Positions 1 to 64,000 of a DNA stretch of 64,000 bases are shown one piece after another. Position 1 is the first letter of the stretch, and each line of letters opens with the position of its first letter. This DNA is from Haliotis rufescens (lineage: Eukaryota). The position numbers were made by a program, and so were the translations under genes. Location: contig NW_025964361.1 in NCBI RefSeq assembly GCF_023055435.1, forward strand, positions 3,968,001-4,032,000, in the 5' to 3' direction. The notes beneath the pieces were generated by a model. It saw only the letters and a program-made list of their open reading frames with translations, was not told where the DNA came from and did no database searches.

Positions 1-819
1 GCATTTGAATATACTTCTGGCCCAGCCCATACATGTAAATGTTACTTCCACTTCCAAATTGCGTGGATCGATGCTCATGATGTCAATCAGTGGATTGTCT
101 GGTCCAGACTCGATTATTTACAGACCGCCGTCATATAGCTGAGTGCGGCGTTAAACAACAAAGAAACAAACAAACCAACATTGCTTGCCGTAAAATCATA
201 TAGGCTCCTATGTTTATAATAAGTCACTGGCTACATACTGCTTTCATTTGGCATTCATTTTAACCCTGAAACAGACTAGATAATTAGGTAGATAGCATAT
301 ATATATACTACAGAAAAATATCATTACCCGTGTCTACCTGACCTAGTCCTTTTAGCCCCAATCGCAAACCGTGTACTCGCTCGCATTGAACAGTTCAGCA
401 GTTGATACTGGATAAGTGAGTGGGTACGGTTTTACGCCGCTTTTTAACAATATTCAAGCAATATCACGACAGTAGACACTAGAAAACAGATTCACGAACT
501 GTGCCCCAAAGGGAATGGAATTCTTGGCCTTCAACGTGAAAATTGAACGTTTCAAGCAATAGGTTACCTAAGCGCCCACCGACAGAGAAACAATTTTAAA
601 ATTGCATATGCTGTATATATGTAACACGTCCCATTTTAATTCTGGAAACCCAAAAGTCCAGAAACTCTACGCTCTTTGCCCAGTCTCGGTTAAAGGTATT
701 TACAAAATTAAACATGCCGTTTTCATGGGAACATACCAAGGAAGAAAAAATGAAAAAAAAATTGTTTAAAAACTCAATATTTAGACTATGTCGCCCATGG
801 GCCTGCCCATGGGCGAAGT

Positions 820-1666
820 GTGGCCCATGGGCGAGAATATGTTCCTTTACTTAAAACTCATGTTTTTGTTTCGCAAATACATTTAATGTATTCATTCAAG
901 TATCATGACACAAAATTTAACTCATTTTAACTTAATTCAACTATTTTATAGCGATATTGAAATATTTCGCCCATGGGCGAGAAAAAGGTTTGGCCCATGG
1001 GCGAGAATATGTTCCTTTACTTAAAACTCATGATTTTGTTTCGCAAATACATTTAATGTATTCATTCAAGTATCATGACACAAAATTTAACTCATTTTAA
1101 CTTAATTCAACTATTTTATAGCGATATTGAAATATTTCGCCCATGGGCGAGAAAAAGGTTTGGCCCATGGGCGAGAACATGTTCCTTTACTTAAAACTCA
1201 TGATTTTGTTTCGCAAATACATTAAATGTATTTATTGAAGTATCATGACACAAAATTTAACTCATTTTAACTTAATTCAACTATTTTATAGCGATATTGA
1301 AATATTTCGCCCATGGGCGAGAAAAAGGTTTGGCCCATGGGTAGGCCCATGGGCGAGAATATGTTCCTTTACTTAAAACTCATGTTTTTGTTTCGCAAAT
1401 ACATTTAATGAATTCATTCAAGTACCATGACACCAAATTTAACTCATTTTAACTTAATTCAACGATTTTATAGCGATATTGAAATATTTCGCCCATGGGC
1501 GAGAACAGGTTTGGCCCATGGGCGAGAACATGTTCCTTTACTCAAAACTCATGTTTTTGTTTCGCAAATACATTAAATGTATTTATTCAAGTATCATGAC
1601 ACAATATTTAACTAATTTTTACTTAATTCAACTATTTTACGGCGTTATTAAAATATTTCGCCCATG
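820..1666 (+). repeat. ~170-bp tandem repeat (about 5 units) punctuated by GCCCATGGGC palindromes, left arm
   Basis: Units begin GGCCCATGGGCGAGAA(T/C)ATGTTCCTTTAC near 822, 992, 1162, 1345, 1512. Confidence 0.9.
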
Positions 1667-4600
1667 TTTTCGTCAGTCCCTTTCAAGCATCAACTAACTG
1701 TTTGCAAAGTATATTGTATCATGTGAAATATACTTTATATTATATCATTACATTACTATTTAAAAAGGGCATTTGGTTGGATGTTTTCTTTTAGTTCTAC
1801 AAATTTCACCTGTTTTACATATTGTAGCAATCTTTAATGAACCCGGCCTTACCTCTCAAAACGTTTTGACAGTTTATCATACGAATTCATGTGCGTGTAC
1901 TCCAATTCATTGGAGTTATTTTCCACAACATTAAATTTTAGTTAGTTTCTATTTCATTTCCCGTTTTATGTCCCGTTGATACATCACACTGGGCAATTAC
2001 GTGACACTAGGTATGCAATATACAGGTACGCGTGCGCGTATTTTGATTAACTATTCGTCTTTTATTGCATAACGTTTGGCTGAATATCTTACATTCTAAC
2101 GAAATCTCGAAATAATTATTTAATTACATGCGGTTTCGAACTGACCAGTGGGGATTATGTTTCAATGCGATTGAGGAAAACGTAAGTGAATATTGTGACA
2201 CTAAAGCAACTTTTAACTGCATTGTCACTTTTGGTATGAAAATGGTAATAGTTAAGAAAAACGTAACAGCCTTCTTATGATAATTCTCATATTCTCATTA
2301 GTACGTTGTGTCTAATTACAGTGTCGGCCTTATTTACAGGTGATTCTACAATACTTGTTGTCGGTCAATTACAATCTGCCACACCACGCGTGAATAAACA
2401 GTTATGCAGGTGTTGCTGTGGGCAAATACCTAGCCTGAAAATGTTTATTTTTTTTAGGATACATGTTTTACAAATGTTCGTTGATATGTGGATATATTAA
2501 GCACAAAGACAAAAAAATGTTTATGAAAGATGAATTAGTGCCTTGATATATTCATCGAGATGTGTATCATCGTTTAATGGGGTCATTCAATAAACGTATG
2601 TTTGGAGGAGATATCAAAGGAGCCGCCCAATATACACAGTGTCGTCCGGTGAACTACCACCCCACCCTGTCCATTAGAGTTATGTAATCGGTACACAAAT
2701 ATATTTGATGCGGTGTCAGTGCGGAAGGAGTTTGAATTACGTCCGCCACTTGCCACAGAAATCCTCAAAGTATAGAAACAATAAACAAGGTCAATCCGTA
2801 CTAATTACCTAGTGACGCACGTAACAACGACTGTCAATAGGGAAAATGGTGAAAACAAATTGAAATAGATTTTAATAAAACATTATTGTACTAAATAACT
2901 CGCAAAAGCGGTGCCTAAAATTGTTTGACCGTGTTATGTGTGTTGTAAACTGACGAATAGCAAGTAATTGTCATGCTGTACGCATGGTTCCATATACAAA
3001 TTCAGTTATACAACCGGTATGAAACTGAGAACTGAGATACCAAGTACAACCTGCATTCACACACGGAAGCAATATACTTGTGTGTATGCCCTCGTCTCTA
3101 CAAAATGTATCACTAAAGTATTTGCATTATAACAAATATAGTAATGATAAAACTTGGTAATTTGGTAGGTCGCCTACAGATATGATTATCAGGTTTTTTT
3201 ACACCTTTGATTGATACGGATTACGTACCTGTAGTCTAGTCACTGTCTCTAATGTATCTGCTTGTTAGAAATTTCAAATGTCTTGTTGTAGCACTGTTCC
3301 TAAAATACGGCAGTTTCTTTTATCGGGTATAAATAGTTGATTCGTCTTGTCACGCAGTCATTTTTACTTGATCGAAGGATTTCCACAAAAAATTACGGCA
3401 GAGAGTTTTGTATTTTATTATATTTTTAGAAGATTTTAGAAGATGCTTACATCACTGTATCTCAGAACGTAAAACGGATAACATTCAAACATGTAATTAG
3501 TACACAGTTAATTGTTACATATAATTTCCTGCATATTCCTTTTTGAACAAAAAGCCTACGTGTATACTGATATCGGTGTCCACTGTTAAAAGGGTATTAG
3601 TGCAGACAACCATGGTAAATGGAGAGACAATAATAAGGTGATTAATTATAGTTTTTTGCAGAATATGCGGTATAAGTGTAGTCATTGATACATATACACA
3701 TTACACATATACAGATGAAATACACGATATGATGCAGTGCAAGAACAAATTAAGATACGGTTTCTATTAAAAATAATTATACGATATTGGATTTAATTAG
3801 CATGTTTAAATTTTCAGGCCAACACGGCTGAGATACAGCATCGGCATACTCAACTGGAGTTGTTTTCTGCCGGTCGTAAGTTCATTGTTTGACTGAGCAC
3901 ACTCGTGTCGGGGTTGCGATATTTTCTTCTCTTTGTTGGCAGCCTGCCACCGGTCTGAATTTTGAGAAAGGTCTCAGCATGGGACTGTTAATTACTTCTT
4001 AATGATGTCTACAAGCTTACAAACTTGTAGATGTTGGGTGTGGTTAGGACCAAACTTTTTCAGCTCAGATTGTTAGTGGTCCTGGAACCCATAGTGTCAA
4101 ACAGGTTCTGCACAAAACGTCCATCAGATTCTACTGTTCAGCAACATTGTCACTGAATTTCAGAACTCTGGCATGATATAATAATCAAGGATTTCGAAGG
4201 TGAACGAGGGGAAAGGCAGACGCACGTGGATTTACCCTCAGGTTATTATTGTCTGGAGTTCATATTTTGGGGCATTTCATATACTAATTGAACAGAGTTC
4301 ACCTGCACATGTCCACTTTAGTGATACAGACTGTAACCAAAAATGCAATGAGCCGTAGCTCTTAATCCCTTATAACAACGGTAACAACAACCAGGGTGAG
4401 GACACAGTAAGGTTAAACCGTGTCCAACAGACAAACTGAGGTGGCTATCTCACATCAAGTCAGCTCTGTTTTTAAGCGCATAGTTATGTTTTTACATATT
4501 GAAATAAAAGGAATTTAAAAAATTATATTTAACAAACCTACACATTACCAAATACAAAACTTTATAACCCTTTCTAGACTTCGTTCCAATTAACCTGGAT

Positions 4601-5538
4601 CATTCAACTCGCTCGCGAAGGTCGTATGCGACTTTAAAGTGAATACGTCTACAGTGTACAAGTAACTTTTAACTGTATCATATATACTCACGACAAGCAA
4701 TTATTTTCGTTCCTAATTCGAATGAGCACATTCTGAGGCTAAATCTGCAAAAGGACAGATAAAATATTTCTTTGTACAATGCAAACGATACAAACGTAGC
4801 GGCTGATAATAGAGACAATGATTTAATAATCTGCAATATATCAAGTGTTCTCGTTCAATCTATTGTACATATTGAAGTGATTGTAAAGTTTCAAGGAGTA
4901 CTAAAATGTTGTGGTATTATGAATGTATTTAGAATATGAATAGCGAAAAACAGTCACCATATCGGATGTACATGTATAACTTGTCTTCCAACACCACGCT
5001 TGTGCCGAGGCCCATGGTCATAAAACTAATCGGTCCCATAAAAGGAGCAAATAGTTTCGCAGATACTTCTTGCTATGGTTCACTCACAATTGTCAGACGA
5101 CCTAATCATCAGTCAGACCAGTCAAGTGTGACCAGCGTACCTGCCTGGTTTTGGCTCCTAATTACTGAACTGCCCAATACTTTCATACTGTGGGCAAAGT
5201 AAGCGGCCTCGTTGAGTGATACAGACTAACCAGATTATGATTGTGTTTGTAAGTTGCGTTTAATCTGTGTCGGGTTGCAGTTGTTTTATTAGTCAAGACT
5301 AGGGGTATTTTTTCAATGAAACCTTTTAGCCGTTGAGTTTGTTTTGCATTCATTTCATTAAATACATTGTTAGGTAGAATAATAACACGTTATAAGGATT
5401 AAACATCTCCCTAATCTGAGTATAATCTCACATGTACTCTAAGTACCGTACTATATTACTTTGCGGAGACACTGAGTATAATTTTTTAGTTGGCATTGTA
5501 TGCTGTCTGAGGACGTTATACAAATCCCTGCATTCAAT

Positions 5539-5795
5539 AGACCCGTGAAGATCTTCAACAAACCATTCTTGGCGTAAAAGGGCGACAGCGCTTGTCGTAA
5601 GAAGCGACTACCGGGATCGGGTGGTCAGGCTCGCTGACTTGGTTGATGCATGTCATCGTATCCCAATTGCGTGGATCGATGCACATGATGTCAATCACTG
5701 GATTGTCTGGTCCAGACTCGATTATTTACAGACCGCCGTCATACAGCTGAAATATTGCTAAGTGTGGCGTTATACAACTAACAAACAAACAAAAC
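5539..5795 (+). mobile_element. SINE-like family 2 (GACCCGTGAAGAT...GCTTGTCGTAAGA(A/G)GCGACTA...(AAAC)n)
   Basis: Dispersed copies at ~55-178, 33640-33856(-), 55025-55215, 60975-61330(-), 62040-62220(-), 63950-64000(-); core resembles Nin/Deu-type SINE domain (recollection, unverified). Confidence 0.8.
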
Positions 5796-7644
5796 ACAAA
5801 AAGAGAAAGTGTATGAGTACTAAAACTTGCAATAGATATGCGTACCCTACGTACACACATGAGTCCCATTCGACAGTCTACAACACACGAATAACTGTCA
5901 AACAAGTTTGGGTACCCCTTCTGTTCAGGCAAGTTATTTAGTTCGATTAATTTTGTATTAAAATCCTTTTCAATTTGTTTTCATCCTTTGTCCCTATTCC
6001 ATGCATGTTTATGTTGCTACGTCTTATTGCTCATGTTTCCAAGTATTGTAAAACACTTTAATGTTTCTCCTTCTTAATCTAACGTTATAACATTTCCGGT
6101 CATTGCCATCATCTAATACACAAGAGATGATACCAAGACATATTTTATTCGGTTTTATGGTCTATGCGGTCTTACAATTGATTTTATTAGTCTTTAAATC
6201 TTATGTCTAGTAAATATTTTCACAAACAGGGCTGTTAACTGATATAAGGAATGTGACATCCAGTTGAGGACTGAATAAGACGTACGTTAGTCTGGTAACG
6301 ACATTTCTACAATAATTTTTTGAATAAACCGTAAATACGCCAGTTGTGACAGGGATGATGGTATGGTAGATGTAGCAGACATATTGACAGCCGTTGTTAC
6401 GAGAGTCACTAGGTTATTAGTACGGCATTGGCCTTGTTGATTGGTACTATACTTTCTGTGGCCACTGGCGGACGTAATTCAAACTCCTTCCACACTGACA
6501 TCGCACCAAATATATTTGTGTACCGATTACATAACTCTTACTGACAGGGTAGGGTGGTAGTTCACGCGAAACGGACGACACTGTGTATATTGAGCGGCTC
6601 CTTTGATATCGCCTCACAACATACTTTTAATGAATGACCAATTAAACGATGATACACATCAGGATCGCGGAGAAAATACAAGCTTCGTTCGCGTTGAATA
6701 TATATATCAAGGCACAAGTTCATCTTTCATAAACTTTTTGTGTCTTTTGTGTCAAATATATTTGTGTACCGATTACATAACTCTAATGGACAGGGTGGGG
6801 TGGTAGTTCACCGGACGACACTGTGTATATTGGGCGGCTCCTTTGATATCTCCTCCAAACATACGTTTATTGAATGACCCCATTAAACGATGATACACAT
6901 CTCGATGAATATATCAAGGCACTAATTCATCTTTCATAAACATTTTTTTGTCTTTGTGCTTAATATATCCACATATCAACGAACATTTGTAAAACATGTA
7001 TCCTAAAAAAAATAAACATTTTCAGGCTAGGTATTTGCCCACAGCAACACCTGCATAACTGTTTATTCACGCGTGGTGTGGCAGATTGTAATTGACCGAC
7101 AACAAGTATTGTAGAATCACCTGTAAATAAGGCCGACACTGTAATTAGACACAACGTACTAATGAGAATATGAGAATTATCATAAGAAGGCTGTTACGTT
7201 TTTCTTAACTATTACCATTTTCATACCAAAAGTGACAATGCAGTTAAAAGTTGCTTTAGTGTCACAATATTCACTCACGTTTTCCTCAATCGCATTGAAA
7301 CATAATTCCCACTGGTCAGTTCGACACTGCTTGTAATTAAATAATTATTTCGAGATTTCGTTAGAATGTAAGATATTCAGCCAAACGTTATGCAATAAAA
7401 GACGAATAGTTTTTTTCATTAAAATACGCGCACGCGTACCTGTATATTGCATACCTAGTGTCACGTAATTGCCCAGTGTGATGTATCAACGGGACATAAA
7501 AAACGGGAAATGAAATAGAAACTAACTAAAATTTAATGTTGTGGAAAATAACTCCAATGAATTGGAGTACACGCACATGAATTCGTATGATAAACTGTAA
7601 AAACGTTTTGAGAGGTAAGGCCGGGTTCATTAAAGATCGCTACA

Positions 7645-8290
7645 AAAACATGAGTTTTGAGTAAAGGAACATGTTCTCGCCCATGGGCCTGCCCATGGGC
7701 CAAACCTTTTCTCGCCCATGGGCGAAATATTTCAATATCGCTATAAAATCGTTGAATTAAGTTAAAATGAGTTAAATTTGGTGTCATGATACTTGAATGA
7801 ATACATTAAATGTATTTGCGAAACAAAAACATGAGTTTTAAGTAAAGGAACATATTCTCGCCCATGGGCCAAACCTTTTTCTCGCCCATGGGCGAAATAT
7901 TTCAATATCGCTATAAAATCGTTGAATTAAGTTAAAATGAGTTAAATTTGGTGTCATGATACTTGAATGAATACATTAAATGTATTTGCGAAACAAAAAC
8001 ATGAGTTTTAAGTAAAGGAACATATTCTCGCCCATGGGCCTGCCCATGGGCCTACCCATTGGCCAAACCTTTTTCTCGCCCATGGGCGAAATATTTCAAT
8101 ATCGCTATAAAATCGTTGAATTAAGTTAAAATGAGTTAAATTTTGTGTCATGATACTTCAATAAATACATTAAATGTATTTGCGAAACAAAATCATGAGT
8201 TTTAAGTAAAGGAACATATTCTCGCCCATGGGCCTGCCCATGGGCCTACCCATGGGCCAGACTTCGCCCATGGGCAGGCCCATGGGCGAC
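7645..8290 (-). repeat. Same ~170-bp tandem repeat (about 3.3 units), right arm
   Basis: Reverse complement of the 820-1666 units; last unit truncated at ~7645. Confidence 0.9.
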
Positions 8291-8836
8291 ATAGTCTAAA
8301 TATTGAGTTTTTAAACAATTTTTTTTTCATTTTTTCTTCCTTGGTATGTTCCCATGAAAACGGCATGTTTAATTTTGTAAATACCTTTAACCGAGACTGG
8401 GCAAAGAGCGTAGAGTTTCGGGACTTTTGGGTTTCCAGAATTAAAATGGGACGTGTTATGTTAATATCACAACACCATGACTGGTTTATGCAAGAATTAA
8501 GTTTGTATAACACTATCGACTTTATCTCCGAATGTTGTGTTATTATTCTGTTCAAAGCATTATTTGACTGGGATATCACGACACAATCATAAAGTCTCTT
8601 GAATATCAGTCTGACGTTTCTCCGAATCGAAATTCGAGTAAAATGTAATTAACGAGTATGTCCAGAGCCACACATGCACTTCTTTCAAAAGAATAAAATA
8701 ACCATGGAATGCAGCTGTCAAAATGAACACAATACATGGATATGTTAGGTACATTTTATTCATTTGTTGATGTAAAGAACAAATCAATACACTATAAAAA
8801 ACACATTCATACATAAGGCATGACAAGCATACGTCT

Positions 8837-10218
8837 CTAGTGGTAGTAATAGGGACTGGCTTTGCCGACGAACGACCCAGCAACTCCATGACCAACAAAG
8901 GGTCCACCATGTCCATAAACACCGTGTCCGGCAACTCCGTGTCCGACGAAAGGTCCATGTCCAGCAATGGCGCCAATGTGTCCGTACAAACCCTGTCCAG
9001 CAACGAAGGATCCATGTCCAACGAAAGGTCCGTGTCCTGCAAGACCAGATCCATGTCCAACAACGAATTTGCCAACGCCTTTACCGTAGCCATTGTTGTT
9101 GTAGTTGTAGGGGCTATAGTCGATTCCATAAGCCTTTCCAGCACCAATGCTACCAACGCCTTTACCGGAGCCGTAGCCGTTGTAACCATAGTTGTTGTTG
9201 TATGGGTTGTAGCCATAGCCTGTACCAGCAACGCCAACGTTGCCAACGCCTTTACCGTAATCGTAGCCGTTATAGCCATAGTTATTGTATGGGTTGTAGC
9301 CATAGCCTTTACCAGCAATCTGTCCATTGTTGAAACCTACACCGAAAGTACCAGCTCCTTTGTAAATGTGAGACTCCTGGGCCAGGGCAGAGCCGACCAG
9401 CACGGACAACACAGCGAAGACGACCTAGAAACAAAGAATCAGTTGAATCTGAAATAACTCGGTCATGAAAATACAGCATATTCTTAAAAGTGTTCACATG
9501 ATGTTTGAAATGAAATAACATTTCACCGATGTCCGAAACAAACATGGTCGATGGGTAGATAACTTAAAATAAAATTGCCTTGAATGCAGTTCTTGTGGTT
9601 GTATTTGATTTTTAAAAATCGAACCTGGGCAAATTAATAAATAATTCCCAAAACATAACAATTTAAGAACGCCTAGGTTAGCAATAATTCGAGTCTTTGT
9701 GAGAATCGTGCAATAAAATACAAAGTATAAATAAGAATTCTCATAATTTCGTATCAAGATGTGATCAAAGAGGTATCGGCCACCAACTTCATGACTATTT
9801 TCTCATTGGTATATCTATGAGCTTTTCCAAGTTAATGTCCATTCATAAATCATATAAAGATAAAACACAACATTGTACAGTCTTTTCAGGTATTTAGTTA
9901 CCTCCGTCAATCGCATTTGCATTATCCGAAGTCTTAAATGACAAGTCGTTCTTGGGAAAACTAAAAGCATATCTGTTCATAACAAGTGTCAATGTTTGAT
10001 ATGACATTGGAATGAGAAATAAAGTAAATAAAGATCGACTTAACGAGATTTCAGCGCAGAACTAAAAGTTGGTACATTTGTGACTGTACAATGCATCAGT
10101 CTCATACTTTCCCCAACACTAAAAAACGGTCAGTTACAGGATTAACCAAATTCCCCCCAAATGCTTCAAGTTTCAAAATGTGATGAAAACAACTGCATGT
10201 CGTTCATATTACCTTCAT
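8837..10218 (-). CDS. Gene A: secreted Gly/His/Tyr-rich low-complexity protein, join(10218..10213, 9424..8837), 197 aa, MKVVFAVLSVLVGSALA/QESHIYKG...GKASPYYYH
   Basis: ATGAAG|GTAATA micro coding exon; acceptor TTTGTTTCTAG before 9424 in frame with ORF 8837..9412; hydrophobic signal peptide ending ALA; three Y/N-rich blocks then GHG(P/S/V)x repeats; TATATA at ~10290-10295; AATAAA at 8760-8755. Confidence 0.9.
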
Positions 10219-10288
10219 GATGAACAGACTTGACTAGAAGATACACCAGTGCTTAGATGACAGATACCACCACTATGAGGTCGCCTCC

Positions 10289-10363
10289 ATATATACGTAC
10301 CCTTAGCATGGTCACGTGGTCGCTGCCCACAAGATTATCCCGTTATACGTGCACCACGTGACC
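10289..10363 (-). promoter_or_regulatory. Gene A core promoter: TATA box plus inverted pair of GGTCACGTGGT/ACCACGTGACC E-boxes
   Basis: TATATA 77 nt upstream of ATG; E-box 11-mers at 10310-10320 and 10353-10363 are exact reverse complements; same arrangement and spacing in gene B. Confidence 0.7.
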
Positions 10364-13300
10364 CTATCATTTAACGACCGTATGAACAGTTACGTAAATT
10401 AAAATTAATTTGATCAATCGGAAATGTCAAGTCAATAAATTGATGAATGAAAGCAAAATGATGATTTCATGACTGAAATAAGAGTAATGGAATAAACTTC
10501 TCGGATTATAGCATTGTCATTTGGCCATTACCAACTTTAAAGTCAGTCACAGGAAGTGAACAAGAAGCCGAGTATCTACAAACTTTAAGGATAGAACACA
10601 TTCCACGCAACTGCAACCCGTTGACTATGAGCGGTGTTATCAATGTTTGCTTGTTTGTTTGTTCAAGGTACATTGACTTATGTGATGCAAGTTAAGGACT
10701 ATTTGTGTCAAATTGCAATCGTATACAAAACAGTTTTCATTTCTCAGTGTTTGTTCAATTAAACGTAAATACATTTGGTCTTCTGATATAACATGCGATA
10801 TCAACGAAAATAGATCTGTCACATGACATGAAACAGCAAATCAAAATGAAAAAGACGGATTTAAAAAACAACCCATACACGTCTGTGCCATTTTAAAATG
10901 AAAATGTGAATGCAGTGGTGTAAACAGTGATTTTGTGAAATTATATTTAATTTTCCCTGAGAGAAACTGTAACTATAAATCTATGTTTGTTTGTTTGTTT
11001 TATTCTATTTTCGGTTTAGCTACGAAGTCATTAATTGCTACTGTCAATGTTTTACGTTTTTAAAAAATGTTTCTTGTCAATAGGGGACTGACATAAATAA
11101 TGAATACAATAAAGCGATTCACATCCCTACTGAGATTATGGACACAGGAAATGAGGCGGATGCAATCATTACGAAATATAGTATTCACCGTCATATATAC
11201 TTAAATCTATCCCCACCGGAGGCTAATGAGGCGTAGCGGCGGGCTTAACTGTTGCACCCGAATCGCAGCGTTTTGAATTCTAAATAAATGAAATAAATAT
11301 TCTAAATAAACTAAATTAATAATTACATATAAATATTATTATTTAAATTATTCTTTTAACTATATTAAAATAATTTTCGTGTACGAAAACGAAACCCATG
11401 CATCCCAACACTCACACAACTTATGGCTGCTGCACAGTTGCATGTGTATTCAAAGGAAATAACATTTCGAGTTTGTATCTTTACCCTGCACAATAGGCCA
11501 GTACAGTCTTGAACAGAATGTGTTTACTGTTTATGTGCCGAATTAACAATATCACGACGGGGGACAGGATTTATCTGGCGATTTTGAAAACATTTTTTCT
11601 TGCCTTTGTGGTAGTCAAAGTATACTTTCCAAATAGGTTGTATTTTACATTTCTTCGTGCAGTATATTTTATGATAAGATTTGCAAATGGTATATGGATG
11701 CTACACACATCTACACGGAATTTAAGAAAACTGTCAGTTGAATGATCAGATATTCTGTAAAATGGAACCTTATATTTCTCTCACGTTTACTTTATCGGTT
11801 CAAAACCGGTCATAGATTACACCTTAGTATTGTATTAAGTGTATTTATTTATATTGTAGATAGTGAAGGAAGCAATCAGTACATTTAGCAATCACAATTG
11901 ACCCGGGCCTTGTGATCCATTTCAGGTTGTGTTGCCTTTGAGCTTGTAATTATGCATTTGAACCTACCAGAGTACTAGTTTAACTGTCTCAAGCCTACTT
12001 TAAATTCAGTGCCGTAATTTACAGTCTAATAGCCTTTACCTTTCTCCTGTTGAGTTCATTGACCTATGTTATACGAGTAAGATTCCATGAATGGCAGGGC
12101 AGTACATAATTAAATGCAACAGATGGAGATGCATGTGTATGGAGTCTTGCTGGGTTTTGACATTACCGAGGCCTTGTTGGGCAATGGAAACATTTAAATG
12201 CTTCTTCAGTTCCCTCCGTTACTAGGATATCGGAAAATATAATTACAATGAACTGTTAGGCCTCATTTTGTGGTGACCACATTAAATAAAATCGTGATTT
12301 TATATTGTCAGTGTATGCTCGTGAATCATTTATATTCAGGGAGTAATTATATTAAGGCCTATGATTACTCTCTATAAAACTGATGCTTAACCATAAATAT
12401 TACTTTAACGCCATGTGACTCGTAGATACGCTTTGTTCAAGTATTCACTTTGATGTTATTGTGTTAATGTGTGATAACGCTCCACGCCCCAACCGCGCCC
12501 TCACTTCATCCCAACAGACAAGTCAAATCACCTTCGACATCCATATGTATGATATTTGATTACGTTCTTTACGTAATTAATTATACGTTTAACCCAGCCA
12601 ATTAATACAGCTGTTTTTTAACACTTCATCGCAATCATTGTTCACGAAATTTGTACATCTTGAGACGGTTTTTTTCTCGAATAATACGTGCTAATATGTA
12701 AAGCAATTAAACAGTGTAGATAAAAAAAATCACGTGGATGTAAAATTAAAATTGTATATTGTAATGTTCTTTCCGAAACTGTCCATATGGTGTGAATTTT
12801 ATTTATTTTAATATACAGTGAATGAATATAGTTTTTAGCAATATCCTAACAATATTACGACGGGGGCAGAAGAGAAGGGATTGACGCATTGTACCTATTT
12901 GTGGAACCGGCTCTTCGGCGTGACAAGCATAATTCACTTGGCTATCTTCCATCCAGCTGTTTGGGAAACAATGGCACTTTTTTCCTGTTTTTCGTTGTAT
13001 TCTTGTTTTATTTCTAATCTTTCTAAGATGTTTCAGAACCTGTAAATTGGAAACAAAACAATTTCCATATTCACACGAAATCTCTGCTAAAAGCAGTCTT
13101 TTCTACTGTTCCGACTAATTCATGAGCAGATGCTTATGAATCACATTAAGTCAATGATGATATACGTATAGAAGGATACGGAGAAATACGTCTCCATGCA
13201 CGTCATGCCTACATGTTGGAAGATTTGTTTTGATGCCTTCTTCGTCAATCATTATAAATAACACACCATTGACGCTTCTATTACTATATATAAAAGTCAT

Positions 13301-13470
13301 TGGTAAAAATGTGCTAAATTGTTTTTAATATCAAAGTTATTTGGACCTCGTGACGAGTGGGTGTCTATATTTGACATGGAATAAAATTAGGAAACCAATG
13401 GCAACTTAATGACGTTGATGAAGATGACGAGATGTCACTGTATATTTAAACGATTGAAGGTGACTACTCA

Positions 13471-13634
13471 GGAGATACACCTACTGTGTTTTCAATGTAG
13501 AGCTAGGTTACCTGAAGATTTAAGCGCGCTATATTGAATTTGAAACCGAACACGTAGCGTGACGTTTCAAATGTTAGGTTTAACGAGGTACAGGTAACCT
13601 AACTCTACATTGAAAACAGATTAGGTGTATCTCC
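13471..13634. mobile_element. MITE-like hairpin with 44-bp inverted repeats
   Basis: 13471-13514 vs reverse complement of 13591-13634 match at 41/44; no clear TSD. Confidence 0.6.
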
Positions 13635-15485
13635 ATTCTACCATGACTTAATTAAACGCGAACTCTTTGGTGATAGCAAATACACTGAGTAAAACAGCGT
13701 GGGTTTAGCCGAGCGCTTTGAGTGGGTTGTCGATAAAATTTTACGGAATCACCGACAAGCACTTTAAACAAAATATGGCGCACTATATGTCCAGCAGTTT
13801 GTTAACACAGTGATGTTTCACTCGAACTTATGAAAGTCACTGAAAGCATGTGACACGGCAACTTCGTAAGCTAACATGAGGTGGGAATCCCTAAAGAATA
13901 CTAAGCAAGTCTTGCAAAGGTCTCGTTCTATAACACGCGTCACTATTATGACGTCACATCGCCCATTGTGACGCAAATGATATCACGTCACAGTCGTATA
14001 TAGAAAAGCGCCAAATAGCAAGGTTTCTGTTGTCGATACTTGAAATACATTAGTTTCTCTTTGGAGATTTCAATAGTGCTTCCTGCACGATACGTATTGA
14101 CCTACATCTTTTGAATATTGTAGTAACCGCAAATTTACATTTTGTAGCCTATAATTGCACATATAATTATTTAAATATGCCTACCGACAATGACTGTGAA
14201 AGATGTTATTGCACTATTCTAAAAATATTGGCCTCCGCGGTGATGCGGCAGTCATGAGGGTGGGGTGGGGGAGGGGGCGTTATTGTGATTTGAAACCTCT
14301 GACTGACCAATCATACTCGAATATTGCCCAAATTCATGATAATATAATAACTAATAAGTTGGAATGGTTGTATGGTGTATCTCATTATATCATCCCCTAA
14401 ATGGGTGTATTTACTCATTTCCGTGAAAACCCTTAGAAACATTGTTTCAAATTTAAAGAGTATTACATTTTGATTGTGTAAAAGAAACATTGTTTCGTGT
14501 TTTAGAACAAAGCATACACTACATAAAAATACCATTACCCGTGTTTAACTGAACCTGCCCTATTAAACCTCAATCACTACCGATGTACTCGCTCCTAGCA
14601 TTGAACAGTGAGGCAGCTGTGAGTGGATGAGTGCGTGAGTATGTGTTTACGAAACCTTTAGCAATATTCATACAACATCACGAAAGGGAACCCTAAAAAA
14701 GAGATTAATACATTGTAACCTAAAGGGAATCATACGTCTTTCCTTCTGCCTGAGAGTAAACGCATTAACCGCTAGGCTACTTCAGCGCCCCTAGACTTGG
14801 ATTAAAATTTTTTGTATATGGTGTGCACATGTTTGCATACATATGACTGGTTTGTGTTTATATGACACTATCAACTTTTATACTGCATGTAGGGCTGTTT
14901 CGTGCTTATAGTCTGTGCATGCTATTATTTGACTGGGAGATCAAGATACACTCATCAACTCTATTCAGTAACAGTTTGGCTATCCAAATTAAAACATCTG
15001 TCCGATACGATTTTCAGATGACGACTGTTGCATTTTTCTCAAAGGAATCATTTCTCCGAAACTCTGTCATCTTATGACAGAAGCTTAAAAAATAGTTTTT
15101 GGATATGATATATTTTTAGCATTATCAAATCAATGTATTACTGTATTTACTAGAAATTGGATATAAGTATGTGTACATGTAGATTAATGAATAGATATGT
15201 GTTGTGATAAATGACAAAATATCTATTAGGATTATTAGTAGAAAATACATGACTCTTTATATGAATATATTTAAAAAGAAATTTCAATAAATAAACACGT
15301 GAGTTCAACATTGTTTTGGTTACCTTCAATCTGAACGTCTACAGAATCAGTACACCGTGGAATACACCGGTCAAAATAATCAAAATAAATGGGTATGTTA
15401 AATTCATTTTATTCATTTCATTATGTAAAGAACAAATCAATACAGTATAAAACAATCAAACATAAGGCATGACAAGCATAAGTCT

Positions 15486-16623
15486 CTAGTGGTAGTAATA
15501 GAGACTTGCTTTGCCGACGAATGACCCAGCAACTCCATGACCAACAAAGGGTCCACCGTGTCCATCAACACCGTATCCGACAACGAAAGGTCCATGTCCA
15601 GAAATGGTGCCAACATGTTCGTAAAGGCCCTGTCCAGTAACGAAAGGTCCGTGTCCAGCAACGAAAGGTCCGTGTCCTGCAAGACCAGCTCCATGTCCAA
15701 CAGCAAATTTGCCAACGCCTTTACCGTAGCCGTAGCCGTTGTAACCATAGTTATTGTTGTATGGGTTGTAGCCATTGCCTGTGCCAGCAACACCAACGTT
15801 GCCAACGCCTTTACCGTAACCGTATCCGTTATAGCCATAGTTGTTATATGGTTTGTAGCCATAGCCTCCACTAGCAATACGTCCATTGTTGAAACCTACG
15901 CCGTATGTACCAACTCCGGCGAGCCCTTTACCATAGAGAGGCACCTGGGCCAGGACAGAGCAGACCAGCGCGGATAACACAGTAATGACGACCTGAAAAC
16001 AGAACACTATTTGAATAACACGGTCATGAACATACAGAATATTCTTAACTCTTTGTCATTTGAAATTTGAAATAAAAATACGGGGATAACTATTTCACCG
16101 ATGTCCGAATGAATTCATGATAGATTGACAATATTGCCTTGGATGTAATTCTTATGGTTTTATTTGATTAAAGCATTCGAACGTGGGCATATATCATCAT
16201 TCAGAAAACATAAACATCAACTTTGTGAGAATCAAACAATAAAATATACATAATAAATAGGAATTCTATTAATTTCATATCGGGAAGCGTTCAAAAAGTT
16301 ATAGGCCACGCACTTAGTTTTGAGTATGCTCCTCGTCACTATTTTCTCATTGTTAAGGCCATGTGCCGTTTGAAGTTAATGTCCACCCATACATCACAGA
16401 TAAAGCTCAACCTTTCTTTTTCATTTTACATAATAGGTAATTTCATCAACCACAGTCGATTTGCAATATCCATAGTTGTATGTTGCAAGACGTTCTAAGG
16501 ACGATTGAAAATACATCTGTTCATGAAAAGGATGCCAAGGTTAGACGTGACATTTCAATGAGAAATAAAGTAAATATTTCACCACCAGAAGCTGGCATGG
16601 CTGTGTAGGTAGCTTACCGTCAT
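15486..16623 (-). CDS. Gene B: secreted Gly/His/Tyr-rich protein, join(16623..16618, 15992..15486), 170 aa, MTVVITVLSALVCSVLA/QVPLYGKG...GKASLYYYH
   Basis: ATGACG|GTAAGC exon 1; acceptor TCTGTTTTCAG before 15992; tandem paralog of A including intron, promoter and 3' flank; TATATA 16695-16700; AATAAA 15413-15408. Confidence 0.9.
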
Positions 16624-16693
16624 GATGAACAGACTTGAGAAGACGATACACAAGTGATTAGGTGATTGACGCTACCACTATGGTGTTGCCTGC

Positions 16694-16769
16694 ATATATA
16701 CTTACTTTCAACGGGGTCACGTGGTTGTTACCTACACAGCTAGACCGCTATTGGTGTACCACGTGACCC
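16694..16769 (-). promoter_or_regulatory. Gene B core promoter: TATA plus inverted E-box pair
   Basis: TATATA 16695-16700; GGTCACGTGGT 16715-16725 and ACCACGTGACC 16758-16768, 43-nt offset identical to gene A. Confidence 0.7.
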
Positions 16770-19700
16770 TATCATTTAACGGCTGTATGAAGAGTTGCGT
16801 AAATAACCATAAAATTGATCAATCGAAATTGACAAAACAATTAATTGAATGTAAGCAACACGAGGATACAGAAATAATAAAATAAGAATATGGAACAATG
16901 TTCTTGTTTTACCTTGATAAGATATTGATCTGGTTGTAAAAAAGTTTAATGTATCAATATTATAAATAGATATGTATTTGAGTTATTATCAGCATAACCT
17001 ATCACCATGTATTTATTTCATAAAACATTGTCACTTGACCATCACCAACTTCGGTAGTTAACAATTTTCGTAGAGTATCTACAAATGATAAAACATTTGC
17101 AAGCACAATTTTATCAATTTTTCAAATATTTTAAGACATTTGTTGTTATTTTTTAAACCGAATTTGATGTACGATTGTGGTAACTTTGTTGACTGTTGGA
17201 GAAGAACTTAACAACTACAAGAATTTCAGTAAACGACACACAACATATCTTAGCAAGAAGGAAGTGTCACAAATGAATCAATAACATATCAAAATATGAA
17301 TGCATTGGTGTTATCGGTAATGTTAATTGAATTGAGCCTAATATTATTTTCCCCATTAGGAGAATGGGACCTAACTGACTGGTTTGTTTGTTCATGGTAC
17401 ATTGATTTATGCAATGCAAGTAAAAGAATATTTTGTCTAATTGCAAACTTAGACGATTTTTTTTCTGATTTTATTGGACGTTTTCACAAAGTCAGTGTTT
17501 GTTTATACGTCTGTAGATGTAAGATGCGTTTTCAGCCAACCTAGGTCTGTCACATGACATTGAAGTTTAATCGAAATGGAAATAACACATTTTAAAAAAT
17601 CCCGTACACACAAGAATGAATGCAGTGGTGCTAAAAGTGATGTTGTGAATTTACATTTAATTTTCCACGAGATAAACTGTAACAGTACTGTCTTTGTTTG
17701 TTCAAATAGAAACGAAACTTTATAGAAGTTGTGAAGTACAGTATTCAGCCCTTGCTGAGATGATGTTAAACCTTTGAAAAAATACATATATTTTACTTAA
17801 AACAAATACAGACGTATCTTAAATGCCTTCATTAACGCTGATATAAATTACGTGGATTAGGATCATATAAAAAGTAATTTATATTAATTACCTTGATCAC
17901 AAACTGAAAAATACGTGAGTATTTTACGGCTACATCGATATGTTTAGATACAACTATTTGTGAACCTAAATTGTTTATTTTGTGTTTTTTAAACGCGTAT
18001 GTTAAAGCATGTTGAATATAACAAAGATAAATTCAAAGCTCCAGTGATGATTACAACTGATTTTCACGCAACACCTTGTTTATGATTAACTTAACTCAGG
18101 TTCACCTATTAACTCATTAATCGCCACTGACGCTGGTTTACGCATTCATGCATGCTTCTTGTCAATAGAATGATGGCTACCATAAATAATGAATACAATG
18201 AAGCGACCCTGACCCCTGCAGAGATTAGGGATACAGGGGATGAGGTGGATGCAATCATTATGGCAATCGTATTCACCGACGTACATAAAGAGTTAAATTT
18301 ATCCCCACAGGTGGCTAATGAGGCGTAGCGGCGTGCTTAAATGTTGCACCCGAATCGCAACAATTTAGATTAAACTAATACATTAAATATAAATATTATT
18401 ATTTCAAATATACTATGTGATAATCATTTTTATGAACTAAATTAAATTCTGAGGTGTTTTTGTCATTTCGCTACTTTTATTATGTTGACGATCTTAAGGT
18501 TAATATGCCATTTGTTGACTAGTTGGGTGTCAAGCTTCTTGTATATAAAGAAGGAAGTGAGAGATCACCAGTTTCATCGATACCCTCATCATCAATCGCA
18601 GTGTTACGTGACGTTATATGGACATCCAGAATGAGCGTTTTGATTAACAGCCAGCTGTGTAAATCCGAACTCTAGCTAGCTATAAGTAATCTAGGTAAAC
18701 CAGTGATTGGTATTGTGAGAAACGTTGAGCTACGATGATAACAGTGTCATCGAGCCTGAACACCTGATGAAATATTAAAAAAGTCGAAAATAAATCATTA
18801 AAATAGTTTTCGTACTTTAACCATCGATTTTACAAGATACACGTGCGAATTCTCGTTATATATCTTTAAACAAAGTTCTACTGCTTATGGTTTTAACTTT
18901 TAAAGAAAACGGCGAAACATTAACTACAGGGGACAATATGACGAAACATTTAGTGTTCCAAACATTTAAATAATATAACTCCTCAAAAGGACTATAGCAA
19001 CATACTAATAAGAGGATTTATCAAAAACGTATCACTCACACAACGCATTGCTAATGATTCATTACAATTCTGGGGATAGAGAAGCGAGGTACTCCACGCT
19101 CGTCACGCCAAAGACCCGAGTTCGATTCCCAAGATGGCTACATGAAACCCATTTCTTGTGTCCCCCGCAGTGATATTGCTGGAATATTGCTAATGGCATC
19201 AGACACGGAGGTGGTGTTGCAGGACAGGGAACAATTATGGGACAAGGAGTTGCTCGCTTTGATCTATAACGTCGCTCGACCTTATAATTTTTACTACAGG
19301 ACCATAGAGAATCAGGAAAGGTATAACCGTTCAAAATACACGCCCAATTCGGTGTTCAGAGTTGCGTCCCTTAGGCTTGCCAGGAAGCTATGATCATAGG
19401 TTTGTATAATATTTTCGCCATTATTATGTTTCTTGTTTTGTCTAGGTTTTTACCAAAGGTACACACGTCTAAAACCTGCATCACTTCGGACTTTCAAGTC
19501 TTGTTAAAACCGAAATTATGTTCAAAGTGGCATTTAGCCAAACTCACTCACCCAAAATACATGTCAAGTTTGCTTAATATATTATAGTTTAAAGTATTGA
19601 AGTTGGGATTAAGATGAACTGTAGAACATCATTTTATTCCAGCTGAATGGCTCATGAACGTGCATGTATCTGAAAGCTGACCGTCTACAGTACATTCACT

Positions 19701-19906
19701 GATCAAAACATCCTTGTTGTCATCTTTGTAGATATTTACGAAATACGAGCAAGTAATGTACATTAATATTGGGGCAAGTATGACAACTGGTTTGACAGAA
19801 TCCATTTTCAAAGCAGTACTTCCTTATATAGTGTTATAGAATTTAGCATTATTGTAATGTTTGTAGTGAAATACTCAGATGTCGGTTTATACAGAGTAAA
19901 ATATAC

Positions 19907-20065
19907 TGAGTGAGTGAGTATGATTTTACGCCGCTTTTAGCAAATAGTCCAGCAAAATCACGGCGGGGGACACCCTAAAATGGGCTTCATACATTGTACC
20001 AATGTGGGGAATCGAACCCGGGTCTTCGGCGTGACGAGCGAACGCTTTAACCACTAGGCTACCCA
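19907..20065 (-). mobile_element. SINE family 1 copy
   Basis: Reverse complement of the 25500-25665 consensus; further copies at ~415-575, 12820-12925, 14630-14790, 19095-19200, 23830-23985, 25988-26122, 46810-46960, 50255-50375, 62353-62450. Confidence 0.85.
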
Positions 20066-21112
20066 AGGGCCCCAGTAAAATATACATGATAATGAATATG
20101 TCTTGGCCATTGTGTGTTGTTGCTATGCTTCCAACAGACACATAAAATGTTGTTAATAACATTTTAAAGGAACGACACCTTACATAGCAGTTACGAAAAC
20201 ATACACACACCGATCAACGCATACATACACATAGGAATGTACATTAACGAACGCACACATACACACAATAAACATCAACTTATACGTACGTTTTTGCAGA
20301 TTTCATGTTGACCTCCAGAATACTTTTTATAACTTAGATTTACTCAGTGTTTGCATTATTTTCGCATACCTTTTCAACTACGCATTTGGGATTTGAGGGT
20401 TACTTTTCCAAAAAAGAAAATTTGATGTCACGACATATTGATTTTCTCAATTATTAATAGGATGTCGTCAATTTCAATTTTAACCAACTGTGTTATATCA
20501 CGCAAATCGTGTTCAGTTGAAAAACAGTTTACTCGCACGTTGAAGATGCTGCTGATTTAATAAAGTGTTTTCTTGTCCATGCGTATTTGGGTAAGGCAAG
20601 CGACATAGAATCGAGAGTTGTTTTCTTATGTTTGTGACTCTTTCATAATAATGCTGCTGATGATGATGATAACACTGCTACTATTTACAATAATGATGAT
20701 GATGATGATGATGATGTCATGGCGTGTCAGCTAAATGTGGGAGGTAAGCCCGAAGTGATGCAGGTCTCGGGCATTTACCACTTCGGTGAAACCCACGAGT
20801 TCGGCTATGGTGCTGACAAACCTAGAAACATAATCGGGGCGAACCAGGATTCGAACCAACAATCATAGGTTTCTGGCGTGCCCAAGGGACGCAACTCTGC
20901 ACAGCAAATTGCAGCGCTGTATAATGCCCCCTGTAATACTGAACAATAACAATAAACTGTTGTTACTTAATATATCATATGGTGTTTATTCGAACTCATA
21001 AACAGATGAACACAGTATAAAACACATTCACACACCAGTCTACACATGCATACGACTCTATCTAATGCAAAAAATGTACCGGCATAGCAACACCTTGTGC
21101 AATGAAAGCACG

Positions 21113-22718
21113 TTAATAAACTCCGTGGCCTGCAACTCCATGTCCGACGAAAGGTCCATGTCCAGCAATGAAACCACGATTTCCGTTAATTCCATTCCCC
21201 ACGAAAGGACCATGTCCAGCAACACCATGTCCACCAAAGGAACCAACATGGCCGACGAAAGGTCCATGTCCTACAAGACCAGATCCATGACCGCTGACGA
21301 AGTTACCAGGTGCACCCAATACCTTGCCGTAACCATAGTTGTTGTAGGGGTTGTAGCCGTAACCGTGTCCCTTACCAGCAACGCCGTGTCCAGCAACAAA
21401 AGGACCATTTCCTGCAAAGGAACCAACCCCTGAGAAAGTTCCGTGTCCTACCAGGCCAGCTCCATGTCCAGCGACATTGCCAACGCCTTTCCCGTATCCA
21501 TAGTTGTTGTAAGGGTTGTAACCGTAGCCGTAGCCATGTCCTGTACCAGCATTGCCGTGTCCTGCAACACCGTGACCAACAAGAGAAGGACCATGTCCTG
21601 TGAAGGAGCCAACGTGGCCGACGAAAGGTCCGTTTCCGACAAGACCAGCTCCGTGCCCATAACCATAGTTACTGTTGTATGGGTTGTAGCCATAGCCTTT
21701 ACCAGCAATGCCTCCATTGTTGAAGCCAACACCGAAAGATCCACCTCCAAGGAGTCCTTTACCACGGAGGGGTACCTGGGCCAGGCCAGAGCAGACCAGC
21801 ACGGACAACACAGCGACGACGCACTAAAATTATACAAAACTAAAGATTAAGAATAATTATGTTTACACTTTATGTGTCACATTCTTAAAACTTCAAGAAA
21901 TAATTTCATCTTAATCAGCATTCCTTTTCAGTATGAGCTTGTATTAAATAGTTATAAAAATATAAAAAGTTAATGTTCAAACATAATTTTCCAAATAGTT
22001 CCTGATGCGATATGTTTACATATTTGGCCAGGAAAGAGCGGATCTAGACCAGCACGGACAACACAGCGACGACGACATTTAAATACATTTTGTTTACTGT
22101 AATTGTACGTAAAGAGAAATAAAAAAAGAAAACATTTATATATATCTAGCTTTGTTTTGGGTGTCTTTGTTTGTCTTTATGACTGTTGCAACTCGTGGAT
22201 TGTTCATTAATAAACAAAATTACTTTTAGTAAACTGGAAGAATATATAAAAAAGAATAATTTCTTCATGAAAATTAAAGATATGAAGAAGTCGTTTTTAA
22301 TAACCTGAGTTACAGCTTTTCCATTCTATATGATATATTCAACCTGACTACATACCACCATACACATACTACACGAACATACAGCCAAGGCATCATAAAC
22401 AAACAAACCTAAAACGAACAATCTAGTTAATTAAAAAACCTGTGTTGTGATGTGTATGTGTACCAGATACACATAAAAAACAAGCTTCTGTTATAACGAA
22501 GTAAATCGTATAAACGTAAATGTACGTAATAGTCTCTCTCTCTCTTTTTCAAATTTGGGCCGAGAGAAAAATGTACTTCTCAAGAAAAGTATTCAATGGC
22601 AGAGAAAAGTTCGACTCGCAGCACACACCCATTCATTTCACAATGTCCATTCACAGTTAATGTCTCTGTGATGTTTACTAGGATGAGGCTAACGTGGACA
22701 ATGGCTGCTTACCTTCAT
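21113..22718 (-). CDS. Gene C: secreted Gly/His/Tyr-rich protein, join(22718..22713, 21823..21113), 238 aa, MKCVVAVLSVLVCSGLA/QVPLRGKG...GHGVAGHGVY
   Basis: ATGAAG|GTAAGC exon 1; acceptor ATAATTTTAG before 21823; 16 GHG tripeptides alternating with three YNPY blocks; no Asp/Glu in the mature chain; TATATA 22780-22785; AATAAA 20990-20985. Confidence 0.9.
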
Positions 22719-22778
22719 GACTGGGCGAGTAGGGGCGACAACAGAAGACTGATACCTCTTGCCCTCGTGTACGCCAAC

Positions 22779-22808
22779 ATATATACACCTTCAACATTGT
22801 CACGTGAT
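22779..22808 (-). promoter_or_regulatory. Gene C core promoter: TATA plus GTCACGTGA E-box
   Basis: TATATA 22780-22785, GTCACGTGA 22799-22807; alignable with the A/B promoter. Confidence 0.65.
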
Positions 22809-23179
22809 TGTTACCCACCAAGCGCGTTATGTCCCATGTAACCAGTATTAAACTTGTGATTGTAATTTTATAGTGTTGGCGTTAACGTGATTTTATCTGG
22901 CAATTGTTTTCATAATTGATCTATGAAACATGATTGGTACAAAGGCAACACAACCCGTTCCAAAATCAATTCTCTGCTAGGACAATATATACAATTGTTT
23001 CTACAGAGAACGTTTCAACAACATCTTTAAAGAACTGGAAAATATCAAATCCCAGAAAAAGCTTGCTCGAGTGACACGGTGCTTATTTCGAAAAAATAAG
23101 ATTAATTTTGGTTTAAATAATAACATATTGTGTTTCGTATTTGCTTCCTCATATTTACTGTTATACGGACGTACCACTT

Positions 23180-23680
23180 TTACACACACCCACACCTGCA
23201 CCCAATCTCAACCCACAGCTACACCCACACCCACACCCAAACCCACACCCACATCGAATCTCAACCCACACCCACACCCACACCCACATCGAATCTCAAC
23301 CCACACCCACACCCACACCCACACCCACACCCAATCTCAACACACACATACACCCACATCCAATCTCAACACGCACCCACACCCACACGCACACCCACAC
23401 CCACACCCACACCCAATCTCAACACACACATACACCCACATCCAATCTCAACACGCACCCACACCCACACCAAAACCAACACCAAATCTAAACCAGCACC
23501 CACACCCAAACTCACACCCACACCCACACCCACACCCACACCCACACCCACACCCACACCCACACCCACACGCAATCTCAACCCATACCTACACCCACAC
23601 CCAATCTCAACCAACACCCACACCCACATCCATTTCAACACACGCACACACACGCACACGCGCACGCACAACCACATACA
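23180..23680 (+). repeat. (CACACC)n-based degenerate micro/minisatellite
   Basis: Hexamer runs interspersed with AATCTCAAC; generates spurious PH/PT/TH ORFs. Confidence 0.95.
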
Positions 23681-24949
23681 TCTAACCGTGTCAATGGAGT
23701 TTCGTTGATGTGACAAATAGTCAATATAAAGTATTACTCATAAATGCAAAAAAAATTCAATGTTTGGAAGATGAACTCCAAACTTTGATACAAATTAAAG
23801 TATAAAGATCCGGTATACCCAATAATTTAGAGTGAATGAGTATGGTTTTACGCCGCTCTTAGCAATATTCCAGCAATATCACGGCGGAGTACACCAGAAA
23901 TGGGGGTCAGATATTGTAACCATGTGGAGAATCGAACCCGGGACTTCAGCGTGACGAGCCGACGCTTTAACCGCGAGGCCATCCCCCAGCCTAATGTCGA
24001 AGGGAAAGTAAAATATAATGAAGGTGTTACATTACACCAGAGCGAGTGAATTTGACTTAACGCCGCTTTGAACAGTATTTCAGTGTCACTTTTATGTTGG
24101 AGGAAAGCCCGAAGTGATGCAGATCTTAGACGTTTACCACTTTGGTGAAACACACGAACAAGCGCATGGTGCTGATGAACAAAATCAGGCGAACTTGGGA
24201 CTGGAACCAATGATGTTAGATTTCTGGCACATCAGCACAAAAAGAGGGAAAGTGTTGAATTCAATAGACGAGGATCCATCTTAATGTTTTTAACAAAGTT
24301 CATACAGTTTGTCAGATATTAGATTGTAGGCTTTAAGGTTTTATAAAATGAAATACTATTCGGAAGTACCTCTGCTACTTTTAAAACAAATATGGGATGT
24401 CACTCGTTTGTTCAAACGTCCATTATTTTACAGGAATAGGGAGCTGGTTGTCAATTACGTACATATGAAATTGAGGGAACAATTTTATTTATTTTCCGTT
24501 GTGATCATTAACACATTTCTCGTGCAGCTCGGAAGGGCGACTGAAAAATAACCTGACACATGAATTGTAATTAAAGATGCAGATTCCAATTTCTTTTGCC
24601 AAATAATTTCCCTTTTATCACACTGATATATAGTATTACATGAAGGTTCTGCTTTAAAAAGACACCAATCCGAAGAATTGCAGTTTTGTTGTTACTGTGG
24701 CCTGTTTTTTTCATTTGATGGTGGATATTTTGCCATCGATCTAATTTTCGCTTAAACACTTGCCCCTTCTATTTTGTTTGAAGTGGTACATGTACATGTC
24801 TGTGTATGTTTCTCTACATTCTCTATATCCGTCTAACGGTTTAAATGTACGATTTACCTTGTGAAAAAGGTTTTTATCCAAACAATATGTGCAGTTCAAT
24901 ATTGACTGTTGCAGACGCTTGTCATTCATGTGGGCAGCGGGCGATATAC

Positions 24950-25015
24950 CACCCCCGCCCCCCCCCCCCCCCCCCCCACACACCCCCCCCCCCCCCCCCC
25001 ACCCCCTTACCCCCT
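24950..25015 (+). repeat. Poly-C tracts (also poly-G 52376-52403 and poly-C/(CA)n 53585-53640)
   Basis: Direct reading. Confidence 0.9.
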
Positions 25016-25310
25016 CATAACTTTCAATCTTTAATCAAATTGAAGAGGTGCGTATCATGATCAATTGAAAGACGAAGAGGCTATCGCTCCAGCGATCTAA
25101 GACACCGACGAACATTAATATGTGTTTATGTCCTCCCAAGAGGCTAACGAGGCGAAGCGTTGGTATTAACTATAGAATCAAAACCACAATCCTTTCTGAA
25201 TTCTAAATAAATTAACATATATACGTTCTTACGTTTTCATTGTAATGGTGATGATATCCATTAGAACCATTTGGGGTTATTATCAGCTAAGCAGTCTCCT
25301 ACGTATGTAC

Positions 25311-25347
25311 TCATGTGACCCTACATGTAACCTGTACATGTATATAA
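25311..25347 (+). promoter_or_regulatory. Gene D core promoter: TCATGTGAC (M-box-type E-box) plus TATATAA
   Basis: TCATGTGAC 25311-25319, TATATAA 25341-25347, 84 nt before ATG. Confidence 0.6.
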
Positions 25348-25424
25348 GTAGGCATATCTCAGATGGAAACGTCACTCGCCTTGACGTCACCTCTCCAGTC
25401 AGCTTTTGTTCATCAGACAAGATC

Positions 25425-27331
25425 ATGAAGGTAAGGGCGTACAAAGTGTATATTACCCAATTTTGTAATATCCGAAGTTCATTCCTTCCTATATATTCGG
25501 TCGGGTAGCCTTGTGGTTAAAGCGTTCGCCCTTCGCGCCGGAGACCTGGGTTCGATTACCGACATGGGTACAATGTGTGAAGCCCATTTCTGGTGTCCCC
25601 CGCCGTGATATTGCTGGAATATTGCAAAAAGAGGCGTAAAACCATACTCACTCACTCACTCACTCCTTTCCGTTGGCTCCTTTTGTTGTCTTTCGTGTTT
25701 GTTATTATTTCGATTATTGTAGGTGCACCATTGTAGATGCCCTAGTTTAAATGTTTAATTTATTTAACAAATTTACGTTTCGATTCATGATGTATTATGT
25801 CGATAATTGTAGATACTTGTGGTGTATGACGTTTATATTTACAATATACGGTACGAGTATCCTCTTACAGCGTTTTGGAGATCTTGCTCCCTTGAAAACC
25901 CTCTTAAATTTTCTGAAATATTGTATGTCTGCCAAAAAAAATAATGTTTATTCAAATAATATTGGTTATATTGGATATTATTTGGAAGAGTGGGTGAGAG
26001 TATGGTTTTAGCAGTATTCCAGCAATATCACGACAGGGGACACCAGAAATGAACTTCACACATTGTACCCATGTCAGGAATCGAACCCGGGTCTTCGGCG
26101 TGACGAGCGAACGCTTTAACCATTTACATATTATATATAAATATTATGAATATTATTTAAATATTATAACGTTAGAATATGAACGTACAATAGAGAAAGA
26201 AATGCCGATTATGACGAATTTACGAATGTAAGACATCTAGCTGGGACAATTTTAACAGTTTGAACATAATCTTTTTCATATATACTCACAATAACGAAAG
26301 AAATGCCGATATGATGAAAATTTTTATTTTTGAAATTAAAATGTAAACATCCAATAAATACAAAAATGCCGAATAGGGTTTCCCGTCTTTCCTTAATTTT
26401 ACATGAATGTTAAACATTTTAACAAAATATTAGGAACTATTTGGAAAACGATGTTCAAACATCAACTTTTTATGACTAATATCAGCTCACACTGAAAAAG
26501 AACGCTGATTAAGATGAAATTAATTCTTGAAGTTTTAAGAGTGTGACACACATAGTGTTAACATAATTATTCTTAATCTTTAGTTTTGTATAATTTCAGT
26601 GTGTCGTCGCTGTGTTGTCCGTGCTGGTCTGCTCTGGCCTGGCCCAGGTACCCCTCCGTGGTAAAGGACTCCTTGGAGGTGGATCTTTCGGTGTTGGCTT
26701 CAACAATGGAGGCATTGCTGGTAAAGGCTATGGCTACAACCCATACAACAGTAACTATGGTCATGGGCACGGAGCTGGTCTTGTAGGACACGGACCTTTC
26801 GTCGGCCACGTTGGCTCCTTCGCAGGACATGGTCCTTCTATTGTTGGTCACGGTGTTGCAGGACACGGCATTGCTGGTACAGGACATGGCTACGGCTACA
26901 GTTACAACCCTTACAACAACTATGGATACGGGAAAGGCGTTGGCAAATTCGGTGTAGCCGGTCCCTTCGTCGCCGGACATGGAGCTGGCCTTGTAGGACA
27001 CGGAGCTTTCTCAGGGGTTGGTTCCTTTGTAGGAAACGGTCCTTTTGTTGCTGGACCCGGCGTTGCTGGTAAGGGACACGGTTACGGCTACAACCCCTAC
27101 AACAACTATGGTTACGGCAAGGTATTGGGTGCACCTGGTAACTTCGTCAGCGGTCATGGATCTGGTCTTGTAGGACATGGGCCTTTCGTCGGCCATGCTG
27201 GTTCCTTTGGTGGACATGGTGTTGCTGGACATGGTCCTTTCGTGGGGAATGGAATTAACGGAAATCGTGGTTTCATTGCTGGACATGGACCTTTCGTCGG
27301 ACATGGAGTTGCTGTCCACGGAGTTTATTAA
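25425..27331 (+). CDS. Gene D: secreted Gly/His/Tyr-rich protein, join(25425..25430, 26600..27331), 245 aa, near-identical inverted paralog of C exon 2
   Basis: TATATAA 25341-25347; ATGAAG|GTAAGG; acceptor ATAATTTCAG before 26600 in frame with ORF 26612..27331; AATAAA 27461-27466. Confidence 0.9.
25500..25665 (+). mobile_element. tRNA-derived SINE family 1 (best copy), in gene D intron
   Basis: A-box TAGCCTTGTGG, B-box GGTTCGATT, body CATGGGTACAATGTGTGAAGCCCATTTCTGGTGTCCCCCGCCGTGATATTGCTGGAATATTGC, (ACTC)n tail. Confidence 0.85.
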
Positions 27332-27865
27332 CATACCTTTATTGCACAAGGTGTAGTCGGACCCTTCGTCTAAATTACCGTAACCAGAGTCGTATGTTTG
27401 TGGTGCCTGATGTATGAATGTTTTTATACTACATTGTATTTGTTCATCTGTTTATGAGACAATAAACACCTTATGATATATGATGTAGCACTGTTTATCT
27501 GTCACAGGTAGCTATAACGATACATGATACATGACCACTGACCACGTCACATGTCAAATATCGAGGAAACCTAACATGTTGCCACAAAACACAAATAACA
27601 AACTTAAAACAATAACACACAATGTACATGTTCGTTCTTATTCGTCAGATCTTTTCGATTGAATCCTGTTACCGTTTTAGCAAACAAAATTGGAATAACG
27701 ATACGATGAAATGTCGAACTGCTGATAGTCTTATTTAGTGAGGCCATTCGTTGACTACAGTGGACTTTCTTTTCTGAACAAGCCACCAGTTTAATAACTA
27801 TCACATTTGCAGATAAACCCAGTGACGCTAGAAATATCACGATGATGTAAATAACAGGGACAAAA

Positions 27866-28127
27866 CCATGTCCATAAGCAAGAGAAATCCCTGTCCATAA
27901 GCATGAGAAAGCCCTGTCCATAAGCATAAGAAATCCCTGTCCGTAAGCAGGAGGAAACCCTGTCCATAAGCATTAGAAATCCCTGTCCATAAGAAGGAGA
28001 AAACCCTATCCATAAGCAGGAGAAAACCTTGTCCATAAGCAGGAGGAAACCCTGTCCATAAGCATGAGAAATCCTTGTCCATAAGCATAAGAATTCCCTG
28101 CCAAAAGCATGAGAAATCCCTGCCAAA
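27866..28127 (+). repeat. 23-bp minisatellite, about 11 copies (TGTCCATAAGCATGAGAAATCCC)
   Basis: Unit starts at 27869, 27892, 27915 and onward. Confidence 0.92.
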
Positions 28128-28989
28128 AGTCGATCGTACGATTCTGACTACATCATGAGGATAATTGCGTTTATGAATCGCAATATAGAGACGATACCAA
28201 GTGTTCGCGAAAAGGTGAGCACATCCTGCCCCACCGGTGGCACCCCGTCACAAACACATGCAAAGATAGGAAAAAAACACGACAGGCAAAAAAGTCAAAA
28301 TAGGCAATTGCATCATTATTCAGATATGATTTTGGTTCCTGATACGTCAAATTTGGACATGTCCTTCACATGTCTACCATCAAACTTTCTGAAAGGTTTA
28401 GTAAGGCATTGAATGTTGCGACAACGTTTGAGCAAGAAGTGTATGACTTTCTGTGAAAACTTTGTAGACAGAGTAGGTTTGATTGTACGTCAAAAGTTGT
28501 AAAATGTAAACAACCAATTGAGGCTGGAGCTGCGGGGCTGTAGCTCGGCCTAAAGGGAAAGTTAGAGTGATCCCTATTGTCATACAGTCTTGGGGATAGT
28601 TACTTTTTGTTATTCTGAAATCGTTATGCATAGACCTAATATGAAACAGATAGGACAGTTTTAATGATCTCTTTTCTAGTTCAGGGTGGAATTGGCTATG
28701 TCCATTATTGAAAGATATCAGATCATCGCAATACACGAAGCTTTAGTCAAACCTCTTGGCCAAATCCTTTGTTTTGATTTTGCCAATCCGCAGAGAAATT
28801 CTAACTCGTATGCATAAAGAAACAGACCTGCAAGGAGGGGAACACATTTGGTGCCCAATGGCATGCCTACTTCTTGCTAAATGTCCTTTCCCCAAATTTC
28901 ACGAAGATGTTACCTATGACAAATTCAGTACTTCATATATTGTTTTCTCATTTCATATCAGATGACAGATTTTTTTAGATTTTTTATTT

Positions 28990-29418
28990 TTTTATTTCAT
29001 TTCTATCATATTTTAGATTTCAGTATCATACAAAACTGCAAAACAGATGATTATGTTTGAGTAACAACAGGATTTAAGTACAACATTTCTACCCATAGGT
29101 GTCAAGGCTCTCTTTTCCGACATTTTCATTTCCTTTTCTATCTTATCAAAGTTGTTTGTATAGTTTAAATTAACCACATTTTCCAAATCAACATAAAAAT
29201 CTATGCCTACTAACTTAAACTGAGTTTGTGACCAGTCAAATATCCAGTCCTCACATAACTTATATCTACATCGTATTTTTACCCTATCCATATCAACTTA
29301 TTTTTTCAGCATTTACTTTCAATCCCCAAAACCGGGCAAATAGATTTAACGTACTCATTGAGGTATCGAGGCTTTCTTCAATTCAACCTAAACTTAATGT
29401 AGAATCATCTGAAAATTA
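28990..29418 (-). pseudogene. Degenerate L1/Tx1-like LINE ORF2, 3' continuation (F-S-D-D catalytic motif onward)
   Basis: Minus strand *FSDDSTL..., then FKLVGIDF...LTPMGRNVVLKS (ORF 29013..29291), typical of L1/Tx1 post-RT region. Confidence 0.8.
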
Positions 29419-32400
29419 CACTGCAAACACGAAAACGTCGTTTTTTTCCGTATATGGTCATTGGACGGAAAAACGACTAAAAATTCATTAAAATTGATTA
29501 ATTGGTCAGCGTCTAGAAAGTGTCCAGAAAAGGGTCGAGTTTTTCAAGCGTAAAATGGACGGAAAAACGATGCTTTTTGCTCCGCCTTGTACAACTGTTA
29601 ACGGCCAATCAGATGGCGCTGGTCCCCCGACGCACGTGATGTCCAAGGCTTCCTTTCGGAAGCTTTAGGTTTCGTATTTCTGGCATGCCTTGCTCTAGTA
29701 TCTGTCGCGCGCAGTGCAGCGAGATTTGCTGATAAGCTAGTTTTAGGATATGTTACATGTTAATGGAATTCAGACACGCGCCAAGAAGTCAAACCAAACA
29801 ATGTTACTAAGTTTATTGTGGTAACGGCTATGTACAGTTACCCCTATCGGATAATGGGTTGTGTTTCATTTGGTTATAACAATAACTATTTTTTTATGTG
29901 AAGTTTACAAGATTTACGACTTGGACGCGAGGTCGGTCACATGACGTTCTTCACGTGACTGTATTCTTGAAAAGGCGTAAACACTGACTACTTCCACATT
30001 CCTGGGGAAAACCCTTGGAATTCCCTGGTGCGAATTCATACAGAAGCGTGGTTGCAAGCCCATTTAAGGATACCCTCGCTACAACCCATCCCAGAGAGAA
30101 AAAACACGAAAAGAAATCCAAACTGTCGCAGTGACAATTTACAGAAATCTATGAATTTACCTTAGTATCTATTTGACTCATCTTCACAATCACCTTTCAA
30201 TGATCGGCCAATTGATCAGTGATGCCAAAGGCTTGAAATAGCCACAGGTTAATTAACAACTTCGAAAATATCTCCCGTCACGTTTATCGTGTCGGCCATT
30301 TTGACGTATTGTACTTGATGTAAATGTATTACGACGCTCTGTCATTGTAATTGACTTACTGAGGTAATTCTGTAAAAGATCTTCTCATCTAATGAGGATA
30401 TTGTTTGGAATATATTTCTTGTAAACATACTAAAACATATGTTCCTCGCTTTGGGGGGAACTATTTTATTCCGGGGTGGCCCATTAAATCTAGTAGTAAG
30501 TCAAGGCACCATGCGTGATCTGTTATTTTATGTGTTTAAATTACGATTTGGGGCGTTAATAAAATACACTGACGCAAGTTTATTCTATTCAAATCAATTG
30601 GATAATTGAATATGCTTTCTTTTACATATTACATAACATCACTGCACAAAATATGAACAGTTGCAGTAACACACTACGGTAATCGCATTAAACATCATTT
30701 TCAACTGTACAGTATTTCAGTATTTCAGTTATATCATGGTGTATCAGACTGATGTGGGATAAAAATCCGAAGTGGTTCAGGTCATCCAATGGGTGTTCGG
30801 GAAAAGGTGAGCGTATCCTGCCACACAAGAGGCACCCGTCACAAACACATGCAAGGACAAGTCAATTGTTCACCTGAACAAAGCACGGAAACACACAATG
30901 ATGCCCGTCCTCAGTTTTACCAAGCATGTAAATTATTTTGTCCGTCAAAAACATGGACGAGTATAAACAATATGTTCATTCACGTAATACATGTCATACA
31001 TTTGACAAAATGTATTGACTCGGAGCATTATTGTTAATCACAGCGTATGCAGCTGAACTCATCACCCATCCCATTATTGATAACCCTTCTTGAAGATCTA
31101 TGAAATCAGAAGCTGCAACACTCTATCTTTTAACTGGCATGTCAGACTTCTATTTCATTACTCAGTTTTATTTGCACGGATTACTATGGAAGGGACATTG
31201 TCTCGTTGTCGCATTGTCGAATTGACGCCTTTACAAAAACAAGCAAAACGTGTCAAAATTAACAAAAGCGCCACAATTGGCCATTTGTCGCATTGTCGCG
31301 TGTTCGCATTGTCGCTCTTTGATAATCCTTTTCTTTATTTTACAAAAGGGCGACGATGCCGTAACGCGACATTTTCAAGGTCAAAATATGTCTCGTTGTC
31401 GCATTGTCGCCCCATCACAAATGTGTATAAAAGGCGTAACGTTCAGTTATTTTTACAGTTAGGAAGTTTAACCTGATAAATGTACGCCTTGAAATGAAAA
31501 CACAAGTCCGTCCGCGAGTCCATAACGTTTTATTGTGAGCTCTTCTCTAAAAGTGCTTAGTGTTCAACTCCCAGTTCCAAACACGTAGTACCTCCTCAAT
31601 AATCCACATACCTCCAGTGCAGTGGTCTTTCGGAAGATATTACTCTTGACCGTATTAGACAACGGACGAGTGCACGCCTGACCTGTGACCTCGTTGCAAC
31701 CCTCGTGATGTGTTTGCCGAAGGGAGAGGTGTAGGAAATGTGTGCTCCAGCCCAGCGCAGAGCTCGCGACACACTGTATACTGATGTATACAGTATATTG
31801 CAATTGATATACTGTATACTGCATGTGATACTTATTTGCGGGAATGTTACAACTTTCAAGATTCAAGATTCAATTTGCATATATTTCATATACAACAGAC
31901 CGCCGTCATATATCACTGGAATACTGCTGAGAGCGGCGTTAAAACAATTTTTTTCATAATGGAGCGCTGCAGTCATTTAAAATAGAACCGTATACATATG
32001 TACATGTAGTACCAACTCACTCTATTTGTTTCGAATATTCAGCAGAAAATATATTATTAACCAGGTCTTTGGGAAAAGATATCAGATTTTTATAAGCAGC
32101 CACATAGGGATGATAAAGGACCCCTCGCTGATTAGGTTCTCGTTTACTTAAGAGCAGAGTTGGCCATGTTAGATGATATAACCAAAATCCGGGAGCTCCG
32201 GCGGGGGGCAAGCTGGTCTTGTTAGTGTATGGTATGAGCTGTGACGTTGACCCAAGAGAATAATGTAAAACATGCATATGAGACCAACTCAAGTCTATAA
32301 TGATTGGGAAAGTCTAGATTTCCACAGCTCTAGCCTGAAATTAAGAATTGTTCTATGCTCCATTTTAATTGTATTATTTTCATTTTGTAGACATGGATGG

Positions 32401-33639
32401 ACCAACCAGGAAAGAAATTGATGGAATATTAATATCACATGTTACCACTGATCCCGTTAAATTCATCACACAATAATAAATTAGTATTTGACATTACGGC
32501 ATTTGATTATTAGGGCATGATCATGTACATGTTCACTGTAGTAATGTACACACCAGTCAACTTGATTATAATTTTTATCAAAGTGTAGCGCGGCATCAAC
32601 GATTACTTTATGATATCCTCACTTGTCATCGATGTATTGACATCGAACAATGGACGGCAATTCGAAATTCTTATGGATAGCTTCAATAGGGACAGCGCCG
32701 GTGTCAGTACAATTTTCCTAGTTAAAATAAGTATCTACAAAATATAATCTGAAGCAGACAAGAACAATATTTTTTTATTAATGCTTACTTTCATGGATAG
32801 AATTAAGGCAATCTAGGCTTGCCAAATCGTTCTAGACTTGAGCTGGATTCCTTTTAAATTTATTCTGTATGGTCTGGGAGACGAACGGGCGTCAGTATCG
32901 CATTGAGAACTGGGACAGCCTTAATCAGTGTAATCGGATATGTTGTGGAGTTTCGGTTTTGGGCTGTTTGCTGAATATATAGAATTGCGAGTTATGTATA
33001 CTCTGTATTCTTTCGTCTGGTAGCATATATATTTTCTATGTTGCTTTTTGAATTATCCACAAATAATGAGAACTACAATGTAAACCTCTCTCTGGAGATA
33101 TGCAATAATACTACTGAAGGGCATATCTGAAAAATGGGACTTCTCGACAAATATTTCTTTCTTAAATACTACCCGTTACAGGCATTCTGATCATTATATC
33201 ATACTTTGTACAGTTTAAAAGTCAAATAATGGCAAATTGTGTATCTTTCTACATTTTGAATTAATTATATTTTCTGAAATAAAACCTTAGCATCAGATAG
33301 TGATATACACGAATATGATCTATACTATTATAAATGAATTATCAATTTCGTATTATGAATTAGATAAACAGAAATATGATAGTAAAACAAATTATTTTAA
33401 TCTATTCTTGTGAATAGGTAACGAGAGATCTAGGCAACGCACTAACGTAGCCATTTATGAAAAATGAAATATTAAAAGTTTAGGGGTTTGAACATGCACA
33501 TTGAATAACAGGGAAGAAAGCAACGCAATAATTAAATTATGAATCAAATTATGTTATAAATATAACAGAATATTTAGAAAATATAAGCTTAATTTCTCAT
33601 TGTTGGAAGGTGTTTAATAATTATATAGATTTTGTTTGA

Positions 33640-33856
33640 TTGTTTGTTGTTTAACGCCGCACTCAGCAATATACCAGCTATATGACGGTGGTTCGTAAAT
33701 AATCCAGTCTGGACCAAACAATTTAGTCATTATCATCAAGAGCACCGATCTACGCATTTGGGATACGATGACATGCATCAACCAAGTCAGCGAGCCAAGT
33801 CGCCTTCGTACAAGCATGGGTTGTTGAATGCCTTTTCTAACCCGGATCTTCACGGG
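33640..33856 (-). mobile_element. SINE-like family 2 copy
   Basis: Reverse complement of the 5539-5795 element. Confidence 0.8.
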
Positions 33857-35580
33857 TATTTTTTTAAAATAATAAGGTACAATGAAATTCTGTATATGTC
33901 CATAATAAGTGTGTATAAGTAGATGGATAATATGTCCATACACGCCAAGTAAATGGTATATGCATTAATTTACATGCAAATGATTCAATGATGAGTTCTT
34001 TCACAAGTCCATATTTCAAGACATGTATTTGATATTCATAATAACTCCACAAAAGCTACACAATGGCAACAAAACGGTACCAGCATCACAGATTCCAATA
34101 ATACATGAGATACATATAATTACTTTAAAGTTAAAACATGTATCTAAATAGAAAATTAGAAGGATACACTTCCGACATTTTTCGTACTTTGTTTTCGTTT
34201 GGAGAGAGAAGTTGTGATTGGTATCTGATGGGTGCAAACAGGTGTTCCCTTCCGCCCAGGCCTTGCGGCAATGCTATAGCCCAAAATGAAACAAGCCTTG
34301 TTCAACAGGTTCAGACTCAAATTTCTATCCCACTTGGGCTCCTTTTAAATTTAAATATAATTTCTCGTGTCGATATGTGTCAGAAGAAATGAAATATTAC
34401 AGCACTGGTGAATAGGTTATATGCGCATGTCAGCGTCGATCCTATAATATCCTTTTATGCAAAATACATATATACTGATGAATTAAGGTAGTAATACTAC
34501 GCAAATATATGTCCAGATGCATACATCAGTATCATCTCGTGATCTTAATTCGTGCTTTGAGCCCTTTTTCTACCGGAGATTCTGGGGTGTTACATCACAC
34601 CAGAAAGCCAGGTCCAAATTCAAGTCATATTTTCATGGTCCGTCTTGTATGTTGGAAACCAATATCGCAATATGGCTAAATATTGCTGAACGTGGTATTA
34701 ACCCGATTACTCACATAATTATTCCATTTTCTACAGTCATCTACGAACACTATCTTTAAGGAGCTATATCTGTATCATCCAAATATCCATACATATATGT
34801 CCACATTTATATGTATAAAGCAAGTCGTCCTGCACTCTTCCTTAAAAGATAAATGTTAAGCATTTCCTCTGTATGGATTTATATAATGTAATATCGTTTT
34901 AATGTAATGCTGATGCAGTAAACGTACCACAGACCTAATGCTAGAATAACATCTAATTTCTGAAATGAACATATTTTACAGAAAAAAACCAGTTGTTTAA
35001 ACAATACTTATAAAATATAAGAACAAGGAGCCAAGAGCCAAATATTGGGATGTGTTGGACAGATTTGTTTCGGGGTCTTATGACAGACAAACCTGATGCC
35101 TTTAAGTATAAAGATAAGTAAGTATAGATGTTGTACATATTCAAATATGTTCGTGATTAACCCAACCTTGAAAAATATTGAACGATGAGTGGTAACTATT
35201 TATGCCATTACTTCAAATTAGAATGAGAGCACATCAGGAAAGCATGGTACTTTAATATACGTATCTTGTTAACCCAATACTGTTTTTTTAGTAAGAGCAG
35301 CATGTATATCGAGAGTATAGGTTTGGTGCGTGACTTATCATACAGTACTTTCAGAAAGTGTGCATATTCTGTTTATCGGCAATAAATAACATAAGACGAT
35401 TCATACGGGTAAATACGATTTACTTCAGAACTAGTATAGATTATTTAAGGTTAGGGGGAAATGTATGTAATCAACAGAACTTTGGCCGGGTTTGAAGGAT
35501 TTGGGTCCTGGCTTAGGCTTTGTGTTGGACGTGTAGACGGCATTTCCAGGTTTGACGTATCAATGACAAAAATGATGTCA

Positions 35581-37726
35581 GAGAGAGAGAGAAGAGAGAA
35601 TATTGTTTATTAAAGTGTCACATGTTATATACACTTCGTAATACGATATATACAAAACAGTAAAATATAACATCCGGCCAAATATGACCTACGAGACACT
35701 ATAAAACATATCAATCATAAAACTATTCAGTTGAAACAGAATAAAAAATACATACCTCGTGATGCAGGCGCGGAGCACGGCCGTGGGCGGTTTCAGTGAA
35801 GAGCGCACCAGTATGCCAGGATACAGGGCAACTGACTTCGAAAGTCCTTAGTTAAACAGTGCGCTCCCCCTTAACTCCCCCCACCGCGTTGCGCCGCCCA
35901 CACACCACGTCATACATACATACATACATACATACATACATACATACATACATACATACATACATACATACATACATACATACATACAAGTCATACATAC
36001 ATACTTGGCTTAAAATGAAATTGCCTTCTTTTAACCATGTTGTAAATTGATTTGGCTAAAATACATTGAAGCGATTCTTCGTTCATAATAAAAATAAACT
36101 TTTCTAAACTACTCATATAATGAAATGTTTTATCTACAGAAGTTGCTTCTTTAGCTAAGTTGTATCTTAAATCATCATAAAATGGACATTCTATTAAAAA
36201 GTGACATTCATCTTCAACATAATTTACATGATCATTAGTAGGATTGGCGTGACAATATTTACAAGTCCTATCCAACAGTGGGGTAGGTGGCTTGGCGTAG
36301 CGGCCGGTCTCAACATGTAAAGGTAAAATACCACATCGAAAGGATGCTAAAAGTCTTCGATGATCTCTAAAACGTACATGACATAAATAAGGCTCAGCAG
36401 TAGGTGATGATTTGTACATTCTGTATGTGCGTAATTTATTGCCATTTGGATTATTCTTGTCATTCCATAGCGCAGTATACCACATATCACAATCTTCAGC
36501 AGTTAAGAAACACTTTACACGGTCAACACACTGTTTAATGCTGTATCCACAATAAGGTAAATTTGACAAATTATAGTGAGCTAAAATGTTTACGATTTTT
36601 TTATCCCAGGATTGTGATCGGATTTTGGACCAATTATGAATGATAAGAGGGAGATGATGGGCCTGCATATTCTGAATTCTAAAATATAATCTAAAGCATT
36701 CAACGTGCTGTGACACTTTCACAGAACACCAGCCCATGTCCCCCCTCATAGCAGTAACTGGGGCATTTTTTCTTACGCCTAGAAACAAACGACAAGCCTT
36801 ATTTTGAATTATTTCTACTTCCTTATACTTATTCAAACCCCAAATGCCAGCACCATAAAATAGAACAGGTTCTACAAGAGCTTTATAAAGCTTGTTAAAT
36901 ACTTCGTAAGACATGCCACCCGCGTGTTTAAACTTTGAATACAACGCAGAAAGAGCTCTGCTAGCCGATTTACACAGTACCTGGACTGTTTTGTGCATAT
37001 CTAAATGCTCATTAAAAGTTAAACCAAGATATTTGTAAGAGCTTTCATAATCAATAATAGATTTGCCGCATACAAATACTCGCTCAGATCTAGCCACAGA
37101 TTTGTTTCTGAAATGCATGATTTTGGTTTTGTCTGAATTAATATCCAAACGCCATTTTTGACACCATATATTTAAAACATTTAACATTTTCTGTAACGAG
37201 TCTTCGTCTTCAGCTAACAAGGCTATATCATCAGCATACAACAAAACTGATAACACAGAACTTTCAATAGGTATGCCACAGTTTAACTTATTCATGTCTA
37301 ACACCAAATCATTAATATAAACGGAAAATAACGTTGGCGATAACTTGCATCCTTGTTTAACGCCCAAGGTAACATTAAAAGATTCAGTGATAAAACCATT
37401 GAGCTTAACTGCACACTTTACGTCCATATATAAGGCTTGTACAGCTTGTAGCATTTTACCATGAATACCAACAGACATAAGCTTGTACCAAAGGCAATTG
37501 CGATTAACCCTATCAAACGCCTTCTTAATATCAACAAAACAGACATACGTAGATCGTTTAGAGGCTTTACGGTTATTAACAATATTATAAAGTGCATATA
37601 AGTGATCAGTGCAGTTTCTCTTAGGTCTAAAACCATTTTGCTCTTCCACAAGAATATTATTTGACTCCAACCACTTCTGTATCCTACAGTTCAGTATACA
37701 CGTGTAGACTTTACAGGGTATTGATA
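35581..37726 (-). mobile_element. 5'-truncated non-LTR retrotransposon (RTE-X or CR1/L2-group-like) with uninterrupted RT frame
   Basis: RT motifs QNGFR, FVDIKKAFDRV, GVKQGCKLSPTLF, LLYADD, YKYLG, C-terminal CxxC...HFLIEC; 3' UTR with AATAAA (~35611-35606) and (TC)n tail; nested within the CACTG element. Confidence 0.9.
35913..35987 (+). repeat. (TACA)n microsatellite in LINE 3' UTR
   Basis: Perfect tetranucleotide run. Confidence 0.95.
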
Positions 37727-37844
37727 TGATGCAATTCTCTGCCTTTTCGGGTGAACAATTGGCTTGCCTTTGGATGTGTTTGCGGCGGGTGCCACTAGTG
37801 GATCGGAATGAGCTCGCGTTTTTGCGAGTATCCAATGTCATCAT
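35991..37844 (-). CDS. LINE reverse transcriptase ORF (617 aa; first ~39 aa derive from flanking repeat, endonuclease domain absent)
   Basis: ORF track; RT motifs listed above start at ISIPCKVY. Confidence 0.75.
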   Translation of the reverse strand: MMTLDTRKNASSFRSTSGTRRKHIQRQANCSPEKAENCIISIPCKVYTCILNCRIQKWLESNNILVEEQNGFRPKRNCTDHLYALYNIVNNRKASKRSTYVCFVDIKKAFDRVNRNCLWYKLMSVGIHGKMLQAVQALYMDVKCAVKLNGFITESFNVTLGVKQGCKLSPTLFSVYINDLVLDMNKLNCGIPIESSVLSVLLYADDIALLAEDEDSLQKMLNVLNIWCQKWRLDINSDKTKIMHFRNKSVARSERVFVCGKSIIDYESSYKYLGLTFNEHLDMHKTVQVLCKSASRALSALYSKFKHAGGMSYEVFNKLYKALVEPVLFYGAGIWGLNKYKEVEIIQNKACRLFLGVRKNAPVTAMRGDMGWCSVKVSQHVECFRLYFRIQNMQAHHLPLIIHNWSKIRSQSWDKKIVNILAHYNLSNLPYCGYSIKQCVDRVKCFLTAEDCDMWYTALWNDKNNPNGNKLRTYRMYKSSPTAEPYLCHVRFRDHRRLLASFRCGILPLHVETGRYAKPPTPLLDRTCKYCHANPTNDHVNYVEDECHFLIECPFYDDLRYNLAKEATSVDKTFHYMSSLEKFIFIMNEESLQCILAKSIYNMVKRRQFHFKPSMYV

Positions 37845-39644
37845 TTATTATGATGAATCATGAAACATGCTCCTGATGTTGTCGCAATGGTGCAGTTGGC
37901 GCTACTTTTGGCAAGGGTTTCTCATGATAATGGAAATGCTTATGTCACTTTTGTTGACCGATAAACATGAAAAGATATAATGTTAGTGTATATGGTCATG
38001 TAATTAAGAAACAAACGACGAGTGGGAGTTGTTTATTGTACGATAAACAACGACCGAGACTCGTTTATTTCTATATGTGATATCAACATTACGTACAGCC
38101 TCTTTTAGGGTGTTAAATTAGGAAAAAATACACGCTTTACAATATTTACCCGTACTTAAATAATGATGATTCCTTGAATAGAATCCGACAGCGGCCATGC
38201 TAGATAAATCCATTTTAGGATTTGAGTTTGGTCCCGCATATTCTCACAATTTTCTCGTCAATCATCTGTACCTTTTCTCCCAATACCGATTGTCATATCA
38301 CTCTCACTTTCGGATTCTCCAGCAACATTTATTGGGAACAACTCACTAGACACATACCTCTCAAAAATAAGGTCAAATTTACAAATTTTACTTTTCAAGT
38401 TGCGAGTGCATGTTCGAATCTCAATAAATGACGTCATGATAGAACAATGTTTTATCGTGAAATAAATATCGCTTCCTTCTTTGTTCTTTGTGATTTATCG
38501 CGTAGCTATGTTATATCATCAAATGCCAATTTCTAATTGCTTTATCATGACGTATCCGTGTCATGTAGCAATAACATACACAAATATCGTTGACTCCGAC
38601 GTTGAATAGTGTCATGAAATATGATTATCCTCTTGTGTGCAATATTTCTGGTTGATAAATCTAACATATTCTTACTTTAAGAATAGCGACTATACATTAT
38701 TATATATCCCTTATCAGGTCTCTGTAACATTTGCAAAATGATACAAATATAAAAATACAACTGAACCTAAATGTAATGTTTTAATATCCTTACGTTGCTG
38801 AGTGCAGCATTTAACAACAAACAAACAAAACATAATATCTTTAAGAATTATGTTAACAATTCCGATGCTAAAAATAATCTCACAATCTCCATACCTCTTT
38901 CTCTCTAGGAAAACATAATAACTTTTTTTTTAATAATCTGAAGGAATAATAATGGCAATACTATCATAATTATCATCAGTTTTTATGTTACTTATCCTCA
39001 AGTGAAGTAGTCCTCCACACTATACATTCAGTGAAGAAGCCCATGAACATATGAACTATGTAACATACATTCATGGAAATTAGATGAACAGTTGAAGTTA
39101 GCAAATGATATTATTCGGTCGAACGTCTATCAGCCATCTATTCTATTCATGAAGAACATTTCACGTGGGACCAAGAGAGGGAATTATGACTATCGACTTG
39201 CTAATTATTTTTTATATTCATGCCAGCTCAAACGATCTATTGGCTTGATTTATTGTTATGGTATCCACAAAATAAGTAGGATCCGATTTTTTCCGTTTTT
39301 GTTGAAATAAAACTGAATAATATTTGCTGTTAACATATCAAAGTTTGCCAAATTGTTACAAAATGTTTGCCCACAGCAAGGCTACGTATCCCCAACATAT
39401 TGTGCTAGGCACAGTATCACCGGACTGAGGGAAGCGGTATTCCTCCTTGTGGGTCACCTGCTTGGCAATATGGGACGGGAAAACTGCAGGGGGTGAGGGC
39501 AGTTAAGTTGATGGTACAGACAGATAAGAGAGATCATTTTACAAATGTGAAACCTCAGTCCACAAAGGAAGAGGCGAAAGCTGAAACTTGGTGAGGTTTA
39601 CAGAACAAAGGCAGTTATTTCTAGTTTCTTACTGACTCTCGAAG

Positions 39645-39827
39645 NNNNNNNNNNNNNNNNNNNNNNNNNNNNNNNNNNNNNNNNNNNNNNNNNNNNNNNN
39701 NNNNNNNNNNNNNNNNNNNNNNNNNNNNNNNNNNNNNNNNNNNNNNNNNNNNNNNNNNNNNNNNNNNNNNNNNNNNNNNNNNNNNNNNNNNNNNNNNNNN
39801 NNNNNNNNNNNNNNNNNNNNNNNNNNN
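39645..39827. other. Assembly gap (183 N)
   Basis: Run of N. Confidence 1.
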
Positions 39828-40096
39828 TACACCATAAAAATGGCTACGTATGTAGTTGGGGTAGATATGTTGAATGCCCGGCCAGTATGACCTTTGAGTC
39901 ACTACAGTTTCAGTCATAAAATGCGTAAAACAGTATTTGAGTGAAAGAAAACACTATAAGTGAGTGAAACAAAAGACCTCAGTACAGGCACACCCAGTCC
40001 CCCATCCCTGCATGTACCAATACTCATACCTGCCACATCCTCAACCACTTACTCACACAATCATCTGACAACATGTTCGCCAACCCTCGTATCACA

Positions 40097-40131
40097 ACGC
40101 ATGCACGCATGCACGCATGCACGCATGCACG

Positions 40132-40181
<50 letters not shown>
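40097..40181 (+). repeat. (GCAC/GCAT)n plus (CA)n compound microsatellite
   Basis: Direct reading. Confidence 0.95.
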
Positions 40182-40182
<1 letters not shown>

Positions 40183-41214
40183 CACATTCTTCTTTCCCCA
40201 CTATTATGTCTATATAACTTATAACTATATCCGCCCTCATGTATCGGTTTTCGTGCTTTCATACATACATACACACCCCTACCATTCCCCTACATCCATC
40301 GCAGTATAACTATGACTATAACCGCCTTCGTGCATCCGTACTTATGTTCACATTGTATTGCATATGCATCGAATTACACGTTTAAAATATCGTAAATATT
40401 TTACAACATGTACATATTATATATCAGCAAACAGAGATTATTATAACGCATTAGATTTCATCCGTCAAAACATCACAGAAAGAGGGGCAGCCTGGAATTT
40501 TACAATGGCATCTGAATGCACTAAGACGTTCAACTGGTCAGGAGGTGAGAGTTGCGGAAGATTACGGTAAACTTCAGTTACAGATCTCCATTACGAATAT
40601 CTAAAGTATGAATAAAGATCACAGCTTGCTATGACGTGTACTTCATGCCTGCAGAATTAGCAATGTCCTTAGCTCTAAATTGTATGTCTAAATGCTTATG
40701 TAGACAAAGACCCAAATGTATATAGGCATGACCATATTATATTCTACGCAAATATCACCACATTTAAAAACAAAGCTAGATTGAGTCTTTGAAGGGCATT
40801 AAGAACTGATACACACAAGGAAAAATATTTATGGATGTCAACGGAGGAACACTGCGTTTCGGAATATATACTTTCTCCTTCATCAGGTGCATATTATTAA
40901 ATGCTATGAGGCAGAGAACATATATTTGTACCTGTAAGAACAACAAAAGTAAAAAGATAGCAAAGAAGGGAACGCAACAAGGGAAGCCAACAGATAACTG
41001 GCATGGCGCTGATTACCCCGCCTCCTGTTTGTCCATTGTCCATTTCCCATTACCAATCATTCATAAGTTAAGTTTTGGCTTAATATAATGTGTGTTACTG
41101 TTGACCACTTTCTTAAAGGCATTGTTGGTTCAAAGCTTTCGGTCATAGAAGCCGTGCCATTTTTCTCTTGTCCGAGGAGTACACAAAGTATACGTCATCT
41201 GGACTAACATTTTT

Positions 41215-41400
41215 GGTTCGGTGGCTGGGTTAGATCGCCAACTTTGTGTTCTGGCGATTGGGTGCCTCACTCACAGTGTGGGTTCAAATCCCGGACGGGA
41301 CTCAACCCAAGAAAGTACGAGAATCTGTACTTTACTCAGAAAGTGTTATCCCAATTATAACATTTGTTGTCAAGAAAACACAATAAATGTATATTCGGCT
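41215..41400 (+). mobile_element. Degenerate tRNA-derived SINE
   Basis: GGTGGCTGGGTTAG...GGGTTCAAATCCCGG Pol III box-like motifs without a full cloverleaf. Confidence 0.45.
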
Positions 41401-43572
41401 TTGGATGGGTAATGATATCACAGACATATACGGATATTGATGATGACTTGGAGGAGCTTCGTAACGCACGTCTTCTCAATTCAGGGATTGTTAAATCCAA
41501 ATATGTGTGTGCGCGTGCGTGCGTGCGTGCGTGCGTGCGTAAATGTGGGCCTGTTGGATGTTACATAAAACATTCATCTTGAGAGGGATGGTAGTTCGAG
41601 TTGGATTAGCATGTTAACTATATGATCTTCTTTAGGCAGAGAATGCCGCGCATGAATGTATTGATGAAATTCCTAGGTACATGGGGCCTTTTCGTCCCCA
41701 GGAATACCCACAGTGGAGACTTCAATGGGGATAGGGTGTACACAATGTGCTACCTGGTAGATTGTGTGTCATCAGACCGGTCTTTGACTGATTGTGGCGT
41801 AAAACACACTTATTCATTTACTTATATCGGAAATTGAATGTTCATCTTAATTGTTATTGTTGAACATGTAATATATTTTTAAAGAAATATAACAGTGACA
41901 TAATAACTACACTTTATGTGAGCGCGAGTAGCTTTTTTGGAATGAGATGAATAAGTCTTAAAAAGTTGTAAGCTTCTTCACAACCGTGTAACTATGAATT
42001 GACTTTATTGGGTAATCAAAAAAGAGATAGGACCTAAAATAGCCAAATTTCATACGATTTCACTTGTCCATCATCTTGGATGCAAGGCGAAAACATTTCA
42101 GCGCGTTTGAAGCCACTGAGAATGCCCCCTGCAGAGTTGGACGAAGTGTGTTATCAAACCTCACAGCATTGTTTTTTTGACTGACTGTAGCGTCAAAACA
42201 AACTCATTCATTTACTTGAACTGAATGTTCATCTTAATTGTTATGGATAGTCACGGAGCCATGATCCAGAGTACAGGGAGTTATTAGATAGAAATAAACT
42301 AAGTAATAATAGGATTACCAGAAAAACGGGGTTTTACACACAAGCCAATAAACTTCGCTCATTAACACCAGAGTAAGTCAGTACAAGATTGAAAACTGCC
42401 CCATAATTATGTATGACATGCTTGTCGGGTATTGCTACATATATATGTGAAAACAAAGCAAAACTGATGAAAGTTAACAATAAACGTCGTGTATACGTGT
42501 TATATCGTCACTGCAAAAATAATGATTGTTTGTCTTTAGTATTTACATTCAAATACGTTATATCTGTATTAGCGATATTGTCTTTGTTCCACCGGTGAGT
42601 CATCGTTAGTATAATTGTATTTCTGAAGACATCACGATACAGTTTTTACGATGCAACACGTCTGCACTAGCGCTTGATAACAGCCTTGTGTTTGGGTGTT
42701 TCAGTGGTTTAAATCGCTGCTCTTGATATTGTTGATTAAACTTTGATACTATGAACAATATAATGTTATGTGAGAGGTTGACTTTAGAACGGTAACATAC
42801 TAATAGTGTATAGGATGACATAAACAGAACAATGAGAAGTTCGTCCAGATTAGTGTATAGGCAACATTTAATAATTAAAATAATTACATTCAACAACTCC
42901 CCTTTTAAGTCAATTTTCCTGACTTATAAGTAAATACAAGAACAATCGGCCGGAATACAATGTATAGTTCTTGTCCACTTCCATATGACTATATAGCATA
43001 CAATAAGCTATCGGGTCCCGTTTAGATCGGTTTGGGTGGCAGCCTAGATAGCCATAGAATAGTTTCATCTTGGAATCTCCCATATCACTGGGAATCCTCT
43101 TCAATTTAAATGGAGTTACTCGTTACGATTCCGAACCTTCACGTGACTGTGTTTATGAACCATTGTCAAATAGTGGTGACATTAAATCTAGGAAACAATA
43201 CGCGAAATCGCGCATGCACAGAACGGAAAATTTGGTCAAGGCATTAAGTAATCCGCATGCGCAGAACGATTGATTTCAGTACTTCCGCTAAGCGCTTCGA
43301 GTGCAGCGTCAAACGCGGGCCTGTAATCTAACACGTGGGAACTGACCAATGAAATCTGAGAAGTAGAAATACCGGTAGACGCTGTTGCTTGATTGACAAT
43401 GTCAATCAAGAAAGGGAGGAGCTTAACGCTATCGTTCTCTCCCAGTAAATTCCGATGTCAAATAACGACGTTATTTGGACGGAAAAACGATGGTTTGAAA
43501 ACGTCCAAATAACGTCGTTTTTCCGTCCAATGACCATATACGGAAAAAAACGACGTTTTCGTGTTTGCAGTG

Positions 43573-45733
43573 TTATGCAAGTAGAGATTTAATATTACCC
43601 ATCTGTATACCTTTTATTTTGTTATTATTTCTTATCATTATTGCTAAGATTTCGGCACAAAGAATAGCGATATATGGTGATATCGGATCCCTCTGGCGAC
43701 AACCCCTTTAAACCTTAAAAAAATTATTAGCGTATCTATTTACCAAAACACTTGATTCAATATTTTTGAAAAAGACTTTTTCCCAATGTTGAATACTTGG
43801 TCCAAAATTTAAAAAAAGTTAGTACATTTCTTTCCACAGAATCAAATGTTGTTGGTTTTTTTTAAATCAATTAATAACAATAAACCTGGTATTTGGTAAG
43901 ATTAGATATAGTCCATCACATCATAAATCATTCTTGTAACCTCTCCTAAATATCTACCAGCAACAAAACCTTTTTGATCCTCTTGAATAATTAAAGGCCT
44001 AGGCAAAACATGTTTATTCTGTTTGCAATTGACGTTGCAGCTAACTTATAAGATGTGTTAAGAAGGGAGATGGGGCGCCAATTTCCTAAAAATATTTTTG
44101 GTTTATTTTCTTTTGGGATACATGTTATCAATCCTTCTTTTGGGCCTACTGATAGAGATCCATTTTTATAAGCATATTTTAGAGCATTTATTAAATATCT
44201 ATGAAGATCCACCCAAAACAATCTTATAAATTCTGCTGAAAACCATTCTTGGCCCGGGCTTTTATTATTTTTCATTTTTTCCTATGCTTTAAGTACCTCA
44301 TCATAAGTCAATTCTCCCTCAAGAGAAAAGGCTAAATCATCATCGAGTCTTGGCACACGGGTATCAGAAAATAGGTTATCTAAATCAATCTGTTTGCTAT
44401 CTTCAGTTTTATACAATTTCTACTAATAGTCTCTGACTTCTTGAATTAGTTCATCTTGTTTGTATAATTGTGTCCCATCTCAGTTTTCAAGTAATGATAT
44501 GGATTTGTTTAAACAGTTTCTATATTCTAGTGGCAGAAAATATTTTGGTCATCAAATGTAAATACTCTCACTTTAAGATGCATTGTCTTCATATTGATCT
44601 GGAGTATCATTAATTGCTTTTTTAAACTATTGTAACAAAGTGTTTATCTTTCAAAAGTGAGTTAATAAATTTTCAAAAGCCTTTTCCCCTTTGTGAGTGA
44701 GTGAGTGAGTGAGTGAGTGAGTGAGTGAGTTGGGTTTAACGCCGGGTTTAACAGTATTCCAGTTATATCGCGGCGTGTAAGCTTAATGTGGGAGGAAAGC
44801 CCGAATTGATGCATGTCCTAGACGTTTGCCACCTCGGTGAAACCCACGAGCACGGGTATGGTACTGACAAACCTAGAAACATAATTGGGGCGAACCGGTA
44901 TTCGAACCCACAATCATAGGTTTCTTGCGTGCCCAAGGGACGCCACTCTGCACAGCGAATCGCGGCGCCTCAGACGACTGGGCCACCCAGTGTCCCCCTT
45001 TCCCCTTTGTATATCTGAAAGTGAAACAGTAACAGATATAATAGAGTGGTCAGAATTCATACTGGGTATCATATCGCTGCCTTCAACTTACTGTAGCACA
45101 TTGTGTGAGACTGAAAAATAACCCAAATGAGCTTTCTTTATTGTTGTGGGTTGTAGCCAGGTGTATCTTCTTGCAGATGGATATAATTCCCGCCATGGGT
45201 CTATAGGATCTAAACTATCAATTGTCTCCAAAGTTTTTGGTTAATATGTTTATAATGACAAGTGTCTATATCTTATCAATTATTAAATTCCAATGACCAC
45301 ATGGAATGATTCTTTCTCCTGTTAATTCTACTGCGAGTTCCTTTATTTCTTAAATAAATTCTGGTTTGTCAGAATTTGTTCCATATAAGTTAATTATGGT
45401 ATATATTTTATCATCAATACTTACATCTAATGCCACAAACTTACCTTAATATTTATCTATAATTGAATGCATTACTTTGAATTCAAAATTGTTATTTAAT
45501 AAAATAGCAGTAACTATTGCTTTGCTTTTAAAAGGACAAATATAACATTGTTTATAACCCCATTGCGGCTTAATTTGGCTTGATCAACTGTGAAATGTAC
45601 ATCTTGTAGACAGTAAATCTGGGCTTTTTTTATTTTACAAAAAATAAATACTTGTTTCCTTTTAAAAGTATTATTTAAGCCTCTACAATTGAGTGATAAT
45701 ATCTTAAATTTCCCCTTTTTTGTATTTTGTCAT
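43573..45733 (-). pseudogene. Degenerate L1/Tx1-like LINE ORF2, 5' part (AP endonuclease to RT)
   Basis: Minus-strand translations FKILSLNCRGLNN, IYCLQDVH, KSPG...NWRPISLLNTSYKL, GCRQRDPISPY, ...KSLLA*; frameshifts, stops and a SINE insertion at ~44694-45000. Confidence 0.85.
44694..44992 (-). mobile_element. tRNA-derived SINE family 3 (long A-box to B-box spacer), inserted in the L1 relic
   Basis: Minus strand GGGTGGCCCAGTCGTCTGAGGCGC...GGGTTCGAATACCGG, (ACTC)n tail; other copies ~20725-20915, 24045-24230, 58325-58545(+), 60315-60590(+). Confidence 0.82.
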
Positions 45734-47040
45734 AAATTAATATTTTGCCATAATAAATAAGTATAGTTTTGTCTGTGTTGTGTATATTTGCACACTGCAG
45801 GTTTGGATGGAAAAACGTTGATAGATGACAGATGAACGATTTAATGTTTCCCCAAACTGTCCTGATTCTTTGAAAATAGTGATGTAACTATATCTATGGT
45901 TACAATGTTTAGGACACATGCTTCATGGATTAAGGAATGAAGTTTGTCGAGTGGCCAAGTCGTGTACAGCTGTTTTGACATAATTGAAGTTGGTTCATTT
46001 GTTTATTAAGATTACTGATGAAGCAACATTCACGAATGTAGTTTAAGTTAGTTCAGTTTTCCTTGGAACAGAAACCAATCCAGACGACTCAGCTAGATGC
46101 ACAGAAGGGATATTAGTGACAGTTATTGTTCAAACTACATTACGATTAATGTAGGGATAATGGTCGCCACTAACATTAATACTTCAATACCTCTGATAAG
46201 TTTTGAAATAAAATAGACACTCCGCAGTCCCAAACCCTTTGAAAACCGTTACATTAGCATGGTGGTGTATTAAAATATTGAGTACCTATTTGTTTCGGGA
46301 TTTTATTACTGGGTGAGGTTTTGAGCCATTAAATGGGTGAACGAAAGAGTGTTAGTAGCTCATCATACAAGTCGAGATTACGGGCAGGTATACACTACTA
46401 AGCACGGCCGCTGATGCCTAAGAGACACTATGAATTTAATTGAGAATATGCCTATCTTTTAGTTATTGGTTTCCTTAAAGTCATTATTATGTGTTCATCA
46501 GCTTTTAAGTTTCAACTGTGGAACTGTGATATGATAACGAAACCCTTCCCTGTACATATATTCGGTCTATGATGTTTAGGGCAAAACAACGTCCCCTAAT
46601 GTTTGTTAAGTGAGAGTGTTAGATATTATCATCACTCAAGATGAATCTGGAAGAGTTGGGTGTTACGTCTCCTTTAGCATTAATCAAACCATATATCTGT
46701 TTTGAATAGTTTATATGTATATTGTGGTTATTCAGTTTCTATTTTTCACCAAACTACAACACAAAGCTATACAGTCATTCCAGCAGCAGTGCAGAAAGCG
46801 CATCGATATTTGATAAAAGGAGTGGATGAAAGTGAGAAGGGTCTTACGCATTTCTTTTCCATGTTCCAGCCATGTCATGGAGAGAGACATTGTGCCCATG
46901 CAGGAAATCGAGCCCGGGCGTTTGGCATGACGGGCCAACACTAAGCTAACCATACCGCCTTCGGGAAGATGAAAAACAAGAAAGTGCTCATATGACATCA
47001 TATTTTTTTTTATTTTCAAAGATCAACCCATAACACTTTA

Positions 47041-48139
47041 TTAGTGACCAATGCCGTGCCCAAAGAAGGACCCCTGTCCTCCAAAGAGACCGGCAAAGCC
47101 ATGACCACCAATAAGACCACGCCCTCCAAAACCTCCAAAAAGACTATGTCCTCCTAGCCCCCCGAAAGCTCCGTGTCCAGCTACCCCATGTCCGCCAAGA
47201 ATTGACCCAGACCCTCCTAAGCCATGTCCACCGACGAAGGGACCAGACTCTCCGAAACCCTGTCTGCCGAAGATTGAGCCAGCCCCTCCGAATCCATGTC
47301 CGCCGACGAAGGGACCAGTGTGACCAAAGCCATGACCACCGACGAAGGCACCAGACGCTCCGAGACCCTGTCTGCCGAAGATTGAGCCAGCCCCTCCGAA
47401 ACCATGTCCGCCGACGAAGGGACCAGCATGACCAACTCCATGTCCAAAACCACGTCCGCCCATAAAGGGACCGGCATTTCCAAATCCATGTCCACCAACG
47501 AAGGAACCAGCATGGCCAACACCGTTTCCAAAGCCATGGCCAGCGAAAGGCCCGTGGCCATTGCCGTTGCCGTAGTTGTTGTAGCCTTTGTAGCTGTAGG
47601 TATAGCGGCCGTGACCAGAACCGAGGCCTCTTCCGAAACCGAAACCGTTTCCTTGGAAACCGCCTCCAAGGAGACCATGACCATTCAGAGGAAAGCCAGC
47701 ATGAGCACATGCGCAAAGAGCGGCGAGCAAAACGGCAACGATCTGAATCAAAATAGAAGATCACTTCAAAGGTTTCATGTTTTATTCTATTGATGATTCT
47801 AATAGCAGATAAATTCAATAAGAAAGAATTGTATTGTTTCAATTGAATCAACCCATATAAGTAAAAAAATCAAATTTTGAAGATGTTATAAGATATGTGA
47901 TGAAAGGTGTACGGATTTATCAGAATTGAATTGACTTGGATAAGGACATCGAAATTGAAAGCATAGTTTAGGCCGCGTTCAGAAATATTCATGCAATACT
48001 GATACAACACCAAGAGTTTTACACAATATACCACTTCTGGGACTAAAAAACACTTAACACTGTGCAGACCATCGCCTACAAGCCTAGAAGAATGGCCCAT
48101 GAAACAATAGACAACCAAATTCAGATATCTTACCTTCAT
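47041..48139 (-). CDS. Gene E: secreted Gly/His/Phe-rich protein, join(48139..48134, 47742..47041), 235 aa, MKIVAVLLAALCACAHA/GFPLNGHG...GHGIGH
   Basis: ATGAAG|GTAAGA; acceptor TTTTGATTCAG before 47742; GPFVGGHGFG repeats; TATATAA 48226-48220; AATAAA 47014-47009. Confidence 0.9.
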
Positions 48140-51033
48140 GGTTGAGTGTTGGGACGGTGCTCGCTGTTATGAAGCCCGAATCTCGAGTTGGTGTGATGAT
48201 TAGCTTAGCCCGATGACTCTTATATACACAGCACCTGTACAGTAAAGTAATAGCAGCCATTCGTATCCTTTTGTTATGATAATATGAATCAGCGATGGGG
48301 GTTGTGACCTCTCACAGATGAAAGCACCCTGCGGTTTTAGAACCCAAAAGTAAGGATCACAAGCAATGTCTGATTAATATTTGATCAGGGATGCAATAAA
48401 GTTTGGAGAGAGTCAGTATCTGGGATGAATACCCAACTGTTACTATTCATCTTTAGGTTCAAGGAGCACCTTAATTTGCATATTGATAATTGAAAGGTAT
48501 GGCTCTGTAGCCATGTCATGGACAACATATGTACTGAATTGAGAGCCTTGAAAGGTCTATTCACACACAAAATGTTGTTTGGTGTTTATTGCACTAGCAA
48601 TATTCTCGTAATATGACATTGACTTGAAAATAATCGAGTCGGGATTTGACAATCTGTTGACTGATATTGATTGATATCTACGCCTTCGGGGTACGATGAC
48701 ACGCAATCAACCACGTCAAGAATCCCTACTGTCCGATTCATATGGTCATCTCTTGGGACCAAGATACATTGTATCGTAACTGTGTGTGAATGTAGTTTTT
48801 GTGTCATGAACTAAACTGTAGTTAAAAGGAAATATTTCATCAAGAAAACATGATTTTGTTCATATATATTTAGATTATAATCAGATAAGAAATTGTGTTG
48901 AAGTAGTGACACCAACGTTATTCACATGGTTGAGCATCTTGTGTCGACGTCTTATCCAACTGGATACAATCTCGTTTTCCAACAATGTCAGTCACTGTCC
49001 AGTAGGACATGATGCAATGTATCGTCAGATATTGGTTGTTCGGCAGACAGAGGTGATATGCGGCTATTATCTGAAGACTTTTCTATCTCACAGTTTGGCC
49101 GATAAAGCCATCTTATGTCGTTACATATGTACATATATTACAGATGTTAATATGAGAATGTAAACTACAATGGCAAATTGCGCAACGCCAGAGAACAACC
49201 AGCCTCAATTATCTACCGATTACAATGAGCGTGAAAGGCAAAATAGCGGTGAAAATTATATGAATGGATCACTGAAACTGATACCAGGTGTTCGCGAACA
49301 CCGATACAAACAGGGAACGTCCCTAAACCTCATGTAGGTAGTCATGTACTTGTATTTTGGTGTAAAACCATGTAGATAAAATCTCAATATTATCCTATAA
49401 CCGGTATATACAGTTGAACTGTATCATTCTCTTACAACCCCCCTGTCTTTACTGCACGTTGAATGTTGTAATTACATATGTACGCCCAGAACTCGAGTTA
49501 GTTATAAAGGATGTGTTAAATAAGTTGTTTTCCAATTGGTTCTATATATTGTTTGTAAAAATAAATTTAGGTTTTTTGTTTGTAAATGTCAATAATGGTT
49601 GCATCCTCTTCCAGTTTGGATTTGCTTCGCTAGGTGTATACATCTATCAAAAATGCATTCATGTTGTTTTTGGTACTCTGTACTCTCACATACATACGTA
49701 GATTGAAATACAAACATGTACAATGTACATAAAAAAAGGACACACAGTTCACCTTTTGAGTTTCGATCTGTCTTTGTGTACATAGCAAGCATGAAGGACC
49801 AAATATTTTGTGCGAATAAAAGCGTATATTCACTTCAAAATCCAAAGCATATTCTCGTTAATATGTACATGTATGCGCTTGTGTGTTGTGTCGGGGTTGG
49901 GGTGAGGACGAATATTCATTTAGAATATGGTTAAATGAGTATTTTACTTATTAATATATATTGTAGCTGTCTCTTAACTTGACCACCATCAATTCTTAAT
50001 GTATAAGATCTCATGAATCATCATTGTCACAGCTTAACACTCTATACCATTTAATCAAAGCAAGAAATTCAATGGCAATGATATTAGATGAATATATGTG
50101 GTTATTCATTGATATTGTGAGGAAATAAAAACGACACTGTGTCAGATACAAGACACTGAATATTCGATTCCTTGTATTAAATTACAAGCAAGAAGGCTGA
50201 ATGTTCCTTACGCTGACTGATGAACTCGTTAAGGTAACATTTAATTTTAAGATTCGCTCGCTGTGTAGACTCGGTTACCCACATGGGTACAATATATGAG
50301 AACACTTCTTACTGTCACGTCCTGGAATTCCTGGGATATATCCAAAGACGACATAAAACTCTACTTAATCTCTCACTTGCGTTTTCCTGGGACAATCACA
50401 TTATTTTCAAATGGATTTAGTATCTTACTACGTCTTGTTGCATGATCTCATGACCAATTGAAAATGTATAACTGCAATATACAGAAAAAATATTGTAACC
50501 ACTGCATCATTTAACTTATACGCCATGCTGTATCTCACATTGATTTCCTGATTCACCAAGAGCACATAGTTATTAAAATCAACATGCATTCATCCTCTAA
50601 AGTCATTTGGTTTTACTTTACGAAACGTTTATGAAATTTAGTATTAACAATATTTCGAAGCTAGAGAAATCCATTCAATTCCAAATCTCATAAATACATG
50701 TAAATATGTGCGATTTGAAACTAGATCTAGCTCTGTGAGGGAAATTGATTAAACAGTTTTTCTTCCATATATCATGCAAGTTCAAGTCAACTATTGAGAA
50801 CAGTCTTGTGAGCTTCGCGAAATGCTGTGAATATTCATCATAGTTTATTGCTGTTTGACCGCAAATGAATAAATTTATTATCCGTAACTTTGTATTTAAC
50901 ATAACAATAGAGGATTGAAGGAAAGCAATAATTTATTCGTGATTTGTGTCTATATATGAGCGCTCGTTTCAACAAGTCTTCAAACCTTTCTTCGCTTCTC
51001 ATCAAAGAACATTGCCAGATTCTGATCTCAACC

Positions 51034-52063
51034 ATGAAGGTACAGTATTTGCATTTGGGTAGTCTAATTTCCGAGATAAATGCGCTTCACAATTGTGGAA
51101 ATGGACCTCTTCGAACTTTCTGCTTAGACCATATACTCATGTTCAAATGTCCGAAAACCGCCTCATGAAAACCTCCACAATCCTTCATATTGACACATTT
51201 TATCCTTACCAATGCATTAACTGTTTCTGTTATAAGTCCCAGACATGCAATCGTTGAAATGAACAAATTTTAGTTCTCATTCACATGGACACATCTAATA
51301 ACTTTTCTAAAACATGATAATTCTGAAAGTTTAATTGTACAGATCATGTGGGCCAAAACGAACGGCGTTAAACCCAACTCACTCACTGATTATCTCCATT
51401 TGAATGAAGAAATAATACTATTTCACCCTTGGGCTTTAAATACTTCCTTAAATAACAAGTGTATAATATGATAAAAGAGACACTTTGTTTTTGTTGCAGT
51501 CAGTTGCAGCATTGCTCGCTGTATTTTGCGCATGTGCACATGCTGGATTTCCTCTGACTGGAAACGGTCTCCTTGGGGTTGGTTTCCGTGGTAACAGGGG
51601 CCTAGGAGGCCTCGGTAGTAATGGTTACGGCTACTACCCTAACAGCTACAACGGCTACAACAACTACGGCTACAGCAATGGTCATGGACCTTTCGCTGGA
51701 CATGGTTTTGGGCAGGGCGTTGGACATGCTGGTTCCTTTGTCGGCGGACAAAGCTTTGGGGGGATCGGTTCCTTCGTCGGCGGACATGGCTTAGGAGTTG
51801 CTGGTCCCTTCGTCGGCGGACATGGAGTAGGCGGACATGGGGCTTTCAGTGGCCATGGAGTAGGCGGACTTGGAGGTTTTGGAGGACGTGGTCTTGTTGG
51901 CGGACATGAAATAGGCGGACATGGAGCTTTCAGTGGATATGGAGGTTTTGGAGGTCGTGGTCTTGGTGGCGGACATGGTTTCGCTGGTCATGGTCTTAAT
52001 GGTGGTAATGGCCTTGTCGGCGGACAGGGCCTCTTCGCTGGACATGGCGTTGGACATTATTAA
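51034..52063 (+). CDS. Gene F: secreted Gly/His/Phe-rich protein, join(51034..51039, 51500..52063), 189 aa, MKSVAALLAVFCACAHA/GFPLTGNG...GHGVGHY
   Basis: TATATA 50951-50956; ATGAAG|GTACAG; acceptor TTTTTGTTGCAG before 51500 in frame with ORF 51485..52063; AATAAA 52131-52136; paralog of E, head-to-head. Confidence 0.9.
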
Positions 52064-53597
52064 GTGCGTATTACCATGATCATATTATGTTAAATTGTTG
52101 ATGTATATATTGTAATACACCATCGATGATAATAAAATCATCGACACAATATTGTCCTTCGTTATGTGCTCTTTTCCGAACACGTGTTGGGGCTGGCGCT
52201 TGACTGTAAGTTAAACAGTCAAAAAGTGATGAGTCAGCTCAAATACATCGTCTCAAACAGAAATGTAAACATACACGAAATTCTTATGGAGAAATTATTT
52301 TAATGCGATTGAAATATTTGGTTGAATAGTTAGCTTGCAAGAAAGGTTCATGACAGGGAATGAGTTCTTGGTAGAGGGGGGGGGGGGGGGGGGGGGGGGG
52401 GGGTGTGATGTGTCGTGACATCATGTGACATCTTCTTTGATTGATACACACATTGATCACAAATGTATATTTGTTTCATACCTCAAACCCCTTTTTACAT
52501 CTCAAAGCAGGTCTTATTTATGATTCAAAGTTAAACCGTTGGTCTTACTTGAAAGACGTAAGACCCCCTAGTAGGCCTTTTTGGGAAAGTAAGACCTTCC
52601 CATATGTTCAAAGTCGTTCCCTTCTTCGATTGAAACTACTTGGTCAGAAGAAAATCTCCTACAATGGTATGAAGTCACCGGAAGTTTACATTTTGAAAAC
52701 ACACATGTGTTGGGAGCACAGGTGGCCTTCTGCGGCACCTAGTTGCGTCCCTTAGTTGTGCATGGATCAAGTGATCGTGAGTCCTTGATTACTTTAGGTA
52801 GGTAGGTTTCACTGAAATGGATATAGATGCCGTGATATACCTGAAATACTGTTCAAAGCTCGTTACTCTCAACTCACTCATACCAGACGTTCATGTCACG
52901 AAAATAAAATCAATATTAACAGTAATGACTAATTATTATGCCTTTAACATGGTTGGTGCGAGTTTGTTATAGGAAAATTACTATTAGTAACATTTTTTCG
53001 GCGTCTCCTGCGTAATTTTCATTTCATATGGTTTGACATTTGAATACATGTACAAGCCAATCTCCCGAAGGACACAGTGCCATCTTTCCTGTCACCTCTC
53101 AGCTTGGTTCTTGGAATTCGTTTCTCATAATTCATTTATTTCATAAATTAACGTTGAAAAGGAAAACTAATTGTATTATTCCAGTGCATCGTTTCATGTA
53201 GATGACACGATGACGTGTTGAGGTGTCTCAATCAGTCGGAAAATACATTTTGCTGCATCGGGGGATTGCAGATTCGTATAGGCCCCGGAAAATACGTTAT
53301 ACTTCGGAATTCCTTGATAGTTAATCCTATCAAGCAAGTCCTGTGTAGGATTACTGGTTGAATTTTTTTAAGAATCTAATACAGGATTGGTATATTAGTA
53401 GAAACATTGCCTGAAGATCGTGAGTTAAAATAGAGATATATGTAATACGATAAACAAATTTACGGCGACGCCATAGAGCCCGACCACCCGATCCAATTTT
53501 CAGTTGGCTCTTACACACCACTGATGATGAAAAACAAACCTGATTTTGTCATAGTTAAATTTCAGTTTAGTTAGGACACACAAGCCCCCCCCCCCCC

Positions 53598-53645
<48 letters not shown>

Positions 53646-54400
53646 CCCCCCAGTCTACATACGGCACTGACACATCATTCCCTGTCTTGGGCAACTCATT
53701 CCCTAGAAATGTTTTAGATTATATTTTGCACGTATAGTTTAGTACATTTACATAATTCAGATGTCCCTCACAACATCACATTTGAAGACTTTTACTTTTT
53801 CCAAAAAAAGAAGGTTAGAATACATACAACGTTACGTCGGTCTGCCTTCTCACGTTTAATGTTATAACACATGCTGAGTTTGTGGTTTTGATATTGGACA
53901 GAAATACAAATACAACTTGGGCTTGATGTTATACATTCGTTAGTTATGTACACGACCCTCTTTACTTTACGTTAGAAAACAGCTGTATGCCCAGTAAACC
54001 GGACAAGTCCCTTAATCTCAGCAATGATATAATCATTTGAGTGTTTAGTCTCCCAAAGTCAAACCTTAGAATGATGCTGAAGATGAGGGAGTTTCTTTAT
54101 CCACGTCGTAAATGTAACTTAATCGTGGTATGTTTGTAGCCTAAGCATTCATTTACATTTTGTCCCCGTTTGATTTTCGAAGCGTCCAAAGAAAAATGAG
54201 ACGGGAAATAATAAGTTTAAATGATAGCGTTTCGCGAGAACTGTCAAAAAAATGCGATCTTATCAATATAATATTCATGTATAAGCGTATATTACCTTAA
54301 TGTTTTAAATCACGAAACGAAAAAATTGAACATAACAACGTTTTTATTCACTAACCCAAACAAATATTCATGATGTACAATGCATAGGCATCAGTGCCGT

Positions 54401-55020
54401 TTAGTAACGCTCAAAAGAGGACCTCCGCCCAGCAATATGACTTCGATTTCCAAAGAGAACATGACCAACGAAACTGTGTCCGCCAATGAGTCCATGTCTA
54501 ATAATTCCATGTCCGCCAACGAAGGGCCCTGTCCCACTGAAGCCGTGTCCGCCAACGAAGGGCCCTGTCCCACTGAAGCCGTGTCCGCCAACGAAGGGCC
54601 CTGTCCCACTGAAGCCGTGTCCGCCAACGAAGGGCCCTGTCCCACTGAAGCCGTGTCCGCTAACGAAGGGTCCTGTCCCACTGAAGCCGTGTCCGCCAAC
54701 GAAGGGTCCTGTCCCACTGAAGCCGTGTCCGCCAACAAAGGGCCCTGTCCCACTGAAGCCGTGTCCGCTAACGAAGGGTCCTGTCCCACTGAAGCCGTGT
54801 CCGCCAACGAAGGGTCCTGTCCCACTGAAGCCGTGTCCGCCAACGAAGGGTCCTGTCCCACTGAAGCCGTGTCCGCTAACAAAGGGACCAGCATGACCAG
54901 CACCGTGTCCAAAACGATGTCAAACCAAAGGTCCATGACCATTGCTGTAATCGTAGTTGTTGTAGCTGTAAGGGTAGTAGCCGAAACCAGAACCGTGACC
55001 GTTGCCAAAGGAGAGTGTCA
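54401..55020 (-). pseudogene. Gene G (pseudogene) of the E/F subfamily with ten tandem GHGFSGTGPFV(G/S) repeats
   Basis: Minus frame reads ...GNGHGSGFGYYPYSYNNYDYSNGHGPLV*HRFGHGAGHAGPFVS(GHGFSGTGPFV[G/S])x10 GHGII...ERY*; in-frame TGA at 54922-54920 where paralogs have GGA/GGC; signal-peptide part absent, a SINE starts at ~55025; AATAAA 54348-54343. Confidence 0.8.
54511..54886 (-). repeat. 36-bp coding tandem repeat, 10 full copies plus a partial
   Basis: GTCCGCCAACGAAGGG(C/T)CCTGTCCCACTGAAGCCGT on plus strand; encodes GHGFSGTGPFVG on minus. Confidence 0.95.
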
Positions 55021-55024
55021 AGAA

Positions 55025-55215
55025 ACCCATGCTTGTTATAACAGGAGTTATCGGGTGGTCAGGTTCGCTGACTTGGTAGATCACGATGCATGTCATGGTG
55101 TCCCAGTTACGAAGATCGATGCTTATTCTTTGATTGTCTGGTCCAGGCTGATAATTTATAGACCGCCATCATATAGCTGGAATATTACTTAGTGAGGCAT
55201 TAAGAAACAGAACAA
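55025..55215 (+). mobile_element. SINE-like family 2 copy abutting pseudogene G
   Basis: CATGCTTGT...CGGGTGGTCAGGTTCGCTGACTTGG...GACCGCCATCATATAGCTGGAATATT. Confidence 0.8.
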
Positions 55216-57297
55216 ACTTGCTGATTAAAGAGGACACACGCCGCTTGTAATTAAATGGAATGATTACAAAAGATAATTGAAAGTCAGTAACATTGCAATC
55301 ATAGCAAATATCTATATAATAGAACCTAACATAGTTTCTTTTACCTTCGTGCATCTTCGATCACCCAGTGTATTATATCTCCATTCTAGTATAATGAATA
55401 TGAAGATACATGAATTATACACCGGATCAACGAGGGTGGACATCGTGATTCATGTTTTCATGTAATCACCTAACTACGTCTTGCACTTTTGTAAAAGGTT
55501 ACGTGCATCGCTGGAGCTGTTTTGTGACTACAGAAAAAAGATATATGATCTCTGACATTATGATTTTCTGATCAATCCGAACTCGGCCGTTGTTTGAGAT
55601 TGAGCTCTGCTGCCAACTATAAGTGAATAAAACATGTTCAATACCAACGAAATGTCAGATTGTCATAGATGTACATCGAAGAATTAGTTATTCAGACAGT
55701 TCGCTTTTGCTTACGGCAGAAAAGGAATGTGTTTGCGCAACAATATTTTAATCGACGATGTCAGTTCATTGCAGTCTGTCTACAATCCGCCTTAGCATCA
55801 GTATGACGATATCATTCTACTAAAATTCGGTATAATAACTTCACAAATCGTGTCCTTCAGAACAAAAAGAACACTGCGAGACTAAAAACGTTCATGAGAG
55901 AACGTGTCTTGTTTATAAATCTTCAAGTATGAATAGAAGATGAATATCATTTTGTACTGATGTGGAATTCTGGCTCTACGTCAAAAGAACATGTATCTCG
56001 TGGAAAATAACGTGTACATCCTAATAAATGAAAACTCAATGAACTAACGTCTGATCAAGATCGAGTGAACACATGAGCTTGCTATTTGCAAATACAAAGT
56101 AATGCTGTCAGTAAACACTTTAACTTAAAAATAATTTACTACACTTATCATGGTTCTCTTTAACCGTATGAATACAATACATGAGCTGATTGCCTCATAA
56201 CAAACAAAATAACTTCTTCTTCTTCTGTTTCTTCATAATGTACGTACCTGGTTCGTAACTAAAGCGTAGGGCTAAACGATGTACTGTTGCCTTATTAAAA
56301 GATAACTGAGATCATCTCAGTTCAAATGTGTCTCTGTTCACCCAGCAGGGAATGGGTACCCGATATGTGAGGTGGGTGTAATTATAAAAACCTTCTAGCG
56401 CCCGTTGGCAGCTTGGGTTGTATTCTCCCCAGGGAGTTGAAAATGATAACTGGAATGGAAAAGGACCCACTGGTCGGGGACACATATAACCGCATTTGCA
56501 TATATAATACTACCTGGGTAAACGTGGTATATAAATGTATATAATAATGATATTTTTTATAATATTAATAATAATAATAATAATGACAATAATCTGTTGA
56601 CAATGAAAATCACTAGTTCTCATGAAAGGGACATAAAAGAATTTACAGATTGTTTTGCACACAACGAGTACCTCGCCAGACAGACCAGGGTACCTTAACC
56701 TCGTCCTTTTAAAGCGTAACAGTATCTAAAAGAACCCACCTCAAATATTTTCTCCATTTAAACTGCTGTACATCTCAAATAAGGAAAGAAAATAATCGGT
56801 ATTTGAGCATGACCTATGGAAGGTAAAACACATTGCAACCCATAAGCCGAAATGAATATCAGAACAATGTATATCTATGGGGATCAATCGACAACCCACA
56901 GAAACACTCGACTTCAATCTTCAAAGAAAGGACTTATGAATTGCTTCTAAGAAATATAGCCAATGATGACATGATCACAGTCACGTTTGACTTTCAGTTT
57001 ATGTCATTCGAAATCAACAGCTTCACACGGTTAAAGTTTCACACAGAGTATAGTCAGTGTATGCATCGCTCGTCAGATGGGTCAGAGGGCAGTCATGAAT
57101 CAGAATTATGTAATCAAGGATAGGATCAAATTTTACGACAACCAATCATTACCATATTCATTAGGCCTGACAGTGAGATGTCCTTATGTATATGTGATTG
57201 GACCAACTGTATTTAGGAGATGCACTGACCTTGGCTTCCTTACCGGAGTCTTTCAGATCAGACTGGTACCATCCTTGCAGGGCACCCTCTTACAATC

Positions 57298-58073
57298 ATG
57301 AAGGTAATACCATGATGGAAATAAATCACTGGTTTCACATCATTTGAATTCAGTAGTATGACGACATATATTCGTAAGTGTCAATTTTATGTGGGAAAGG
57401 TTCAACGAGAAATTGATGTAATTGACAGACAAAAACGATTCAACGTTAAAGTTTGATACAGAAGTATATGGTACTAAAGGATGAATGTTTATATATGTAC
57501 CAGTAACCGTCAACATTTTGGTATTTTTCGTACATCATATTATGATGAACATTACCGTTTTACAACTGTGTGATATATTGTAATTCATGTATGTATAAGA
57601 CGCCCGGTAACCTGTTCTGGTCGTAGGCGTCGACTAAATTGGATCGGATGATCGAACTCTGTGGCCTTGTCATCGGACACTCACTCATTCACTCACTCAC
57701 ACACCGTTATTCATTCCAGGTCACGCTCATTGTCTGCGCCGTGGTTTGTTCCTCTACCCTCGCTGTGGGCCCAGGGTACCTCGGCCTTGTCTTCAATGGA
57801 GGACTTGGCCTCACCAGAAGACATGGCTTCAACATGGGCCTTGGTCTCAACAGATTCGGTGTGGGCGGGGTTGGCAATGGTTTTCCTGGCAATGGTTGCT
57901 TTGGCTATCATAATGTTTATGGCAAACGCAAAGGCTACAATTACAACGGATACAACGGTCTGAATGGACATGGTCTCCTTGGAAACGGTCATGGTCATAG
58001 CAACTGTGGCTACAATGGCTTCAATAGCCTTCTTGGTTTCGGATTTGGAAAATTCGGAGGTGTTTACCCTTAG
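57298..58073 (+). CDS. Gene H: divergent secreted Gly/Asn-rich family member, join(57298..57303, 57720..58073), 119 aa, MKVTLIVCAVVCSSTLA/VGPGYLG...GKFGGVYP
   Basis: ATGAAG|GTAATA; acceptor TCATTCCAG before 57720 in frame with ORF 57639..58073; signal peptide; GYNYNGYNG and GHG motifs; AATAAA 58157-58162; only a weak TATA (TATTTA 57210-57215). Confidence 0.82.
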
Positions 58074-58934
58074 TGTAACCTCGAACTATGTGATAGCTAT
58101 ATATACAGTATACTATCCATGAACACTATTTTTACATATCATTTTACTTTATTGTGAATAAATGGTTTCTTAAAAAAATTATCTGGACTATTGTTGGTGA
58201 ATATCAAGTCATTTTAAGCAGCCAGCATTAACAATTTTGGATCACGTATATTATCCAAAGAGATGAATGTACATTAATCACATGTACAGTGACATACACA
58301 CTCTATTACTTTAATTGTTTAATTTGTGCCTTGGGCACGCCAGAAACATTTGATCTTGGGGTCAAACCCCGGTTCGCCCCGATTATGTTTCTAGGTTTGT
58401 CAGCACCATACCCGTGCTCGTGGGTTTCACCAAAGTGGCAAATGTCAAAGACTTGCATCACTTCGGGCTTTCCTCCTACAGTAAGCTGACTCGCTATGAT
58501 AACTGGAGTACTGTTCAAAGCATCGTAAATCGAAACTCTAACTCACCTATACTCTAATTAGTCTTTGTGGGACACAAAATAGCTATACATTGATATCCAC
58601 GACATACCCACGGATATAAATGCGTCTTGTATTGATCGAGGTCTTCGTCTTTGGAAGAGAATAAGCTCGAAACGATTCAATGGAAATTGTTCAGATATAC
58701 CCCGCCTCCCAGGCTTATGAGTAAAGAAATCCAGATCAATGATGGAGACAAAGGTGTTAATACAGCTATCCATAATCTGGTCTCTTCAATTCTATGTGTC
58801 ACACAATCTAATCCATAGTGAGAGAAAGCCATGCGAAAGAGAGAGTATAATTCTGAATTATGCATAAAAGTGATCCGATTTGCTATTTGAAGGAATATTT
58901 ATGCTATAACTTTTTTGACTGTATAGTGCTAGCC

Positions 58935-59148
58935 CAATGAGATACCAGCGCTGCTTAACATGCATATCCCACTCAGACACAGTATACTGACTCAGAGCCG
59001 ACCAGCCCTTCTTTTTAGCCCCTTAATGTTGACCTTAATGGTAACAACAAGGACCCTCTTTTAACGTCTTTTGGTATCACGCGGCCGGGTATCGAACACA
59101 CGACCATCCGTTCTCCGGACAGACGCTCTATCCATTAGACCACGGAGG
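58935..59148 (-). mobile_element. Older tRNA-derived SINE (Meta-SINE-like)
   Basis: Minus strand TGGTCTAATGG (A-box), GTGTTCGATACC (B-box) followed by a CCCACTCAGACACAGTATACTGAC-type core on plus strand; family name from recollection. Confidence 0.55.
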
Positions 59149-60242
59149 TGATGTCGCTGTATAAAGTCAATATATACTGCAGCAGCTATATTGTTTTGAA
59201 CAATGAAAAACAACACTGTAAGTGGCAACCCTAGATTCGCCATGGCCCACCTACTATGGATGCGTGTAAAGGAAAGATGGTCATTCGGGGACTTCAGCCA
59301 GGCCCCGCCTACCTCTACCGCATCCTCTTCCCCAAACATCAAGGGATCCCGATGTAACTAAAGGACCTCAAGCGCAATATAATTGATTCACGTTCTACGC
59401 CTAATCTACACGTAAGTGTAGTACTTAGTTTTCAGGTTTTCCCTAAAGTACTATGAGATTTAGCAGTAATTCTTAATATTCATCATCTGCCATGATAATG
59501 GAAATCAGTTTTCGATTGTTTAAATAGAAAAATGTGGCTTAATTATACCATTCACAAACAATTAGTGTAGATCGGAAACAATAGGAAACCGCCAGTTGCT
59601 CACATTGACTTTCATCTCATACTAAATCATTTAAATAACTGACTGAGAGGGTATGCTCTGTCCGCCATGCCCTAGGCGTAATCCTTTGACCTTTGTAATA
59701 CCTCTTTTCCAATAACCCCTTGTGGTTAAAGACGCCATGATCTTATGTCATTAGCCCGTAACAACCTCTTTGTGGAACTCGTGAAAAACTTTACAAGCCA
59801 TGATGAAAATATCGAGTTTGAATAATCCTTTGTCCTCCGATAACTGAAAGACACCCTCTGTCATTAGTAGATCATGAATATTTCCAGATGAACTTGCATC
59901 TGTGTTTTGATGTCCTCTTTAAACAGAGAAAATACGTTTATTTTACGATTCACTCGAGAACGTACTTTAAAGGTTCTATGCAACACTCCTTAAAAGAAGA
60001 ACGTGCGCGTCTCCAAGGCAATGATATGGCGACTACCTGCTGCAGCTGTTCGTTGGGTGGTTTATCTAAGAGGTTGTCGAATTGTTACATTATTATGCTA
60101 TTAATATGGTAATGAATAGAAAAGTAGCTATGAAACTCAAGGGAAATGCTAGTTATTAACTACGTAAGAAAGCACATCATTTTAACATAATAGATTTTAT
60201 CACAATAATGTGAACATGTACCCGGCAAGCTTAAACGACGAG

Positions 60243-60245
<3 letters not shown>

Positions 60246-60319
<74 letters not shown>
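60246..60319 (+). repeat. (CT)n microsatellite
   Basis: Direct reading. Confidence 0.95.
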
Positions 60320-60321
<2 letters not shown>

Positions 60322-60590
60322 AGTCGTCTAAGGCACCGCGATTCGCTGCGCAGAGTTGCGTCCCTTCGGCACGCCAGAAACCTATGATTGTGGGTTTGAA
60401 TCCCGGTTCGCATCGATTTTGTTTCTAGGTTTGTCAGCACCATACCCGTGCTCGTGGGTTTCACCGAACTTGTAAACGTCTGAGACCTGCATCACTTTGG
60501 GCTTTCCTCACACATTCAGTTGACACACTGTGGTATAACTGGAATATTGTTAAAAACGGCGCTAAACCAAACTCACTCAGTCACTCTCTC
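60315..60590 (+). mobile_element. SINE family 3 copy
   Basis: CAGTCGTCTAAGGCACCGCGATTCGC...GGGTTTGAATCCCGG...ACTCACTCA. Confidence 0.8.
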
Positions 60591-60974
60591 TCATTCCTCC
60601 CCTCCATCTTACATTCAAAGCAGTTGCTTTAGTCAAACGATCCAATCAAAGTACCACTTACACTATAACTACAGTGTACACTATATCTACACTACTTGTG
60701 AACAAACTAAATCAGTTTCAACATCGTATTTACTTCAAATTGAGTCTCTTTATTGTGGAATATTTCATTATCGATGGATTAATAGAAGGAATGTTCCAAA
60801 TATTGAATATCGCTTTATTCGTTATTTGCTTGTAATTTGTAAATTAAATTAAATTACACGGGGATTATATGATTGAACGGTTAATTGTTATACAATGTAT
60901 AGACTATATACACCTAAAACAGCGTACTACCATATTGTTACCAAGTTGTAATCATGTCAAAACAAATTATTTTT

Positions 60975-61330
60975 TTTGTTTAACGCCGCACTAAGCAATA
61001 TTCCAGCTAAATGACGGCGGTCTGTAAATAATCAGACCGGGTGCTTAGACTCGATTATTTACCCACCGACGTCATTTAGCTGTAATATTGCTGACTGCGG
61101 CGTTAAACAGCAAACAAAATGCAAATGATCGAATCTGGACCAGACAATCTAGTGATTGGCATCATGAGCCTCGATCCACGCAATAGGGATACGATGACAT
61201 GCATCAACCAATTGCAAGTCAGCGAGCCTGATCACCCGATCCCGTTAGTCGCCTTTTAAGAAAAGCCTAGTCGCCTGTTACGGCAAGCATAGGTTGTTGA
61301 AGACCTATTCTATCCCGGATCTTCACGGGT
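60975..61330 (-). mobile_element. SINE-like family 2 copy with an internal inverted tail duplication
   Basis: Ends CCCGGATCTTCACGGGTC on plus strand; 60977-61033 and 61053-61109 are inverted copies. Confidence 0.8.
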
Positions 61331-63544
61331 CCAAAACATATATACCTACGTGTAAGTCGAATAGAGTTCATGATGCAGGATAACGTTACCGGGTTTTGCC
61401 ACAAATTGAATTGAATAGTAAATTCATGATTGTGAACACCTGATCATACACAACTGCATGTCGTTTGGCTTAATACTTCTGTCTATAACCAAAGCTTTTA
61501 TCCATATGCCAAATTTATCGAACCTTTTCCGATCCGATCCGAAAAAACATGTACATGAGAAAATAAAAACGTAAGGCGTGAATGAATGACTGAATAAATA
61601 ATGTTTAACTTTGATGTATTTTAATCTAACAATAATAATTTTAAATGGTGCAGTTATTACTAGACATGCCTGCGCAAAAACACTACTGCATAAAAAACAA
61701 CTTATGTCCACGCTTTGACTCTTGCTAAATGACAGACATACATACACATGAATTGCCTTTGAAAACGACTGGTACCAGCTACAGGGTGATAAAACTTGTT
61801 TCCATGTATACTTATATTGTCGCAAATTTTAGACTTTTACAATGCATGACGTACACGTATGTTCAAAGAAGAAATTTAGCAATGTCCAAGAATATATCCG
61901 GGAAGTTAATATATTTCATCCTTCTGCAAGTACGGGAACGAACGTGGATATATGATCGATCAAATGGATATAACAAACTATTCAAGTTGTCCTGATTGCA
62001 GCTGAAGAAAGGAAACACCATCTATGACTATTAAGTTTTGATTGTTTGTTATTTAGCGCTGCAATAATCCCCTATATTACGGCCTGTGTAGGCCTGTCTG
62101 AACCAGACAATCCACGGATCGATGCTTTGAGAAACGATATTCACCCTCGGGTACCATGACACGCCATCAGCCAAGTCACTGAGCCTGACCATCCGTTCCA
62201 TTTGGTCACCTCTAACGACATGCACACATGTGTTGATACATCAACAGCATTAATCTGAGAGTAGAGGATGTTAGCAACGTTGAGTTTGTGTGATCTGACG
62301 ACCAGTTCGCAATTGATTCGCCAGTATTAATGTTAACACCATTGAATGAACGAGTGAGTGAGTGAGGTTTTACGCCGCTTTTAGCAACTTTCCAGCAATA
62401 TCCCGGCGGGCGACACTAGAAATAGGCTTCACACAATGTACCAATGTCGGTCTCCGACCGCCCCTTGAAAGAACGACTGAAAAAAACTGTTAAATAGATT
62501 GAAAACATTTTTTGATGTTTTTTAAAGTTTTCAATTATCATTTCAATCCAGAGAATGGTGGACATATTCTTTAGTTTCACGAATAAAGAACAAGGGTTAT
62601 AACGAACTGATTTTCATGGTGTCTAGGTGTTCGTAATAACGAATAGTGTTACTATATGCACAACATTAAAAGCACAATTCTTGGCAAGATTAAGAAGTCA
62701 TTTGGAAAATGTTAATAAAACCCCTTGTTAATATAAAGTAAATAATGTGTATGTAATTTTTTGTGTATGTCCATAAAAAAATGTATGGACATAACATTTT
62801 GTTTTGTAAATAGTTAATCGCCAAGACGAAACCACTGAACAATTCTGTTTATACCCAATGGTTAACAATAACATAGAACCTCCATCTGAAATAATTCAAC
62901 GAAATTTAAATACCGTGATCACTGTAAACGCAAGATTAATGGGGATAATTTTAAGTGTGGTGAGCTTATCGCTAAGAATACGTTGCAATGGCAACCAAGT
63001 AAGGTACGCCCAGATTTCCCCATGGGGCGGATCGCCCGTCGGTAATATACAAACATTAAACTTTATGTCAGTTTGATTGCTACATTGCAGGGGAAGCCGG
63101 TTATCAAACTTGTTTATTCTCCCATGACGCAATACAAATGCCATCAATATACAGTATGTTGTGTAACTGTGCTCGAATTATTCTTATAGTTTCCCTTCCA
63201 TGTTTGTGCCTCACCCTTCATCTTTAGCCGACTTTAATTTCAAAGTATCACCAGTATTATATTATAAAAGCTTTTGAAAGAAGTCAGTTTAACTAATAGT
63301 TATAACACGAAGAAATAACCTTTCAATTCTATTTGTTGATAAACGATGGCTGTTGTCATCAGACGTAACAATCGTGTTTAGGTCATTGTATGTATTTAAC
63401 TATAAGTTTGGCTTCAAAAATGAGTTAACTTATCAGGGAAAATGTAACATGTTTTTAACTATAAGGACTATATAAATTGAATTCGAGCCAACCGGGAATT
63501 CAGCAAATCCGAGTTGGAGACAACGAGGTTCAACCGTGTATAAT

Positions 63545-63850
63545 TAAACAAATGTGAGTGGATTTGGATACGTATATATATGCATCTAAGTATACATAAT
63601 AAAAGAGCGATATCACGTTTCTCATTTGCTTTGTATCTTAATGACCCAACTCTCAAGCGACTCAAACAGTGGCAAAATTTGTTTATCAGCGTTATTTGGT
63701 TTTCATACATTGTTAAATTGATATAATCCAAGAAGAGATACTTGTACATTTAGAACCGATTCTCATTTCGGTGACAAGCTCTACAACAGCGCTTGTAATA
63801 TGGTAGTAATGTGACTGTATATGTTTTGACCAAATATGACAACAATGTTT
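63545..63850 (-). pseudogene. Possible decayed LINE ORF2 C-terminal fragment
   Basis: YK..F...L..YE...INKFCHCLSRLRVGSLRYKANEKR resembles the post-RT region of the 35991..37844 LINE type. Confidence 0.4.
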
Positions 63851-64000
63851 TCGAGATAATACAATATTGTAATAGGTATTGATGATTTCACGTTTACCGT
63901 AGGTATGAAATTGAATTACAAAGACCGACAACATTAAAGTGGTATATTGGATGTTGTTCGTTGTTTTATTAACGCAGAACTCTTCAATATTCCAGCTATA

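What the first reader, a model, noticed from the sequence alone, without database searches (positions are those of the whole stretch)
8837..58073. Eight-gene cluster of secreted GHG-repeat (His/Gly/Tyr/Phe-rich) proteins: candidate undescribed biomaterial or coacervate protein family
Seen: seven intact genes and one pseudogene share exon structure, a cleavable signal peptide and low-complexity mature chains built from GHGPF/GHGVA/GHGVY/GHGAF/GGHGF pentapeptides plus GYGYNPYNNYGYG blocks. Acidic residues are nearly absent and no globular domain is recognisable. Established: GHGxY repeats drive pH-triggered coacervation in squid-beak histidine-rich proteins (DgHBPs); Gly/His-rich proteins also build polychaete jaws (Nvjp-1), and Gly/Tyr-rich proteins occur in mollusc shell organic layers. 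Inference: a lineage-specific, co-regulated kit for a sclerotised or metal-binding structure (jaw, radula, operculum, periostracum) or a secreted adhesive. I do not recognise these sequences as a named family, but novelty cannot be confirmed without a search.
Basis: partly seen in the sequence, partly recalled or inferred. Interest (0 to 1): 0.92.

Follow-up and report, generated by a model that had tools for sequence, protein, structure and literature searches.

The report
Abalone secreted Gly/His-repeat structural protein cluster
A red-abalone chromosome carries about twenty tandem genes (eight in this window) for secreted, disordered glycine/histidine/aromatic-rich proteins that nobody has characterised; they are probably building blocks of a hardened non-mineral material such as radular teeth, jaws or the shell's outer skin, but the tissue is not yet known.

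Summary
The window has seven intact two-exon genes and one 5'-truncated pseudogene. In the intact genes exon 1 is the 5'UTR plus ATG and one codon, followed by a phase-0 GT..AG intron; exon 2 holds the rest. They encode signal-peptide proteins with Gly 30-42%, His 5-9%, Asp+Glu at most 2%, and GHG tripeptides far above shuffled controls. Pfam finds nothing and AlphaFold gives pLDDT 39.6. Paralog dN/dS is 0.19-0.59. Probable RNA contigs from three studies cover exon 2 but not the intron or unique intergenic DNA.

The genome is Haliotis rufescens. The family has about 20 loci in one 222-kb cluster that runs 164 kb beyond the window. Homologues were found only in Haliotis (rufescens, asinina, rubra), under automatic names such as "shematrin-like". 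No paper found describes them. The N gap is intergenic, inside a 14-kb insertion bounded by inverted repeats, and touches no gene.

Function is inferred: cationic, His-switchable structural proteins. My favoured site is the unmineralised radular teeth or jaws, because keyhole-limpet teeth fill with Gly/His/Pro-rich protein. Periostracum is a close rival.

The scan had already noted this stretch (s1-811214, s1-811282). It also noted a Gly/His/Tyr protein elsewhere in this genome, which I did not check.

The parts
8837..10218 (-). g1: two-exon gene (exon 1 ATGAAG 10218-10213; exon 2 9424-8837). 197-aa precursor, 180-aa mature chain: Tyr/Asn/Gly blocks followed by a GHG block, C-terminus ...ASPYYYH.
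   Evidence: 74% identical to H. asinina P0003
10290..10360 (-). g1 promoter: TATA box at -77 and two CACGTG E-boxes at -100 and -142 from the ATG. The same layout occurs in g2 and in upstream loci u6-u10 and u12; g3 has one E-box.
15486..16623 (-). g2: two-exon gene. Exon 1 is ATGACG (Met-Thr) at 16623-16618; exon 2 is 15992-15486. 170-aa precursor; closest paralogue of g1 (82%).
21113..22718 (-). g3: two-exon gene (ATG 22718; exon 2 21823-21113). 238-aa precursor with alternating GHG and GYGYNPYNNYGYG blocks, 16 GHG.
   Evidence: probable RNA contigs cover 21072-21704 at about 97% identity
25425..27331 (+). g4: two-exon gene (ATG 25425; exon 2 26600-27331). 245-aa precursor, 95% identical to g3. 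The inverted duplication covers only about 1.09 kb (26429-27502 vs 22006-20949); exon 1 and the promoter are not part of it.
29415..43576 (.). 14.2-kb insertion bounded by 63-nt terminal inverted repeats (98% complementary), between g4 and g5. It holds a reverse-transcriptase ORF (35991-37844, -) and the assembly gap.
39645..39827 (.). Assembly gap (183 N). Intergenic, in no gene model; not filled or looked up.
47041..48139 (-). g5: two-exon gene (ATG 48139; exon 2 47742-47041). 235-aa precursor of the Phe-rich subfamily (Gly 42%, Phe 12%, His 9%), built on 36-nt and 108-nt repeat units.
51034..52063 (+). g6: two-exon gene (ATG 51034; exon 2 51500-52063). 189-aa precursor, Phe-rich subfamily, 74% identical to g5.
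54404..54989 (-). g7: pseudogene of the g5/g6 subfamily. 5'-truncated (no promoter, exon 1 or signal peptide), in-frame TGA at 54920-54922, 10.5 near-perfect 36-nt repeats at 54510-54886.
57298..58073 (+). g8: two-exon gene (ATG 57298; exon 2 57720-58073). 119-aa precursor, Gly/Asn/Phe/Tyr-rich with only 2 GHG. Same exon structure and position, but no significant similarity to the rest: possible distant member.

Best explanation
These genes encode secreted, intrinsically disordered, cationic structural proteins of an extracellular hardened organic material. They are made in bulk from a tandemly amplified, Haliotis-specific family.

Proposed mechanism (inferred, not shown). The proteins are stored or secreted at low pH, where protonated His gives each chain a high positive charge: calculated +12 to +39 at pH 5. 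At seawater pH the His residues lose their charge (+3 to +8 at pH 8.1). Closely spaced aromatic and His 'stickers' in a Gly-rich spacer (median 3-5 residues apart) then let the chains condense. The condensate fills a chitin scaffold and is fixed by Tyr/His/Lys cross-linking or by cation bridging. The paralogue types (Tyr/Asn-block plus GHG-block, alternating multiblock, Phe-rich, and long GGHG-repeat chains) would supply different grades of material.

The site I think most likely is the unmineralised rhipidoglossan radular teeth and/or the jaws. I put the class-level claim (secreted structural material protein) at about 0.85. The stated confidence refers to the radula/jaw reading.
For: Shown here:
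- Canonical two-exon gene models with signal peptides obeying the -3/-1 rule (A-x-A|Q, A-H-A|G, T-L-A|V).
- Purifying selection between paralogues, dN/dS 0.19-0.59.
- Exon-restricted coverage by probable RNA contigs in four runs of three studies. Summed contig depths differ about 30-fold between two samples of one study, and other runs of the same studies hold next to none of the words. That suggests restricted expression, although the tool warns that depth is a poor measure of it.
- No Pfam domain; AlphaFold mean pLDDT 39.6 with no secondary structure.
- Composition, GHG enrichment and a pH-dependent charge switch.
- About 20 tandem loci in one cluster.
- The family meets the published definition of silk-like structural proteins: signal peptide, no transmembrane domain, at least 25% Gly in an 80-residue window (PMC4944945).
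- ESM-Atlas look-alikes are arthropod Gly/Tyr cuticle proteins (score 0.84 or less, a lead only).

From papers:
- In the vetigastropod Megathura crenulata, maturing unmineralised radular teeth gain more than 20 times the amino-acid content, and the composition becomes Gly 81%, His 10.3%, Pro 5.7%. The proteins were not identified (PMC4658332).
- Vetigastropod teeth, including H. tuberculata, hold every inorganic element at under 2%. H. tuberculata had the largest radula of 24 species (PMC9079087).
- GHGLY repeats of squid-beak HBPs drive pH-induced coacervation through His-Tyr contacts (PMC10766971).

The His:Pro ratio of the family (about 1.3-2:1) is close to that of Megathura teeth (1.8:1).
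Against: - There are no tissue data: sample identities are coded, and no contig spans the exon 1-exon 2 junction.
- The Megathura composition leaves only about 2% for all residues other than Gly, His and Pro. These proteins carry 40-50% Val, Ala, Phe, Tyr, Asn and Leu, so they cannot alone account for that analysis.
- His (5-10%) is lower than in Nereis jaw proteins (16% in Nai11527).
- The GHGxY motif that drives HBP coacervation is rare here.
- There is no chitin-binding domain.
- All vetigastropods have this radula type, yet homologues were found only in Haliotis. Fast divergence and the scarcity of annotated vetigastropod genomes could explain this.
Confidence: 0.4

Rival explanations
1. 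Shell-forming proteins of the mantle edge. They would be framework proteins of the uncalcified periostracum, or of the organic sheaths of the outer prismatic layer, tanned by tyrosinase. Functionally this is like bivalve shematrins or the Gly/Tyr-rich periostracal proteins.
For: RefSeq's automatic name for the one annotated H. rufescens member is 'shematrin-like protein 2'. The proteins are Gly/Tyr-rich and secreted with no acidic residues, and several chains end in Tyr (g3, g4, g6), as shematrins do (PMC2034539). Rapidly evolving lineage-specific secreted repeat proteins are typical of mantle secretomes (PMC5995198 introduction). Both abalone shell proteome studies stripped the periostracum with hypochlorite before extraction, so their silence does not exclude a periostracal location (PMC2989941).
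Against: Four conserved family motifs are absent from all 28 supplementary files (6.2 million characters) of the deep H. laevigata nacre and prismatic proteome. The SilkSlider screen of the H. asinina transcriptome, whose criteria these proteins meet, returned only two unrelated proteins (PMC4944945). No Pinctada or other bivalve protein is a detectable homologue. His at 5-10% is not a shematrin trait (from my own knowledge of that family, not tested here).
Confidence: 0.3
2. Components of another secreted material: pedal or larval adhesive or mucus, larval operculum or protoconch matrix, or an epithelial cuticle.
For: The Tyr/Asn/Gly/Lys blocks (GYGYNPYNNYGYGK type) resemble the composition of DOPA-based adhesive proteins, and basic disordered chains suit coacervate-delivered adhesives (my inference from composition). 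Expression appears sample-restricted, which would also fit a developmental stage.
Against: There is no positive evidence. Twenty genes are many for a transient larval structure. The limpet adhesive proteins I recall from the literature are large multidomain proteins, unlike these; this rests on memory and was not checked here.
Confidence: 0.15
3. Gly/His-rich antimicrobial or immune polypeptides secreted by haemocytes or epithelia.
For: The proteins are cationic, Gly/His-rich and secreted, and the family is multigenic and fast-evolving.
Against: Mature chains of 102-368 residues are far longer than typical Gly-rich antimicrobial peptides. There are no dibasic processing sites (Lys+Arg 3-7%, mostly in GYGK contexts). 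The regular block-repeat architecture is that of structural proteins.
Confidence: 0.05

Closest known systems
Squid beak histidine-rich proteins (DgHBP-1/2/3) and derived HBpeps
   Same: Secreted, disordered and Gly/His/aromatic-rich. Built from G-H-G-X-hydrophobic pentapeptides mixed with hydrophobic Gly linkers. Few acidic residues, and a predicted loss of charge as His deprotonates. In squid this drives coacervation and infiltration of chitin (PMC10766971).
   Different: No detectable homology. The key GHGLY/GHGxY unit is rare: 2 in the window and 7 in the whole cluster, against 46 GHGVA and 33 GHGPF. Tyr is instead concentrated in separate Tyr/Asn/Gly blocks, or largely replaced by Phe (g5-g7). 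The host is a gastropod, not a cephalopod. Tissue and phase behaviour are untested.
Nereis jaw proteins Nvjp-1 / Nai11527
   Same: Signal peptide and Gly about 29-36%. His-bearing, multigene and paralogous families that form a hard non-crystalline feeding tool (PMC13120676).
   Different: His is 5-10% here against 16% or more, with no poly-His tracts. No homology. No evidence for Zn binding.
Shematrins (Pinctada) and other silk-like structural proteins of mollusc shells
   Same: Signal peptide plus Gly-rich repeats. Some chains end in Tyr. The proteins meet the SLSP definition. RefSeq's automatic label points here.
   Different: No homology to any bivalve protein. His-rich GHG repeats and Asn/Tyr blocks are not shematrin features, and there is no basic C-terminal tail. 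The family was not found in abalone calcified-shell proteomes.
Unidentified Gly/His/Pro-rich matrix of Megathura crenulata radular teeth
   Same: A vetigastropod with the same radula type and unmineralised teeth. Bulk protein dominated by Gly and His with some Pro, and a similar His:Pro ratio.
   Different: Known only as an amino-acid analysis, with no sequences. Its Gly (81%) is far higher, and Val, Ala, Phe, Tyr and Asn are nearly absent there but abundant here.

Membership tests
Haliotis GHG/GYG secreted-protein family (RefSeq XP_046362886.1, XP_067660487.1, XP_067660473.1, XP_046561801.1 and others) | Significant sequence similarity along the chain | tested here: met
   g3 vs P0001-P0005, E 7e-23 to 3e-13. 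g1 vs P0004, E 4e-61, 75% identity. Profile search, E down to 7e-66. g5-g7 link to the family through u2 and g2. g8 is not linked by sequence.
Haliotis GHG/GYG secreted-protein family (RefSeq XP_046362886.1, XP_067660487.1, XP_067660473.1, XP_046561801.1 and others) | Shared gene structure: exon 1 ends two codons after the ATG, phase-0 intron, signal peptide completed in exon 2 | tested here: met
   All seven intact window genes, and an ATGAAG|GT exon 1 upstream of the 11 intact loci outside the window. The homologues start MK(A/V/F)V....
Silk-like structural proteins (SLSP, SilkSlider definition, PMC4944945) | Signal peptide, no transmembrane domain, at least 25% Gly in an 80-residue window | tested here: met
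   Whole mature chains hold 30-49% Gly. The signal peptide was judged by the -3/-1 rule only, since no SignalP or TMHMM was on hand. Definition taken.
Squid beak histidine-rich proteins (DgHBPs) | Tandem GHGxY (GHGLY) pentarepeats that drive coacervation | tested here: not met
   Only 2 GHGVY among about 90 GHGxx units in the window. The commonest are GHGPF (14), GHGVA (11) and GHGFS (10). Motif definition from PMC10766971.
Squid beak histidine-rich proteins (DgHBPs) | Sequence homology to cephalopod HBPs | tested here: not met
   An exhaustive phmmer search of 1.84 billion representatives, a word-indexed single-sequence search and a profile search returned only Haliotis proteins plus one algal low-complexity hit.
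Squid beak histidine-rich proteins (DgHBPs) | pH-triggered self-coacervation and association with chitin | not testable with these tools
   Only a calculated charge switch is available: +12 to +39 at pH 5 falling to +3 to +8 at pH 8.1.
Shematrins | Homology to Pinctada shematrins; expression in the mantle edge; presence in the prismatic layer | tested here: not met
   No bivalve homologue. Family motifs are absent from the H. laevigata nacre and prismatic proteome supplements. Mantle expression could not be tested.
Shematrins | Conserved C-terminal motif ending in Tyr | tested here: inconclusive
   g3, g4 and g6 end in Tyr; g1, g2 and g5 end in His; g8 ends in Pro. Feature as described in PMC2034539.
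Nvjp-1-like jaw proteins | Very high His (16% or more) with dense His regions, and homology to Nvjp-1 | tested here: not met
   His 5-10%. No annelid hits. Comparator values from PMC13120676.

The most novel reading that the evidence does not exclude
This cluster encodes the so far unidentified Gly/His-rich proteins that fill and stiffen the mineral-free radular teeth (and jaws) of vetigastropods. They would work by His-switched condensation into a chitin scaffold. That would be an independent gastropod invention of the squid-beak strategy, and the paralogue types would set the stiffness gradient from tooth base to cusp.
Probability: 0.3. Interest if true: 0.8.

Novelty: new member of a known kind. 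Interest (0 to 1): 0.58.

Why it matters
Vetigastropod teeth are reported to reach about 16 GPa with almost no mineral (PMC12117348), yet no protein sequence behind that material appears in the papers I could search. A compact cluster of about 20 short, easily expressed GHG-repeat proteins in a farmed species with a genome gives concrete candidates. It also provides natural variants (Tyr-block, Phe-rich, long GGHG) for studying how sticker identity and block order tune pH-triggered condensation and hardening. Even if the site proves to be the periostracum, it would be the first His-rich framework family described for a gastropod shell layer. Most members are also missing from the public protein sets searched: only one H. 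rufescens model was returned, and a H. rubra model fuses two genes. Expression atlases built on current annotation will therefore miss them.

Tried and rejected
- Pfam on all eight products found nothing.
- The word-indexed homologue search with g5 was blank because 8000 Gly-rich candidates saturated it. This is uninformative.
- The ESM Atlas gave only weak look-alikes among arthropod cuticle proteins, at 0.84 or less.
- Literature searches by automatic protein names, by topic and by four to five short family motifs found no description.
- The Advanced Materials 2017 paper on Megathura teeth is not held. The supplements of the H. laevigata genome paper are not held.
It is inferred only from all hits lying on one 102-Mb contig.
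- Sequencing-run samples and organisms are coded, so no tissue could be named. All laid runs were contigs, none crossed the exon 1-exon 2 junction, and contigs of g3 and g4 cross-map. Splicing is therefore supported by sequence signals and by the MK- starts of RefSeq homologues, not by reads.
Every search used exon-2 translations by reference.
- The 91 kb between the two halves of the cluster and 30 kb downstream were scanned for informative neighbours. Only repeats, transposase or reverse-transcriptase fragments and two other low-complexity secreted genes turned up.
- 'Not real genes' is rejected: dN/dS is below 1, splice, TATA and polyA signals are conserved, and contig coverage is exon-only.
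- A tRNA scan of the window found none.


Full report
WHAT IS THERE

For seven of them a tiny first exon lies 391-1169 nt upstream. It holds the 5'UTR plus ATGAAG (ATGACG in g2), followed directly by GTAAG-type donors. The long exon begins behind a pyrimidine tract and AG, in phase 0.

The joined reading gives Met-Lys plus a 15-16 residue hydrophobic core ending A-x-A|Q, A-H-A|G or T-L-A|V. By the -3/-1 rule that is a cleavable signal peptide. The RefSeq homologues start with the same MK(A/V/F)V... sequence.

Six of the seven genes (not g8) have a TATA box 67-87 nt before the ATG, and every gene has a polyadenylation signal 27-130 nt after the stop.

g7 is a pseudogene. Its similarity to g6 begins about 120 nt inside exon 2, so it has no promoter, exon 1 or signal peptide, and it carries an in-frame TGA at 54920-54922. 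It also holds 10.5 nearly perfect 36-nt repeats.

IS IT MORE THAN CHANCE?

- The mature chains of the seven intact window genes hold Gly 30-42%, His 5-9%, Tyr 2-13%, Phe 4-12%, Asn 4-14%, Asp+Glu 0-2% and no Cys (2% in g8). Calculated pI is 9.2-10.6. The 11 intact upstream loci stretch these ranges to Gly 49% and Asp+Glu 3%.
- GHG occurs 6-33 times per chain across the cluster, against 0.7-8.2 in 1000 shuffles of the same residues. The count exceeds the best shuffle in every member except g8.
- Nei-Gojobori dN/dS for ten paralogue pairs is 0.19-0.59. The frame read here is therefore under purifying selection.
- The long ORFs in other frames and on the opposite strand are by-products of the repeats.
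- Pfam finds no domain. AlphaFold2 on a 12-sequence alignment gives mean pLDDT 39.6 and no secondary structure.

TRANSCRIPTION

One search for sequencing runs was allowed, and four probable RNA contig sets were laid on 20900-26899.

- Contigs of 580-680 nt cover g3 exon 2 and its 3'UTR (21072-21704) at about 97% identity, so they come from close relatives or divergent alleles.
- The start of g4 exon 2 is covered too.
- The intron has zero or trace depth. Unique intergenic DNA has none. Only dispersed repeats are otherwise covered.
- Summed contig depths differ about 30-fold between two samples of one study, and other runs of the same studies hold almost none of the words. That suggests restricted expression, though the tool warns that depth is a poor measure of expression.
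- Samples and species are coded, no contig crosses the splice junction, and g3 and g4 contigs cross-map. Tissue and splicing are therefore not shown by reads.

WHOSE GENOME, AND HOW BIG IS THE FAMILY?

The window is C583:3968001-4032000 of a 1.33-Gb assembly. C583 is 59,995,430 bp long. That is also the length of the contig carrying XP_046362886.1, 'shematrin-like protein 2' of Haliotis rufescens. The mature 192 residues of that protein are 100% identical to a locus 94 kb upstream of the window. The genome is therefore red abalone.

Six-frame searches of the whole genome with g3, g5 and g8 find relatives only between 3.804 and 4.026 Mb of C583. Fetching that region shows 12 more loci upstream:

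- one 398-codon open frame built of 12-residue GGHGL-type repeats (Gly 49%);
- three of 360-388 codons;
- seven of 215-244 codons;
- one fragment.

Each intact locus has its own ATGAAG|GT exon 1. The eight-gene cluster is thus the distal third of a roughly 20-locus, 222-kb array. g8 matches nothing but itself, so it belongs by position, gene structure and composition only.

THE ASSEMBLY GAP

The gap at 39645-39827 lies between g4 and g5 and is in no gene model. A pair of 63-nt inverted repeats, 98% complementary, at 29415-29477 and 43514-43576 bounds a 14.2-kb insertion. That insertion contains the gap and a reverse-transcriptase ORF. One repeat lies on each side of the gap, which supports the join. 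The gap's true length stays unknown. I did not fill it or look its letters up.

RELATIVES ELSEWHERE

Three searches were run: a word-indexed search with g3, an exhaustive phmmer of g1 against 1.84 billion cluster representatives, and a profile search.

- They return only H. asinina (five proteins), H. rufescens (one) and H. rubra (one), plus one algal low-complexity hit.
- The H. asinina proteins are orthologous in type to g1 (65-74% identity) and to the long upstream members (45-51%). At least two subtypes therefore predate the split of these species.
- The 638-residue H. rubra model contains two signal peptides. It is two tandem genes fused by the annotator.
- None of the window's own products appeared in the protein database.
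- The names attached are automatic and mutually inconsistent: shematrin-like, scale keratin-like, chorion class A-like, pupal cuticle protein-like, glycine-rich cell wall protein-like.

LITERATURE

No searchable paper prints the family's motifs or discusses these entries.

The deep H. laevigata nacre and prismatic proteome does not contain the motifs in any of 28 supplementary files. However, that kind of study removes the periostracum with hypochlorite first.

The SilkSlider screen has criteria these proteins meet: signal peptide, no transmembrane domain, at least 25% Gly in 80 residues. It found only two unrelated proteins in the small H. asinina transcriptome.

HOW IT PROBABLY WORKS

What is shown: secreted, disordered, cationic, repeat-built, selected, tandemly amplified, and probably expressed in some samples only. 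These are the hallmarks of structural material proteins, and I put that class at about 0.85.

What is inferred: with His pKa taken as 6.5, net charge falls from +12 to +39 at pH 5 to +3 to +8 at pH 8.1. Aromatic or His residues recur every 3-5 positions in a Gly spacer. This is the sticker-and-spacer layout that drives pH-induced coacervation of squid-beak HBP repeats (PMC10766971).

The details differ from HBPs. GHGxY is rare here, GHGVA and GHGPF dominate, and Tyr sits in separate Tyr/Asn/Gly/Lys blocks, or is replaced by Phe in g5-g7. Tyr, Lys and His offer cross-linking chemistry.

WHERE?

The best lead is the radula.

- In the vetigastropod Megathura crenulata, unmineralised teeth gain more than 20 times the amino-acid content on maturation and become Gly 81%, His 10.3%, Pro 5.7%. 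The proteins are unidentified (PMC4658332).
- Later work attributes a stiffness of 16 GPa to proteins bridged by Mg and Ca (PMC12117348).
- Vetigastropod teeth, including H. tuberculata, hold under 2% of any inorganic element. H. tuberculata had the largest radula of the 24 species surveyed (PMC9079087).
- Continuous tooth renewal would explain the need for an amplified gene family.

Against this reading:

- The Megathura analysis leaves almost no room for the Val, Ala, Phe, Tyr and Asn that make up 40-50% of these chains.
- There is no chitin-binding domain.
- No homologue was seen outside Haliotis.

The periostracum remains a close rival, for the reasons given above. I put radula/jaw at 0.40, periostracum or outer shell framework at 0.30, another secreted material at 0.15 and antimicrobial polypeptides at 0.05.

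CO-REGULATION

g1, g2 and six upstream loci (u6-u10 and u12) share a promoter with TATA at about -77 and two CACGTG E-boxes (TCACGTGAC type) at -100 and -142. g3 keeps one E-box, and these motifs are invariant where the flanking bases have diverged. g4, g5, g6 and g8 have TATA-type promoters (g8 lacks a clear TATA) without E-boxes. The g3/g4 inverted duplication (1.09 kb) excludes exon 1 and the promoter. The family is therefore probably regulated in at least two groups, not as one kit.

VERDICT

The family is real, uncharacterised and Haliotis-specific as far as can be seen. It is a new family within the known kind of secreted Gly-rich structural proteins, and it works-like rather than belongs-to squid HBPs, Nvjp-1 or shematrins. 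The public 11-tissue abalone RNA-seq would settle the tissue in an afternoon.

Noticed in passing
G000:C583:3804327-3885523 (L001-L009), upstream of the window: Twelve further family loci lie here, including a 398-codon open frame (360-residue mature chain) made almost wholly of 12-residue GGHGL(A/G)G(H/Q)GG(F/I/L)V repeats (Gly 49%, His 9%), and three 360-388-codon members ending ...GHYY. Only one of the twelve (u10, identical to XP_046362886.1) was found in the public protein sets searched.
   Followed up: partly
window 10290-10360, 16695-16765, 22785-22810 and the matching places upstream of u6-u10 and u12: Conserved CACGTG E-boxes (TCACGTGAC type, one or two copies) sit just upstream of the TATA box in one promoter group of the family. 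This is the core bound by bHLH-zip factors such as MITF/TFE and USF. g4-g6 and g8 lack it.
   Followed up: partly
L018:787-3399 (-) and L019:2631-5033 (-), i.e. C583:4032787-4035399 and 4044631-4047033, just past the window's end: Two paralogous open frames of 871 and 801 codons encode other low-complexity proteins rich in Lys, Asn, Gln, Asp, Ala, Gly and His. Each has a hydrophobic signal-like start right after an AG acceptor. Pfam finds nothing in the first; the second was not scanned. The neighbourhood seems to collect genes for secreted repeat proteins.
   Followed up: partly
window 29415-43576: A 14.2-kb insertion bounded by 63-nt terminal inverted repeats (98% complementary). It contains a 617-codon reverse-transcriptase ORF (35991-37844, -; RVT_1, E 1.5e-36), the assembly gap and (CA)n-type simple repeats.
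   Followed up: partly
window 23700-24300, 25500-25700, 25900-26300: Short dispersed repeats with summed contig depths of 10^5 or more in all four probable RNA runs. They are also present near 19100-20060. They look like abundant SINE-like elements, but ARAGORN finds no tRNA-like gene in the window.
   Followed up: partly
window 23185-23676 and 27858-28129: A (CACACC)n-based compound microsatellite of about 490 nt lies between g3 and g4. A 23-nt tandem repeat (11.9 copies) lies just after g4.
   Followed up: no
P0008 (XP_046561801.1, Haliotis rubra, 638 aa): This RefSeq model, named 'glycine-rich cell wall structural protein-like', contains two complete family members, each with its own MKVVIAALSVLVCSA signal peptide. 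They are joined by read-through, so two tandem genes were fused in annotation.
   Followed up: yes
C583:3885523-3976840 (L009-L017): The 91 kb that separates the two halves of the family array holds no family member. It is filled with tandem satellite-like arrays and transposase or reverse-transcriptase fragments.
   Followed up: partly
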